A DNA stretch of 64,000 nucleotides from Spirochaetia bacterium (lineage in GTDB: Bacteria > Spirochaetota > Spirochaetia > SZUA-6 > Bin103): the NCBI GenBank assembly GCA_965203905.1, contig CBDBDQ010000005.1, positions 2,176,001 through 2,240,000 on the forward strand, in the 5' to 3' direction. Positions 1 to 64,000 of the stretch are shown in pieces. A program made the translations under genes and the position numbers. Every line of letters begins with the position of its first letter. The stretch's first letter is position 1. The notes under the pieces are model-generated. The model was not told the DNA's origin and searched no databases. It was given only the letters and a program-made list of their open reading frames with translations.

Positions 1-332
1 GCCTGGCGGTGGGCGCGTCCGGCGGACGCCGTATCACCAACTGCGTCACCAACCTGGTGGTGAAGATGCTCGACTTCGGGCTCGGCCCGCAGCAGGCGAT
101 CGACGCGCCGCGGCTGGACTGCAGCACGCCGCTGACCGCCGTCGACGGACGCGTCCCGACCGCGGTGATCGAGGAGCTGCACGACCGCCGCCACCACGTG
201 GCCGCGATCGATCCGCGCTATACCACAGAGGGCATGAGTCCGTTCGCCAGCCCGGTCGCCATCGCGCGCGACGGCGCCACCCTGCGCGGCGGCGCCGACA
301 CCTTTCACAGCGCGCATGCCGGGGGCCTCTGA
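1..332 (+). CDS. Gamma-glutamyltransferase family protein, C-terminal part (5' partial)
   Basis: GASGGRRI...QQAIDAPR...LRGGAD matches GGT small-subunit motifs; ORF is open at the window edge. Confidence 0.8.
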   Translation, partial: LAVGASGGRRITNCVTNLVVKMLDFGLGPQQAIDAPRLDCSTPLTAVDGRVPTAVIEELHDRRHHVAAIDPRYTTEGMSPFASPVAIARDGATLRGGADTFHSAHAGGL

Positions 333-1878
333 GACGGTGGCAGGCCAGTCGATCACCCGCACCGAGGAGCAGATCGCGCAAGCCGCCGCGCTGCGGGCGC
401 ACTTGGCCGGCGACCGCCACCGGCCCCGCTACCACTTCATGCCGTCGGCGGCGTGGATGAACGACCTCAACGGCACCCTGTACTGGCGCGGCCGCTATCA
501 CATCTTCTACCAGTTCAACCCGCACGGCGCGTACTGGCACCGCATCCAGTGGGGACACGCCTCCAGCGTCGACCTGGTGCACTGGGTGCATCACCCGGTG
601 GCGCTGGTGCCGGATCCGGCCGGGCCGGACCGCGTCGGCTGCTTCAGTGGCGGCGCCCTGGTCAGCAGGGAGGGGGTGCCGACCTTCATCTACTACGGCA
701 ACCCGGACGGCATCTGCCTGGCCTCCAGCGACGACGACCTGCTGCTCCGCTGGACCCGGCATCCCGACAACCCGGTGATCCCGCAGCCGCGCGAGGGGGA
801 TGCCGATTTCGGCCGCTACGAGGTGCACGACCCCTGCGGCTGGCTGGCCGGCGACACCTACTACGCGGCGGTCAACCGGCGCCATCCGAACGGCGACGGC
901 GACGCCGCGTTCCTGTTCAAGTCGCGGGACCTGCGCCGCTGGCAGTTCGTGGACCGCTTCTACCGGTCGCGGCGCGAGTGGACCGAGGCGGACGAGGATT
1001 GCGCGGTCCCGGATTTCTTTCCGCTGGGCGACCGCCACATGCTGTTGCTCTGCAGCCACCTGCAGGGCACCCAGTACTACCTCGGCGAGCTGCGCGGCGA
1101 ACGGTTCCATCCCGAGATCCACGGCCGCATGAGCTGGGAGGGAGGGCAGTTGGGCGGCGCGCGTACGCTGCTCGATGCCTCCGGGCGGCGCATCTTCTTC
1201 GACTGGGTACGCGAGATCCGCGGTGCGGAGCGGGAGCGAGCGGCCGGCTGGTCGGGGGTGATGACACTGCCGCGGACCCTGGGGCTGGCCGTCGACGGCA
1301 CCCTGACCATCGCGCCGGTGCCCGAGGTGGAGAAGCTGCGCTACCGCCACCGGTGCCGGCAGCAACTCGCGGTGGAGGACGGGGCCGAGCCGGTGGTGGC
1401 CGGGATCGCCGGCGACACCATGGAGCTGGCACTTGAGATCGAACCGCGGGCGGCGTCAGAGGTGGGCGTCGCGGTGCGCTGCGCTCCCGACGGCGCGGAG
1501 CAGACGCCGGTGGTGTACGACGCTCGCAGCGGGGTGATTCGGGTCGACTTGAGCCGCTCGTCGCTGGATCCTGAAATCGTCTATCACCGCTACCGGCCGA
1601 GCAGCAACGGGCAGGTACTGCTGGCCACGCTGCCGGAGAGCGAACGCACGGTTACCGCCCAGGAGGCGCCGTTCACCCTGGCCGCGGGTGAGCCCCTGGA
1701 GCTGCGCCTGTTCCTGGACCGCTCGCTGCTGGAGGTGTACGTCAACGGCCGCCAGTGCGTGACCCAGCGCATCTACCCGACGCGGGAAGATGCCACCGAG
1801 GTGCGGCTGCTGGCGCGCGGCGGGGCGGTGACGGTGCGCCGCCTCGATGCCTGGGACCTGGCACCGACTCACGTTTGA
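316..1878 (+). CDS. Glycoside hydrolase family 32 protein (beta-fructofuranosidase-like, variant active site)
   Basis: HRPRYHF, WMNDLNG, YHIFYQ, WGHASSVDLVHW, CFSGGA, C-terminal LRLFLDRSLLEVYVNG beta-sandwich. Confidence 0.9.
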   Translation: MPGASETVAGQSITRTEEQIAQAAALRAHLAGDRHRPRYHFMPSAAWMNDLNGTLYWRGRYHIFYQFNPHGAYWHRIQWGHASSVDLVHWVHHPVALVPDPAGPDRVGCFSGGALVSREGVPTFIYYGNPDGICLASSDDDLLLRWTRHPDNPVIPQPREGDADFGRYEVHDPCGWLAGDTYYAAVNRRHPNGDGDAAFLFKSRDLRRWQFVDRFYRSRREWTEADEDCAVPDFFPLGDRHMLLLCSHLQGTQYYLGELRGERFHPEIHGRMSWEGGQLGGARTLLDASGRRIFFDWVREIRGAERERAAGWSGVMTLPRTLGLAVDGTLTIAPVPEVEKLRYRHRCRQQLAVEDGAEPVVAGIAGDTMELALEIEPRAASEVGVAVRCAPDGAEQTPVVYDARSGVIRVDLSRSSLDPEIVYHRYRPSSNGQVLLATLPESERTVTAQEAPFTLAAGEPLELRLFLDRSLLEVYVNGRQCVTQRIYPTREDATEVRLLARGGAVTVRRLDAWDLAPTHV

Positions 1879-1887
1879 GGAACGCAG

Positions 1888-2523
1888 ATGCAACTGTTGA
1901 TTACCGGACCGGCGGACGCCCGCCACACGCTCGTGCTGGCCCACGGCGCGGGGCAGCCGATGGACGGGGACGCCATGGAGCTGCTGGCCGGCGGCCTGGC
2001 GCAGGCCGGCGTCCGCGTCGTGCGCTTCGAGTTTCCGTACATGCAGCGGCGCCGCGCCACCGGCCGCGGCGGCGGGCCCGACCGCCAGGCGGTGCTGGAG
2101 GAGAGCTGGCGCGCGGTGATCGCGCGGGTGGCGAGCGACCACTGCGACTGCGCCGCGGGGCGGGTGGCGATCGGCGGCCGCTCGATGGGGGGCCGCATCG
2201 CCAGCCTGGTGGCGGACGAGTGCGGAGCGGGCGCCCTGGTGTGCTACGCCTACCCGTTCCATCCTCCCGGCCGCCCCGAAAAGCTCCGCACCGCCCACCT
2301 GGCAGAGCTGCGCACGCCCACCCTGATCCTGCAGGGCGAGCGCGACCCCTTCGGCAAACCGGAGGAGGTAGCCGGGTACCGCCTTTCGCCGGCGGTGACG
2401 GTGCACTGGATCGGCGACGGCGACCACGGCTTCAAGCCGCGCAAGCGCTCGGGCCGCACCCTGGAGCAGAACACCGCCGCGGCGGTCGCCCGCACCGTCA
2501 CCTTCCTCGGCGCCACGCCCTGA
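1888..2523 (+). CDS. Alpha/beta hydrolase family protein
   Basis: LAHGAG, GGRSMGG nucleophile elbow, QGERDPFG, GDHGF. Confidence 0.85.
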   Translation: MQLLITGPADARHTLVLAHGAGQPMDGDAMELLAGGLAQAGVRVVRFEFPYMQRRRATGRGGGPDRQAVLEESWRAVIARVASDHCDCAAGRVAIGGRSMGGRIASLVADECGAGALVCYAYPFHPPGRPEKLRTAHLAELRTPTLILQGERDPFGKPEEVAGYRLSPAVTVHWIGDGDHGFKPRKRSGRTLEQNTAAAVARTVTFLGATP

Positions 2524-2540
2524 GGAGTCGTCAAGGCATT

Positions 2541-2601
2541 ACTTGTCTAGTCGTGACTTGTCTTAGTACGACTTGATAAAATCGCATAGTCGCGATATCC
2601 T
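2541..2601 (+). promoter_or_regulatory. Putative operator (ACTTG repeated at 2541, 2556, 2571) and -10 TATCCT upstream of the ATPase gene
   Basis: ACTTGTCTAGTCGTG/ACTTGTCTTAGTACG/ACTTGATA with exact 15-bp period; TATCCT at 2596-2601, 6 nt before the GTG start. Confidence 0.5.
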
Positions 2602-2607
2602 GCCGTT

Positions 2608-4008
2608 GTGGAGCAGTTTGTCGGGCGCGACGCCGAGCTGGGTCTGTTGCAAGGGGCCTTCAGGTCGCGCAGATCGGAGTTCATTCCGATCTACGGGCGG
2701 CGTCGGGTGGGCAAGAGCGAGCTGATTCTCAAGTTCATGGCGCGCAAGCGCGGCGTCTACTACCTGGGCCAGCAGTCGTCGACGGCGTTGCAGGTGCGGG
2801 AGTTTCTGGCCGAGGCCGCCCGCGCGCTCGGCATGCCATTGCTCGCGGAGTTGCGCGTAGCCGGCTGGCAGCAGGCGCTGCGCACCGTGACCGAGCAATG
2901 GGCCGGCGCCAGTCCGGGGACCAAGCTGGTGCTGGCCCTCGACGAGTTTCAGTGGATCGCCGCCGCCAGCCCGAGCCTGATCTCGGAGTTGCAGCACTGC
3001 TGGGACCGGTGGTGGCGCGATGCCGGCAACGTGATGCTCCTGGTGTGCGGTTCGTACCTGGGATTCATGGAACGGGAGGTGCTGGGTCGCAAGAGTCCGC
3101 TGTTCGGCCGGCGCACCGCACAGATCCATCTGCAACCGTTCGGCTACCGGGATGCGGCCCTCTTCCATCCGCGCTGGTCGCCGGCGGACCAGGCCCGGGC
3201 CTACTTCCTGGTCGGCGGCGTGCCGCAATACCTGCTGTGCCTGGACGACAGCCGTTCCATCGCCGCCAACATCCGGGGACAACTGCTTGCGGAGTTCGCG
3301 CCCCTGTTCCACGAACCTGCCTTTCTACTGCGCGAGGAGTTGCGGGAAATCGCCCCCTACCAAGCCGTTCTTCATGCCGTCGCCTCCGGCCACGGCGCCG
3401 CGCCGGCCATTGCCGCGGCCACCGGGCTGCCGGAGCGCAGCCTGCACTACTACCTCCAGCAGCTCACCGGTCTCGGCTACCTGCGGCGCCGCTATCCTCT
3501 CGAACGCCGGCGCCCGAATCCACGCCAGGTGCGCTTCGGAATCGACGATCCGCTGCTGCGGTTCTGGTTCCGCTTCGTGTTCCCCAACGTGAGCGTGATC
3601 CGTGGCGGCGGCCCGGCGCGTGCGTTTCGCGACCGCATCGCGCCGTCACTCGAAGCGTGGTTCGGGAGCTGTTTCGAACGGCTCTGTCGCGAGGCGTTGC
3701 CCTCCATCTACCAGAACGAAGGGGTTGGCGCCGGATTCGAGGTCGGCGAGTTCTGGAGCCGGACGACGCAGATCGACGTGGTAGGCATGCGCGACGACAA
3801 CTGGACCGACCTCGGCGAGTGCAAATGGGGCCCGGTGCGGTCGCCGCGCGCCTTGGAAACGGCACTGGAGCACAAGCTGCAGCAGTACCCCAACAGCCGC
3901 GGCGCAACTCTGGGCCGCCGCTACTTCACCCGCCGCAAGCCGGCAGCGAGGCGGGGAACGGACGGCTGGTATTCGCTTGAGGATCTGTATGCTCTGGCGC
4001 CCTCGTAG
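2608..4008 (+). CDS. Archaeal-type P-loop ATPase with wHTH and C-terminal PD-(D/E)XK (DUF234-like) domain
   Basis: FVGRDAEL, YGRRRVGKS Walker A, LALDEFQ Walker B, DPLLRFWFRF, QIDVV...LGECKW. Confidence 0.88.
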   Translation: MEQFVGRDAELGLLQGAFRSRRSEFIPIYGRRRVGKSELILKFMARKRGVYYLGQQSSTALQVREFLAEAARALGMPLLAELRVAGWQQALRTVTEQWAGASPGTKLVLALDEFQWIAAASPSLISELQHCWDRWWRDAGNVMLLVCGSYLGFMEREVLGRKSPLFGRRTAQIHLQPFGYRDAALFHPRWSPADQARAYFLVGGVPQYLLCLDDSRSIAANIRGQLLAEFAPLFHEPAFLLREELREIAPYQAVLHAVASGHGAAPAIAAATGLPERSLHYYLQQLTGLGYLRRRYPLERRRPNPRQVRFGIDDPLLRFWFRFVFPNVSVIRGGGPARAFRDRIAPSLEAWFGSCFERLCREALPSIYQNEGVGAGFEVGEFWSRTTQIDVVGMRDDNWTDLGECKWGPVRSPRALETALEHKLQQYPNSRGATLGRRYFTRRKPAARRGTDGWYSLEDLYALAPS

Positions 4009-4202
4009 CTCTTACGTGACTTGGTGCGACTGCTTGGTGACAAGGTGCTTGTCGATCCTGCTGACGACCACCGCCACGACAAGCTGGAGGCCCTGCGGGT
4101 CCGGCTGGTGAACTGGAACGGTGGCTGAATCTGGACTAGTGCCCCGGCGGTGTCGCGTAGCGTTTCCGGCATCGCCGCTTACCGGAATTGGAACAAGCGG
4201 AC

Positions 4203-4280
4203 AAGTGAGATAAATTGCATAAGCCCAGGTTTGCAAGCCAATGTCGGTTGCTTCCAGAATACTACCTTTCCTTAGTAATA
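4203..4280 (-). mobile_element. IS1595-family transposase remnant
   Basis: Translation LRKGSILEATDIGLQTWAYAIYLT resembles the GT-x-x-E...W-x-x-AIYL segment after the IS1595 zinc ribbon; located at the edge of a low-GC islet. Confidence 0.5.
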
Positions 4281-4340
4281 TATGATAGACTATTTCCATG
4301 AATGATGAAGGTGCCGTTCGTGGTGAAGGTTCACCGATAG

Positions 4341-5155
4341 TTGCTTATGTATCTCTTTGGCGAAGCGACCGGAATAACGCAGAAGCCCCCGGAGTGTTTT
4401 GTGGCCATGTGGTTTGGTTCTGATCGTGAATCAAAAGATGCAATGGACCAGTTGTATGAGCTGGTAATAAAACCTGCTATCGAAGAACAAAAGCTGTCTC
4501 CTTATCAGGTCGGAAAGGATCGTGCAGCCGACAAACTTGACGACGAAATATTGGAGGCAATAGATAGATCTGTTTTGGTTGTTGTAGATTTAACCCACGA
4601 CCCTCAAACGGGTTTTCGAGGAAGTGTAATATTTGAGGCTGGATACGCATACAGGAAGAAGCCAGTCATTTGGATGTGTCGCGATGATCTTGCAGATTCA
4701 ACATCATTCGATATTAGACAGTTTCGTCAGATAAGATGGTAAGATGGAGCCCAAATAGACTAACCGAGGCAAAGAATGAGCTGGCCGCCGAAATTGGGAA
4801 ACGTCTCCTTGAGTATCGGAGAAACAAAGCAGATCATGAAATTGCGCGTTTAGCGACCGATAGTTGGAATACAATTCTAAAATGCGAAGATGTTCGGTCG
4901 CCGAAAAAGGGTGTCATTTTGGCGTACCAGTCACGGTTAGTGATTCTAGAAGGGTTCTGTGATGATTTGGAGACTCGTGTTAAGTACAAAGACATGGAAT
5001 TGTCTCAAAATGAAAAATATGAGCTAATGGAAATGATCCGTCAATTCAGACTTTTCATGATGTTGGTCAGAGGTGACGACCAGGTTTTTGGAACAATAGA
5101 GCAATTTGAGAAGCTCGTATATTCGAGATTGCGCACTGGCGGGTGGATTAGTTGA
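4341..5155 (+). pseudogene. Nucleoside 2-deoxyribosyltransferase/TIR-like effector split by an 8-bp duplication
   Basis: CFVAMWF...IKPAIEE...EILEAIDRS..VVVDLT...SVIFEAGYA...FDIRQ; removing one TAAGATGG copy (4732-4747) joins ORFs 4341-4742 and 4736-5155. Confidence 0.7.
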
Positions 5156-5372
5156 GGCTTTCGACTCAGGCGTTTACCATCGCCGAAAAGCAAGAATCTA
5201 TTGATACTACTTTTGTCCGATCCTACTTCAAACATTTCACTGATTCTTGCCCACCCTAGAGTTTCTTTCCCACCGCAATGCCCTTCCGAGCCTTTGTAAA
5301 ACAAGGGTCATGGTTTTTTGAAGGGATTTTTTGCACTTAGAGATTTCGCCGGTTCGACGGTTCAGATTGTCT

Positions 5373-5410
5373 TTGACTTCGCCGCGCAGAGTTTTTATAT
5401 TTGGTACAAT
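5373..5410 (+). promoter_or_regulatory. Sigma70-like promoter
   Basis: TTGACT-N17-TATATT (5373-5401) and adjacent extended -10 TGGTACAAT (5402-5410). Confidence 0.55.
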
Positions 5411-5525
5411 GAACACAAAAACTTACGGTTTTATGCAGCCTCCCTATATACAGATTTTTCCGTTCATCTCGTTCATTTCAATGACGGGCACGTTTGTCGC
5501 GCTCCGTCAAAAAGGAGATGCGAAG

Positions 5526-5597
5526 ATGATTACAGAAATCACCCTGTTATTAGCAGTAGCTTGTCTGTTAATTATCGTGCGTAGACACGATTGGTAG
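5526..5597 (+). CDS. 23-aa hydrophobic peptide, candidate type I toxin or small membrane protein
   Basis: MITEITLLLAVACLLIIVRRHDW; SD AAAGGAGA 7 nt upstream; upstream promoter and a weak hairpin with T-run downstream. Confidence 0.5.
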   Translation: MITEITLLLAVACLLIIVRRHDW

Positions 5598-5691
5598 AAA
5601 TGACCTGTGCAAGGGAGGCGGGTTTTTCTTGTTCTACTACACTCTTGAGACGAGTTCTGTAGCTAGTGGCGGGCTTGGCGGCCATGCTCCC

Positions 5692-6984
5692 TCAGTCCGC
5701 GAGCAGGGGCATCACTTCGCCCATGGCCGCCAGGGTGCGGTCCAGGTCCTCGTCGGTGTGGGCGGTGGACAGGTAGATCTTCTCGTACGGGCTGATGAAG
5801 AAGCCGCGCCGGATCATCTCGATGCCGAAGCGATACGCCTTGGCGCGGTCGGCGTAGAGCATCGACTGGTAGTTCTCGATGGCGCTGTCGGTGGTGAAGA
5901 GGACCTGCAGCACCGGGCCGTCGCCGCCCACCAGCAGCGGAATCGACAACTCCCGCCCCAGCCGCTCGATGCCCTGGCGCAGGCGGTCGGCCAGGGCGTC
6001 CAGCCGCTCGTAGGTTCCCGGTCTGGCCAGCTCCTCCAGGGTAGCCAGCCCGGCGGCCGCGCACAGCGGGTTGCCGTTGAAGGTGCCGGAGACGATGGTG
6101 CGCAGTGGGTCGGCGGGGTCGCGCCACGGGTTCACGGTGTCCAGCACGTCACCGCGGCCGCAGATCGCCGCCGCCGGATAGCCTCCCGAGATGGTCTTGC
6201 CGTAGGTGGCCAGGTCGGGGATCACGCCGTAGCGTTCCTGCGCCCCGCCCCAGGCGATGCGGAAGCCGGTGACCACCTCGTCGAAGATCAGGATGCTGCC
6301 GCTCTGCGCGGTCGACTCGCGCACCGTGCGCAGGAACTCCGACCGCGGCCGGATGCAGCGCTGCAGCGGCTCCACGCACACCGCGGCCAGTTCGGCGCCG
6401 TGGCGCTCGATGATCTGCGCCGCCATGGCCGCGTCGTTGAACGGTGCCACCAGGATGTCGTCGGCGAGGGTGGCGGGGAGCCCGGCGCTGTCCGCGGTGA
6501 CGCGCGGGTAGGCGCTGGGGCGCGGCGGCCGGGCGCCGTGCAGGCCGAAGTCGCTGACGCCGTGCCAGCCGCCCTCGAAGCGCAGCACCTTGCGGCGGCC
6601 GGTGAAGGCGCGCGCCATGCGCACCGCGAACGCGACCGCATCCGAGCCGGTGCCGACGAAGCGGATCTGGTCGCCGCAGGGAGCGGCGTCGACGATCCGC
6701 TCGCCCAGTGAGATGGTCGGCTCCGAGAGGGAGAAGAAGGTGGTGCCGCGCTGCACCTGCGCGCCCACCGCGGCCACCACCGCCGGATGGCAGTGCCCCA
6801 GGATCATCGGCCCGCTGCCGAGCAGGTAGTCGATGTACTCGCTGCCGTCGACCGTGTACAGCTTGCTGCCGGCCCCGCGTTCGAACACCACCGCCACGTC
6901 GTCGGGCAGGTGGAACTCGCCGAGGGTGCCGCCGACGAAGATGCGCTGCGCGCGGCGCAGCAGCTCGCGTTGGGTATCGCTCAT
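5692..6984 (-). CDS. Class III PLP aminotransferase (glutamate-1-semialdehyde aminomutase-like)
   Basis: YIDYLLGSGPMILGH, FEGGWHG, LIFDEVVTGFR, DLATYGKTISGG, SGTFNGNP. Confidence 0.88.
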   Translation of the reverse strand: MSDTQRELLRRAQRIFVGGTLGEFHLPDDVAVVFERGAGSKLYTVDGSEYIDYLLGSGPMILGHCHPAVVAAVGAQVQRGTTFFSLSEPTISLGERIVDAAPCGDQIRFVGTGSDAVAFAVRMARAFTGRRKVLRFEGGWHGVSDFGLHGARPPRPSAYPRVTADSAGLPATLADDILVAPFNDAAMAAQIIERHGAELAAVCVEPLQRCIRPRSEFLRTVRESTAQSGSILIFDEVVTGFRIAWGGAQERYGVIPDLATYGKTISGGYPAAAICGRGDVLDTVNPWRDPADPLRTIVSGTFNGNPLCAAAGLATLEELARPGTYERLDALADRLRQGIERLGRELSIPLLVGGDGPVLQVLFTTDSAIENYQSMLYADRAKAYRFGIEMIRRGFFISPYEKIYLSTAHTDEDLDRTLAAMGEVMPLLAD

Positions 6985-7466
6985 GTGGCTTCTCCGGCGC
7001 GCTGCACCCAGCGGCGCAGGCGCTCCTGGTTGTGTTCGATGAGGCGCCGTTGATCGGGCCACAACATGGCCGGCAGGGCGCCGGGAGGGCACCACAGCGC
7101 CGGCTGCGGGTGGGCCGCACGATCCTGCGGCGTCGCCGCCCGCTCGGCGGTGAGGTAGGCGAAGACGTGGGTGACCGTCCAGTACGCGCGGTCGAAGGTG
7201 AGCCGCTCCAGCACGCCCAGCTTGCCCAGGAGCGTCAGGCCGGTGAGCCCGGTCTCCTCCGCGATCTCGCGCCGCGCCGCCGCCTCCGCGGTCTCACCCG
7301 GCTCCACCCCGCCCTTGGGGATCACGCAACTCGGCCAGTCTCCCTCGCGTGCCAGGGCCACCAGCAATCGTTCGTCCTGTACGGAGCACACCAGGCCGCC
7401 GGCGGTGAGCCGTTGCGGGGTGTGGGGCGGCCGCCGGTACCAGCTCTCGTCGATCACCGTCTCCAC
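6981..7466 (-). CDS. NUDIX hydrolase
   Basis: Nudix box GGVEPGETAEAAARREIAEETGL; GTG start chosen 7 nt after a TATGCT -10. Confidence 0.85.
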   Translation of the reverse strand: METVIDESWYRRPPHTPQRLTAGGLVCSVQDERLLVALAREGDWPSCVIPKGGVEPGETAEAAARREIAEETGLTGLTLLGKLGVLERLTFDRAYWTVTHVFAYLTAERAATPQDRAAHPQPALWCPPGALPAMLWPDQRRLIEHNQERLRRWVQRAGEAT

Positions 7467-7665
7467 GGCGACCAGCATAACGGCCCCCGCCGCGCAACGC
7501 CACCTGAGGCCGCCATGCGGTGCGGATCGTGGGTCCGGGTTCCAGGTGCGCCCGCTGCGGCCGATGCTATGGGTATGGGCGGGTATAGGTATATTCACTC
7601 CGGCGGGGGTTTGTGGTACATCAATACAATAGCGTGACTGCCGTCGCGGTCGCGCACACTATCCC

Positions 7666-8633
<968 letters not shown>

Positions 8634-8637
<4 letters not shown>

Positions 8638-9341
8638 GTCCGGCATTCTTCCGCGTGGTGACGCGCGAGCTGCGCGCCGCGTTCGGCTCGCCGGTGGCGT
8701 ACATCGTCATCGTCATCTTCCTCACCGTCACCGGCTGGTTCTTCTTCACGCCGTTCTTCCTCAACGGCCGCGCCGACCTGCGCGAGTTCTTCCGCCTGCT
8801 GCCGATGACGCTCGGCCTGGTGGTGCCGGCGGTGACCATGCGGGTGTTTTCGGAAGAATTCAGCACCGGTTCGTACGAGGTGCTCACCACCCTGCCGATG
8901 ACCCGCTTCGACGTGCTGCTGGGCAAATTCACCGGCAGCCTGCTGTTCATCCTGCTGATGCTGGTGCCCACGCTGGCGTATCCGATCATCGTCGCGACCC
9001 TCGGCGACCTGGATGCCGGCCCGGTGGTGGGCGGCTACGTCGGCGCGGTGCTGCTGGCGGCCCTCTACTGCTCGGTCGGCCTGTTCGCCTCGGCGCTCAC
9101 CAAGAACCAGATCGTGGCGTTCATCATCGGCCTGGCGCTGTGCGCCTTCCTGGTGCTGATCGACAAGGTGCTGTTCTTCATCCCCGCCGGCCTCACCGGC
9201 GTCTTGCAGTACCTGGGCGCCGACTTCCACTTCCGCAACGTCGCCAAGGGGGTGCTCGATTCGCGTGACGTGGTGTACTTCGTGAGCGCCGCCTTCGTGG
9301 CGCTGTACGCCACCAACCTGGTGGTGGAGAAGCGCATATGA
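8634..9341 (+). CDS. ABC-2 permease (GldF-like)
   Basis: SPVAY, TMRVFSEE..GSYEVL.TLP, LGKF, SALTKNQIVAF; multiple TM segments; overlaps neighbours by ATGA. Confidence 0.88.
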
Positions 9342-11752
9342 GCAACACACCGCAGGTGGGTAGCACACCGAAGGTGGGTAGTGCACCGAAGGTGGGTAGT
9401 GCACCGCAGGCACCCGCCGCTCCCGACGCGGCTGAGGCACGCAAGAGCGGCAAGGGCGCGCCGCAGCCGCTGCGCACCGGGCTGCGGATCCTGGAGATCG
9501 CGCTGTTTCTCGGCGCGGTGATCATGATCAACATTTCCTCCGCCTCGGGCCTGTTCCAGCGCCTGGACCTCACCGAGAGCGGGCTCTACTCGCTGTCGCC
9601 GCCGAGCATCGACGCGGTATCCGCGCTGCGCGAACCGCTCACCATCCGCGCCTTCTTCACGCCGAACCTGCCCGCCCCCTACAACACTGCGGAGCAGGCG
9701 GTACGCGACCTGCTGGAGGAGTACGCGGTGTACGGAGGCGAGTTCTTCAACTACCAGTTCATCTCCATGGGCGCCGAGGAGGTGGGACAGGAGGAGGCGA
9801 TCGCCAACGAGGAGTTGGCGCGCCAGTACCTGATCTACCCGATCCAGATCGAGCGGCTGGAGCGCGACGAGGTGACGCTGAGCACCGCCTACACCGGCAT
9901 GGCGCTGATCCACGGCGACCTGATCGAGACCATCCCGTCGATCACCGATCCCGACCAGCTGGAGCTCATCATCACCGAGGCGATCACCAAGCTCACCGAA
10001 CGTATCAGCAGTCTGCTGGCGCTGGAGGAAGACATCATGGTGCGGCTCTACTTCTCGTCGCCGCTGACCATGCTGGCACCCGGCGTGGACCAGTTCCCGA
10101 TGGCGGTCGAGGATCTGGTCAAGGAGCTCAACGCCGCCTACTTCGACCGCCTGCAGTTCGAGCACATCGATGCCAACGAGGAGCTGGTCCCGCTGGAGGA
10201 AGCGACCCGGCTGCGCCTGGCGCCGCTGCAGCTCCAGGGCCCCGACGGCAGCGCCGTGCTGGCCTACGCCGGCCTGTCGGTTACTTCGGCAGAGACCACC
10301 ATCACCATGAACCTGCTGCAGGGCAGCGTCATGGGCTACCAACTCGCCGACATGGAGACCATCCGCCGTTCCCTGGACGACACCCTGAAGAACGTGCTCG
10401 GCACCCAGGAGGAGATGGGCTACCTGGCCGACTTCGAGACGCCCCCCTACCGCGGCCGCGCCAACGCCACCACGCCGACCGACATGGTGGAGGCGGAGCT
10501 TTCCAACCTGTTCCAACTGGTGTCGGCCGAGTACACCTACCGCGGCCTGCTGCTGGAGGACCGGCTGGTGCCGGAGGGCCTGCGCAGCATGCTGGTGGTG
10601 GGGCCGCAGGAGCCGCTCAACGAGTGGGCGCTGTTCCAGATCGACCAGTTCCTGCTGCGTGGCGGCTCTCTGATCCTGTTCCTGGACTCCCATGACATCT
10701 ACGTGAGCCAGGGCGGCGGTTTCGGCGGCGGCGGCGCCTTCCACCTGCCGCGGGAGACCGGCCTGGAGGCGATGCTGGAGCATTACGGCATCCGGCTCAA
10801 GCAGTCCTACGTGTTGGACGAGCAGGCATTCGTGCAACGCCAGCCGTCGCCGCGCGGCGGCTACGTGGAGAGCGAGATCTACTTCGCGCCGTTGTTGAAG
10901 GAGGACGAGATCGACCAGGAGGTGGCGTTCCTCACCAACCTGGAGGAGCTGATCATGCTCAACATCTCGCCGCTGGAACTGGCGAGCGAGAGCCTGCAGG
11001 AGGGGGTTGCCTACACCGAGGCGCTGCGCACCTCGTCCACCGCGTGGGAGATGGAGGGACGCATCGACCTGATGGGCGCGCAGCCGCCCGGGGAGGACGT
11101 GCGGGCTTCGTTTCCCCTTGCGTACCTGGCCGAGGGCACCTTTACCAGCTACTTCGCCGAGCGCGAGATTCCCGAGCGACCGCGCGACGAGCCCTCGTCG
11201 CAGGATGATGACGAGGAAGCGCAGCCGATCATCTCGGCCGAGGAACTGCAGGCGGAGCAGAGCTTCACCCCCGAGGGGGAGGGCAGGTTGTTCGTGGTGG
11301 GCACCTCCGCGATCCTGGGCAGCGGTTTCATCGACGTCCAGGGCCGCAACCCGAATTCCCTGTTGCTGCTCAACCTGATCGACGCCATGAACGGGCGCGA
11401 GGACCGCGCGCTGATGCGAACCAAGGGCCGCCGGGTGCGCCCGCTGCGCGAGATCGAGCCGCCGGCGCGCACCGCCATCAAGACCTTCGCCGTGGCCGGG
11501 CTGCCGGCGCTGGTGGTGCTGGCGGGCGTCGTGGTGTGGGTGCTCGGCGGGATGCGCCGGCACCGGATTCGCCTGCAATACGGCAGCGGCGCGGTACCGC
11601 AGTCGGAGGCGGACGCCACCGCTGAGGACTCGGGCCATGGTGACGCCGGAGGCAGTGCGAAGGCGGGCTCCGGTGGGTCCGCGGGCCGCAAGGGCAACCG
11701 TGGCGGCGGCGCCAGGAGCGGGAGAGCCAGGAGCGGGGGTGCGGCGTGCTGA
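9338..11752 (+). CDS. GldG-family ABC accessory protein
   Basis: N-terminal TM, RLDLTESGLYSLS, IDQFLLRGG, NLIDAM, C-terminal TM. Confidence 0.85.
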   Translation: MSNTPQVGSTPKVGSAPKVGSAPQAPAAPDAAEARKSGKGAPQPLRTGLRILEIALFLGAVIMINISSASGLFQRLDLTESGLYSLSPPSIDAVSALREPLTIRAFFTPNLPAPYNTAEQAVRDLLEEYAVYGGEFFNYQFISMGAEEVGQEEAIANEELARQYLIYPIQIERLERDEVTLSTAYTGMALIHGDLIETIPSITDPDQLELIITEAITKLTERISSLLALEEDIMVRLYFSSPLTMLAPGVDQFPMAVEDLVKELNAAYFDRLQFEHIDANEELVPLEEATRLRLAPLQLQGPDGSAVLAYAGLSVTSAETTITMNLLQGSVMGYQLADMETIRRSLDDTLKNVLGTQEEMGYLADFETPPYRGRANATTPTDMVEAELSNLFQLVSAEYTYRGLLLEDRLVPEGLRSMLVVGPQEPLNEWALFQIDQFLLRGGSLILFLDSHDIYVSQGGGFGGGGAFHLPRETGLEAMLEHYGIRLKQSYVLDEQAFVQRQPSPRGGYVESEIYFAPLLKEDEIDQEVAFLTNLEELIMLNISPLELASESLQEGVAYTEALRTSSTAWEMEGRIDLMGAQPPGEDVRASFPLAYLAEGTFTSYFAEREIPERPRDEPSSQDDDEEAQPIISAEELQAEQSFTPEGEGRLFVVGTSAILGSGFIDVQGRNPNSLLLLNLIDAMNGREDRALMRTKGRRVRPLREIEPPARTAIKTFAVAGLPALVVLAGVVVWVLGGMRRHRIRLQYGSGAVPQSEADATAEDSGHGDAGGSAKAGSGGSAGRKGNRGGGARSGRARSGGAAC
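9347..9409 (+). repeat. In-frame 18-bp tandem repeat (about 3.5 copies) at the GldG N-terminus
   Basis: (A/G)CACCG(C/A)AGGTGGGTAG(C/T) encoding TPQVGS-TPKVGS-APKVGS-APQ. Confidence 0.9.
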
Positions 11753-12672
11753 CCCTGGAACGACTGCTCACGCGCTACGTTCTGCCGGCGCTGATTATCG
11801 CCGGGTTGCTGCTCTACCTGGGGCTGCGCAATCGCGACCGGCTGCTGTACGAGCTGCCGCAGCTTCCCGAGCTGGTGCTGGCGGACGTGGACCGGGTCGA
11901 GATTACCAAGGGCGAGCGCGCCACCTCGGTGCGGCGCGAAGGCGAGGGCTGGGTGCTGGAGCCGGAGGACTTCCCTGCCGCCGGGCAGCAGGTGGACACC
12001 ATGGTGCGGATGCTGGCCGCCATCCGGGTCACCGACCTGGTGTCGGAGCACGCCGCCTACAGCCGCTTCGAGCTGGACCCCGACTCCGCCCTGCGGGTGA
12101 CTGCCTACCAGGGCGACAAGGTGCTGCGCACCATCGAGATCGGCAAGGAGGCGCGCACCTACCAGCACACCTACGTCAAGCTGGAGGGCGACCGCCGCGT
12201 GTACCAGGCGGAGGGCGATCTGGGCAATTACTTCCCCGTGGTGGGCGACGTACTGCGCGACAAGCTGGTGCTGACCGTCGACGTGGAGACGGTGGGGGAG
12301 ATCGTGGCGCGCAGTCCCGGGGAGGAACTGGTGCTGCGCAAGCGACCCTCCCTGGAGGAGGACGCGGCCCCCGACTGGGTGACGGCGGACGGCGCGGAGT
12401 GGGACACCGCCAAGGTCAACGAGTCGCTGCAGCGCCTCGCCAACCTCAGCACCTTCCGTTTCGCCGAGGGGCCGCCGGCCGCGGGCGGCGAGGTGCTGGA
12501 GCTGACCTTGAACACCGAGGCCGGCGCCAGCCACACGCTGCAGGTGTTCGCCCGCCAGGGGAACAGCTACCCGGCGACCTCGTCCGGCTCCGAATACCCG
12601 TTCCTGCTGTTCGTGTGGATGGTGAACGGTTTTCTGGAGGCATTCACGACCGCCGGTCCGCCCGAGGAGTAA
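11746..12672 (+). CDS. DUF4340-domain protein
   Basis: N-terminal TM, repeated W-x-L...P module, position after a GldAFG-like operon. Confidence 0.75.
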   Translation: MLTLERLLTRYVLPALIIAGLLLYLGLRNRDRLLYELPQLPELVLADVDRVEITKGERATSVRREGEGWVLEPEDFPAAGQQVDTMVRMLAAIRVTDLVSEHAAYSRFELDPDSALRVTAYQGDKVLRTIEIGKEARTYQHTYVKLEGDRRVYQAEGDLGNYFPVVGDVLRDKLVLTVDVETVGEIVARSPGEELVLRKRPSLEEDAAPDWVTADGAEWDTAKVNESLQRLANLSTFRFAEGPPAAGGEVLELTLNTEAGASHTLQVFARQGNSYPATSSGSEYPFLLFVWMVNGFLEAFTTAGPPEE

Positions 12673-12682
12673 CCGGCCGCCC

Positions 12683-13858
12683 ATGCGCCTGAAGCAGATC
12701 CGCGCCGCCTGCGTCGACCTGGTGCCGCGGCCACGGACGCCGCCGCGGGTGGCGGCCGCCACCGACAGCACCTTCCACCGCCCCCTGGACCGCTATCCCG
12801 AGGCAAGCCGCGCCGCCGCCTCCGACTGGCTGACGGTGGCGTGCGTGGCGACCGCGGACGACGGCACCTGGGGCCTCGGCCTGTCGCTGCACGGCACGCC
12901 GGTGGCGGCGATCGTCAACGACCATTTCGCCCCGTTGCTGGTGGGGCAGCCGGTCACCGCCACCGAGAAGGCGTGGGACCTGATGCGGCGGGCGGCGGCC
13001 CCGTTCGGCACCGACAGCCTCACCAGCTACGCCATGAGCGCCATCGACCTGGCGCTGTGGGACCTCAAGGGCAAGCTGCTGCGGCGGCCGGTGTACGAAC
13101 TGCTCGGCGGGCCACAGAAGGAGCGCATCTTCTGCTACGCCAGCAACACCACCCTCACCTACGGCATGGAGCACAGCCTGGAGTGGTTCCTGGAGCTCGG
13201 CTTTCGCGCCGTGAAGATCTTCCTCACCGAGGGCCCGGCCCAGGGCCTCGCCGGGTTGCGCCGCACCGAGGAGCGGGTGGCGCGGGCACGCGAGCTGGTG
13301 GGCGACGACGTGGAGCTGGCGGTGGACGCCTGGCTGGGGCTGGACGTGGAGTACGCCGTGCGGCTGGGCGAGATGCTGCGTCCCTACCGCATCAAGTGGC
13401 TGGAGGACTTTCTGCCGGCGGACGACCTGGAGGGCTACGCGGCGGTGCGCCGGCGGCTGCCCGGCGTCACCCTGGCCGCGGGCGAGCACTGGTACGGCGT
13501 GGGCAGCTTCGCGAGCGCGGTGCAGCGGCGGCTGGTGGACATCCTGCAGCCCGATCTGCAGTGGTGCGGGGGCCTGAGCAACGGGGTACGCATCTGTCAC
13601 CTGGCCGACGCCGCCGGACTCTCGGTGATCGCCCACGGCGGGATGAACACGCCGTTCGGCCAGCACCTCTCCTTCGCCATGCCCGCCGTGCCGTGGGGCG
13701 AGCGCTCCCAGGGCGTGTCGCCGCCGGGGGTGCCGCTCGAGGAGATGGTGTACGTCCCCGGCACCCCCGTGATCCGCGACGGCTGGCTGGTCCCCAGCGA
13801 CGCTCCCGGCTTCGGCATCGAAGCCACCCTGGAGTGGCTGGAAGAACACACCGTCTGA
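12683..13858 (+). CDS. Mandelate racemase/enolase superfamily dehydratase (L-rhamnonate dehydratase-like)
   Basis: SAIDLALWDLKGK, PVYELLGG, VDAW, WLED, AGEH, ILQPDLQWCGG. Confidence 0.85.
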   Translation: MRLKQIRAACVDLVPRPRTPPRVAAATDSTFHRPLDRYPEASRAAASDWLTVACVATADDGTWGLGLSLHGTPVAAIVNDHFAPLLVGQPVTATEKAWDLMRRAAAPFGTDSLTSYAMSAIDLALWDLKGKLLRRPVYELLGGPQKERIFCYASNTTLTYGMEHSLEWFLELGFRAVKIFLTEGPAQGLAGLRRTEERVARARELVGDDVELAVDAWLGLDVEYAVRLGEMLRPYRIKWLEDFLPADDLEGYAAVRRRLPGVTLAAGEHWYGVGSFASAVQRRLVDILQPDLQWCGGLSNGVRICHLADAAGLSVIAHGGMNTPFGQHLSFAMPAVPWGERSQGVSPPGVPLEEMVYVPGTPVIRDGWLVPSDAPGFGIEATLEWLEEHTV

Positions 13859-13921
13859 GCACCCGCGCGGGCCGCCGGTCGGACTGGTGCCGCGGGTTGC
13901 ATACGGGGTAGCCTGCGCCGC

Positions 13922-14314
13922 ATGAGACTGGAGCACGTAGCCCTCAACGTTCCCGACGTCCGCGCCATGGCCGCCTGGTACGTCGAGCATCTCGGCATGA
14001 AGATCGCGAGTGAGGGCGACACCCCGCCCTACGCCACCTTCGTCACCGACTCGGCCGGCCGCAGCATGCTGGAGCTGTACACGTGGGAGGACCCGGTTCC
14101 GCCGCAGTGGAGCGAGCGCGACCGCTATCAACTGCACCTGGCGTTCCTCACCGACGACCTGGAGGCGGACCGCGACCGCCTGGTGGCGGCCGGCGCCACG
14201 ATCGACGGCGATCCGGTGCACAACCCGGTGGGCGACGTGCTGCTGTTCTTCCGCGATCCCTGGGGCGTGTCGTTCCAGATCGTGAGCCGGGCCGTGCACC
14301 TGCTCAAGGAGTGA
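13922..14314 (+). CDS. VOC/glyoxalase family protein
   Basis: LEHVALNV, LELY, HLAF, FFRDPWG. Confidence 0.85.
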   Translation: MRLEHVALNVPDVRAMAAWYVEHLGMKIASEGDTPPYATFVTDSAGRSMLELYTWEDPVPPQWSERDRYQLHLAFLTDDLEADRDRLVAAGATIDGDPVHNPVGDVLLFFRDPWGVSFQIVSRAVHLLKE

Positions 14315-14988
14315 TGGCCCTCTCCGAGGGCTTGTTCGAGTTCCTGGCGGAGCTGAAGGAGAACAACGACCGCGAGTGGTTCCAGGCTCGCAAGGGGCGC
14401 TACGAAGATGAGGTGAAAGCGCCGCTGCTGGCCTTCATCGGCGGCTTCGACGAGCACCTCGGGCGCCTCAGCGCCCACTTCGTGGCCGACCCGCGGCCGG
14501 TGGGCGGTTCGCTGTTCCGCATCTACCGCGACGTCCGTTTCTCCAAGGACAAGTCACCCTACAAGACGGCCGCCGGAATCCACTTCCGCCATGAACGCGC
14601 GAAAGACGTGCACGCCCCCGGCTACTACCTGCACCTGGAGCAGGAAGCGTGCTTTGCGGCCTGTGGACTGTGGATGCCGGCCACGGCGCAGGCGCAACAG
14701 GTGCGCGCCGCCATCGACCGCGACCAGCCCGGCTGGCGGGCCGCGCGACAGGCGGCGCAGGCCGGCGGCTTCATCATGGACGGCAACTCCCTCAAGCGCC
14801 CTCCGCGCGGCTATGCCGCCGACCATCCGCTGATCGAGGACCTCAAGCACAAGGACTTCACCGTTTCCATCGAGCTCGACCAGCAGGCTGTCCTCGCCGA
14901 GGAATTCCCGGTGCGTCTGGAGGAGATGTGGTCCCACACCACTCCCTTCATGCGCTTCGTCACCGAAGCCCTCGCCCTCCCATTCTGA
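14314..14988 (+). CDS. DUF2461-family protein
   Basis: FLAELKENNDREWF, FRIYRDVRFSKDKSPYK, LKRPPRGY. Confidence 0.88.
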   Translation: MALSEGLFEFLAELKENNDREWFQARKGRYEDEVKAPLLAFIGGFDEHLGRLSAHFVADPRPVGGSLFRIYRDVRFSKDKSPYKTAAGIHFRHERAKDVHAPGYYLHLEQEACFAACGLWMPATAQAQQVRAAIDRDQPGWRAARQAAQAGGFIMDGNSLKRPPRGYAADHPLIEDLKHKDFTVSIELDQQAVLAEEFPVRLEEMWSHTTPFMRFVTEALALPF

Positions 14989-15075
14989 AGCGCCGTGCGT
15001 GTGCTGCATGCCCGAATGGACGCGTTCCGTCACTTCTGACCGTTCGGGCCGTGCCGATCCCGTTCGGGGTCTCGA

Positions 15076-15960
15076 TCAGGCCGGCGAATCGCGCGGCGGT
15101 GGCGCGCAGGGCTCGGCTCGCCCTACGAGTGCGCGAAGCTGGGTCAGCTCCTCGGCCCACAGCTCCTGGTCGACGGTCTCGGTGATCAGCGGCAGGTCGT
15201 CGAAGCGCGGATCGTTCATCAACAGCCGGAACGGCTCCCAGCCCATGGTGCCCTTGCCGAGGCTCTCGTGGCGGTCCACCCGGCTGCCCAGCCCGGTCTT
15301 GGAGTCGTTGAGGTGGGCGCCGGCCAGATAGCGCAGGCCCACCACCTGATCGAACTCGGCCATCGTCCGCTCGTACGCATCTGCCGTGGTGAGATCGTAG
15401 CCGGCTGCGTGCAGGTGGCAGGTGTCCAGACAGACGCCGATGCGGGACTTGTCCTCGATGCCGTCGACCAGGGCCGCGAGTTGCTCGAAGCTGTGGCCCA
15501 GGTGGCTGCCCTGACCTGCGGTGCACTCGTACACGGCGATTACCCCGGGGATCTCGGCAATGGCCCGGTTGAGGAAGGAGGTGATCTGTTCGGTGCACGC
15601 GGCGTCGTCCATCCTGCCGAGGTGACTGCCGGGGTGGAAGTTCAGGCAGCGCAGTCCGAGGCGCCGGCAGCGTTCGAACTCGTCCAGGAAGCCCGCCTGC
15701 GACTTGCGCACGATCTCGGCGTCGGGGGCGCCCAGGTTGATCAGGTAGCCCGCGTGCGGCAGCACGCGGTGCAGCGGGATGCCGACCGCGGCGCATTGCT
15801 CGCGGAAGGTGACGGCCTCATCGTCGGCCAGCGGTTTCGCCGCCCAGCGCCGCTGGTTGCGGGTGAAGATGGCGAACGCCGTGGCCCCGAGGGCCTGGGC
15901 ACGTTGCGGCGCTGTGTGCACGCCGCCGGCGGTGGAAACATGGGCGCCGAGATATTTCAT
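15076..15960 (-). CDS. nfo: Endonuclease IV
   Basis: LGAHVSTAGG, PHAGYLINL, NFHPGS, E.TAGQG, CLDTCH, HLNDSK, DRHESLG, ET. Confidence 0.95.
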   Translation of the reverse strand: MKYLGAHVSTAGGVHTAPQRAQALGATAFAIFTRNQRRWAAKPLADDEAVTFREQCAAVGIPLHRVLPHAGYLINLGAPDAEIVRKSQAGFLDEFERCRRLGLRCLNFHPGSHLGRMDDAACTEQITSFLNRAIAEIPGVIAVYECTAGQGSHLGHSFEQLAALVDGIEDKSRIGVCLDTCHLHAAGYDLTTADAYERTMAEFDQVVGLRYLAGAHLNDSKTGLGSRVDRHESLGKGTMGWEPFRLLMNDPRFDDLPLITETVDQELWAEELTQLRALVGRAEPCAPPPRDSPA

Positions 15961-15991
15961 GGTCGCACGTAGGATAGGATAGGGTGGCGGC

Positions 15992-16981
15992 ATGATCCTG
16001 GTAAGTGGGCAGAACTGCGCGTGGCAGCTTACCTACCGCTTCCAACGCGTAACCCCGGGCGCGGTCAACCGGGTGCAGGAGGTGCAGCGCTCGGCGGCGG
16101 GCAAGGGGGTCAACGTAGCCCGCGTGCTCGCCGCCCTGGAGGTGCCGGCGACGCTCCTGGCATACCTGGGCGGCGCCAACGGGAGTCGCATTCGCGCGGC
16201 CCTGCGCCGCGAGGGGATCGGTGCGCGGGTGGTCGAGATGGACGCCGATACGCGCACCTGCGTCACCCTGCTGGAGGGCCGCGTCGCGGCACGGGCGCGC
16301 CAGGTCACCGAGCTGGTGGAGCCGGCCGCCGTGGCGGACGAGGCGGCGCAGGAGCGCTTCGCGGCCGCGTACGAAGAGCTTCTGCCGCAGGCCACCGCGG
16401 TGGTGATTGCCGGAACCGCCATTGGCGGAGCCCGGTGCGCCGAGTACGCCGAGATGGTGCGGCGCGCGCACCGGCGCGGTGTGCTGACCCTGCTCGACGC
16501 CTACCGGGACCACGGCCGCGCCGCCCTGGAAGCCGCACCCACCGTGCTCAAGATCAACCGTGCTGAGCTGGCCGAGCTGACAGGTAAGCCGGTGGCCACG
16601 GTGGCGGCCCGCGTCGCCGCCTATCGCCACCTGCGCGACAGCCACGGCGTGCGCTGGGTGATGGTCACCGCCGGGGCGGAGGGCATCGAGGCCTACGATG
16701 GGACCCGCCTGGTGCGCGCCGTTCCGCCGCCGGTGCCGGTGGTCAACTCGATCGGGAGCGGGGATGCCGCGGCCGCGGGAGTGATGGCCGGAATCGTGGC
16801 GGCCGCCGGCGCAGACGGCCGAGCACCAGTACCTCTCGAGCGTGCCGATCTGGCCGTCGCCGCACGATTCGCGGTGGCTTGCGGGAGCGCCAACTGTGGC
16901 TCCCCCGTACCCGGAGTGGTGCCCCGCAACGTGTTCCGGACGCTCTACGAGCAGGTCGTCATCTCCGAGCAAGAGCCCTGA
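15992..16981 (+). CDS. PfkB-family hexose kinase (1-phosphofructokinase/tagatose-6-phosphate kinase-like)
   Basis: AAGKGVNVARVL, TRTCVT, KIN..EL, NSIGSGDA. Confidence 0.85.
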   Translation: MILVSGQNCAWQLTYRFQRVTPGAVNRVQEVQRSAAGKGVNVARVLAALEVPATLLAYLGGANGSRIRAALRREGIGARVVEMDADTRTCVTLLEGRVAARARQVTELVEPAAVADEAAQERFAAAYEELLPQATAVVIAGTAIGGARCAEYAEMVRRAHRRGVLTLLDAYRDHGRAALEAAPTVLKINRAELAELTGKPVATVAARVAAYRHLRDSHGVRWVMVTAGAEGIEAYDGTRLVRAVPPPVPVVNSIGSGDAAAAGVMAGIVAAAGADGRAPVPLERADLAVAARFAVACGSANCGSPVPGVVPRNVFRTLYEQVVISEQEP

Positions 16982-17057
16982 TCGGCCCGGCGCCGGCCCG
17001 GGAAACCGAGAGTAGTTGATTTGTAAGAAACAAGAGGTGTGATAGCGTGTCGGACCT

Positions 17058-17666
17058 GTGAGGAGCCATGCGCGCAGGCTGGAGGATGTTCTCATGCGGA
17101 TCGACGCGGCCAATCGCGAGGATCCCAACACCGAGACTGCCGGTAGCGTCGAGTACCCCAAGGAGTTGCTCTACTCCCAGCGCATGAGTGCCTGGCTGGA
17201 GCGGCTGCGGCCGGACCCCTCCGACGTGCTGCGCATCGCCGCCCGCGCCCAGCACCTGGAACGCTGGAAGGTAGCGCGCGCCGACTTCCCGCAGGGGCGC
17301 AGCGGCTACCTGCGCTGGCGCACGGTTGCTGCCGGGCATCACGCTCGGCGCACCGCGGAACTGATGCAGGAGGTGGGCTGCGATCCGCCGGAGGTGGCCG
17401 CGGTGTGCGCCTTGCTGCGCAAGGAAGGGCTGGCGACGGCCGCGGCGGACAGCGACGTGCAGGCCTTGGAGGACGTCGCCTGCCTGGTGTTCCTGGAGAG
17501 CTATCTGAGCGCGTTTGCTCCCAAGCACGACGCTGCCAAGGTTACCGCGATCCTCACCAGGACCTGGCGCAAGATGTCGCCGGCCGCCCGGCGCGGGGCG
17601 CTGCAGGCGGGGCTGGACGCGGACTCGCTACGGTTGCTGGAGGACGCCGGGGCGACCCCGGAGTAA
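17058..17666 (+). CDS. DUF4202-family protein
   Basis: IDAAN.EDP, ELLYS.RM, AARAQHLERW, GYLRWR, LEDVACLVFL, TWRKMS. Confidence 0.85.
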   Translation: MRSHARRLEDVLMRIDAANREDPNTETAGSVEYPKELLYSQRMSAWLERLRPDPSDVLRIAARAQHLERWKVARADFPQGRSGYLRWRTVAAGHHARRTAELMQEVGCDPPEVAAVCALLRKEGLATAAADSDVQALEDVACLVFLESYLSAFAPKHDAAKVTAILTRTWRKMSPAARRGALQAGLDADSLRLLEDAGATPE

Positions 17667-17803
17667 CACGCAAGGCCACTCCGTGGCGCTGAAGACCACG
17701 ACACCCGGTGCACTTGGAGTAACACTCGCCGGGTTTTCGCCACGGACTGCTGGTCCCCGGTTTCGTTGCCCGCCTACCTGATCGGTGTTAGGTTACGGCG
17801 GTC

Positions 17804-19330
17804 GTGCGCGGTCGCAACCTCACCACCGGTTCCATACCCGCCCTGAGCTGGTCGCTGGCCTGGCCGGTGATGCTCTCCATCTTCTTCCAGACCCTCTATC
17901 AACTGGTGGATGCGTTCTGGGTGAGCCGGGTCTCCGACAACGCCATCGCCGCGGTGACGGTATCCCAGATCACGCTGTTCGTGATGATTTCCCTGACCAT
18001 CGGCATCACCGTCGGTTCCGGCGTGGTGATGGCCATGAGCATCGGCCGCCGCGATATCGCCGAGGCGGAACGGGTGCTGGGGCAGTCCTTCGTGCTGAAC
18101 TTCATCGCGGCGGCGGTGTTCACGACGCTGTGCCTGTCGCTGCGCGGGCAGCTCTTGACCCTGACCGGGGCCACCGGAGAGATCCTGCCCCTGGCGCTGG
18201 ACTACTTCACCGTGGTGGCCGGCGGCTCGGTGCTCATGTTCGTGTTCTTCGCCGTGATCTTCGGCTTCAACTCGCAGGGCGACAACACCACGGTCACCTG
18301 GCTGTTCGCCATCTCCACCACCATCAACGCGGGCCTCGACCCGCTGCTGATCTTCGGTGGCCTCGGGATCCCGGCGTTCGGTGTGCGCGGTGCCGCGATC
18401 GCCACCGTCATCTCGCAGCTGCTGCTGGTGACCGCGGGCATCACCCTCCTCCACCAGCGCGACATGCTGGTGAAGTTCCGCTTCCGGAACCTGGTGTTCC
18501 GGCTGCACTCGGTACGGCGGGTCCTGGCCATTGGCTTTCCCGCGGCCCTCACCAACCTGCTCAACCCCGCGGGACTGGCGGCGCTCAACGCCCTGGTGGC
18601 GCTGGCGTTCCTGGAAGCCGGCGTAATCGGGCTCTCCATCGGCCTGCGTATCGAGTTCTTTTCGTTTCTCCCGGCCATCGGCTTCGCCGTCGCCGCCCTT
18701 GCCATGATCGGCCAGAACCTTGGTGGTGGCCGCCTGGACCGCGCCCGCGCTTCCTACCGCACGGCGCTGTTGTTTGCGTTTGTCATCGGCTCGCTGGTGG
18801 GAGTCGGGGCGCTGGCGCTGCGCGGCGTGATCGTCGGAGCGTTCTCGGCCGACCCGGCGGTGTCCGGATACACGCGCTCCTACCTGGCGATCGTACCGCT
18901 CGCCTACGGCGTGGTGGCCGCACTGTTCGTGCTGGTCAGCTCGCTGCAGGCGCTGGGCAAGTCGTGGCGCGGCTTCGGCATCTCCGCCATACGGGTCACG
19001 ATCCTGGTCGGCGGCACCGCGCTGGTAACCGGTGGCGGCCGCGCAGATCCCGGCTCGGCGACCAGTGTCTGGCTGATCATCGTGGCCTCCAACCTGATCG
19101 CTTTCGCGATCGCGTGGGTCGTGTTGCGACGTACGTTCGCTCACGTGCAGGCCGCCGGTCCGGCCGCGCGCGGAGGCTGGCCCGGCAAGCCTCCTGCACC
19201 CGACGGAGCCGCGCGCCCCCCTGGCGCACCTGACCATGGCAGCGCGCATGGCGCCCCGCTACCGGACGATACCCCGGCCAGCGTCGGCGACGGCCGCGGT
19301 ACCCCAGGCAATGAGGCAGGCAGCGTATGA
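17804..19330 (+). CDS. MATE-family efflux transporter
   Basis: NLTTGSI, QTLYQLVDAFWV, LDPLLIFG, GVRGAAIAT, IGQNLG. Confidence 0.92.
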   Translation: MRGRNLTTGSIPALSWSLAWPVMLSIFFQTLYQLVDAFWVSRVSDNAIAAVTVSQITLFVMISLTIGITVGSGVVMAMSIGRRDIAEAERVLGQSFVLNFIAAAVFTTLCLSLRGQLLTLTGATGEILPLALDYFTVVAGGSVLMFVFFAVIFGFNSQGDNTTVTWLFAISTTINAGLDPLLIFGGLGIPAFGVRGAAIATVISQLLLVTAGITLLHQRDMLVKFRFRNLVFRLHSVRRVLAIGFPAALTNLLNPAGLAALNALVALAFLEAGVIGLSIGLRIEFFSFLPAIGFAVAALAMIGQNLGGGRLDRARASYRTALLFAFVIGSLVGVGALALRGVIVGAFSADPAVSGYTRSYLAIVPLAYGVVAALFVLVSSLQALGKSWRGFGISAIRVTILVGGTALVTGGGRADPGSATSVWLIIVASNLIAFAIAWVVLRRTFAHVQAAGPAARGGWPGKPPAPDGAARPPGAPDHGSAHGAPLPDDTPASVGDGRGTPGNEAGSV

Positions 19331-20547
19331 TCATTCGTCGTTACGATCACCAGCGCGACCGGGACAGCATGATTCGCGTCTACCGCGAGGTGGGCTGGCT
19401 GGGCAAGGAGAAAGAGAAGGAACAGCACTTCGACCGGTTCATCCTGGCCGGCCGCACCTTCGTGGCGGAGCTCGACGGTGCCGCCGAGTGCGGGGTGCTG
19501 ATGAACCGCGGCAGCATGCGCTACCAGGAGCGGGAGCTGCCGTTCTCCGCCGTCGGCGCGGTGACCACCAGCCGCGTGGCCCGGCGCCAGGGACTGGCAG
19601 GGCGTACCACCGCCCTGGCGCTGGCCGACGCCACGTTGCGCGGCGCAGCCGTGGCCGGCCTGAGCATGTTCGACCAGGGGTTCTACAACCAGCTCGGCTT
19701 CGGGACCATGGCCTACCACCACGGGGTGATCTTCGACCCGGCTACCCTGCGCGTCCCGGGACGGCCGCGCCCACCGTCGCGCATCACTCCCGACGACGCC
19801 GAGGCCGTTCACCGCGGGCGCCTGTGCCGCCTGCGCCCCCACGGCGGCGTCAACCTGGAGCATCCCGACCTGACCCGTGCCGCGATGGAAGAGGCGGACA
19901 ACGGCTTCGGGCTCGGCTACCGGGAGGGAGAGCGCATCACCCACCACCTGTGGGCCGAGGCCAAGGGAGAGAGTGGCCCCTACGAGGTGTGGTGGCTGGC
20001 CTACGAGACCACCGACCAGTTGCTGGAGCTGTTGGGGCTGCTGCACAGTCTCGGTGACCAGGTGCTCCACGTGTGGCTGCAGGAGCCGCCGCAGATCCAG
20101 CTCCAGGACCTGCTGGAGTGGCCGTTCCGCCATCGTGCCCGCAGCCGCCGCGCCGAGCACGAGCACCGCACGTGGTGCGAGGCCCACTACCAAGTGCGGA
20201 TCCTGGACCTGCCGGCCTGCATCGCCGCGGTGCAGGCGCACAACGAGCTGGCGTTCAACCTGGAACTGCGCGATCCCGTGGCGCAGTTCCTGCCCGAGGA
20301 TGGCTGGCGCGGAATCGGCGGCAGGTACCGCGTGCGGCTGGGCGCCTCGTCCAGCGTGGAGCCCGGCAGCGATCCGGACCTGCCTACGCTGCGCGCCGGG
20401 GTGGGGGCCTTTTCGCGAGTGTGGCTCGGGGTACGGCCGGCCGTGTCGGTGGCCGTGACCGACGACCTCGATGGGCCTGCGGAGCTGCTGGCGGAGCTGG
20501 ATGCCGCTCTGGCACCGCCCGTACCGCACTTCAACTGGGGATTCTGA
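19327..20547 (+). CDS. Eis-like GNAT acetyltransferase, copy 1
   Basis: VTTSRVARRQGLA acetyl-CoA motif, FYNQLGF, SCP2-like C-terminus. Confidence 0.8.
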   Translation: MIIRRYDHQRDRDSMIRVYREVGWLGKEKEKEQHFDRFILAGRTFVAELDGAAECGVLMNRGSMRYQERELPFSAVGAVTTSRVARRQGLAGRTTALALADATLRGAAVAGLSMFDQGFYNQLGFGTMAYHHGVIFDPATLRVPGRPRPPSRITPDDAEAVHRGRLCRLRPHGGVNLEHPDLTRAAMEEADNGFGLGYREGERITHHLWAEAKGESGPYEVWWLAYETTDQLLELLGLLHSLGDQVLHVWLQEPPQIQLQDLLEWPFRHRARSRRAEHEHRTWCEAHYQVRILDLPACIAAVQAHNELAFNLELRDPVAQFLPEDGWRGIGGRYRVRLGASSSVEPGSDPDLPTLRAGVGAFSRVWLGVRPAVSVAVTDDLDGPAELLAELDAALAPPVPHFNWGF

Positions 20548-20550
20548 CAG

Positions 20551-21771
20551 ATGATCATTCGCCGCTACGATCACCAGCGCGACCGTGACAGCCTGCTGCG
20601 CATCTTTCGGGAAATCGGCTGGCTGGGGAAGGAGGAGGAGAAGGAGTCGATCTTCGATGGTTTCGCCAGCGTCAGCCGCGGCTTCGTGGCCGAGCACAAC
20701 GGCGCCGCCGAGTGCGGGGTGCTGATGCACAGCGCCACCATGCGCTACCAGGAGGGCGAATTGCAGTTCGCGGCGGTGGGCGCGGTGACCACCAGCCGCG
20801 TAGCGCGACGCCAGGGGCTGGCCGGACGCACCACGGCGACCGCGCTCGCCGACGCAGCACTGCGCGGGGCTCCGCTCGCCGGTCTGGGGATGTTCGATCA
20901 GGGCTACTACGACCAGCTCGGCTTCGGGACCCTGGCGTACGAGCACTGGCTGACCTTCGACCCGGCGACGCTGCGGGTTCCGGTGCGGGCGCGGCCCCCG
21001 GTGCGCATCTCGGTGGAGGATGCCGAAGCGGCGCACGCCGGCCGGCTGGCGCGCCTGCGCCCGCATGGCGGCCTCAATATGCTCGACCCCACCTTTACCC
21101 GCGTCGGCATGCTGGAGGCGGACAACGGCTTCGGCCTCGGCTACCGCGACGGCGGCCGCATCAGCCACCACTTCTGGGCGCAGGCCAAGGGCGAAAGTGG
21201 CCCGTACGAGGTGTGGTGGCTGGCCTACGAAGATACCGATCAGCTCCTGGAGCTGCTGGCGCTGCTGCACAACCTCTCCGACCAGGTGCACCACGTGGAG
21301 CTCCAGGAGCCGCCGCAGATCCAGATTCAGGACCTCCTGGAGTGGCCGTTCCGCCATCGTTCGCACAGTCGCCGCGCCCAGCACGAGCATCGCATGTCGA
21401 GCGACGCCGGCTCGCAGGCGCGCATGCTCGACCTGCTGGCGTGCATTGCCGCGGTGCGGGCGCGCCGCGAGCTGGCGTTCAACCTGCGGCTGGATGACCC
21501 GGTGGCGCGCTACCTGCCGCCGGATGGCTGGCAGGGCGTGGCGGGAGAATACGTGGTGCGGCTCGGTGCCGCCTCCCGCGCCGAGCGTGGCAGCGACCCT
21601 GCCCTGCCGGTCCTCAGCGCCGGCGTGGGCGCTTTCACGCGGCTCTGGCTTGGGGTACGGCCGGCCGCGTCGCTGGCGGTGACCGACGACCTCAAGGGTC
21701 CGCCGGAGTTGCTGGCGGCGCTCGATGCCGCGCTCGCGCTTCCGGTCCCCCACTTCGACTGGCTGTTTTAG
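20551..21771 (+). CDS. Eis-like GNAT acetyltransferase, copy 2 (tandem paralog)
   Basis: Same length (406 aa), collinear and highly similar to the upstream gene. Confidence 0.8.
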   Translation: MIIRRYDHQRDRDSLLRIFREIGWLGKEEEKESIFDGFASVSRGFVAEHNGAAECGVLMHSATMRYQEGELQFAAVGAVTTSRVARRQGLAGRTTATALADAALRGAPLAGLGMFDQGYYDQLGFGTLAYEHWLTFDPATLRVPVRARPPVRISVEDAEAAHAGRLARLRPHGGLNMLDPTFTRVGMLEADNGFGLGYRDGGRISHHFWAQAKGESGPYEVWWLAYEDTDQLLELLALLHNLSDQVHHVELQEPPQIQIQDLLEWPFRHRSHSRRAQHEHRMSSDAGSQARMLDLLACIAAVRARRELAFNLRLDDPVARYLPPDGWQGVAGEYVVRLGAASRAERGSDPALPVLSAGVGAFTRLWLGVRPAASLAVTDDLKGPPELLAALDAALALPVPHFDWLF

Positions 21772-21848
21772 CCATTGGATAGCGCCACGCCGCTACGCGG
21801 GTGCGGTTCCTTGTCACGCTGCCGGCCCCGCGGGTAGGTTGCCCGGCG

Positions 21849-22877
21849 ATGACCAGCGGCAGGCCACTGATCGCGGTGCTCAACAGCAATCCGCGGGTGA
21901 TGATCGCGGAGGAGTTCGCCCGCTACGAGGATCGCCTGCAGTTTCGCCACCCGCCGGCAGCCGCGCGTGCCGCGGACGTGCGCAATGCGGTCGACGCCGC
22001 CATGGCGCAGGAGCTGCTGGCCGGCGCCGACGGCTGCATCACCTGCTGGGGCAGCCCGCCGCTCAGCGCCGAGCTGCTCGATGCCGCGCCCGAACTGCGC
22101 ATCATCGCCCACGCCGCCGGCACTCTGCGCCCCTACCTGACCCCGGCGGTGTGGGAACGCGACATCGCCGTGGTCAACGCCGCCGGCTCGATCGCCGAGG
22201 AGGTGGCGCAGTACACCGCCGCGCTGATCGTGATCGGGCGCCGTTCGCTGATGGAGCTGGCACCGCAGACGGCGCAGGGGAAGTGGCGCGACGTGCAGTT
22301 GCACCGCCCCTCGTCCGACGTGCGCGGCATCACCGTGGGCATCATCGGCGCCGGCGAGGTGGGGCGGCGCGTGCTGGCGCTGCTGGCACATTACCAGGTG
22401 CGCCTGCTGCTGGCGGACCCCTTCGTCAGCGCCGATCAGGCGTCCGCGCTGGGCGCCGAAAAGCGTGAGCTGGACGAGCTGTTCGCCGAGTCGGACGTGG
22501 TCAGCGTGCACGCCCCCAGCAACGACCGGACGCGCCACATCGTCAACGCCGCGCGGCTGGCGCTGCTGCGCGACGGGGCGATCTTCATCAATACCTCGCG
22601 CGGGCCGCTGGTCGACCAGGAGGCGCTGGTCGCGGAATTGCACCGGCGCCGCATCTGGGCGTTCATCGACGTCACCGATCCGGAACCGCCGCCGCCCGAG
22701 TCGTCGCTCATCGGCTGTCCGCACCTGACGCTGTCGCCGCACGTGGCCGGTGCGATCCACGGTTCCGGCCGCTACCAGTTGCGCTGGGTGCTGGACGAGG
22801 TGGCGCGCCTGTTCGCCGGCGAGCCGCTGTGTAATCCGCAGACCCGTGGCATGGTGGAGATGAGCAGCTTCCGGTAA
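21849..22877 (+). CDS. D-isomer-specific 2-hydroxyacid dehydrogenase
   Basis: GIIGAGEVG, VSVHAP, FINTSRG, DVTDPEP, SPHVAG. Confidence 0.9.
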   Translation: MTSGRPLIAVLNSNPRVMIAEEFARYEDRLQFRHPPAAARAADVRNAVDAAMAQELLAGADGCITCWGSPPLSAELLDAAPELRIIAHAAGTLRPYLTPAVWERDIAVVNAAGSIAEEVAQYTAALIVIGRRSLMELAPQTAQGKWRDVQLHRPSSDVRGITVGIIGAGEVGRRVLALLAHYQVRLLLADPFVSADQASALGAEKRELDELFAESDVVSVHAPSNDRTRHIVNAARLALLRDGAIFINTSRGPLVDQEALVAELHRRRIWAFIDVTDPEPPPPESSLIGCPHLTLSPHVAGAIHGSGRYQLRWVLDEVARLFAGEPLCNPQTRGMVEMSSFR

Positions 22878-22933
22878 CGCGGCGGACGTTGCCGGATATC
22901 AAACGACATTCAAACGACCGAGAGGAGTTGACA

Positions 22934-23680
22934 ATGGCAGATCACAAACCGCCGGTGCTGGGCTACGAAGACACGCCGTTCCTGCCCGACGGCACGTGGC
23001 GGGTGCATGACAAGAACCGCCCGCAGCCGCGGGTGGTGACCCCCGGCGCAGCACCCGGTGCGGCGCCCGCAGACGCGGTGGTGCTGTTCGACGGCAGCGA
23101 CCTGGCGCAGTGGCGGGCGGTGGCCGGCGGGGACGCCGGCTGGCAGGTGAGTGACGGTTACATGGAAGTGGCGCCGGGAACCGGCAACATCGAGACCCGT
23201 GAGCACTTCGGCGACTGCCAGCTCCATCTGGAGTTCGCCTGTCCGGCGCAGGTGGAGGGCAGCAGCCAGGGGCGCGGCAACAGCGGCGTGTTCCTGCTCG
23301 GGCGGTACGAGATCCAGGTGCTCGACGGCTACGACAACCGCACCTACGCCGACGGGCACACCGGCGCCATCTACGGCCAGTATCCGCCGCTGGTCAATGC
23401 CTGCCGCCCACCCGGCGAGTGGCAGAGCTACGACGTCGTGTTTGAGGCGGCCCGCTTCGACGGCGTCCGCCTGGTCAGCCCCGCCTACCTGACGGTGCTC
23501 CACAACGGCCTCCTGATCCACCACCGCCAGGCGGCGCTCGGGCCCACCGGCAACCGCATCCTCGCCAGCTACGACACGCCACACCCACCGACGGGACCGT
23601 TGCGCCTCCAGGATCACCGCAACCCGACCCGGTTCCGCAACATCTGGCTGCGCCCACTGACATCCTACGACGCCGCGTGA
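22934..23680 (+). CDS. DUF1080 / 3-keto-disaccharide hydrolase-family protein
   Basis: LFDGSDL, GNSGVF, YEIQVLD, GEWQSYD, LQDH, FRNIW; SD GAGGAG. Confidence 0.88.
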   Translation: MADHKPPVLGYEDTPFLPDGTWRVHDKNRPQPRVVTPGAAPGAAPADAVVLFDGSDLAQWRAVAGGDAGWQVSDGYMEVAPGTGNIETREHFGDCQLHLEFACPAQVEGSSQGRGNSGVFLLGRYEIQVLDGYDNRTYADGHTGAIYGQYPPLVNACRPPGEWQSYDVVFEAARFDGVRLVSPAYLTVLHNGLLIHHRQAALGPTGNRILASYDTPHPPTGPLRLQDHRNPTRFRNIWLRPLTSYDAA

Positions 23681-23735
23681 CCGGCGTCCCGTCGCCTTGA
23701 CCCGGCGGCAGGGCCGGCGATAGGTTCGCTCCACG

Positions 23736-27089
<3,354 letters not shown>

Positions 27090-27132
27090 CAGTGATTCCC
27101 TGAACACGCGAGTATACGCGGTTGTCAGTTGG

Positions 27133-27603
27133 CTACACCCCAATGCGGCATTTCACGGCTATCGCCGTAGCGAGGTTTTCAAAGTCTCGGTAGCAGTCCT
27201 GCACCGCGTGAATGTGCCCGCCAAGCGCCCCGTCGGCTGCCTTGAGGCGGAACAGACAGTCAGGCCACGCGGAAGAGAGCTTGGCTTCGAATCGAGCCAG
27301 ACCCAGGTCTCCGACGATAAGTCCAAGATCTTCGGTCACTTCCTCGACGTGCGGCTCTGAAACATCGCCAAGACCGCGTAGGATCGGTGACACCGAGCTG
27401 AGGATGCTCTGTGGATGGTTGCCGTCGGGCCACAGCTCCTCCAGCCGATCTTCATCCAGGAACATCGCGGTCAGGTTGGCCTGAGGATCAAGATCGGCGG
27501 CAACGACGGAGTATCCAAGTTCAGCGAACATCCATGACAGATGGTAGCCCAGCGTGGTCTTGCCAACCCCTCCTTTGTTATTGAAGAAGGCGATGCTCTT
27601 CAT
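27133..27603 (-). pseudogene. ParA/Soj-family ATPase with a large in-frame internal deletion
   Basis: FFNNKGGVGKTT, DLDPQANLT; jumps from SSAWPDCL to C-terminal FRLKAADGALGGH; only 156 aa. Confidence 0.75.
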
Positions 27604-28320
27604 GCTTTCCTCCGTATCGTCACCAACACGTGAGAGGGATCGAACGTGAACTCGGCCTCGGGATTGCCGTTTCGACGCAACGCATCTTGCGCGCGGATGA
27701 CACCGCGACCGAAGTGGTTGACATATCCCAGCGTCGCCATCGCCTCGGCGATCACCGGGTTGCGGTAGTCGGTCTGCCGCGGGAAGTTCTCGGGTGACGC
27801 GGTCCCGTACAGGCCGCCCGGATTCTAGATGTCGATGTGATCTTCGTACCAATAGAATTGCACCGGCGCGTTGGACTCGAAAGAGCGGTGCATTATCGCG
27901 TTCAGGAGGATCTCCCGGACCGTGATTCGCGGATAGTCGCTTTCGGACCGCTCGCGGAAGGCCGATTCCGCCACCGGATAAGATTCTATCGAGAGTTTGA
28001 TGAACGTATCTACTTCGCGCAGAACCGAGACCAAATCCCCGGAGAACGCTTTTTCGCTGACCGGATCATCAGCCATTGTCGTGCCTGCCCAACGGACGAA
28101 TTGAACGTAGGAGCCCGCGATCCAACGTCGGGGATCCTTCGCGAATAGCAACACCGCTGCATTCGTTGGACAATCGTCAGCCAAGTCGTAGAACCGGAGC
28201 GATGCCATCTACTCAGGAATGCTGCGCTGGTTCTCCGCGATTATCTCGCGTTCCACAGCTTCCGGAAGGTAGGCGACCGAGAACAGGTCCAGGACGAGAT
28301 CGTCCAGCGTGCAGCCCTGA
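27600..28320 (-). pseudogene. 5'-truncated AlbA/RecG-C-like ATP-binding protein with two in-frame TAG stops
   Basis: PTNAAVLLF, DYP...REILLNAIMHRSF, I*NPGGL, YRNPVIAEAM..LGYV..FGRGV; TAG at 28209-28211 and 27825-27827. Confidence 0.75.
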
Positions 28321-28365
28321 CACGGACGTATGTCGAATGGTCGCAGCAGAGCGCCTCGCCTACCC

Positions 28366-29187
28366 TCAGAAGTGGCGGGGGAACTTGCTGAAGTCGGGCT
28401 TGCGCTTTTCGACGAACGAGTCGCGGCCCTCCTGCGCTTCCGCCGTCTGGTAGAACAGCATGGTGGCCGATCCGGCCAGCTCCTGCAAACCGGCCTGGCC
28501 GTCGCAGTCGGCGTTCATGGCCGCCTTCAGGCAGCGCAGGGCGGTGGGCGAGTGCACCAGCATCTCGCGGCACCAGCGCACCGTCTCGCGCTCCAGCTCG
28601 GCGAGCGGTACGACCGCGTTCACCAGGCCCATATCGAGCGCTTGGCGGGCGTCGTACTGGCGGCACAGAAACCAGATCTCGCGCGCCTTCTTCTGCCCCA
28701 CGATGCGCGCCAGATAGGCCGAACCATAACCGCCGTCGAAGGAGCCCACCTTGGGGCCGGTCTGGCCGAAGATGGCGTTGTCCGCGGCAATAGTGAGGTC
28801 GCACATCACGTGCAGCACGTGGCCGCCACCGATGGCGTAGCCCGCCACCATCGCCACGATCGGCTTCGGGCAGGTGCGGATCTGGCGCTGGAACTCCAGC
28901 ACGTTGAGGCGGTCGTCGCCCCCGGTGTCGCGGTAGCCGGCGTCGCCGCGGATCTTCTGGTCGCCTCCCGAGCAGAAGGCGAGGTCGCCTTGACCGGTGA
29001 GGATGATCACCCCCACATGATGGTCGCGGCGGGCGTCGTCGAGGGCGTGCATCATCTCCTCGACGGTGAGCGGCGTGAAGGCGTTGCGCCGCTCGGGGCG
29101 GTTGATGGTGATCTTGGCGATGCCGTCGGTCTTGGCGTAGAGAATGTCCCGGTAGTCTCCCTCTGCGGTCCAGGTAATTTCACTCAT
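28366..29187 (-). CDS. menB: 1,4-dihydroxy-2-naphthoyl-CoA synthase
   Basis: [43 protein letters not shown]. Confidence 0.96.
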
Positions 29188-29259
29188 GTGGCGCTCCTCT
29201 TGTCGGGGGCAATGTGCCGACCTGAGACTCCCGCGGCAATGCGCGTGATTCGTTGAGCG

Positions 29260-30081
29260 TCAGTCGCGGGAGCCGGTTTCGGCTGCGCGAGCGGAGAACG
29301 GCGTCCTGTGCCTGACGAAGGTGCGGATCAGGCCGGCAACCGCCTCCGGCTGCTCCAGGTGGACCGCATGCGCCGCGCCGGGGCAGACCGCGCTCTCCCA
29401 TGGCGCACCCAGCGCCGCGATGCGGTCGGCGACCGCACGGTACTTGGCGTCATCGGCGCCGGCGATGAACAGCGCCGGGATCAGCAGCCGTGGCAGAGCC
29501 TCCCACAGCACCGGCTGCACGCCGACGCTGAGCCCCCGCATCGCCGCTGCCAGTGAGGCCGGCCGCCCGCGCAGGCGCCGCCGCAACAGGTCGTCGAAGC
29601 GCGGGTGGTGGGGCAGGCTGCCGAACAGCGGCGTCGCGTACCAGCGCTGCAGCCAGGCGGCTAAGGCCGCCCGGTCGCCGGCCGCGGCGAGTTGCCGGGA
29701 CAGCGCTTCGTCACGGCCCAGGCGCTCGGCTCGCGCGGTGGGATCCTCGATCCCCGGGTCGGCGGCGACCAGGACCAGGCCGCGCACCGCCCGCGGGAAC
29801 CGCAGCGCCGTGTACAGCGCCAGCCGCCCTCCCATGGAGTAGCCGACCAGCACCGGCGGCGCGGCCAAGGCGGTGCAAGCGTCGTGCAGGCGCTCACCCG
29901 CCGCCGCGAACCAGCGCGCCGGGCCGCCTCCGGCGTCTGCCGCAATGGGCTGCGCCGCGCCGTGTCCCGGCAGTTCGAAGCAGTTCGCGACCAGCGCCGG
30001 TTCCAGGAGCGTGCGCATCCGGTCCCAGTCCCCGGCCTCTCCGAGGAATCCGTGCACGAACAGCAGTCGCGGTGTTCCCAT
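29260..30081 (-). CDS. menH: SHCHC synthase-like alpha/beta hydrolase
   Basis: HGFLG, GYSMGGRLAL, WY..PLF, G..D.KY, H.VHLE; adjacent to menB. Confidence 0.8.
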   Translation of the reverse strand: MGTPRLLFVHGFLGEAGDWDRMRTLLEPALVANCFELPGHGAAQPIAADAGGGPARWFAAAGERLHDACTALAAPPVLVGYSMGGRLALYTALRFPRAVRGLVLVAADPGIEDPTARAERLGRDEALSRQLAAAGDRAALAAWLQRWYATPLFGSLPHHPRFDDLLRRRLRGRPASLAAAMRGLSVGVQPVLWEALPRLLIPALFIAGADDAKYRAVADRIAALGAPWESAVCPGAAHAVHLEQPEAVAGLIRTFVRHRTPFSARAAETGSRD

Positions 30082-30253
30082 CGGGAACATTGATGGGCGA
30101 CAGGGCCACGCCCTGCAACAACCGTGATCCCGGACTGGCTCGCTCGTTACCGCACCGTGCGGTGGAGTAGAATCACCGCAGCAGAGTAGGGGAGCCGCAG
30201 CCGCTTTCTGGAACGGGAGCGGCGCGGCCACCCGTTGCGAACAGGAGGGATCG

Positions 30254-31414
30254 ATGATCAGGGCAGGTATCGCCGGCAGCGGATTCGCCGCCGAGTTCCA
30301 CGTCGCGGGGCTGGGCGCGTGCCGCCACCTGGAGGTGCAGCCGGCGGCGGTCTACTCACCCACGGCCGCGCGCCGCGCCGCGTTTGCAGCGCGCCATCGG
30401 TTGGCCGCCGCCGCGACCCTGGAGGAGCTGCTCGACCAGGTGGACGTGGTGCACGTGTGCGCGCCGCCGGCGGCGCACGAGGCGATCACCTGCGCCGCCC
30501 TGGCGGCCGGCGTGCACGTCATTCTGGAGAAGCCTTTTACCGGCTGCTTCGCCGCCGCGGACACGCCGCGGGCCGAGATGGAGGCGGCGGCCGTGGCCAG
30601 TGCCGGGCGCATGCTCGCCGCCGAGCGGGCCAGCAGCGGCACCCTGGGCTACGCCGAGAACTGGGTGTTCGCGCCCGCGGTGCAGAAGGAGGCGGAGATC
30701 GTGCGCAAGACCAAGGCGCAACTGCTGCGCCTGATGGGCGAGGAGTCCCACTCCGGCTCCCACTCGCCGGTGTACGGGCAATGGCGTCACGCCGGAGGCG
30801 GCTCACTGGTGGGCAAGGCGTGCCACCCGCTGACGGCTATCCTGTTCCTCAAGGAGGAGGAGGGGCGCGCCCACGACGGCAACCCGATCCGGCCGGCCAC
30901 GGTGAGCGCCCGGGTGCACGCCCTCACCCGCCTGCCCGGGTACCGCGACGCCGGGCACCTGCGCGCCGACTACGAGGACATCGAGGACTGCGGCATGGTG
31001 CACGTGACCTTCAGTGACGGTACCGTGGCCGACGTGTTCGCCTCGGAGGTGGTGCTCGGCGGCGTCTACAACTGGCTGGAGGTGTTCGCCAACAACCACC
31101 GTACGCGCTGCAACCTGAACCCGATCGACGCGCTGCAGACCTACAATCCGCGCGAGGAGCAGTTCGAGGACGTGTACGTGGTGGAGAAGATCGGCACCAA
31201 GCAGGGCTGGTCGCGGCCGGCGCCGGACGAGGACTGGATGCACGGCTATCCGCAGGAACTGGCGCACTTCTACGGCTGTTTCGCCGGCGGGCTGGTCCCG
31301 CAGTGCGGGGCCGAGCTGGGCTTCGTGACCACGGCGGTGCTGTACGCGGCCTATCGGTCCGCCGAGCAGGGGGGAACGGAAGTCCCGGTAGCGGAGTTGC
31401 CGAGCGCGCCGTGA
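30254..31414 (+). CDS. Gfo/Idh/MocA oxidoreductase
   Basis: GIAGSGFAAEFH, VILEKP, GGGSL...CH. Confidence 0.88.
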   Translation: MIRAGIAGSGFAAEFHVAGLGACRHLEVQPAAVYSPTAARRAAFAARHRLAAAATLEELLDQVDVVHVCAPPAAHEAITCAALAAGVHVILEKPFTGCFAAADTPRAEMEAAAVASAGRMLAAERASSGTLGYAENWVFAPAVQKEAEIVRKTKAQLLRLMGEESHSGSHSPVYGQWRHAGGGSLVGKACHPLTAILFLKEEEGRAHDGNPIRPATVSARVHALTRLPGYRDAGHLRADYEDIEDCGMVHVTFSDGTVADVFASEVVLGGVYNWLEVFANNHRTRCNLNPIDALQTYNPREEQFEDVYVVEKIGTKQGWSRPAPDEDWMHGYPQELAHFYGCFAGGLVPQCGAELGFVTTAVLYAAYRSAEQGGTEVPVAELPSAP

Positions 31415-33789
31415 GCGGTCATCTCGGGTTCATTCTCAACGTCACCTACGTTGCCGAGCCCGGGAGCGGCCGCGCGGTCGTGCATCTCTACGGCAAGCTG
31501 AGGGACGGCCGGGCCTTCCTGGTGCGCGACCGGCGTCCGCGGCCATACTTCTACCTTGAGAGCGCCGCCTGCGAGACGGCGCGGGGCATGGGTGCCAGTC
31601 TCGAAGCGGCCGGCCGCCGCACGCTGCAGGGTGAACCGGTGCACCGCGTGCTGCTGCGGCGGCCCCAGGACGCGCCGGAGCTGCGCGCGCGCCTGCACGC
31701 CGCCGGGGTCCGCACCTTCGAGGCGGACGTGCGGTTTCCCTATCGCTACCTGATCGACCGCGGCATCCGCGGCGCGCTGCTGATCGAGGGGCATCCGCGG
31801 CCTCTGGAGTCCTGGGCCGGCACGGCGGTGGACACCGTGGTATTCGACGCGCCGGAGCTGCGGCCGGCGCAGTGGACACCGTCGCTGAGCACGCTGTCGC
31901 TGGACATCGAGACCGACCCGGAGGCGCAGCGCCTGCTCTCGGTCGCCCTCTGGGGCTGCGGCGCACGCGAGGTGCTCCTGTGGTGCCCCGATTCCCGGGC
32001 CCGTGCCTCCTGCCCCGCCGCGGCCACGCCGTGTGCCAGCGAAGCCGAGCTGCTGGCCACCCTGAACCGCCGCATCCGCGAGTTGGACCCCGACGTGGTG
32101 ACCGGCTGGAACATCATCGACTTCGACGTGCCGGTGCTGATCCGCCGCGCGGAGGCTGCCGGGGTACCGCTGGAGTGGGGCCGCGCCCCCGGCGCGCTGC
32201 GCCAGCGCGGCAGCGGCGGGCGCCGCTTCTCCGATTCCATCTTCATCCCGGGACGGGTGGTGCTGGACGGCATTCGCCTGTTGCGCGCGGTGTTCGTGCG
32301 CCTGGAGCGCTACTCCCTGGAAGTCGCGGCCCAGGAGATTCTGGGCGAGGGCAAGACCCTGGGCGGCGGCGGAGCCGGCCACCCGGAGCGGATCATGCAC
32401 GCGTTCTCCCACGACTCCGAGCGCTTCGTGGAGTACAACCTGACCGACGCCCGCCTGGTGCTCGACATCCTGGAGAAGCTGGAGCTGGTGCCCTTTACCG
32501 TGGAGCGCAGCAACCTCACCGGGATGCCGCCCGACCGCGTGGGCTCCTCGATCGCGGCGTTCGACTTTCTCTATCTGTCGCGCCTGCGCCCGCGGGGCGT
32601 GGTGGCGCCGACGGTGGGCGCGGAACTGGACGAGGCCGCCGCCCGGTCCCCCATGCAGGGCGGCCACGTGCTGCAGTCGCGTCCCGGCCTGCACGACAAC
32701 GTGCTGCTGTTCGACTTCAAGAGCCTCTATCCGAGCATCATCCGCACCTTCCAGATCGATCCGCTCGGCCTGATCCGGGAGGGTACGGCCGCCGGAGACG
32801 ATGCCGGCGACGCCATCGAGGCACCCAACGGGGCGCGCTTCCGGCGCCAACGCGCCATTCTCGGCACGCTGCTGGACGACTTGTTCGCCAGCCGCGAGCA
32901 GGCCAGGCAGGCCGGCAACGCGGTGGCCAGCCAGGCCATCAAGATCCTGATGAACTCCTTCTACGGCGTCATGGGGACCTCCGCCTGCCGCTTCTTCGAT
33001 CCGCGGCTGGCGAACGCCATCACCAGCTTCGGCAAGCACTTCCTGCTGTGGGCCAAGGCCTGGATCGAGGAGCGCGGATTGCAGGTGCTGTACGGCGACA
33101 CCGACAGCCTGTTCGTCGCCGGGGCCGAGGCCCCGGACGGACCGCGGCTGGCGGCGGAGCTGAACGCGGAGCTGGCCGCCTACGTCGCCGCCACCTGGCG
33201 CCTGCCGAGCTACCTGGAGATGGAGTTCGAGACCCTGTTCGAGCGCCTGTTCCTGCCTGTGGTGCGCGGCGGCGGGCGCGGCGCGACCAAGCGCTACGTC
33301 GGGCTGGCGCAGGGGGAGCTGCACTTCACCGGCATGGAGGTGGTGCGGCGCGACTGGACCGCGCTGGCCCACGAGGTGCAGCGCGAGCTGTACCGGCGGC
33401 TGTTCGCCGGCGAACCGGTGGAAGCCTACCTGCGAGAGGTGATCGGCGAGGTGAGCGCGGGCCGCCGCGACGCCCATCTCGTGTACCACAAGACCTTGCG
33501 CAAGGACGCGCGCGAGTACCGGGCGCTGCCGCCCCACGTGGTCGCGGCCCGCAAACGCGACGCGGCAAGCCCTGCCGACGGGGAGCCCGCGACCTCCGCG
33601 CAACGGGACGTGATCGACTACGTGATCACCGTGGAGGGACCGGAACCGGCCGCCGGCCGCACCCAGCCCTTCGACTACGAGCACTACATCGAACGCCAGA
33701 TCCGCCCCGTCGCGGAACCGGTGCTCGCCGCCTTGAGCCGAGACTTCGGCGAGGTGCGCCGCAACGAACGCCAGCTCGAGCTGTTCTGA
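31411..33789 (+). CDS. polB: DNA polymerase II (family B)
   Basis: Exo motifs LDIET, GWNIIDFD, YNLTDA; polymerase motifs DFKSLYPSI, KILMNSFYG, YGDTDS; C-terminal clamp-binding QLELF. Confidence 0.94.
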   Translation: MSGHLGFILNVTYVAEPGSGRAVVHLYGKLRDGRAFLVRDRRPRPYFYLESAACETARGMGASLEAAGRRTLQGEPVHRVLLRRPQDAPELRARLHAAGVRTFEADVRFPYRYLIDRGIRGALLIEGHPRPLESWAGTAVDTVVFDAPELRPAQWTPSLSTLSLDIETDPEAQRLLSVALWGCGAREVLLWCPDSRARASCPAAATPCASEAELLATLNRRIRELDPDVVTGWNIIDFDVPVLIRRAEAAGVPLEWGRAPGALRQRGSGGRRFSDSIFIPGRVVLDGIRLLRAVFVRLERYSLEVAAQEILGEGKTLGGGGAGHPERIMHAFSHDSERFVEYNLTDARLVLDILEKLELVPFTVERSNLTGMPPDRVGSSIAAFDFLYLSRLRPRGVVAPTVGAELDEAAARSPMQGGHVLQSRPGLHDNVLLFDFKSLYPSIIRTFQIDPLGLIREGTAAGDDAGDAIEAPNGARFRRQRAILGTLLDDLFASREQARQAGNAVASQAIKILMNSFYGVMGTSACRFFDPRLANAITSFGKHFLLWAKAWIEERGLQVLYGDTDSLFVAGAEAPDGPRLAAELNAELAAYVAATWRLPSYLEMEFETLFERLFLPVVRGGGRGATKRYVGLAQGELHFTGMEVVRRDWTALAHEVQRELYRRLFAGEPVEAYLREVIGEVSAGRRDAHLVYHKTLRKDAREYRALPPHVVAARKRDAASPADGEPATSAQRDVIDYVITVEGPEPAAGRTQPFDYEHYIERQIRPVAEPVLAALSRDFGEVRRNERQLELF

Positions 33790-33809
33790 CGACCTCCGAG
33801 TGGTGGCCG

Positions 33810-34172
33810 TCAATCATCGGCAAACGGTTTGATCACCTGCAGACCGTCGTAGTCCTGCTCGGCGCTCAGGTCTTCAGAATAGACGGCGTCGCAGCCGCAG
33901 GTGCGCGCAGCCGCCAGAACGGCGCTGTCCCAGTAGGAAAGGCGGAACCGCTCCCGGATGGCGAAGGCCGTACGCAACACCCCCAGCGTGATTGCCTGCA
34001 CGCGAAAGCGCTGCAGCGCCTCGATGAAGCTGGTCGCTTCGTGGTGTGACAGCGCGCCGGGGCGCGACTCGCGGGTCGCCTGTACGTAGAACTCCTGCAG
34101 AACCTGCACCGACAATGCGAGATCCCTCGCCGCCAGAAGGTCCAGCGCCACGCGCCGCTTCCCTGCGTCCTC
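33810..34172 (-). pseudogene. PIN-domain (VapC-like) toxin, 5'-truncated
   Basis: SVQVLQEFY, RFRLSYWDS, YSEDL, I.PF; the first catalytic D-T-N motif and the antitoxin gene are missing. Confidence 0.75.
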
Positions 34173-34314
34173 GTGAGCCGTCGCTTCTGGGACGACTTCG
34201 AGAGCCTGCTCCCCTCATCACCCCCTCAAGCCACCGACCAACTCCACGCGGAGGCCGCCTGACCGCTACCACACTACGCGAATGCACCCTGGGATAGCTG
34301 GGATAGGATGTCGC

Positions 34315-34344
34315 TTGCGTATGGCCAACGGATGGGTGTAGGTT
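34315..34344 (+). promoter_or_regulatory. Putative sigma70 promoter of the NYN-1 leader
   Basis: TTGCGT-N18-TAGGTT. Confidence 0.45.
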
Positions 34345-34350
34345 AAGGTC

Positions 34351-34414
34351 AATTACCCGCCGGCAGCATGCTGTCGGCTCAAGGGCTGCTCCCCGGAGCG
34401 GCCCTTGCTTTTTT
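34351..34414 (+). ncRNA. Candidate structured leader/antitoxin RNA upstream of NYN-1
   Basis: Hairpin GCCGGCAG-CATG-CTGTCGGC (34359-34378) followed after 1 nt by a terminator hairpin and T6. Confidence 0.45.
34380..34414 (+). terminator. Intrinsic terminator 12 nt upstream of the NYN-1 start codon
   Basis: CAAGGGCTGCTC-CCCG-GAGCGGCCCTTG then CTTTTTT. Confidence 0.7.
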
Positions 34415-34426
34415 CCGGGGGCGGAA

Positions 34427-35200
34427 ATGAGAACCAGGGTCTATGTCGACGGGTTCAACCTGTACTACGGAGCGCTGAAGGGAACGCCCTTCAGGTGGCT
34501 CGATCCGGTCCGGTTGACCTCCCTCCTCCTGCCCCGTGAGTGCGTTGTCGACCGGCTTCGGTACTTTACCGCGCGGGTCTCTGGCAAGGTGGACCCCCGG
34601 GCGCCCGCGCGCCAGCGCATCTACATGAAGGCGCTCGCGACATTGCCCGAAGTCGAGATCCACTACGGCCGTTTCCTCGCCAAGACGGCCTGGCGTCCGC
34701 TCGCCAACCTGCCGGTGGCGGGCAGGCGGATTGACACGCCTGAGGCCGTCACGCTGCCGGAGGGCAACCATCGCGTGGTCGGCGAACGCCCCCGGACCCT
34801 TCCGGTCGGCGCCTATCCGGACCGACGTCGGCGCTGCGAAGCCGTCCCGCGCGCAGCCCGCATTCCGGTTCCCGACGCCCTGATCGCTGAGTTCCATACG
34901 ATGGAGGAGAAGGGTTCGGACGTGAATCTCGCCGCCCATCTGCTGAACGATGCCTGGAAGAATCTCTTCGAGGCGGCAGTGGTGATCTCGAACGACACGG
35001 ACCTGGTGGTGCCGATCCGCATGGTCACCGCAGAACGCAACCGTCCGGTCTTCGTCGTGTGTCCGGGTCGGTGGCAGATGGCGCCTCAGTTGCGGAGTGC
35101 GGCAAGCCATGTCCGGCATATCCACCGCGCGGCATTGAGGGCGGCGCAGTTCCCGAACACCTTGCCGGGCACCGGGATCTCGAAACCGGACGGTTGGTGA
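34427..35200 (+). CDS. NYN-domain (PIN-fold) ribonuclease, NYN-1
   Basis: VYVDGFNLYYG, RYFTA, EEKGSDVNLA, VISNDTDL; acidic catalytic residues intact. Confidence 0.9.
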   Translation: MRTRVYVDGFNLYYGALKGTPFRWLDPVRLTSLLLPRECVVDRLRYFTARVSGKVDPRAPARQRIYMKALATLPEVEIHYGRFLAKTAWRPLANLPVAGRRIDTPEAVTLPEGNHRVVGERPRTLPVGAYPDRRRRCEAVPRAARIPVPDALIAEFHTMEEKGSDVNLAAHLLNDAWKNLFEAAVVISNDTDLVVPIRMVTAERNRPVFVVCPGRWQMAPQLRSAASHVRHIHRAALRAAQFPNTLPGTGISKPDGW

Positions 35201-35270
35201 CTGGCTTATTTCATGCGATTGCGTGGGCGTCCTGAAGTGAATTGGCGGAGGTTGCGGGCAGGGTAAGGAC

Positions 35271-35726
35271 ATGGCCGAAGGCATCCATTGGAAGTCCATA
35301 TCACGTTTCGAGTCGCATGACTTCGTTGCCAAGTGGTTTCACAAGGCACATGGGAGAAACGCGAGTGCGTCAAAGGTCGCGCAGATAAACGCCTGCTTCG
35401 CCCACGTGCGGGAGTCCTTCCGGAACGCAGAACGCTCGGAAATGAGCGTCAGACCGTTGCTCCTCTACTATGGGGTGCTGTCCTGCTGCCGCGGCGTAAT
35501 TCTGGCGAACAACCCAGACAAGAAGGAGGAGTCGCTCAAACCGCGGCACGGGCTCGAAGCGGTCGACTGGCAAAGCACGCTCAGCGGCGGGATCAAAAGC
35601 GTTCTGGAACTGGAGATCCGGGCAACCGACGGGACGTTCAGGGAACTGGTGGATGTCTGCTGGCACCTGAAGGCTGCGCGCAGTCCGCCTCCGCGGGCAT
35701 GTATGGCCGCCAGGGTCTCGCCCTGA
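35271..35726 (+). pseudogene. YaaC-like protein, C-terminally truncated
   Basis: A..SVRPLLLYYG...HGL...GTF.EL motif, then an abrupt return to GC-rich sequence. Confidence 0.55.
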
Positions 35727-35831
35727 AGTCGGCGTACACAGTCTCCCTGTGCCACAGGGTATGTGGCTTTCGGACTTGATGCAACGCGAAAGCTCTCCTG
35801 ACCAGGAGAGGGGCGGTGTCAGGTCAGCGCG

Positions 35832-36827
35832 TCACCGTTGCTGCAGGGCGACGGTGCGCTGGCTGCGGGCGGCCTCCTGCGCGGCCTCCATCACCCGCAA
35901 CGTGAGGACGGCGTCACGGGCGTCGAGCAGGGGAGTGGCGCCGTCCAGGAGGCAGTCGTGGAAGTGCTCGAGCGCCGGGGTGAACGCGCGCACGCCGTTG
36001 TGCAGTTCGACGCGCGCGGTGGCGGCGGGCGTGGTGAGGGTGTAGGCGCTCTCCTCGTAGGGGTGGGTCGGCTGCTCGATGAGCAGCGAGCCGCCGCTGC
36101 CGATGAGCTGCGCTCCCGGAGAGGTCAGGCCGTCGAAGCCGCCGTACAGGGTCGCCACCACGCCGCCGGGGAACGTCAGCAGCAGCCCCAGGTGGCGGTC
36201 CACGCCATGTTCGGGATCGAGGTGCCAGGTGGCGCTGACGTGAGTCGGCTCGCTGCCGGCCGCCCAGCGCGCCACGGTGATCAGGTAGCAGCCCACGTCC
36301 ATCAGCACGCCGCCGGCCAGCTCCGGTTGCCAGCGGATGTTGTCGCCGCGTGGAAGGTTGGAGCTCATGCGCATGTGCACGTGGCGCAGGTCGCCGATCG
36401 CCCCGCCGTCCAGCAGGCCGCGCAGGCGCCGGGTCTGGGGGTGGTAGCGGAACACCATCGCTTCCCACAGCAGCACGCCGTGGTCGCGGGCGGCGTCCAC
36501 CATGCGCTGCGCCGCCGCCGCGGTGGTGGCCAGCGGCTTCTCGCAGAAGACGTGCTTGCCGCACTCAGCCGCGCGCAGCGCCCACTCCTCGTGCATGGTG
36601 TTGGGCAGCGGCAGGTACACGGCGTCCACCAGGTCGCTGGCGAGCAGGGCGCCGTAGCTGTCGAACACCTCGGGGATGCCGAGGTCGCCGGCAAACGCCG
36701 CGGTACGGCCGGCGTCGCGCCCGGCCACCGCCACGAGCTCGCCGCGCCGGGTGGCGCGCAACGCCGGGATGAACACGTAGCGCCCGATCTGGGCGGTGCT
36801 GACAATGCCCCATCGAATCCTGGTCAT
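35832..36827 (-). CDS. Gfo/Idh/MocA oxidoreductase
   Basis: IRWGIVSTAQIG, VYLPLPNTMH, GKHVFCEKP, GGVLMDVGCY. Confidence 0.9.
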   Translation of the reverse strand: MTRIRWGIVSTAQIGRYVFIPALRATRRGELVAVAGRDAGRTAAFAGDLGIPEVFDSYGALLASDLVDAVYLPLPNTMHEEWALRAAECGKHVFCEKPLATTAAAAQRMVDAARDHGVLLWEAMVFRYHPQTRRLRGLLDGGAIGDLRHVHMRMSSNLPRGDNIRWQPELAGGVLMDVGCYLITVARWAAGSEPTHVSATWHLDPEHGVDRHLGLLLTFPGGVVATLYGGFDGLTSPGAQLIGSGGSLLIEQPTHPYEESAYTLTTPAATARVELHNGVRAFTPALEHFHDCLLDGATPLLDARDAVLTLRVMEAAQEAARSQRTVALQQR

Positions 36828-36886
36828 GATGTCGGTTCCACTCCTCGTGCTGGCCACGCGTCTCGCGCTACAATAATCCCCACGCC

Positions 36887-37705
36887 ATGAGAATCGTACG
36901 CTACGCCAAGGGTGAGACGGTCGGCTACGGCTGTCAACGTGAGGATGGAACCATCGTCGCCATCAACGGCGACCCGCTTGCCGGCATGCCCGGAGGCACG
37001 CCCTACTCGGTGACGCGCCGGGTGATCAGTGACGCGCAGGTGCTGGCCCCGGTGGTGCCGGGCAGCGTGCTGTGCATCGGCCTCAACTACCGCCGCCACG
37101 CCGCCGAGTCCGGGGTGGCGGTGCCCGACCACCCGGTGCTGTTCATGAAGATGCCGTCGTCGGTGCAGCGCCCGGGCGGCCCCATCGTGCTGCCGCGCTC
37201 CCTGCGCAGCGACGAGGTGGACTACGAGTGCGAGCTGGCGGTGGTGATCGGACGTCGCTGCCGCAACGTTTCCCGCGAGCAGGCCCTCGACTACGTGCTC
37301 GGCTACACCTGCGGCAACGACGTCAGCGCCCGCGACTGGCAGATGCAGTGGGGCGGCGGGCAATGGTGCCGCGGCAAGACCTTCGACACCTTCTGCCCGC
37401 TGGGACCGGCGCTGGTGACCGCGGACGAGATCCCCGACCCCAACGCCCTGCGCATCAAGACCGTGGTCAACGGCGAGACCCTGCAGGACTGGAGCACCAA
37501 CGACATGATCTTCGACGTGCCCGAGCTGATCGCCTTCCTCAGCGGCAGCAGCACCCTGGAGCCGGGCACCGTGATCATGACCGGCACGCCGCACGGGGTG
37601 GGCGCCGCGCGCACGCCGCCGCGCTTCCTGCAGCCGGGCGACACGGTCACGGTGGAGATCGAGAAGATCGGCGCCCTCACCAACCCGGTGGTAGCGGAGG
37701 AGTGA
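36887..37705 (+). CDS. Fumarylacetoacetate hydrolase-family protein
   Basis: CIGLNY, DYECELAVVIG, NDVSARDWQ, GKTFDTFCPLGP, TGTPHGVG. Confidence 0.92.
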   Translation: MRIVRYAKGETVGYGCQREDGTIVAINGDPLAGMPGGTPYSVTRRVISDAQVLAPVVPGSVLCIGLNYRRHAAESGVAVPDHPVLFMKMPSSVQRPGGPIVLPRSLRSDEVDYECELAVVIGRRCRNVSREQALDYVLGYTCGNDVSARDWQMQWGGGQWCRGKTFDTFCPLGPALVTADEIPDPNALRIKTVVNGETLQDWSTNDMIFDVPELIAFLSGSSTLEPGTVIMTGTPHGVGAARTPPRFLQPGDTVTVEIEKIGALTNPVVAEE

Positions 37706-38622
37706 GCCAGATCCGCTACTCGACGATCGCGAAGTCGGGGCCGACGAACCCGCGCAACGATACCGCGAGCGTGGTCGAGCTGAACAACGGCGAGCTGCTG
37801 GTGCTGTGGCACAAGTACGAGGCGACGGCGGACGCGGGACACGACCTCATCTACTTCTTGCGAGCGGTTTCGAGCGCCTCATGAAGCCTGCTGCCGGATC
37901 CACGGCAAGACCTCCGCCGACCAGGGGCTGACCTGGGGTGGCGAGCGCATGATCGTCGACATCGCGCCGGGCGACCTGAACGTCCAGGCGCCGGCGCTCG
38001 CGCGACTGCCCACGGGCGAGTTGCTCATGATCTGCCTGCGCGCCCACTCGGAGAGCAGCACGACCATGTGCGCGTACCTGTCGGAGGATGAAGGGCGCAC
38101 CTTCACGCCGATCGGCACCGTGTGGGAGCGCTCGCCGGGCCAGTGGCTGCAGGGTGGCGCGGTCGCCATCGTCGTGCTCTCGTGCGGCCGGCTGCTGGTG
38201 CCCTGCCACGGCGGCACGGGCGGCCAGTTCAGCCAGCACAACGGCGGCTGGTGCTGGCTCAGCGAGGACCACGGCAGGAGCTGGGTGCGCTCGCGGGGCA
38301 CCGTGGACCTGCCGCTGCGCGGCGCCATGGAGCCGTCCCTGGCGGAGGTCGCCAGCGGCCGGATCTTCATGTCGCTCCGAACCCAGTTGGGGGCGGTGTT
38401 CCTGGCGAGCTCCGAGGACGGCGGCGACACCTGGTCCCTGCCGCAACGACCGGCCTGAAGGCCGCCGAGTCGGGCACCAGCGACGGCAACGCGGTGGTGA
38501 CCTACCTGCAGGTCGAGGACCGGGACTGGAAACGCTTCATCAGAACCGGCATCGATCTCCAGGCCGCCATCGTTCCGGTGTCGAGGATTCTGCAGGCCGG
38601 GTCGGCCCCGGCCGAAGCCTGA
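37702..38622 (+). pseudogene. BNR/Asp-box sialidase-like protein, disrupted
   Basis: Asp boxes SADQGLTW, SEDEGRTF, SEDHGRSW, SEDGGDTW; about 40 bp insertion with stop near 37849-37890, frameshift near 38445 and a C-terminal deletion. Confidence 0.7.
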
Positions 38623-38649
38623 GAGGAGAAACGGAGTTCGCGAGCCCCC

Positions 38650-39606
38650 TCAAGGAGCGCGGCCGGCCGCTGCTTCGAGCAGCCGCACCAGGGCCGGCTT
38701 GCGGCGCCGGCGAGCGTAATCGAGCGCGGTCTCGCCGCCGGGCTGGGTGGGGCTCCGGCGGGTGCGCAAGGTGGCGTCGGGGCGGTAGCCGAGGATCAGC
38801 CTGACCCAGGCCACGGTGCCCGCGACCACCGCCTCGTGCAGCGCCGTCTTGCCGGTGCTGTCCTGCCTGCTCGGATCGGCGCCGTGGTCCAGCAGCAGCC
38901 GCGCCATCTCCGGGTAGCGGTTGGCGATGGCGCGGTGCCGCGCGGTCCCGCCGAGGTGCCCCGCCGGACAGTCGGGGGAGGCGCCGCGTTCCAGCAGCAG
39001 CGCGGCCGCGGCCAGGGCGTTGCCCTCCACGGCGTCGGCCAGGGGTGGGTGGCCGTGCCGGTTCACGGCCGCGAGGTCCGCACCCCGCGCCAGCAGCAGG
39101 CGCAGCGCATCCGGCTGGTTGCCGCGCGCGGCGGCGTGCAACGGGGTGGCGCCGCGCCGGTCGCGTTCGCCCACCGCGGAGGCGCGCGCATCGAGCATGC
39201 GCCGGAGTTGTTCCAGCGCACCCAGTCCCGCAGCGTCCACCGCGCGCATGCGGCAGCCGCGGCGCACCAGCAGCTCCGCGATCGCCAGCGCCCCCGCCGC
39301 CGGCGCCGCGTCCAGCAGCGTGGAGCCGCCGTGATTCACCTGCAGCGGGTCGGCGCCGAGCTCCAGCAGCAGTGCCACGATCGCGGGGCGCCGCGCCGCG
39401 ATCGCCTCCCGGATCGGCGTGCCGCCGTGCGCGTTGCGGGCATCGACCAGGGCGGGATGTCGCGCCAGCAGCGCCGCTACCTGCCCCGGCGTGCCGCGGC
39501 GTACGGCCTGCAGGAGCTGGCCGCGGGCCTCGCGCCGGCTCACCCGGGCAGGCGGGTCATTGGGAGATGTGTGGGCATCCGATGCCGTAACCGGGGAGCG
39601 TGCCAC
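38650..39606 (-). CDS. Ankyrin-repeat protein
   Basis: Repeated G.TPLH.AA...LLL..GAD motifs. Confidence 0.85.
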   Translation of the reverse strand: MARSPVTASDAHTSPNDPPARVSRREARGQLLQAVRRGTPGQVAALLARHPALVDARNAHGGTPIREAIAARRPAIVALLLELGADPLQVNHGGSTLLDAAPAAGALAIAELLVRRGCRMRAVDAAGLGALEQLRRMLDARASAVGERDRRGATPLHAAARGNQPDALRLLLARGADLAAVNRHGHPPLADAVEGNALAAAALLLERGASPDCPAGHLGGTARHRAIANRYPEMARLLLDHGADPSRQDSTGKTALHEAVVAGTVAWVRLILGYRPDATLRTRRSPTQPGGETALDYARRRRKPALVRLLEAAAGRAP

Positions 39607-39610
39607 CGGT

Positions 39611-41008
39611 TCAGGTGTTGAACATCTCCTCCACGCGGGAGATCGACTCGGTCTTGGCCACCATGGTGAGCTTGTCGCCGTCGTGCAGGACGAAGTCGCC
39701 CCGTGGCACCACGTGGGAACCGTTGCGCGTCACCGCCACCACCAGCGAGTTGTCCGGCATCCTGATGTCGCGCAGCTCGCGCCCGACGAAGCCGCGGGAG
39801 CCGTCCAGCGTCGACTCGATCACCTCGGCCATGCCGCCGAAGATGCTGTGCACGCTCTTCACGCGGCCGCGGCGGATGAACTTGAGGATGCTGTTCACCA
39901 CGCTGTACTTGGGACTGATGATGACGTCGGCGCCGAGGCGCGAGGCCACCGTGAGGTAGTTGAACTTGTTGACCAGGGCGATCGAGCGCTTGATGCCCAG
40001 GGTCTTGGCATAGATCGCCACCAGGATATTGAGCTCCGGGTTGTTGGTGGTGGTGATGATCAGGTCGTACCCGGCCAGCGCCTCCTCCTCGAAGAACCCC
40101 TCCTCGGAGACGTCGCTGTTGATCACCACCGCATCGGGAAACTGCTCGGCCAGCCGTTTGCAGTTCTCGTAGTCGCTGTCCACGATCTTGAGCTTCTTGT
40201 GGTCGCGCCGCAGGTAGTCGAGCAGGCGGTGCGCGCGCCGCCCGTTGGGCTTCTCCACCAGCGCTTCGGCAACGAAGCTCCCGACCCGGCCGCCGCCCAC
40301 CAGCAGCACGCTCCTGATGGTCACCCGCGGCCGTCCAGCGATCACGAACACCTCGTCCAGCGTGTTCTCGGCGGCTATCAGGTATAGCTCGTCGCCGGTC
40401 TCCACGCGCGCGTCCCCGCGCGGCACGAAGAACTCCTCGCCGCGCGAGATCCCCGCCACCATGAACTCGGTGTCCAGCGCCTGCTTGATGGCGGCGATGC
40501 TCTGGCGTGCGAACAGGGTGCGGTCGTCCACCAGGAAGTTGCGCATCTGCAGGTCGGTGTTCTCGAAGGTCATGACGTCGCTGGTGGCGCCCTGCTCCAC
40601 CGACTTGATGATGGCCCGCGCCGCCTCGATCTCGGGATTGACGAAGTAGTCCACCTCCAGGAAGGAGTGCTCCGGCAGGTGGGAGTTGGCGTACTCCGGG
40701 TTGCGCACCCGCGCGATCTTGCACGGCACCCCGAACTCGCTCGCCACCAGGCCGCAGGAGACGATGTTGAGCTCGTCGCTGTCGGTGACGCTGATGAAGA
40801 AGTCGGCGCCGTCGATGCCCGCCTCGCGCAGCGCCGGCAGGCGGTTGCCGGAGTCGTTGATCACCATGCAGTCGAGGTGGTTCACGGCGTACTTGGCCGT
40901 CTCCGGATCACGCTCGATGAGGACCACGTCCTTGTTGTCGGCCACCAGGTGGCGGGCCACCTGGAAGCCGGTGGTGCCGGCGCCGGCGATGACTACCTTC
41001 TCAGCCAT
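39611..41008 (-). CDS. trkA: Trk potassium uptake regulatory subunit
   Basis: Two RCK_N/RCK_C pairs; IAGAG, VTDSDELN, KIARVRN, GGGRVG, AEVIE. Confidence 0.93.
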   Translation of the reverse strand: MAEKVVIAGAGTTGFQVARHLVADNKDVVLIERDPETAKYAVNHLDCMVINDSGNRLPALREAGIDGADFFISVTDSDELNIVSCGLVASEFGVPCKIARVRNPEYANSHLPEHSFLEVDYFVNPEIEAARAIIKSVEQGATSDVMTFENTDLQMRNFLVDDRTLFARQSIAAIKQALDTEFMVAGISRGEEFFVPRGDARVETGDELYLIAAENTLDEVFVIAGRPRVTIRSVLLVGGGRVGSFVAEALVEKPNGRRAHRLLDYLRRDHKKLKIVDSDYENCKRLAEQFPDAVVINSDVSEEGFFEEEALAGYDLIITTTNNPELNILVAIYAKTLGIKRSIALVNKFNYLTVASRLGADVIISPKYSVVNSILKFIRRGRVKSVHSIFGGMAEVIESTLDGSRGFVGRELRDIRMPDNSLVVAVTRNGSHVVPRGDFVLHDGDKLTMVAKTESISRVEEMFNT

Positions 41009-41094
41009 CGGCGTTCAATATGGACGCTGCGCAGGATGCTGGCAACTCACCCGCCACTGGCATTTTTCACCGCTCCGTGATGGAATCGGCAGCC

Positions 41095-42462
41095 ATGAAG
41101 ATCACGTTCATCGGGGCCGGCTCCACCGTCTTCGTGAAGAACATCATCGGCGACTGCATGCTGGCCGAGCCGCTGCGCGACGCCACGGTCGCGCTGTACG
41201 ACATCGATGCCCGGCGGCTGCAGGAGTCGAAGGCGATGCTGGACACGCTGAACGGCAATATCAACGCAGCGCGCGCCACCATCGAGACCTATTTGGGTAC
41301 GGAGGCGCGTCAGGAAGCACTGCGTGGGGCCGACTTCGTGGTCAACGCAATCCAGGTGGGCGGCTACGAGCCGAGCACGGTGATCGACTTCGAGGTGCCC
41401 AAGAAGTACGGGCTGCGCCAGACCATCGCCGATACCCTGGGCATCGGCGGCATCTTCCGCGCCTTGCGCACCATTCCGGTGATGCTCGACTTCGCCCGCG
41501 ACATGGAGGAGGTGGCCCCGGACGCCTGGCTGCTGAACTACACCAACCCGATGGCGATGGTGATGGGCGCGGTGCTGCACGCGACCGGGGTGCGTGCGGT
41601 GGGGCTGTGCCACTCGGTGCAGGCGTGCGTGCCGAAGCTGCTGGGAAGGCTGGGCATGGAGCACGATCCGGCCGCCACCAAGTGGCAGATCGCCGGCATC
41701 AATCACCAGGCGTGGCTGCTGGAGCTGAAGGCGGCCGGCGCCGACCTGTACCCGGAGGTGAAGCGGCGTGCCGCCGAGATGAACTGCGCGGCGCGGGACG
41801 GCCAGGACAAGCACGACGACATGATCCGCTTCGAAATGATGCGCCACTTCGGCTACTACGTCACCGAGTCATCGGAGCACAGCGCCGAGTATTTCCCCTA
41901 CTGGATCAAGAGCACCCACCCGGAGCTGATCGCCGAGTTCAACATCCCGCTCGACGAGTACATCCGCCGCTGCATCCGGCAGCTCGAGCGCTGGCGCACG
42001 CAGAGCGCCACCATGGTCGGCAACCCCGACCTGAGCCACCAGCGCTCGGTGGAGTACGGCTCGCGCATCATGGAGGCGATCGTCACCGACCGCCCCTACC
42101 GCATCCACGGCAACATCCTCAACGACGGCTTCATCGGCAACCTGCCGGCGGGGACGTGCGTGGAGGTGCCGTCGCTGGTGGACCGCAACGGGGTGCAGGG
42201 CTGTGTGGTGGGCGACCTGCCGGAGCCGTGCGCGGCGCTCAACCGCACCAACGTCAACGTGCAGCTGCTCACCGTGGAGGCGGCGCTGGAACGGCGCCGC
42301 GACCGCATCTACCAGGCGGCCATGCTCGATCCGCACACCGCCAGCGAGCTGTCGCTGGACCAGATCGTGAGCCTGTGCGATGAGCTGATCGAAGCGCACG
42401 GCGATCTGCTGCCGGCCTACCGCAGCGATCCGCTGCCGGCCTACCGCAGCAACGGTGCGTAA
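41095..42462 (+). CDS. melA: GH4 alpha-galactosidase/alpha-glucosidase
   Basis: KITFIGAGSTVF, QTIADTLGIGGIFR, LNYTNPM, GLCHSVQ, TESSEH. Confidence 0.88.
   Translation: MKITFIGAGSTVFVKNIIGDCMLAEPLRDATVALYDIDARRLQESKAMLDTLNGNINAARATIETYLGTEARQEALRGADFVVNAIQVGGYEPSTVIDFEVPKKYGLRQTIADTLGIGGIFRALRTIPVMLDFARDMEEVAPDAWLLNYTNPMAMVMGAVLHATGVRAVGLCHSVQACVPKLLGRLGMEHDPAATKWQIAGINHQAWLLELKAAGADLYPEVKRRAAEMNCAARDGQDKHDDMIRFEMMRHFGYYVTESSEHSAEYFPYWIKSTHPELIAEFNIPLDEYIRRCIRQLERWRTQSATMVGNPDLSHQRSVEYGSRIMEAIVTDRPYRIHGNILNDGFIGNLPAGTCVEVPSLVDRNGVQGCVVGDLPEPCAALNRTNVNVQLLTVEAALERRRDRIYQAAMLDPHTASELSLDQIVSLCDELIEAHGDLLPAYRSDPLPAYRSNGA
42403..42450 (+). repeat. 24-bp in-frame tandem duplication at the GH4 C-terminus
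   Basis: GATC(T/C)GCTGCCGGCCTACCGCAGC x2, encoding DLLPAYRS/DPLPAYRS. Confidence 0.9.
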
Positions 42463-42494
42463 CCGGCGGCGGGCCTTGCCGGTGGGGCGCTGAC

Positions 42495-44000
42495 ATGGGC
42501 GGGTTGCTGCTCGGCTACGACCTGGGCAGTTCGGCGATCAAGGCGGCGCTGGTCGACGCGGAGAGCGGGCGCCAGGTGGCGGCCGCCACCTCGCCGGACA
42601 CCGAGCTGGAGATCGCAGCGCCGCGGCCGGGATGGGCGGAGCAGGATCCCGAGGTGTGGTGGCAGCACCTGGTGGCGGCGACGGCGCAGCTCGGGGACGC
42701 GTTGCGCGGCAGCGGCAGGACGCTGGCCGACGTCGACGCACTGGGCATCGCCTACCAGATGCACGGCCTGGTGCTTACCGACGCCGCCGGCGCGGTGCTG
42801 CGCCCGGCGATCATCTGGTGCGACAGCCGCGCCGTGGAGATCGGCGACCGCGCGTGCGCAGCACTTGGTCCCGAGGAGACCCTGCGCCGGCTGCTCAACT
42901 CGCCGGGCAACTTCACCGCTTCCAAGATGCGCTGGGTGATCGAGAACGAGCCGCGGGTCGCGGAATCGGCGGCGCACTTCCTGCTGCCCGGCGACTACAT
43001 CGCCTGGCGCCTGACCGGCGAGTGGGCCACCACCCCCTCCGGCCTGTCGGAGGGCATCCTGTGGGACTTCTCGCGCTCGGCGCAGGCCGACTTTCTGCTC
43101 GACCACTACGGCATCGACGCGGCGCTGCTGCCGCGGTCGGTGCCAACGTTCTCGGCACAGGGCGCGCTGACCGCGTCGGCCGCGGCCGAGCTAGGCCTGG
43201 CGGCCGGTACGCCGCTCACCTATCGTGGCGGCGATCAGCCCAACAATGCACTCTCGCTCGGCGTCCTCGAACCGGGCACCGTGGCCGCCACCGCCGGCAC
43301 CTCCGGCGTGGTGTACGGCGTGGCCGACCGCGCCGACTACGACCCCGCCTCGCGCGTCAACACCTTCGTCCACGTCAACCACCGGGAGGGGCACGCGCGC
43401 TACGGGGTGCTGCTGTGCCTGAACGGCTGCGGCATCCTCAACAGCTGGCTGCGCCGTGCCTGCGCCGGGGGCCGCGACTATCCGGCGATGAACACCGCCG
43501 CCGCCGAGGTTCCGGTGGGCGCGGACGGGGTGGTGGTGCTGCCGTTCGGCAACGGCGCCGAGCGCATGCTGGGCAACCGTGACCCCGGGGCGTCGGTACA
43601 TGGGCTGCGCTTCACCAGCCACGACCAGCGCCACCTGCTGCGCGCCGGCCAGGAGGGCGTGGCCTTCAGCCTCGCTTACGGCCTGGAGGTGATGCGCGAG
43701 GTGGGAGTGGACGCCGCCACGGTGCGCGCCGGCGCAGCGAACCTGTTTCTCAGCCCGCTGTTCCGCGAAGCGTTCGCCACCACCACCGGCGCCGTCGTCC
43801 AGTTGTACGACACCGACGGCGCCCAGGGCGCGGCGCGCGGCGCCGCCATCGGCGCCGGCATCCACGACTACGACTCCGCGTTCAGCAGCCTCGCCGTCGC
43901 CCGCACCGTGGCGCCGAGCACGGCACTGACATCCGCCTACGCGGACGCCTACGAGCGCTGGCGGACTCGCCTCGACACCGCCCTGGGTGGCGTTCCTTGA
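42495..44000 (+). CDS. FGGY carbohydrate kinase (xylulokinase-like)
   Basis: LGYDLGSSAIKA, AEQDP..WW, YQMHG, IIWCDSR, GGDQP, GTSGV. Confidence 0.88.
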   Translation: MGGLLLGYDLGSSAIKAALVDAESGRQVAAATSPDTELEIAAPRPGWAEQDPEVWWQHLVAATAQLGDALRGSGRTLADVDALGIAYQMHGLVLTDAAGAVLRPAIIWCDSRAVEIGDRACAALGPEETLRRLLNSPGNFTASKMRWVIENEPRVAESAAHFLLPGDYIAWRLTGEWATTPSGLSEGILWDFSRSAQADFLLDHYGIDAALLPRSVPTFSAQGALTASAAAELGLAAGTPLTYRGGDQPNNALSLGVLEPGTVAATAGTSGVVYGVADRADYDPASRVNTFVHVNHREGHARYGVLLCLNGCGILNSWLRRACAGGRDYPAMNTAAAEVPVGADGVVVLPFGNGAERMLGNRDPGASVHGLRFTSHDQRHLLRAGQEGVAFSLAYGLEVMREVGVDAATVRAGAANLFLSPLFREAFATTTGAVVQLYDTDGAQGAARGAAIGAGIHDYDSAFSSLAVARTVAPSTALTSAYADAYERWRTRLDTALGGVP

Positions 44001-44020
44001 CCCTCAGACGTACATGAAGT

Positions 44021-44221
44021 ATGCGAAAGGTAAGGGATGCCATCCGGATGGTGGAGCGGGACGGCTGGTACCAAGTAAGAACACGCGGTAGCCATCTGCA
44101 ATACCATCACGCGGAGAAACCGGGTACCGTGACCATTTCCGGTAAACCCGGAGATGATGTGTCGCCAGCGATGTGGCTCAGTATACTGCGGCAAGCGGGA
44201 CTCAGGGAGAGCGGAGAATGA
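44021..44221 (+). CDS. hicA: HicA-family toxin
   Basis: DGWY.VRTRGSH.QY.H..KPG.VTI...SILRQAGL. Confidence 0.9.
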   Translation: MRKVRDAIRMVERDGWYQVRTRGSHLQYHHAEKPGTVTISGKPGDDVSPAMWLSILRQAGLRESGE

Positions 44222-44538
44222 AGCTGAAGTATGCCGTGGTGTATGAACAGACTCCGAACAACTACGGTGCCTATGTCCCCGATCTGCCCGGCTGCATCAG
44301 CACCGGTGCCAGCCGGCGTGAGATTCAGGACAACATCCGCGAGGCTATCGAATTTCACATTGAGGGGTTGCTGGAGAGTGGCGACTCGGTACCGAATCCT
44401 CGGATGTCGATTGGGGACGCCATGACATTCCACAGCGAGGTGCTGAGCGAACAGGGCGGCTCCGCTCCGCAACTGGAGACCACGGTAGCGATGGTTGAGA
44501 TTGAGGTAACGCCGTCACGGGCAGCCGGAGTACGTTGA
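44218..44538 (+). CDS. hicB: HicB-family antitoxin
   Basis: YAVVYE...YGAYVPDLPGC.S.G...NIREAIEFHIE; ATGA overlap with hicA. Confidence 0.9.
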   Translation: MKLKYAVVYEQTPNNYGAYVPDLPGCISTGASRREIQDNIREAIEFHIEGLLESGDSVPNPRMSIGDAMTFHSEVLSEQGGSAPQLETTVAMVEIEVTPSRAAGVR

Positions 44539-44566
44539 CTCCCTCGCTGGCACAAGTTCGACGCCA

Positions 44567-45286
44567 GTGATCGCTACCTACATCAATGCCTCCGCCGTGA
44601 TCGTCGGCGCGCTGATCGGCCTGTTGCTGCGCCGCGCCATCAGCGACCGGTTTCGTGACGTGGTGACCAGTGGCATCGGGGTGATCACCCTGGTGCTCGG
44701 CTTTCGCCTCGGCTTCGAGTCGCAGCAGATCGTCTACCTGGCCCTGTCGGTGGCGATCGGCGGCCTGCTCGGCGAGTGGTGGAAGATCGAGCAGGGCGTC
44801 ACCGGGCTCGGAGCCGCGCTGCACCGGCTGCTGTGGCGCCGCGAGACGGGCGCGCGGTCCGCGGCGGACGGCCGGCGCGGGTTCGCGGTCGCCTTCCTGA
44901 ACGCCTCGGTGCTGTTCTGCGTGGGCGCGATGACGCTGGTGGGCTCGTTCCGCGCCGGCGTCGACGGTGACTACGAGTTGCTGCTGACCAAGTCCGTGCT
45001 CGACGGTTTCATGGCGGTGCTGCTGACCGCGGCAATGGGTATCGGCGTCGCCTTCGCCAGCCTGGTGATCCTGGTCTACCAGGGCGGCTTGACGCTGCTC
45101 AGCCGCGTGCTGCAGCCGCTGGTCTCCGCCGCGCTGATGGCGGAGCTGAGCGCCGTGGGCGGCGTGCTCATCGTCATGATCGGGATCAACCTGCTCGGGC
45201 TGCGCCAGCTCAAGACCGCCAACTTCCTGCCTGCGTTCCCCGTCATGGTGGCCCTCATGGCCCTGGGCCCCCTTGGATTTCTGTAA
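44567..45286 (+). CDS. DUF554-family membrane protein
   Basis: NASVLFCVGAM, KSVLDG, YQGGLT, ANFLPA. Confidence 0.88.
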   Translation: MIATYINASAVIVGALIGLLLRRAISDRFRDVVTSGIGVITLVLGFRLGFESQQIVYLALSVAIGGLLGEWWKIEQGVTGLGAALHRLLWRRETGARSAADGRRGFAVAFLNASVLFCVGAMTLVGSFRAGVDGDYELLLTKSVLDGFMAVLLTAAMGIGVAFASLVILVYQGGLTLLSRVLQPLVSAALMAELSAVGGVLIVMIGINLLGLRQLKTANFLPAFPVMVALMALGPLGFL

Positions 45287-45295
45287 CCGTCGCGG

Positions 45296-46333
45296 TCAGC
45301 CGGCTACGTCGATTACCACCTTGAGGGCCTGGCGCTCTCCCTTGGCCAGGGCAGTCATCATCGCCGGCACCTCGTCCAGGGTGCAGCGGCCCTCGATGAA
45401 GCCGGACAGCTCGCGTTGCAGGCCGCCCAGCATAGCCACCGCGTCGCCGAAGGCGCGCCGGTCGAAGCCGTAGGTCCCGACCAGGGTCCATTCGTAGCTG
45501 ATCATGTCCTGCACTGACAGCGGCACCTCCTTGGCGAGGTTGCCGATCATCAGCACGGTGCCGCCCTCCGCCACCATGCCCACGGCGCTGACGAAGGATG
45601 CGCGGCTACCCACGGCGTCGACCACCACATCGGGCGGCTCGCCGAGTGCCGCGGTTACCGCCGCGCTGGTATCTTCTGCCGCGGCGTCGGCCGCGATCGG
45701 AACCGCCGTCGCCCCCAACCCGGCAGCGCGCTCCGCCTTGGCGGCGATGGTGTCCAGCGAAGCGATCCGCTGCGCGCCGCGGGCGCGCGCCACCAGCACG
45801 CCCGCCATGCCGATGGTGCCGGCGCCGAGAATTGCCACCCGGCGCGGCGTCACGTTGCGCGCCTCCAGCCGGTGCCAGCCGTGCAGCACCACGCCCAGCG
45901 GTTCCGCCAGCAGGCCGATCTCGCTCGGCACGCCGTCGGCCAGCGGGATCAGGTTGGCCGTGGGGACCGCGACGTACTCCGCCATCGCCCCGCGCTTGCC
46001 CAGGTTCACCCCTATGAGCTGCTTGTTGAGGAACGACGGATCGCCCTCCTCAGGGCTCGGCGCGTGCTCCGCGATGATGTTGTAGAGCGCCACCCGCGTG
46101 CCCACGGGCGGGGCGTCGGCGCCGGGACCGAGCTCTGCGACGGTGCCGCTTACCTCATGGCCCATCACCATGCCGGGGGCGCGGCGGCCGCTCTCCCCGG
46201 TGAAACCGTGCACGTCACTGCCGCAGATGCCCACCGTATCCACCCGCAGCAACGCTTCTCCGCCGGCCGGCTCCGGCGTCGGCAGGTCGACCACCTCCAT
46301 GTCCCACGGCCCGTTGTAGACAACAGCTTTCAT
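45296..46333 (-). CDS. Zinc-binding (MDR) dehydrogenase
   Basis: GICGSDVH, MGHE, AEPL, GAGTIG. Confidence 0.88.
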   Translation of the reverse strand: MKAVVYNGPWDMEVVDLPTPEPAGGEALLRVDTVGICGSDVHGFTGESGRRAPGMVMGHEVSGTVAELGPGADAPPVGTRVALYNIIAEHAPSPEEGDPSFLNKQLIGVNLGKRGAMAEYVAVPTANLIPLADGVPSEIGLLAEPLGVVLHGWHRLEARNVTPRRVAILGAGTIGMAGVLVARARGAQRIASLDTIAAKAERAAGLGATAVPIAADAAAEDTSAAVTAALGEPPDVVVDAVGSRASFVSAVGMVAEGGTVLMIGNLAKEVPLSVQDMISYEWTLVGTYGFDRRAFGDAVAMLGGLQRELSGFIEGRCTLDEVPAMMTALAKGERQALKVVIDVAG

Positions 46334-46556
46334 CGGGGCCGAGCATAGCACGGGAGCGGTGGACTGATACGCGCGTTCCATAGGCGCATGGTCCTGCGAG
46401 CCTACTACCGCTTCCGCTCTGGTCGAACCTGACGCTGTCCCGGTGCACAGCCTGCCCCTTGCGGTCCCGGCAAAGCCTCGTATCATAAGCAGGGTGAGGA
46501 CCACTCCCAGCGAGTTCGCATCGGCGGACATCCGTTACGAACGGGGCAACCGGGAC

Positions 46557-47607
46557 TTGCTACGACACTTCTCAGCAGTTTCAGCGCTGTTCGCTACAAG
46601 GGCATAGACGGCCTGCCATTGCCCCGTCTCTCTCAGGCCAATCTCATCACTGGGGTCAATGGCGTGGGCAAGACGGCGTTGATCGAAGCTATCTGGCTGT
46701 TCATGGGGCGATACAACCCTTCCCTCTTGTGGAACGCTAACGTCCAACGCGCACGCAACCCGGTACGCAACCCAGTCGACAGGCTTTCTGGCCCGGTGCT
46801 GGAGCTCTTCGGAACGGAAAGCGGGCTGGACCATAGCGTACGCTGGACGTTCGAGCGCGTGTCGGAGTTCGTACAGCCGCTGACGGTGGGTGAAGACGCC
46901 GACCGGATAATGCAGCTTCCCGTTGTCGGCCGCATCGACACTTTCTTGGACGGCGCCCTCGCAAAGGGTAGCATTGGCGGTATGCAGCCGACGCCTGGGG
47001 GCGTGGTAATGCACGAGAATCCGTTGCCGAACGGTGCTCGACCGAACTGTGTCATCGAGGGTACGCGGTATCAACTTGAAACGCCCGGTGAATTCCTGCG
47101 GCGCTACTCCGATCTGGTCAGAGAGAAGCGCAAGCAAGAGCTCAAGGATGCGATGAGCATGATTCTTCCGGCGGTGCGTGATTTCGAGATTCTGACCGAT
47201 GAGAAGGGCGATTCGTACCTTTCAGGAGTAACGGCAGACGGAAAGCAGCTGCCGCTCCATGATCTCGGCGGAGGAGTTGTCAGACTCTGCCAGCTGCTAC
47301 TGAGCTGCTTTGCATCTCGTGGGGGTATCCTGCTTGCGGATGAGATGGAAAACGGCATGCACCACTCAGCGCTCCCAGAAGTGTGGAATCGCGCCCGTCA
47401 GTGGATGCGAGAGTGGAGCGTCCAGCTCGTGGCGACGACTCACAGCGCGGAATGGATCGAAGCCGCGACCAATGCGTTTGAGGACGCTCCCGATGATCTG
47501 TCCGTGCATAGATTGTTTACCAACCGTGAAACGCACAACGTAGAGGCGGTTACTTTACCGGCGATACGCTTGAGGGAGCGCGCGATCTCAACCTGGAGAT
47601 CCGGTAG
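46557..47607 (+). pseudogene. AAA_15/AAA_21-type ATPase, frameshifted
   Basis: YKGI..L, ITGVNGVGKT, LGGG, LADEMENGMH, ATTHS; frameshifts near 46580 and 47555 (restored end ...DLNLEIR*). Confidence 0.75.
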
Positions 47608-48253
47608 TGCGGAAGATTCGCAAGCAACGGCTATTGTTGGTTGAGGGCAGGGATGAGGTAAATCTGTTTTGTGCGATGATCCGTGACTGTTTTGACGACG
47701 ATCCCGGCATACAAGTGATCGACGCAGGATGGAAGGACAAGTTCAGCCGAAACCTGAGAGCCATTAAGGCAGCAGCGACGGCGGGACCCGCCCTGCAGTC
47801 GATTGGCGTCGTCCGTGATGCTGACGACGACGCTAGCGCCGCCTTCGACAGCGTGTGCGATGGCATCCGGAGCGCGAACTATGAACCGCCAGCGAACCAT
47901 ATGGTGAGTTTTCCAACGCCCTGCCAGCGATTGGTGTGTTCATCGTACCGGACGGCACCAGTACGGGCGCCGTCGAGACCCTCTGTCGCCGGTCGCGTCA
48001 GGGGAATGTCACGGCAGTATGCGTTGACGACTATCTCAAGTGTCTGGAAGAGAGTCACGCTACGAGTTCAAAGAACACCGACAAGAGCTTTGCTCATGCT
48101 TATCTCGCCGCCATGGAGGATCCTATGGCGCGGGTAGGCGAAGGCGCTTTGCAGGGTGTATGGAATTTCACATCTTCGGCGTTCACACCGCTCGCGGGTT
48201 TTCTCCACCAGCTCGCCCTGCGTGCGGGCGGAATACCTCAAGCTCCGTCATAA
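47607..48253 (+). pseudogene. DUF3226-like TOPRIM-fold partner, frameshifted
   Basis: LLVEG.DE, IGVVRDAD, IGVFIVPD...G.VETL, K...HAYLA; extra AT near 47900 shifts the frame. Confidence 0.7.
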
Positions 48254-48449
48254 CGACGCGCCGCTGGCGGACGCGGGCGGTCGCCTGTGTCACTGCGGCG
48301 TTGGAGCGTTCAAGTGCCTCCAAGTGCGTTGACGCCGCATCATCGCGTAGGGACCGTCGCAAACGCACCGGTGGGAACGTACGAAATGTGTGTTGGCTCG
48401 CCCGCTTGGCGCGAGTGCCCCGACAGCGTAGCCTTGGCGGCGGGAAACC

Positions 48450-49361
48450 ATGCCCGAATTGCCATCGGTAACCGTATACGTTGAGCATCTGCGCCGCCGC
48501 ACCGTGGGCCGCACGTTGCAGCGCGTGCGCATCGCGAGTCCCTTCGTGCTGCGTTCCCACGATCCACCGATCAAAGCCGCGGACGGCAAGCAGGTACACG
48601 CCGTCGACCGTCTCGGCAAGCGCATCGTGTTCACGCTGAGCGACGAGCTGTTCCTGGTGCTGCACCTGATGATCGCCGGCCGCCTGCGCTGGCACGACGG
48701 GAGCGCGGCCGCCAAGATTCCGCGCAAGGTGGGGCTGGCCGGCTTCCAGTTCGACACCGGCACCCTGATCCTTACCGAGGCGGGCAGCAAGCGGCGTGCT
48801 TCGCTGCACCTGGTGGCGGGTGCCGCGGCGCTGGCCGAGCACGACCGCGGCGGGCTGGAGATCCAGGACGCCGACGCCGTTGCATTCCGAGAAGCGCTGC
48901 TGCGGGAGAACCACACCCTGAAGCGCGCGCTGGCCGATCCGCGCCTGTTCTCCGGCGTGGGCAACGCCTTCTCCGACGAGATCCTGCACCGCGCCGGGCT
49001 GTCCCCCCTGCAGCTCACCCAGCGCATGACAGAACCGCAGATTGACAAGCTGCGCCACGCCTGCGTTGACGTCCTCGGCGAGTGGGTGGAACTCCTGCGC
49101 GCCGAGAGCGGGGAGGCTTTTCCGAAGAAGGTGACCGCATTCCACCCGCGGATGGCGGTGCACGGCAAGTACGGGCAACCCTGTCCGGTGTGCGCCACGC
49201 CCGTGCAGCGCATCGTCTACGCCAACAACGAGAGCAACTACTGCCCGCGCTGCCAGACCGGCGGCAAGCTGCTCGCCGACCGCTCCCTCTCCCGGCTGCT
49301 CAAATCCGACTGGCCGCGCAGCGTCGAGGAACTGGAAGAACTCCGTAGACCCCGCCCCTGA
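48450..49361 (+). CDS. Fpg/Nei-family DNA glycosylase
   Basis: MPELP, R.GK, HLMIAG, SGVGNAFSDEIL, C-terminal CPVC...YCPRCQ zinc finger. Confidence 0.92.
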   Translation: MPELPSVTVYVEHLRRRTVGRTLQRVRIASPFVLRSHDPPIKAADGKQVHAVDRLGKRIVFTLSDELFLVLHLMIAGRLRWHDGSAAAKIPRKVGLAGFQFDTGTLILTEAGSKRRASLHLVAGAAALAEHDRGGLEIQDADAVAFREALLRENHTLKRALADPRLFSGVGNAFSDEILHRAGLSPLQLTQRMTEPQIDKLRHACVDVLGEWVELLRAESGEAFPKKVTAFHPRMAVHGKYGQPCPVCATPVQRIVYANNESNYCPRCQTGGKLLADRSLSRLLKSDWPRSVEELEELRRPRP

Positions 49362-49378
49362 GGGAGGAGGCGCCCTGC

Positions 49379-49837
49379 TCAACCAAAGAGCCGTCGCAAC
49401 CAGTCTCCAAGCTGGACCGCAGCGGGCGCCCCGGCATTCAGGTCCCTGGCCCCGATTGCGGACCCCATCTTCCGTGGCTCCTCTCGTGTGGCCAACCACG
49501 AATGAACCTTGGCGCGAAGTGTCTTTCCTGTGGCGAACTTGCGGTCAGCAACCGGTATCCCGTCGATATAGGTCTCGGATCGTGGCCACACCGGATCGTT
49601 GGTCGGAATCATGCCCGCGATGAACTCCTCCAGTTCGCCGGACGATACGTTGTTGGGCATCAACCAGATCCCGATTCGGGGCCTGTTGTCGATGATGGTC
49701 CCGGATGGGACAGTTGTCTTGCCGACGCCGTTCTTTCCGGCGAGCAGAGTCACGCGTCCGAGATGAGGGATTTTCAGTTGGTCAATCCCTCGGAATCCAT
49801 CGATGGTCAAGTTCGGAAGGTGAAGGGGGTCAGGCAT
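49379..49837 (-). pseudogene. In-frame fusion remnant: AAA ATPase N-terminus joined to DUF3226 C-terminus
   Basis: FRGI..L..LGRVTLLAGKNGVGKTTV joined directly to RIGIWLMPNN..GELEEF...KVHSWLATREEP..MG.AI. Confidence 0.75.
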
Positions 49838-49914
49838 ACTACACCGTCGGCCGAGAGGGTCGCTGCTGAAGGTCTATTGTAGCACCTGCACGGCTGACGT
49901 GTCGCAAGCTACGG

Positions 49915-50847
49915 TTAGCGCGGTGAGCGCCGCGACGTGATGGCGTTCAGCACGGCCTTCGACACGGTGCAGACCATCGTGTAGGCGGGGTCGAACATGT
50001 TGCCGAGCTGGTAGCCGACGGCCTGGCCGAGGACGATGTGGGCCAGGTGGCGGTCGAGGCCGTAGTCCTCCACCAGCCAGCGCAGCATCTCCGTGGTGGC
50101 GTGCTGCACGCACTGGTCGAGGGGACGGGCGTTGCCCAGGGTGGCGATGAACTGGGGCGCTTGCGCCCGTGGCCAGCCGATGGAGCGGCCCTTGTGCAAC
50201 TCGACGCGGAACACCACGTCGGCGGAGATCTCGATGCCGGTGCCGACGATCTCGCCGTCGCCCTGGACCGCGTGCACGTCGCCGAGGGCGAACAGGGCGC
50301 CCGGCTCGAACACTGGGAACAGGGCGGTGACCCCGGCGCGGAAGCCGTTCCAGTCCATGTTGCCGCCGTGGCGCTCGGAGGTGGCGGTGGAGATCGCCTG
50401 GTGCCGCGCCGGCGCGACGCCGAAGCAGCCGATCATCGGCGCCAGCGGCAGGCGCCAGTGCTCCAGGCCGGGCAGGTCCAGGGGCGAGGCGACGCCGGCA
50501 GCGACGTCCACCGCCCATTCGATGCGTTCCGGCAGGTCGCCGGGCAGGGTGGGGTGGCCGGGGTCGAGCACGTTGGACGCCACCCAGGACTTGGTGTAGC
50601 CGCGGTCGCGGTTGGGGCGGATCAACTCCAGGTGCACCGCCAGCGTGTCTCCCGGCTCGGCACCGGCCACTCGGAACGGACCGGTCTGTGGGTTGCCGGA
50701 CGGGGTCACGGCGTGCCCGTCGGCATCGCAGCCGCCGGCATCGACGGTGGTGGTGGCCACCCGGTCGCCGGGTTCGATGGTAAGCACCGGATCATGCGGA
50801 CCGAGGGTGGTGTGATAGTGGGTGGGAAAGAACTGATGATCGGCCAA
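49915..50847 (-). CDS. Acetamidase/formamidase-family protein
   Basis: NPQTGP..V.GAEPGD, PMIGCFG, HGGNMD, GDVHAVQGDGE; TTG start after AGGAG. Confidence 0.88.
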   Translation of the reverse strand: MADHQFFPTHYHTTLGPHDPVLTIEPGDRVATTTVDAGGCDADGHAVTPSGNPQTGPFRVAGAEPGDTLAVHLELIRPNRDRGYTKSWVASNVLDPGHPTLPGDLPERIEWAVDVAAGVASPLDLPGLEHWRLPLAPMIGCFGVAPARHQAISTATSERHGGNMDWNGFRAGVTALFPVFEPGALFALGDVHAVQGDGEIVGTGIEISADVVFRVELHKGRSIGWPRAQAPQFIATLGNARPLDQCVQHATTEMLRWLVEDYGLDRHLAHIVLGQAVGYQLGNMFDPAYTMVCTVSKAVLNAITSRRSPR

Positions 50848-51111
50848 CGGCGGACTCCTGCAGTTGCGCGAACGGGGTTGCCCGCGCGGATTGACCACAG
50901 GATACCCTCACGCGGCGCGCTTGGCAGGTACCATTGACAGGCAGCGGGGACCCCGATGTCGACACCGGCGCGCTGGGTGGAGGACCACCTGCTCGGGGCT
51001 GGAACTCGCCGCAGCCGTGGAGCGGGAGTTGCGCGGGCGCGGCATGTACGACCTAACGGTGCGCCGCTCCAGCCCTACGGGCGGCCACCGCTACGCGGGT
51101 TGCCTGATCGG

Positions 51112-52119
51112 CTACCCGGCCGGTGGTTCGTGGACCAGTGCTGCGCGGGTAATCGGATGCTCGCCGAGCACCGGCACGGTCGCCTTTGCTTGCACCCCTC
51201 CGACCAACTCCAGAGAGTCGCCGAATTCGCATGACCTGATGCGCCGCTCGATCAGGTTGACGAACGTGGGGTTCAACTCAACTCCGACCCATTTTCTCCC
51301 CAGATCCTCAGCCGCCAGCAACGTTGTTCCGGAACCGGCATACGGATCCAGCACCACGTCATGCGGACGGCTGGTGATAGCGACGCATCGCCGTGCCAGC
51401 GTCATCGGCATCATCGCGGGATGATCATCCATGGTGCCGTCGCGCCGTAGCGGCTCCGTCGGAATGTCCCAGACCGTCCTCAGGCGGCGCCCCTTGGGTC
51501 CACGTACCACGTCGATGTCATAGTAGTAGTCCTGACTCTTTGACAGGAGGAATATGGTCTCGTGGGCTTTCGTCGGGCGATCGCGAACCGATTCCGGATG
51601 GGCATTCGGCTTGTGCCAGATGACCTCCGAGCGTAGCCACCAGCCCCGGTCCTGTAGGGCGAAGGCGAGCCGCCAGGGGATTCCGATCAGATCCTTGGGT
51701 TTGAGACCTTCCGGCGTCACTGGGCGCACCGTCATGGCGCGCGCCCGATTCTTGCGGTCCGGGGCGCGATATCGGCGGTTTCCCGACGTATAGGCGTCAC
51801 CCACGTTCAGCCACACCGTGCCATCGTCCGTGAGAACGCGGCGGAGCTTGTCGAACGTCTCCACGATGCTTGCCAGGTAGTCACTCAGGGGATCGTCCCG
51901 ACCGATCTGCCGATCGACCTCGTAGTTTCGGAGTGACCAGTATGGCGGCGAGGTCACCACTGTCTGAACGCTGCGCTCGGGAAGCAGGTCCATGGCATCA
52001 TTCGCGCATCCACACAGCAGCACCGACCGCTCCAGGCTGATATTCGCGGCTGGACCCTTCGTATCGAGCCGAATATAGTAAGGTTGTAACGACTCGCCCA
52101 CGGGAATTCGTTCACTCAT
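51112..52119 (-). CDS. Site-specific DNA methyltransferase (N4-C/N6-A, beta class), orphan
   Basis: VVTSPPY motif IV precedes VLDPYAGSGTT motif I; IWHKPN; HPA. Confidence 0.9.
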   Translation of the reverse strand: MSERIPVGESLQPYYIRLDTKGPAANISLERSVLLCGCANDAMDLLPERSVQTVVTSPPYWSLRNYEVDRQIGRDDPLSDYLASIVETFDKLRRVLTDDGTVWLNVGDAYTSGNRRYRAPDRKNRARAMTVRPVTPEGLKPKDLIGIPWRLAFALQDRGWWLRSEVIWHKPNAHPESVRDRPTKAHETIFLLSKSQDYYYDIDVVRGPKGRRLRTVWDIPTEPLRRDGTMDDHPAMMPMTLARRCVAITSRPHDVVLDPYAGSGTTLLAAEDLGRKWVGVELNPTFVNLIERRIRSCEFGDSLELVGGVQAKATVPVLGEHPITRAALVHEPPAG

Positions 52120-52185
52120 CTTAACGCATCAGCAGTTCTTGGTGCGGGCTGCTTCAGAGACGCGGTAGAACCAGCACCCATGGGT

Positions 52186-52215
52186 TCAGCAGGAGCACGT
52201 TCTTGTTGGCCTGCA
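52186..52215. repeat. 30-bp direct repeat, copy 1 (flanks NYN-2)
   Basis: TCAGCAGGAGCACGTTCTTGTTGGCCTGCA; 29/30 identical to 53603-53632. Confidence 0.85.
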
Positions 52216-52524
52216 GGTTGGTACGCCGGCTGCCTTATCGTTGGATTCACGTGACGTGACGCCCGGCTACTGGCTCACCTCATGGGTTTAAGGTGACGCG
52301 GCCGGGCAGTGACAGGTCGCCGGAGACAACGTCGTGCACTCCGGTGACGCACCCCAACGGGGCCTCAGCCTGTCGTTGATCTGCAGCTCCGCCGTCACGG
52401 CGTCGAACGACACGTTCTCGGTCTCGCTGACCGGGATCAGTGAGAGGCAGCGGTTGCGTCGGCACAGAGCGCGCCCGTCAGGTCCCAGGCTTGGCGTCAG
52501 CGTCCGGCCGAAAGGTTGCAAGCC

Positions 52525-53328
52525 TTACCCGTTATCCATGTGTTCCGACACGATCGTCCAGAAGGAGCCTCGGAGCTGATGTCTGGCTTCCTGATTGTCG
52601 CGAAGAGAACTCCCCAGGGCTTGCTCGCCGGTATGGATCAGTTCCGAGTCGATCAGAGACGGAATCCGGGGACGACCCTCAAGTAAAGTTCGAATTTCGT
52701 CTGAGTTCGCACTCTCGAGCCACTGTGCGGCGAATGTCTTTCCCACATCGGACAAGTCAGCATCGCCACCAATCTGTGGATATGGAGCTTGCGGGGTTGT
52801 GAAATACGCGCAAATATCCTCTCGATTCAAAACCACTACGTCGTCGGATTCGTATACCAGCTCTGGAGACTGGTTGCGTGATCCCGGCACTGGAGAAACT
52901 CCAATAAGGGTCACCCGCACTCCTTGATCCTGAGCCTCTTTAACCCCTTCGCGCAAGTCCTCATCGCCTGCTAGCAGGAAGGCTTCAGCTATCGCCCGAT
53001 CACGGGCAAGCGTCATGAGGTCCCGATAGATTAATGCATCTACTCCTTTCTGTTGTCCACGCGCATTGATCCGACCCAAGCGAAGCTTCACGTTGGGTAG
53101 ACAAGCAATGGCCTGTTGGCTCACGGTTCTGAGACCGAATCGCGCGCCGTCGTACCAGTAGGTGCGGAGAAATCTGAGCCCACATCGTTCTCGCAGTACA
53201 TTCGTCAGCATCACATTCAGATCTCGTTCGTTCACCTCGAATCGACGACGGGATGCCGTTCCGCAGCAGAGCTTTCCGCCTTCCGCGTACAAGTAGCCAG
53301 CATCCAAGAACAGCGCGAACTGGTCCAT
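52525..53328 (-). CDS. NYN-domain ribonuclease, NYN-2, with helical C-terminal extension
   Basis: FLDAGYLY, RTYWYDG, QQKGVD, LLAGDEDL; SD GGAGGT. Confidence 0.9.
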   Translation of the reverse strand: MDQFALFLDAGYLYAEGGKLCCGTASRRRFEVNERDLNVMLTNVLRERCGLRFLRTYWYDGARFGLRTVSQQAIACLPNVKLRLGRINARGQQKGVDALIYRDLMTLARDRAIAEAFLLAGDEDLREGVKEAQDQGVRVTLIGVSPVPGSRNQSPELVYESDDVVVLNREDICAYFTTPQAPYPQIGGDADLSDVGKTFAAQWLESANSDEIRTLLEGRPRIPSLIDSELIHTGEQALGSSLRDNQEARHQLRGSFWTIVSEHMDNG

Positions 53329-53338
53329 CAAGACCTCC

Positions 53339-53363
53339 AAAAAAAGGGCCTCCGAAGAGGCCC
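53339..53363 (-). terminator. Intrinsic terminator immediately upstream of the NYN-2 RBS
   Basis: Minus strand GGGCCTC-TTCG-GAGGCCC-TTTTTTT (cUUCGg tetraloop, U7). Confidence 0.85.
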
Positions 53364-53416
53364 CGGCTCCCCATCGAGGAGCTATCAAAACAAAGATGAT
53401 CGCCACAATGGCGATC
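53339..53416 (-). ncRNA. Candidate about 78-nt structured leader/antitoxin RNA upstream of NYN-2
   Basis: Three hairpins (53398-53416, 53366-53382, 53346-53363) and a U-rich linker between promoter and terminator. Confidence 0.5.
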
Positions 53417-53421
53417 GATAG

Positions 53422-53450
53422 AATGTACCGTGGTGGCTACCGAGCGTCAA
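53422..53450 (-). promoter_or_regulatory. Near-consensus sigma70 promoter
   Basis: Minus strand TTGACG-N17-TACATT. Confidence 0.75.
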
Positions 53451-53602
53451 CCCTCGCGGATCGGTAGATCGTCGGTCGGATGGCATGTTCCTGCAGCACT
53501 CTTCGGGTAGCCGGAGAGGCTGCCTAGCGGAGGCCGGTAGAAGCCGGATGTCCGCTTCCGGCTGGCGTAAATTGACCAGTAGGTTGGCACCGCCGGGCTC
53601 GG

Positions 53603-53632
53603 TCAGCAGGAGCACGTTCTCGTTGGCCTGCA
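53603..53632. repeat. 30-bp direct repeat, copy 2
   Basis: TCAGCAGGAGCACGTTCTCGTTGGCCTGCA. Confidence 0.85.
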
Positions 53633-53733
53633 CGTCGTCCGACGAGGAGAGCGGCGCGATCTGCCACGAACAGCGAGCCGGAGCATGACCGTTTCCGCGC
53701 GCTGCTCGGGCTGATACGGTGGCCGCACTGCCG

Positions 53734-55584
53734 ATGGGTGCGAATGCCGACTCCGAGCCGCGTCCTTCCGGGGCTGCCCGTCGATACAGCCTGCTGCGCG
53801 GCCTCGGGGTCGTCGCGGGAGACGCCCCGGTTGCGGCTGCGGTTCGCGCCGTGGCGGCGCTGGCGGCCGGAGCCGCCACCGGTCCCCTCCTGGTCCTGGC
53901 GACCGAACGCTTCATTGCAGCCGCCCTCGACGTCGCCGGCGGGGAGTTGCCGTTCGCCGCCATCGCCGCGCCGGTGGTTATGCTCCTGGCGCTGTTCGCG
54001 GTCGAGGTGCTGCAGACCGCGGTGCGCAGCCTGACCGACGCACGCATCGAGATGGGACTGCGCGGCGGTTTCCGCACCGATCTGACCGCGAAGCGGGCGC
54101 GGCTGGAGTATCGCCACCTCGAGAGCCCCGAGACGGCCGACCTGCTGCGCCGCGTCGCGACGGGACCGCAGATGGAGTCGCAGCCGGCGCCCGAGCGGGG
54201 ACCGGTCAAGCAGGCGTTCGACGACGTGATCGGACTGGCGGCCGTCGCCGTGCGGGTGATCGGCATCGCCGTGGTGCTGGCGCGGCTGAGCTGGTGGATC
54301 GTTCCCGTGGTGCTGGTGGTCACGGTGCCGTTCGTGCTGCTCGGCATCAGGGGCGGGCGGCGGGCGTACGAGCTGGAGCGCCGCGTGGCACGCCGGCGGC
54401 GCCGCGCCGAGTACCTCTCGGGCGAGGTGCTGCAGGGTCGAGATTCCGCTGCCGAGCGGGCGCTGTTCGGCTACTCCGACTATGTGCAGAGCCGGTGGCG
54501 CAGCGTCTTCGAAGGGGTGGTGCGGCTGGAGATGCTCTGGAATGCGCGCATCTGGGTGCGCTTCAAGAGTGCCGGCGGGGTGGCGATCGCCGGCATCATC
54601 ATTGCCATGCTGGCGTTCCTGAGGCCGCTCCAGACCGGGGCCATCGACGTTGCCTTCTACGTCGCCGCGGTCATGGCGCTGCTGCAGGCTGAGCGCGTGG
54701 TGGCGCAGGAGCTGGTCCAGATCACCTCCCGCCTCGCTCAGCACCGGGAGTTCTTCCGCGACCTGACCACCTTTTCCGAGCTGGCCGAGACCCGGCGCGC
54801 GCTCACCAGGCGCCCGCCGGAAGGCGGCTTCAGGTCCATCGAGTTCGTCGGGGTGAGCTTCGCCTACCCCGGCACGGACGCTCCGGTCTTGAAGGAGGTG
54901 AGCTTCGTGCTGGAGGCGGGACGCCACTATGCCCTGGTGGGCGCCAACGGAGCCGGCAAGTCCACCATCACCAAGCTGATGCTGGGATTGTACCCGCCCA
55001 CCGGCGGTGAGATCCTGATCGACGGCAGACCAATTGCCGAGTGGCCGCAGGATGCGCTCAACGGCCTGTTCGGCGTGGTGTTCCAGGACTTCGCCCGCTA
55101 CTCCCTGACGCTGCGCGACAACGTCTTCCTGCGCGCTCGGGGCCGCGACGACGCCGCCCTGGTCGCGGCAGCCCTGGAACAGGCGGGCCTCGGGGAACTG
55201 GTCGGCGGGCTGCCCGGCGGCGCCGATACGCCGCTCGGGAAAGTGCTGGCCGGCGGGGTGGACATCTCCGGCGGGCAGTGGCAGCGGCTGGCCCTGGCCC
55301 GCTCGCTGGCTGACGCGGCGCCGGTACGCATCCTCGACGAGCCCACCGCGGCGCTCGATCCGCTGGCCGAGAGCGAGTTGTACCACTCCTACGCGCGGGC
55401 GGCGGCGGGGCTCACGACGCTGTTCATCAGCCATCGTCTGGGCTCGACCAAGATCGCCGACCGCATCCTGGTGGTGGACGGCGGCGTGATCGGCGAGTCC
55501 GGCACCCACGACGAGTTGATGCGGCGGCAAGGCCGTTACGCGCAGATGTTCGCCGCACAGAGGCAGTGGTATGAAGCCGGCTGA
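53734..55584 (+). CDS. ABC exporter subunit (TMD+NBD)
   Basis: GANGAGKST, VFQDF, ISGGQWQR, ILDEPTAALDP, ISHRL. Confidence 0.92.
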   Translation: MGANADSEPRPSGAARRYSLLRGLGVVAGDAPVAAAVRAVAALAAGAATGPLLVLATERFIAAALDVAGGELPFAAIAAPVVMLLALFAVEVLQTAVRSLTDARIEMGLRGGFRTDLTAKRARLEYRHLESPETADLLRRVATGPQMESQPAPERGPVKQAFDDVIGLAAVAVRVIGIAVVLARLSWWIVPVVLVVTVPFVLLGIRGGRRAYELERRVARRRRRAEYLSGEVLQGRDSAAERALFGYSDYVQSRWRSVFEGVVRLEMLWNARIWVRFKSAGGVAIAGIIIAMLAFLRPLQTGAIDVAFYVAAVMALLQAERVVAQELVQITSRLAQHREFFRDLTTFSELAETRRALTRRPPEGGFRSIEFVGVSFAYPGTDAPVLKEVSFVLEAGRHYALVGANGAGKSTITKLMLGLYPPTGGEILIDGRPIAEWPQDALNGLFGVVFQDFARYSLTLRDNVFLRARGRDDAALVAAALEQAGLGELVGGLPGGADTPLGKVLAGGVDISGGQWQRLALARSLADAAPVRILDEPTAALDPLAESELYHSYARAAAGLTTLFISHRLGSTKIADRILVVDGGVIGESGTHDELMRRQGRYAQMFAAQRQWYEAG

Positions 55585-57346
55585 CCGACCCTCCTACCTG
55601 CGCGTCCTCGGCACGGTGATCGGCCTGCTGAGCCGGCGCGCGCCGCTGCCGCTCATTGCGCAAGCAGCCGTCGGGCTGGTGCTCATGGGCGCCAATGTGC
55701 TGGTGTTCTTCCTGCTGGAGCGGCTGATGTCGCAGGTAGCGGGCAGCGGGCCGCCGGAGGATCTGGTTGGGCCCATTCTCGTGGTGGGTGCAGTGATCGT
55801 AGTGCGAGAATTGCTGGAGGTGGTGGCCGATCCGCTGGCCGTCTACCTCGGCGGCAAGGGCTCCAGCGCCCTGACCGCGGCGTTGAACGAGAAGGCGGCG
55901 CGACTGGAGGTCGTCGAATTCGAGACCCTCGCCGCCCACGAGCGCCTGGAGCTGGCCAAGCGGGGCGTGGACGCCGCCGTTTCGATGCTGCTGGCCTTCC
56001 TGTTCCCCGTGTTCCAGCTCACCTTCTTCGTGATGGCGGCCGGCTATCTCTTTTCTCTCTCGCCGCTGCTGGCGCTGGTCATTCCGCTGATGTTCGCACC
56101 CCGCATCGCCAGTTACCTGATCCACGGCAGCCGCCACTACCGGCTCGAACGGAAGACGGTCCCGCTGCTGCGCGAGTTTCAGTACCTGGAGCGCTGCCTG
56201 GTGGACCGCGAGTACTTCAAGGAAACCAGGATCCTCGGCGCCGGAGCTTATCTCCTCAAGCGCTATCGCGCCGCCATCGGCCGCTTCAGCGCGGCACGGT
56301 GGCGCGAGGATGTGCGTCTGGGCGCCATCGACCTGGGGTTGAACGTGCTCGTGCTGATCGGCTACGGCGGATCGTTCCTCCTGGCGGCGCTGCTGCTGGC
56401 GGGCGGCAGCATCACCGTCGGCGGGTTCGCGGTGGTGATCTACGCGGTGAGCCGACTGATGCGGATGACGCAAGCGGTGATGGGCATGCTCGGCAGCTCC
56501 TACCGCGCCAGCGCCACGGCGTCCCACCTGCTGGAGTTCCTGCGTCTCGACGAGGGCCGACCACCGGGTGATCGCACTGTCGCCGCAGCGGCGGGGAACC
56601 TGACCGTACGCGGGGTCGCCTTCACGTACCCCGGGAGCGAACGGGATGCCGTGAGCGGGATGAATCTCGAGGTCGGCCGGGGGACGACGCTGGCCCTGGT
56701 GGGGGCCAACGGCGCCGGCAAGACCACCCTCGCCAAGCTGCTGCTGGGGCTGTACGTCCCGACTTCCGGACGGGTGACAAGGGGCGGCGTCGATACCCGA
56801 AAGACGTCCAGGACCGCGATACGGGCCGCCACCTCGGCAGTGTTCCAGAATTATCAGCGCTACCAGATGAGCCTGCGCGACAACGTCATCCTGGCGGATA
56901 CGCCGGCAGCGGGAAACGGGTCGCGGCTGCTGAAGGCGCTGCGTGAAGGTGGCGTACCGGAGGAGCTGTGGCACCGCTCGGAGGGGCTGGACGTGATGCT
57001 GTCGCGCGAGTTCGGCACCCGTGACCTCTCCCTCGGGCAGTGGCAGCGGCTGGCCATCGCGCGCGGACTGTTCCGCGAGCATGACACGATCCTGCTGGAC
57101 GAACCGACGGCGTCGATCGACCCGCTGGAGGAGCAGGCGGTGTACGAGCGGTTCCTGAAGATCGCGGCCGGGCGCACCGCGATCATCGTCACCCACCGCC
57201 TCGCCTCGGCGCGGCTGGCCGACCGCATCCTGGTGCTGGACGGCGGCCGCATCGTCGAAGACGGCACCCACGAGCAGCTGCTGGCCCGCCGCGGCCTGTA
57301 CCACCGCATGTTTACCGCCCAGGCCGCCTGGTATGAGCGAAGCTGA
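55571..57346 (+). CDS. ABC exporter subunit (TMD+NBD), heterodimer partner
   Basis: GANGAGKTT, degenerate signature LSLGQWQR, LLDEPT, VTHRL. Confidence 0.92.
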   Translation: MKPADRPSYLRVLGTVIGLLSRRAPLPLIAQAAVGLVLMGANVLVFFLLERLMSQVAGSGPPEDLVGPILVVGAVIVVRELLEVVADPLAVYLGGKGSSALTAALNEKAARLEVVEFETLAAHERLELAKRGVDAAVSMLLAFLFPVFQLTFFVMAAGYLFSLSPLLALVIPLMFAPRIASYLIHGSRHYRLERKTVPLLREFQYLERCLVDREYFKETRILGAGAYLLKRYRAAIGRFSAARWREDVRLGAIDLGLNVLVLIGYGGSFLLAALLLAGGSITVGGFAVVIYAVSRLMRMTQAVMGMLGSSYRASATASHLLEFLRLDEGRPPGDRTVAAAAGNLTVRGVAFTYPGSERDAVSGMNLEVGRGTTLALVGANGAGKTTLAKLLLGLYVPTSGRVTRGGVDTRKTSRTAIRAATSAVFQNYQRYQMSLRDNVILADTPAAGNGSRLLKALREGGVPEELWHRSEGLDVMLSREFGTRDLSLGQWQRLAIARGLFREHDTILLDEPTASIDPLEEQAVYERFLKIAAGRTAIIVTHRLASARLADRILVLDGGRIVEDGTHEQLLARRGLYHRMFTAQAAWYERS

Positions 57347-57371
57347 CGGGCGCGTCGTCTCGGACCGCAGC

Positions 57372-58142
57372 CTACCGGCGACGCAGGTAGCGTTGGGTAA
57401 AGTACCGGTCCGGGATCTCGCCAGAGAAGGACAGCTCTTCGAATACGATCTCCGATACGTGGCCGGTCTGATGGTTGAGCATCCGCACCCGGGACGGGAA
57501 GGCATAGCCGTCGGCCTCGTGCTCTTCCTGCACGATCAGTTCCTTCAACAGATCGCCGGCCAGGTCGTAGAACACGACCCTTTCCCGCGCGAAGTTGTCC
57601 TTGCGAATGAAGTGCTCCTCGCGGGAGTAGCCGAACGTGCGCTGCAACTCCGGGGTGCGACCGCGTACGTCCACCACGAAGTGGGTGTCGTCATCCGTAG
57701 GGAGCAGGGCGCGCACGTACTCGGTTTCGTCGCGGCTCACCAGATCGCGAAACGTGAAGTCGCTGCCGAGGAAATAACCGCCGCCGGAGGAACCGAGGTC
57801 GACCCGCTTGATGCGGTCCATCGCGGGCAGGTACATCCACATGCTGTCCTCGCCCTGTTCCGTGTTGGAATGGACCAGCAGCGCCGTGTCGCGCACGTTG
57901 GGCGGGAAGGTGAACACGAACAGCCGGTCCTGCCGCTCCGCGTCGCGCTGTTTCTGGTAGGAGTCGGCGCGGATCACCCGCTGGTCGCCGCTCGGCGAGG
58001 TGATGGTCAGGGTGATGGAGGCCGAAATATTGTCGGGCGCGCCGCGCGCATCGGCGCGGGCCGCGATCTCGGCCGCGTCCTGGGCCGCTACCGGGGATGC
58101 CGCTGCCAGTCCGGCGACCAGTGCGAGGGCAATGAAGAGCAT
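57372..58142 (-). CDS. LolA-like outer-membrane lipoprotein-sorting protein
   Basis: Signal peptide; F..P..VR.TALL, WMYLPA..RIKR, FLGSDFTF.DL, FYD..G.LLK, FTQRYL. Confidence 0.85.
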   Translation of the reverse strand: MLFIALALVAGLAAASPVAAQDAAEIAARADARGAPDNISASITLTITSPSGDQRVIRADSYQKQRDAERQDRLFVFTFPPNVRDTALLVHSNTEQGEDSMWMYLPAMDRIKRVDLGSSGGGYFLGSDFTFRDLVSRDETEYVRALLPTDDDTHFVVDVRGRTPELQRTFGYSREEHFIRKDNFARERVVFYDLAGDLLKELIVQEEHEADGYAFPSRVRMLNHQTGHVSEIVFEELSFSGEIPDRYFTQRYLRRR

Positions 58143-58191
58143 GCAGGTATCAGTTTAGCCGTGTTTCCACAGGTTTCAACCGCTGGAATGC

Positions 58192-58220
58192 TTGCAACCT
58201 CACGGGTGGAGTGTTACCGT
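58192..58220 (+). promoter_or_regulatory. Putative promoter of the lipoprotein gene
   Basis: TTGCAA-N17-TACCGT with TG extension. Confidence 0.45.
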
Positions 58221-58263
58221 GGACTTGAACGTGGACATGACGTCCGCGTTGGGAGGGATACTC

Positions 58264-58851
58264 ATGAAGATCGTTTCGCATATGGCAATTGTGACGGCCG
58301 TGTTGCTGACGGCGCTGCTGGTTGGCTGCGCAGATGGTCCGGGCAAGGCCCCCGACGAGGAAAAGCCGGCGGAGGAAAAGCCGCCGGAGGAAATGCCGGA
58401 GACACCCGCACCACCCCCGACGCAGGTGTTCAGTGGCACTTTCGTAGCCACCCCGGACAATCCCTTAATTCCCTTGACCGGGACGATTACCGCTAACATC
58501 ACCGGCATCAATCAAGCTGGCGAAGACCTGACTGACCCCGAATTAGCCGCAGTGATCGCGGGACTTGGCGGTGCTGAGCAGACTTTCACTTACGTGGCTT
58601 CGATTACTATGGAGGGGACTACGATCACGCTGACCGGCGGGCTGATCGATGCACTGATTGCACCCGGAGCGAGCGTTACGGCAAGCAGGTCAGAGCCGGC
58701 GACGGACCCGACGACAGCCTTGTTCGGAACGTGGATGGTCACAATGCCGCCGGATCCTGAAACGATGGTAACCACCACGTTGACGCTCGTTACTACGGCT
58801 CCGGATAGCTTCACACTGACGGTAGCCCACGCGCTGCCGGCATCCAGTTAG
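58264..58851 (+). CDS. Hypothetical lipoprotein with EEKP/Pro-rich tether and beta-rich domain
   Basis: SD GGGAGG, lipobox LVGC, EEKPAEEKPPEEMP repeats, Thr-rich strands. Confidence 0.7.
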   Translation: MKIVSHMAIVTAVLLTALLVGCADGPGKAPDEEKPAEEKPPEEMPETPAPPPTQVFSGTFVATPDNPLIPLTGTITANITGINQAGEDLTDPELAAVIAGLGGAEQTFTYVASITMEGTTITLTGGLIDALIAPGASVTASRSEPATDPTTALFGTWMVTMPPDPETMVTTTLTLVTTAPDSFTLTVAHALPASS

Positions 58852-58888
58852 CCGGGTAGCGCGGGGCCGACCCCCACGGCGGGCGGCG

Positions 58889-60349
58889 TCAGAAGTGCAG
58901 CGTGGTCCGCAGGAACACGTTGTCCTTGGCGTCGTCGCGCCGGAGCAGGTCCGTGTCGCCACTGTCGGAGTCGCCTGCCAGCCACCATAGGTTGGCGCCG
59001 GCGGCTACCGACAGCGTGTCGCTCACGGCATAGCTGATCCGCGGGGCGAAGTGGAACGCCTCCTCCGTGATGCCCCAGACGCCGAGCGCTCCGACGCCGA
59101 GGCGCTCGCGCAGCAGGGTCGTGTGCAGCCTGCCGACCAGGTACCAGGAGTGCGGCCGGTGCTGCAGCAGGTACTGGTCGGCCAGCGTACCCACGTACGC
59201 TTCGAGAAAGGGGCTGTAGTCCGATCTCCATGCTGCCTGGTCGTGCAGCACCTGCCGGTGGTAGACGCCCGCCAGCATGGTGAACGACTGCGAGCCGATG
59301 GCGAACGCGTGGTCCGCCTGCAGCACCGACACCAGTTCGGGATTCTTGGTGTCGATGCGGGAGCCGGACAGGTTCTCCGCGGCGAACTTGAACCCGGCAT
59401 CGGCGGACACCACCCAGCCGTCCAGGGCGAGGCTGGCGCCTACCCCGAGGTTATGCGCGCGCCGGTAGGCCGGCGTCACGGTGCCCGTGATGTCGTACCG
59501 CGTGCCGTCTGCGGAGCGCCGCTCCCTCAGCCCACTCAAGTCGAAGTCCAGCAGTTGGTCGCGGAAGTATGAGTAGCTGACCTGCAGGTCGGCCACGAAG
59601 GTGGAGTACGAGAGCGCCGCGTGCACCGAGTGCGCCCACTCCGAGAACGGCGTCACCGGGGGATTGAGGAACCGGGCATCCACGGCGAACGTATCGCCGA
59701 GGATGTTGAACCGGGTATCGATTGCCAGTTCTTCGATCGCCACCAGGTCGGGCGCCAGGAACGGCACGTACACCAGCTCCAGGCTCAGGTAATCGCTCGG
59801 GTATGCGCTGGCGTGCAGCACCGGATCGGCCCGCGCGCCGCCCAGCACGTCGTCCAGGGCCAGCAGGTCGGTATTGCTGTGGTTGACCACGTCGAGCGGA
59901 CTCAGCAGGTCCGCCTTGCCCCAGCGTACGAACTTCTTGCCGATGTCGAGGTCGAAGGGGCCGAGCCGCAGCGCCACATACGCCTGCCGGACGAGGTTGT
60001 CGAGATCGGTCAGCGTGGCCCCGGCGGGCACCGACTCGAGTCCGTGCACGCCATACTGGGCAAACCCCATCAGTTCCACGAACGCCGCCAGATCTCCGCT
60101 GTCGCTGGAGGCGTCGAGTTGCGCCACGGCGGTGAGCCGCAGCCGCTCGTTGGTGTAGAACTGCTCCGGCGCCACCAGCCCGTAGTGGTCGAGCTGTACG
60201 AAGCCGGTAACGTCGAGGTCGAAGCCATCGGCTGCGGCGCTGCTCAGCACTGCCATTGCCCACGCCGTCGCCGCGGTAAGCCGCCGCCAGTGGTACACGC
60301 CCAACCTACCGACAGCGCAGGGCGCGCCGGGTGATCCGCAAGCCAACAT
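58889..60349 (-). CDS. Putative outer-membrane beta-barrel protein (DUF1302-like); start uncertain
   Basis: Signal-like N-terminus, RQAYV....GK..V.WG.AD..SP.DV.N motif, amphipathic strands, terminal Phe. Confidence 0.7.
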   Translation of the reverse strand: MLACGSPGAPCAVGRLGVYHWRRLTAATAWAMAVLSSAAADGFDLDVTGFVQLDHYGLVAPEQFYTNERLRLTAVAQLDASSDSGDLAAFVELMGFAQYGVHGLESVPAGATLTDLDNLVRQAYVALRLGPFDLDIGKKFVRWGKADLLSPLDVVNHSNTDLLALDDVLGGARADPVLHASAYPSDYLSLELVYVPFLAPDLVAIEELAIDTRFNILGDTFAVDARFLNPPVTPFSEWAHSVHAALSYSTFVADLQVSYSYFRDQLLDFDLSGLRERRSADGTRYDITGTVTPAYRRAHNLGVGASLALDGWVVSADAGFKFAAENLSGSRIDTKNPELVSVLQADHAFAIGSQSFTMLAGVYHRQVLHDQAAWRSDYSPFLEAYVGTLADQYLLQHRPHSWYLVGRLHTTLLRERLGVGALGVWGITEEAFHFAPRISYAVSDTLSVAAGANLWWLAGDSDSGDTDLLRRDDAKDNVFLRTTLHF

Positions 60350-60350
60350 G

Positions 60351-62621
60351 TCAGGAGTACGCAACCTTCCTTCCGGCGAGGTGCCATCCGGCAATCAGCA
60401 GACTCAGCACCAGGGCGCCGAGGATGGCCGCGGCGATCATTATACCGAAGTGCACCGCGCCGGAGAACGAGGACACCGCCAGCGACAGGAACGCCACCAC
60501 GGAGGTGAGGAAGCTCATGAACATCGGCACCCCGCAGCCGCGCACGATGGCGGAAGCCTGCCCGACTCTGGAATTCTCCTTAACACGGCGCGACCGCACG
60601 CCCGCTGTCACGACCACGTGGCGCAGCGCGTTGAGGGTGTGGATCGTATAGTCCACGGCGAGTCCCAGGGTGATGGCGAGGGCGATCACGGTGTAGTCGT
60701 CGATGCGTACGCCGAATGCGGGTGCCAGACCCGCGACGGCAACCAGCACCGCACCCGCCGGCACCAGGCTGAGCAAGGCCATGCGCAGGTCGCGGAACAC
60801 CGCCAGCACGGTGGCGAAGATCAGCACGGCGCTGCCGGCGAGGGCGCTCAGCCAGTTGCGGCGCAGGCGTTCGCCGTGGGCCAGCAGCTCCCGCGCCGGT
60901 CCGGTGAGTGTGACTTGCCAGGCCCCCGGCAACTGTGCGCGGATGCCTTGCACGGCGTGTTGCAGCGCACCGAGGGTGGCGAAGTCGCGGTAGCGCAGAA
61001 TGCCGTGCAGCCGCACCGCTGACAGCCGGTGGTCAATCAGCGCCTCGTAGTCGGCGGGGCTGGCCGAGGCGCTGTAGAACAGCAGGTACTGCGCGATCAC
61101 GCGCGCGAACCGCTCGGGATCGTCGGCCGCGGGCAGCTCCTGCAGGCCCACCTCTCCGGTGTCGAAGTAGCGGTGGATGCGCTGCACCACGGACAACAGC
61201 GAGCGCTGATGACCCACCGCGGGGAGCTCGCCCAGCAGCCGATGGACGGTGCCGAGGTGCGCCAAAGCCGCCGGCTGCAGGAAGGCATCCTGGGTGCCGG
61301 CGTCGATCTCGAGCCCGAACGGCACCGTCCCCGCGAACTCCCGGTTGAAGATCCGCTCCGCCTGCACGATCGTCGATGCGGCGGGAAGCTGGTGCAACGG
61401 GTAGGGCTCCGGCAGCAGCCGGCCGAGCTGCGGCAGCGCCGCTGCGACCGGCAGCAGGAGCAGCACGGTGGCCACCACGCGGTGGCGGCCGAGCAGCAAC
61501 AGGGTCGCGACCAGCAGGCGGTGGATGCGGCGCGCGACCGCGCCCGCGCCGGTGCCCCGGCGGGCGCCGCGGACGCGTCCGGCGAGCGGCATCCACCACA
61601 GCGCCAGCACCAGCGCGGCCAGCGCCCCGACGCTGACCGTGACCGCCACGAACCGGTGCACGGTGCTCCCCAGGCCGCCCAGGGCCAGGAACCCGATCAC
61701 CGTGGTGGCGGCGGTCAACGCCAGCGGCAGGTACAGGTAGGCGCGGGCGGCGCGTGCCGAGCCGTCGCCGCGCCACCCGAGGTGGTAACCCATGTGAATC
61801 GCGTAGTCGCTGAACAGCCCGCCGGCGAACACCGGCGCCAGGATCAACAGCGGGGTGCGCACGCCGGCCAGCAGCACGAACAGGGCGCTGCCGGCGGCGG
61901 CGGCGCTCACCGTGGCGGCCAGGGCCACCAGCACGCCGCGCGCGCCGCCGAAGGTGAGCAGCAGAATCGCCGCCGTGGCGAGGCCCACAATCGGCAACAG
62001 CGCGCGCAGGTCGCGCACCATCAGGCGCCCGGTCAGCTCCAGGATGGGGCGCACCCCGGTAAAGTGCAGGGTCACGCCGTACTGTTCCGCCAGGGTCCGC
62101 TGCAGCCGTTCCAGGCGCTGCACCATCACCGCCGGCGCAAGTCTCGACCCCAGCTCCAGGTAGAACGCGGCGGTGCGGAAGTCGGCGCTCCAGTACGGAT
62201 GGATCTCCGGGAACCGGTCGTAGGATTGGCGCAGCTTCGCGGCGACTCCGGCATCGTACGATTCCAGCAGCGCCGCCGGTACGAACGGGCGCACCACGAT
62301 GTCGAACTCGGAGGCGTGCACCACGGTGGCGCGCAACGGGGAGGAATAGCCGCGCAGCCCCTCCATGGCGCGGAAGAAGGCGTCCACCTCGGCGACGATG
62401 GGCAGGTTGTCCTGATCCAGGCCGTCACCGGGACGGGCGCCGAACTGCACGGCGACGGCGACCACGTTGTCCGCCTGGGACGGCAGCGAGGTCAGATCGG
62501 CCGGTGTGCCGCCGGGTCCGGTGGCGGCGGCGGGGCGCCACAGCGTCGCCAGCAGCACCAGCGCGGCGGCGACCATGGGGACCGCCGCCAGCAGCGTGCG
62601 GCGTCCCGCAAGCAGCCTCAC
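60351..62621 (-). CDS. MMPL/RND-family transporter
   Basis: Two TM bundles with SDYAIH and GLAVDYTIH motifs, TT..GF, periplasmic FNREFAGT. Confidence 0.82.
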   Translation of the reverse strand: MRLLAGRRTLLAAVPMVAAALVLLATLWRPAAATGPGGTPADLTSLPSQADNVVAVAVQFGARPGDGLDQDNLPIVAEVDAFFRAMEGLRGYSSPLRATVVHASEFDIVVRPFVPAALLESYDAGVAAKLRQSYDRFPEIHPYWSADFRTAAFYLELGSRLAPAVMVQRLERLQRTLAEQYGVTLHFTGVRPILELTGRLMVRDLRALLPIVGLATAAILLLTFGGARGVLVALAATVSAAAAGSALFVLLAGVRTPLLILAPVFAGGLFSDYAIHMGYHLGWRGDGSARAARAYLYLPLALTAATTVIGFLALGGLGSTVHRFVAVTVSVGALAALVLALWWMPLAGRVRGARRGTGAGAVARRIHRLLVATLLLLGRHRVVATVLLLLPVAAALPQLGRLLPEPYPLHQLPAASTIVQAERIFNREFAGTVPFGLEIDAGTQDAFLQPAALAHLGTVHRLLGELPAVGHQRSLLSVVQRIHRYFDTGEVGLQELPAADDPERFARVIAQYLLFYSASASPADYEALIDHRLSAVRLHGILRYRDFATLGALQHAVQGIRAQLPGAWQVTLTGPARELLAHGERLRRNWLSALAGSAVLIFATVLAVFRDLRMALLSLVPAGAVLVAVAGLAPAFGVRIDDYTVIALAITLGLAVDYTIHTLNALRHVVVTAGVRSRRVKENSRVGQASAIVRGCGVPMFMSFLTSVVAFLSLAVSSFSGAVHFGIMIAAAILGALVLSLLIAGWHLAGRKVAYS

Positions 62622-62672
62622 CTCGTCCCGACCGCGGCTACCGGCGAACGGCGATGGCGCGCCTTCGGCTGT

Positions 62673-63515
62673 TCAGGCCGGCCAGAGCTGGGCGCCGCCG
62701 TCGACCCGGAGCACCTGCCCGGAGATGTAGGAGGAGCCGCCGGTGACCAGGAACTCCACGGTGCGCGCGACCTCGATCGGCCAGCCGTACCGGGTCAGGG
62801 TGCCGTCCTCCACCCGGCGCGAGTCGTCCGGCACGCGGCTGGCCAGGAACCGCGGGGTGACGATCTCGCCCGGTGCGATGGCGTTCACGTGCACGTTGTG
62901 GGGACGGAGTTGGGCCGCCAGGCAGCGCGTGTACTCGTGCACCGCCGCCTTGGCCATGCCGTAGATCACCTCCCCCGGATGTCCATGCAGGCCGGAGATG
63001 CTGCCGATGTTCACGATCCACCCCTGGTTGCGGCGCACCATCTCCGGGGCCACCTCGCGGCACGGCAGCAGGCAGGTCATCACGTTGCGGTCGAGCACGG
63101 TACGGATGTCGGCCAGCGCTACCCCGATGGCGTCGTTCGCCGCCGGCTTGCCGGCATTGGCACCCATGGTGCCCTGGGAGCCGATGTCACCGCCGGCATT
63201 GTTGACCAGGATGTCGATCTGCCCGAAACGGGCGCGAATCTGCCGGCACAGCTCTTTGACCGTAGGCTCGTCGGTCAAGTCTCCGTGGACCGCGAACACC
63301 TCGCCGGGGACGCCCTCCGCCATCTCCGCGGCGACCGCCTGCAGCGAGTCGGCCTCGCCGAAGGCGCGGGTCGATGTGGGAGTGGTGCCGTGGATCGCCA
63401 CCCGCGCGCCCTGGCTCGCCAGGTGGCCGGCCACGACCCGTCCGATGCCACGGGATGAGCCGGTTACCCAGGCAACCCTGCCGTCCAGCCGGCCGGCGCT
63501 TTCCCGGTCACTCAT
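62673..63515 (-). CDS. Short-chain dehydrogenase/reductase
   Basis: TGSSRGIG, NNAG, YGMAK, VNAIAPG, SGQVLRVDGG. Confidence 0.92.
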   Translation of the reverse strand: MSDRESAGRLDGRVAWVTGSSRGIGRVVAGHLASQGARVAIHGTTPTSTRAFGEADSLQAVAAEMAEGVPGEVFAVHGDLTDEPTVKELCRQIRARFGQIDILVNNAGGDIGSQGTMGANAGKPAANDAIGVALADIRTVLDRNVMTCLLPCREVAPEMVRRNQGWIVNIGSISGLHGHPGEVIYGMAKAAVHEYTRCLAAQLRPHNVHVNAIAPGEIVTPRFLASRVPDDSRRVEDGTLTRYGWPIEVARTVEFLVTGGSSYISGQVLRVDGGAQLWPA

Positions 63516-63585
63516 CGTCCGTTCTCTTCTGATTGCCAAGCATGCGCGAACCTTAAAGCTGCCCCGGACCGCGTGTCTATCGCTC

Positions 63586-64000
63586 TTACCGCACCCAGGT
63601 GATCAGAGGCAGCAGGCGGCCCGCCAGCCGCATCAGGTGCGAGAACACCGGGACACCGAGAAAGCTGATCACTATCAGACCGAGCAGCGCGTAGGAACCG
63701 AAGCGGGCGTTGTAGTAGCGGTAGCGCTGCGCGACGCCGGCCGGCAGCAGGTGGGGCAGGATGTAGTGCCCGTCGAGCGGCCCCAGCGGGATCAGGTTGA
63801 ACAACATCAGCAGCAGGTTGACCTGCACCAGCAGGACGAAGAAGGTGACCACGCCGGGGACGAAGAACAGGTCCGCACCGGCGGCGCGCAGCAGCAGGAA
63901 GAAGTTCCAGGTAACCGTGGCGAGCAGCAGGTTGCCGGCGGGCCCGGCGGCAGCGACCCAGAGGTCGGCGCGCGGCGAACGGAACCGGCGCGGATCGGTC
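63586..64000 (-). CDS. Site-2 protease (M50) family, 5' partial
   Basis: VAAAGPAGN and FNLIPLGPLDG motifs. Confidence 0.85.
   Translation of the reverse strand, partial: TDPRRFRSPRADLWVAAAGPAGNLLLATVTWNFFLLLRAAGADLFFVPGVVTFFVLLVQVNLLLMLFNLIPLGPLDGHYILPHLLPAGVAQRYRYYNARFGSYALLGLIVISFLGVPVFSHLMRLAGRLLPLITWVR

Follow-up and report, generated by a model that had tools for sequence, protein, structure and literature searches.

NYN Ribonuclease Genes in the Window

Two genes for NYN ribonucleases are located in the window, which is the whole 64-kb stretch of DNA that was analyzed. NYN1 (34427-35200, + strand) encodes a protein of 257 aa that was assigned to the HEC-09 family by PADLOC, and NYN2 (52525-53328, - strand) encodes a protein of 267 aa from a second subfamily (Pfam NYN, E 3.5e-8). 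The scores of NYN1 and NYN2 against Pfam NYN (PF01936) were 25.6 and 34.5 bits, respectively, both above the gathering cut-off of 24.2. NYN1 matched PADLOC HEC-09 (PDLC04163) with an E-value of 1.2e-39. NYN2 gave no HEC-09 match at E ≤ 0.01 and no other PADLOC or NCBIfam match.

The initial annotation had described the two proteins as having little sequence similarity and as keeping their catalytic aspartates, and both statements were confirmed. The BLASTP E-value between NYN1 and NYN2 was only 0.02-0.05, and the alignment was confined to the catalytic motifs. In an alignment of 30 family members including NYN1, five aspartates (D8, D165, D175, D190, and D192) were invariant, and the KGxD and xDxD motifs of NYN2 aligned with the matching motifs of the NYN1 family. 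The AlphaFold2 model of NYN1 had a pLDDT of 84.2. When it was compared with the PDB by Foldseek, the best matches were 2qip (E 2.5e-6) and two MARF1 NYN domain structures (5yaa and 6fdl), and the target TM-scores were 0.64-0.70. Judged by this predicted structure, NYN1 is a protein of the NYN/PIN-like fold. The NYN fold rules out membership in the ToxN/AbiQ, CptN, or TenpN toxin families.

The neighborhood of the nucleases had been called decayed, and this was borne out: the PIN ORF beside NYN1 (33810-34214, - strand) lacks its N-terminus, and a YaaC-like ORF spans just 128 of the 307 profile positions. The G+C content was lower (58%) in the stretch holding NYN2. Neither an adjoining small ORF nor a conserved protein neighbor was found at the NYN loci of the window, in agreement with the earlier statement that no protein antitoxin gene is present.

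Leader RNAs at the Two Loci

Both NYN genes are preceded by one or more hairpins and an intrinsic terminator 10-20 nt ahead of the start codon, so the common upstream layout noted in the initial annotation was seen at both loci. At NYN1 (+ strand), the promoter-like site at 34315-34344 is composed of a -35 element (34315-34320), an 18-nt spacer and a -10 element (34339-34344). The -10 element ends 10 nt ahead of a 5' ACCC (34355-34358), a position that matches that of the promoters of the homologs. The ACCC is followed by hairpin P1 (34359-34378), which folds into 8 pairs with a 4-nt loop, and this ACCC-P1 segment (34355-34378) is the probable start of the RNA and its recognition unit. Hairpin P2, the intrinsic terminator (34380-34414), consists of a stem at 34380-34407 with 12 pairs, 8 of them G-C, and a run of six T at 34409-34414. 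The ATG lies 12 nt further on, behind a G-rich Shine-Dalgarno (SD) stretch at about 34418-34425. The R1 covariance model matched this leader at 34342-34428 with 93.8 bits, and its fold had a z-score of -3.06, none of 200 shuffled sequences being equally stable.

At NYN2 (- strand), the sigma-70-type promoter at 53422-53450 (TTGACG, 17 nt, TACATT) showed 9 of 12 matches to the consensus. The first hairpin, H1 (53416-53398), and its U-rich tail, together 53387-53416, were detected by scan and folding, and H1 may be a first terminator. The same hairpin occurs in locus L090, and a hairpin of the same shape and different sequence occurs in L091. The second hairpin, H2 (53366-53382), was predicted by folding, is aligned as P1 by the group-2 model, and is conserved in both L090 and L091. 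The third, H3 (53339-53364), comprises the intrinsic terminator (53364-53345) and a T run, and GGAGG and the ATG follow. The R2 model matched at 53326-53394 (- strand) with 21.2 bits, and the fold had a z-score of -3.32, with 1 of 200 shuffles equally stable. The sigma70 promoter claimed for both loci was thus supported at NYN2, and at NYN1 the claim held less well: the site is weak (6 of 12 matches to the consensus), was read from the sequence and is absent from the output of the promoter scan.

There were 21 terminator-like sites in the 64-kb window, a total not above that of shuffled sequence. Among them, only the NYN1 and NYN2 leaders combined at least six G-C pairs with an unbroken T run of at least five, which agrees with the earlier remark that no comparable terminator stands before other ORFs of the window. 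No Rfam family, abiF (RF03085) included, matched the window leaders at gathering scores. In E-value mode, there were sub-threshold generic two-hairpin matches only (6C, 22 bits vs. 47; BjrC68, 19 bits vs. 39).

Conservation of the Leader Across Homologs

The relatives of NYN1 were collected as 80 genome loci from at least nine phyla, and the leader was searched for with covariance models. A same-strand match directly upstream was found at 76 of the 80 loci, a count over related MAGs that are not independent of one another. Of the other four loci, one lies at a contig end, two have the leader inverted, and one has it in convergent orientation. An independent scan for a hairpin plus T run placed a terminator end ≤30 nt before the start codon in 51/80 loci. 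Among 49 viral contigs that formed a separate set, the leader was upstream on the same strand in 34, convergent in 3, and inverted in 1. The most frequent layout thus has the leader on the same strand and the SD right behind the terminator, and a plain attenuator would look no different.

In the 27 group-1 leaders, ACCC and P1 were nearly invariant, and the pairs of P1 and P2 were maintained via G-U and compensatory changes. In the group-2 leaders (n = 32), 93.9% of the cells were paired and 13 of 17 pairs had changed on both sides. None of 500 shuffles was as good, and the slid controls were 36-57% paired. Because G-U pairs are present, the structure of the leader is strand-specific. A promoter-like site with at least 8 of 12 matches ended 8-10 nt before ACCC in 50 of 77 leaders, compared to 3 of 76 control regions, and a T tract was present in 58 of the 77. 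Conservation of the hairpins upstream of homologs, which the initial annotation had made the test of its proposal, was therefore found, with covariation and with specificity for NYN genes.

No conserved protein neighbor was found at the 80 loci, the biggest true flanking cluster being present at 5 of them, and a tandem repeat array of the hairpin unit was carried neither by any of these genome loci nor by the two loci of the window. Such a leader was also absent from NYN2 relatives of the actinobacterial type, which made up about 74 of 80 metagenome loci, and from the host genome's LabA-like NYN genes. This indicates that the trait is confined to certain subfamilies.

Specificity in the Host Genome and Probable Shared Origin

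When the 8-Mb host genome was searched with the group-2 model, four matches were obtained at E < 0.1, and every one was an NYN locus: NYN3, a leader before a frameshifted NYN remnant, NYN1, and NYN2, whose leader was the fourth-best match. At least six NYN loci of this genome have a terminator ahead of the ORF. Furthermore, the NYN2-type leaders on alphaproteobacterial plasmids agree with the NYN1 group in their 5' ACCC and in the sequence type of their terminator. The system had been annotated as present twice independently, and these results speak against that: there are at least six host loci, the ACCC and terminator type are shared, and the NYN2 leader matches the group-2 model. From the sequences, common descent of one RNA-NYN module appears more likely than convergence. 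The copies in the window are probably diverged members of one widespread family and not independent inventions. One orphan leader without an NYN gene is known in the data set.

Plasmids, Prophages and Orientation of the RNA Gene

The NYN family was found on 69-132 plasmid records, many of them 3.4-5.7 kb in size, and one member adjoins a prophage immunity region. A 4609-bp E. coli plasmid carries 3.5 tandem copies of the hairpin unit at a period of 33 nt, and a terminator separates this array from NYN. The same array is carried by 16 more near-identical plasmid records. The last repeat copy on the E. coli plasmid contains a compensatory pair change. In another lineage of small plasmids, two direct repeats precede a strong terminator.

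At five loci (L087, L184, L221, L223, and L224), one of them in a Mycobacterium prophage, the RNA gene lies at the 3' end of NYN in convergent orientation, and it is inverted upstream at three loci (L044, L081, and L220), which represent two RNA types. The inverted and convergent RNA genes had a promoter-like site of their own each time. These results indicated that the leader RNA element is real and conserved with covariation, with a promoter before it and a terminator behind it, and that it is linked to NYN in any orientation. The tandem repeats, the inverted and convergent RNA genes and the lack of a conserved protein partner favor a trans-acting RNA partner over a plain attenuator.

Proposed Mechanism and Alternative Explanations

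We propose that each locus is a two-part module, made up of a constitutively promoted structured small RNA and a gene for an NYN (PIN-like) ribonuclease. The RNA would be about 60 nt at NYN1 (5' ACCC, P1, and the terminator hairpin P2) and about 95 nt at NYN2, where there would be one additional 5' hairpin. Since the RBS lies just past the terminator, the nuclease would be made only from the minority of read-through transcripts, and the terminator would keep the RNA in excess. The RNA would act as the cognate inhibitor of the nuclease by binding NYN via the ACCC-P1 unit. A collapse of the RNA supply, whether by phage-induced shut-off or because a plasmid or prophage is lost, would release the nuclease. 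[quoted passage not shown] We infer from the overall analysis that the short RNA accumulates and binds NYN, that NYN is toxic, and that the module defends or stabilizes its carrier. That a structured small RNA made in excess inhibits its cognate NYN nuclease is, in our estimate, slightly more probable than all other readings together. We give about even chances to the broader view that these loci are a further type III-like TA or abortive-infection family across many phyla. Its toxin would be an NYN (PIN-like) ribonuclease, and its antitoxin a minimal RNA unit in which a 5' ACCC and a single hairpin lie between the transcription start and an intrinsic terminator. Such units could be single, tandem, inverted or convergent and would reside on chromosomes, on small plasmids of the ColE1 type and in prophages. 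Together with several NYN subfamilies, they would have diverged from one ancestral pair of RNA and nuclease. The RNA-controlled NYN ribonuclease of the initial annotation is consequently retained in part: a conserved, covarying, NYN-specific leader with signs of an RNA partner supports it, and the independent double origin is dropped. In the literature searches made, no paper came up that describes NYN proteins as having an RNA partner.

The leader could instead be a purely cis-acting transcription attenuator or insulator that keeps NYN low, with NYN possibly cleaving or binding its own leader as feedback and the short RNA having no function of its own. The dominant same-strand arrangement in the genome and viral sets fits this explanation, and with an SD directly behind the terminator NYN expression needs read-through. 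Self-regulation of an RNase through its own mRNA also has precedent in RNase III, RNase E, and Regnase-1. However, an RNA gene that is inverted or convergent cannot attenuate the transcription of NYN there, and such genes with their own promoter-like site are still linked to NYN. Moreover, an attenuator gains nothing from the tandem multiplication of P1, the 5' ACCC and the P1 loop sequence are conserved beyond the needs of pairing, and the consensus folds gave no evident sign of a conserved alternative pairing that would act as an antiterminator. We consider this explanation unlikely.

The RNA might also be a positive partner of NYN, such as a cofactor, scaffold, decoy-sensor or preferred substrate, so that the active unit would be an RNA-protein particle. 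Linkage, specificity and independence of orientation fit this equally well, and sequence conservation of the P1 loop and ACCC is expected for a protein-binding site. On the other hand, the RNA is conserved or covarying throughout and has no variable guide-like segment, the terminator layout would yield an excess of RNA that is typical of an inhibitor, and the leader beside the frameshifted NYN remnant and the orphan leader fit an antidote that outlives its toxin. The probability of a positive partner is therefore small.

It is very improbable that the hairpins work as DNA (a recombination site, plasmid iterons or a terminator shared by neighbors) or are chance terminators. Iterons can indeed take the form of direct repeats beside a gene on a small plasmid, and the window has no more terminator-like sites in total than shuffled sequence. 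However, the G-U wobble pairs hold on the transcribed strand only, as does the T tract, the promoter lies at a fixed distance, and the repeat-bearing plasmids are of the ColE1/Rop type that does not need iterons. Both window NYN genes diverge from their upstream neighbors, so that neither terminator closes a gene lying upstream, and the motif is NYN-specific genome-wide.

At present, three families of type III TA systems are distinguished, and their toxins share a single fold. If the inhibitor RNA is real, a module of NYN and its RNA would bring in a toxin fold new to these systems, along with an RNA that is very small and simple to test. It would also give a concrete reason why the HEC-09 candidate appeared inert when cloned, and a function for a gene that is among only a handful on many enterobacterial plasmids of 3.4-5.7 kb. 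The covariance models from this analysis could annotate hundreds of loci, and the E. coli plasmid version renders the question directly testable in a laboratory strain.

Comparison With Known Systems

Attenuators and the leaders of self-regulated RNases resemble the NYN element in having a structured 5' leader and a terminator right before the coding region. The NYN element differs from them in that it has its own conserved promoter, can be present in several copies, and stays linked when inverted or convergent.

HEC-09, to which NYN1 belongs and which NYN2 does not match, was found as a candidate embedded in defense systems. Its NYN domain is described as MARF1-like and as conserving its aspartates (Payne et al., bioRxiv 10.1101/2024.01.29.577857), which also holds for NYN1. 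A HEC-09 clone with the putative native promoter region gave no protection against the phages tried, the passages covered report no toxicity, and "ncRNA" or "non-coding" has 0 occurrences in the main text (10.1101/2024.01.29.577857).

AbiF-RCd22 of Clostridioides difficile recently showed that a leader RNA can keep other RNases in check. There, a SigA-type promoter precedes an ncRNA of about 100 nt with one or two conserved hairpin motifs, and a Rho-independent terminator, an RBS and the toxin gene follow with no promoter between. [quoted passage not shown] The NYN loci have the same order of elements, from the promoter via the motif RNA, terminator and RBS to the gene of the putative toxin. 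By contrast, the toxin of that system is of the Abi_2/HEPN type and its RNA motif (abiF, RF03085) is unrelated.

For type III TA, the abstract of a 2026 paper still lists only three families. The systems ToxIN, CptIN, and TenpIN have a promoter, an antitoxin RNA, an intrinsic terminator and an RNase gene expressed via read-through, lack a protein antitoxin, and occur on plasmids, in prophages and in defense contexts, and the NYN loci share these features, with the leader RNA as the putative antitoxin. Their toxins are of the ToxN/AbiQ type, whereas NYN has the NYN/PIN-like fold. The NYN RNA is a simple hairpin and not a known pseudoknot repeat, and most NYN loci differ further in carrying one RNA unit, which needs no RNA processing because it is bounded by the transcription start and the terminator. 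The tandem RNA array of type III systems has its counterpart on the enterobacterial plasmids (33-nt period, 3.5 copies). The type III arrangement, in which an RNA gene, a terminator and a toxin gene form one read-through unit without a protein antitoxin, was found at the NYN loci, where NYN would be the toxin.

The NYN Genes of the Window and Their Leaders

The two NYN ribonuclease genes, NYN1 (34427-35200, + strand) and NYN2 (52525-53328, - strand), both passed the Pfam NYN model, and their products showed scant likeness beyond the catalytic motifs (BLASTP E 0.02-0.05). Each ORF is preceded by a predicted structured RNA, here called the leader. In the NYN1 leader, a hairpin (34359-34378, +) is followed by a terminator stem of 12 pairs (34380-34407, +) and six T, with the ATG 12 nt later. 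The NYN2 leader has a predicted promoter with 9/12 consensus matches (53450-53422, -), a hairpin with a U-rich tail (53416-53398, -), a second hairpin (53382-53366, -), and a terminator with a T run (53364-53345, -), after which GGAGG and the ATG follow. The promoter-like site of NYN1, read by eye, was weak by consensus (6/12). Both leaders folded more stably than shuffled sequence, with z-scores of -3.06 for the NYN1 leader and -3.32 for the NYN2 leader. The total of terminator-like sites across the window (67.7% G+C) was not above chance. Among these sites, only the NYN1 and NYN2 terminators had 6 or more G-C pairs together with 5 or more uninterrupted T. The initial annotation had described two genes of little similarity with a common hairpin-terminator-start layout, and strong pre-ORF terminators limited to them in the window; both descriptions were borne out.

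NYN1 matched HEC-09, a PADLOC candidate defence gene family, with an E-value of 1.2e-39, while NYN2 matched no PADLOC or NCBIfam model. In a 30-sequence alignment, D8, D165, D175, D190, and D192 were invariant, in agreement with the earlier reading of intact catalytic aspartates, and NYN1 carried an insertion of ~50 residues. The AlphaFold2 model of NYN1 had a pLDDT of 84.2, with low confidence in the insertion, and its best PDB matches were the NYN structures 2qip and MARF1. By sequence, the PDB held no relative of NYN1 and gave only noise for NYN2. HEC-09 is described as a MARF1-like NYN protein that occurs within Hma defence systems; a clone that included the putative native promoter region did not protect against the tested phages, and the main text of that preprint contains zero occurrences of "ncRNA" or "non-coding" (Payne et al., bioRxiv 10.1101/2024.01.29.577857). 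Distant relatives on plasmids of Pseudomonas, Cupriavidus, and Agrobacterium (H79, H93, H100-H103) carry annotations as fusions to, or names taken from, an Xre/MbcA/ParS toxin-binding domain (DUF2384) or "nicB". If true, these annotations would provide a protein-level link of NYN with toxin-antitoxin biology.

The surroundings of the two genes were also inspected. A PIN (VapC-like) ORF at 33810-34214 (-), divergent from NYN1, covers profile positions 22-111 of 120 and lacks the N-terminus; the upstream ATG is in a different frame, and no vapB-like ORF precedes it. This ORF looks like a decayed toxin gene. A YaaC-like ORF of 151 aa at 35271-35726 (+) covers only positions 3-128 of a 307-position profile, and it was not found beside NYN1 homologs elsewhere. 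NYN2 is adjoined by a type II N6/N4 DNA methyltransferase gene (51112-52119, -) that has no evident restriction gene as its neighbour. The NYN2 region (52001-53000) may be an acquired island because its G+C content is only 58%. Elsewhere in the window, positions 4001-6000 have 47-51% G+C compared to 68% for the genome, and several of the best promoter-like sites of the window lie there.

Conservation of the Leader Among NYN1 Relatives

Scanning one genome per species yielded 520 NYN1 relatives, and the best 80 were kept. By record titles, these 80 belong to Acidobacteriota, Alpha- and Gammaproteobacteria, Gemmatimonadota, Nitrospirota, Nitrospinota, Chloroflexota, Bacteroidota, Verrucomicrobiota, and Binatia. 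A simple hairpin-plus-T scan was positive for 51 of these 80 relatives, the hairpin and its T tract ending no more than 30 nt upstream of the start. The upstream sequences were of two related types. In group 1 (27 sequences), the stretch from a 5' ACCC through the first hairpin (P1) into the terminator hairpin (P2) was almost invariant, and group 2 (32 sequences) followed the same plan with a different sequence. RNAalifold recovered P1 and P2 in both groups, with changes on both sides in 9/20 pairs of group 1 and 13/17 pairs of group 2. In the group-2 alignment, which was partly chosen by a structure model and therefore favours pairing, 93.9% of the cells paired, compared to 36-57% in a control with slid partners. 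The covariation score of this alignment was 0.486 against a shuffled mean of 0.245, and 0/500 shuffles reached it.

Two covariance models, R1 for group 1 and R2 for group 2, were then built, the group-2 seeds being fixed upstream windows or matches of the other group's model; their E-values are rough owing to a shortened calibration. Together, R1 and R2 gave a same-strand match immediately upstream of the gene in 76 of the best 80 loci, and 21 of these 76 had been used in neither seed alignment. The other four loci comprised a contig end (L029), two inverted RNAs (L044 and L081), and a convergent one (L087). A promoter-like site of at least 8/12 ending 8-10 nt before the ACCC was present in 50/77 leaders and in 3/76 control regions taken 150 nt further upstream; at a threshold of at least 9/12, the counts were 32/77 and 0/76. 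A T tract followed P2 in 58/77 leaders, and related MAGs enter these counts as non-independent observations. These model matches and the covariation indicate that the leader hairpins are kept upstream of the homologs, as the proposal of RNA control had supposed. Five NYN1 homologs in MAGs (L027, L030, L031, L035, and L061) are split by frameshifts with their leaders intact; the frameshifted homologs from long-read MAGs may be pseudogenes or indel or assembly errors.

Specificity of the Leader for NYN Loci

In the 8-Mb host genome, R2 gave four matches at E<0.1, namely the leaders of NYN1, of NYN2 (21 bits, E 0.013), and of a third HEC-09-type gene at 6.75 Mb, and a leader at 2.94 Mb (G000:C5:2943472-2943556; L171:1501-1585, -). 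The last is an intact leader of the group-2 type (47.8 bits) before a frameshifted NYN remnant, in which the conserved N-terminal motif of the NYN start is out of frame; at this locus, the RNA has outlived the nuclease. R1 added only a borderline plain hairpin without NYN (G000:C5:423784). In two more NYN2-like host genes (3.32 and 7.1 Mb), the ORF is preceded by a promoter-like site, hairpins, and a terminator, and no leader-type layout was found before the two LabA-like NYN genes of this genome.

In 150 other genomes of the phylum, two matches exceeded 33 bits. One was a leader followed by NYN; the other was an orphan leader (L186:1501-1589, -; 45.6 bits) that closely resembles a Leptospira plasmid leader and is not followed by NYN; the opposite strand carries an unrelated 170-aa ORF. 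The phylum-wide matches below 30 bits were rejected as generic hairpins or a palindromic repeat without NYN. The repeated palindromic element of genomes G073 and G039 (L189, L191, L193, and L194) consists of a C-rich hairpin with inverted GTACA-type arms in AT-rich intergenic DNA; it scored low with the RNA model and is unrelated to NYN.

The NYN2 Branch

The homolog L090 (79% identity to NYN2) has a three-hairpin leader of nearly the same sequence, and L091 (48% identity) has the same three hairpins in a different sequence. In L092, L093, and the host paralog, a hairpin and terminator lie further from the start. NYN2-type copies on alphaproteobacterial plasmids (Sinorhizobium fredii NGR234 pNGR234a and two Azospirillum plasmids) have a promoter-like site and either a 5' end of the ACCC type or a long P1; their terminators resemble that of the NYN1 group in sequence, and their R1 scores are weak (20.8, 15.0, and 10.9 bits). 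In Azospirillum thermophilum (L249:770-1000), a second copy of the terminator hairpin that precedes the NYN2-like gene lies ~190 nt upstream, and the two copies bracket the promoter and leader. Besides one paralog, no NYN2 relatives were found in 401 genomes of the phylum, and none were found in viral contigs. A metagenome scan gave mostly relatives of ~40% identity; these, of the actinobacterial type and ~74 in number, had neither such a leader nor a terminator and lay behind a conserved upstream gene. The initial annotation had taken the system to be present twice independently. The leaders of L090 and L091, the host paralog, and the plasmid copies favour another reading, in which the two window leaders look less like two inventions than like diverged forms of a single ancient RNA-NYN pairing, with weak evidence for homology between the two leader types.

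Leaders on Plasmids and in Viral Contigs

Plasmid records with the family numbered 69 with NYN1 as query and 132 with an E. coli plasmid copy as query, and many of these plasmids are 3.4-5.7 kb in size. In NZ_CP075066.1 (4609 bp, ColE1/Rop-type), a promoter-like site before NYN is followed by 3.5 tandem copies of a 33-nt unit (TRF, 88% matches) consisting of the P1 hairpin and its ACCC, and then by the terminator, GGAG, and the NYN start codon. By eye, the last copy carries a compensatory pair change relative to the others. The R1 match to this leader (19 bits) is cut by the record end, and near-identical records with the 3.5-copy array total 17. In a second lineage of small plasmids (5.1-5.7 kb, from Klebsiella and E. 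coli), the leader is ~230 nt long and contains two direct repeats, with a strong terminator after it. No tandem repeats involving the leader were found in the best 80 genome loci. The Mycobacterium plasmid L181 and the 3461-bp plasmid L177 gave no R1 or R2 match; by eye, L177 has ACCC and hairpins with a weak T tract.

The orientation of the RNA also varied. In the Mycobacterium prophage prophiGD43A-1, the RNA motif (56.9 bits) has its own TTGACA-17-TAGCCT site, is convergent to NYN, and ends at the NYN stop codon, and the convergent layout recurs in L087 and three viral contigs. The motif is inverted directly upstream of NYN in L044 and L081 (group-1 type) and L220 (group-2 type). Among 49 viral contigs with relatives, the leader was same-strand upstream in 34, convergent in 3, inverted in 1, and absent in 11, two of which have no upstream sequence. 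No flanking protein cluster was common to more than 5 of the best 80 loci, which agrees with the reported absence of a protein antitoxin gene. The top "downstream" cluster was rejected as a partner, since it consists of pieces of frameshifted NYN genes.

The repeats, the orientation, the lack of a partner protein, and the viral contigs are sequence evidence that the NYN-linked RNA would be more than an attenuator. For the window copies NYN1 and NYN2 themselves, a plain attenuator may suffice, because both have the common same-strand layout. A leader peptide was suggested by a 20-codon frame in the NYN1 leader, which opens with an ATG in the P1 loop and closes with a TGA that overlaps the NYN start; it was rejected because the leader lengths of homologs differ by non-multiples of three and the group-2 loops have no start codon. 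Nor do the two terminators end an upstream gene, since the decayed PIN ORF before NYN1 and the ABC transporter gene before NYN2 are each divergent from the NYN gene.

Comparison With Known Systems

No Rfam family matched the NYN leaders at gathering scores, and the matches in E-value mode were generic. Literature searches turned up no report of an RNA antitoxin for NYN proteins, consistent with the initial view that such control is not established for them. The layout of the NYN modules is that of type III TA, and they are closest to AbiF-RCd22. [quoted passage not shown] The NYN module is not a member of ToxIN, CptIN, or TenpIN, because the fold of its putative toxin differs from theirs; on present evidence, the putative NYN-RNA module would work like these systems.
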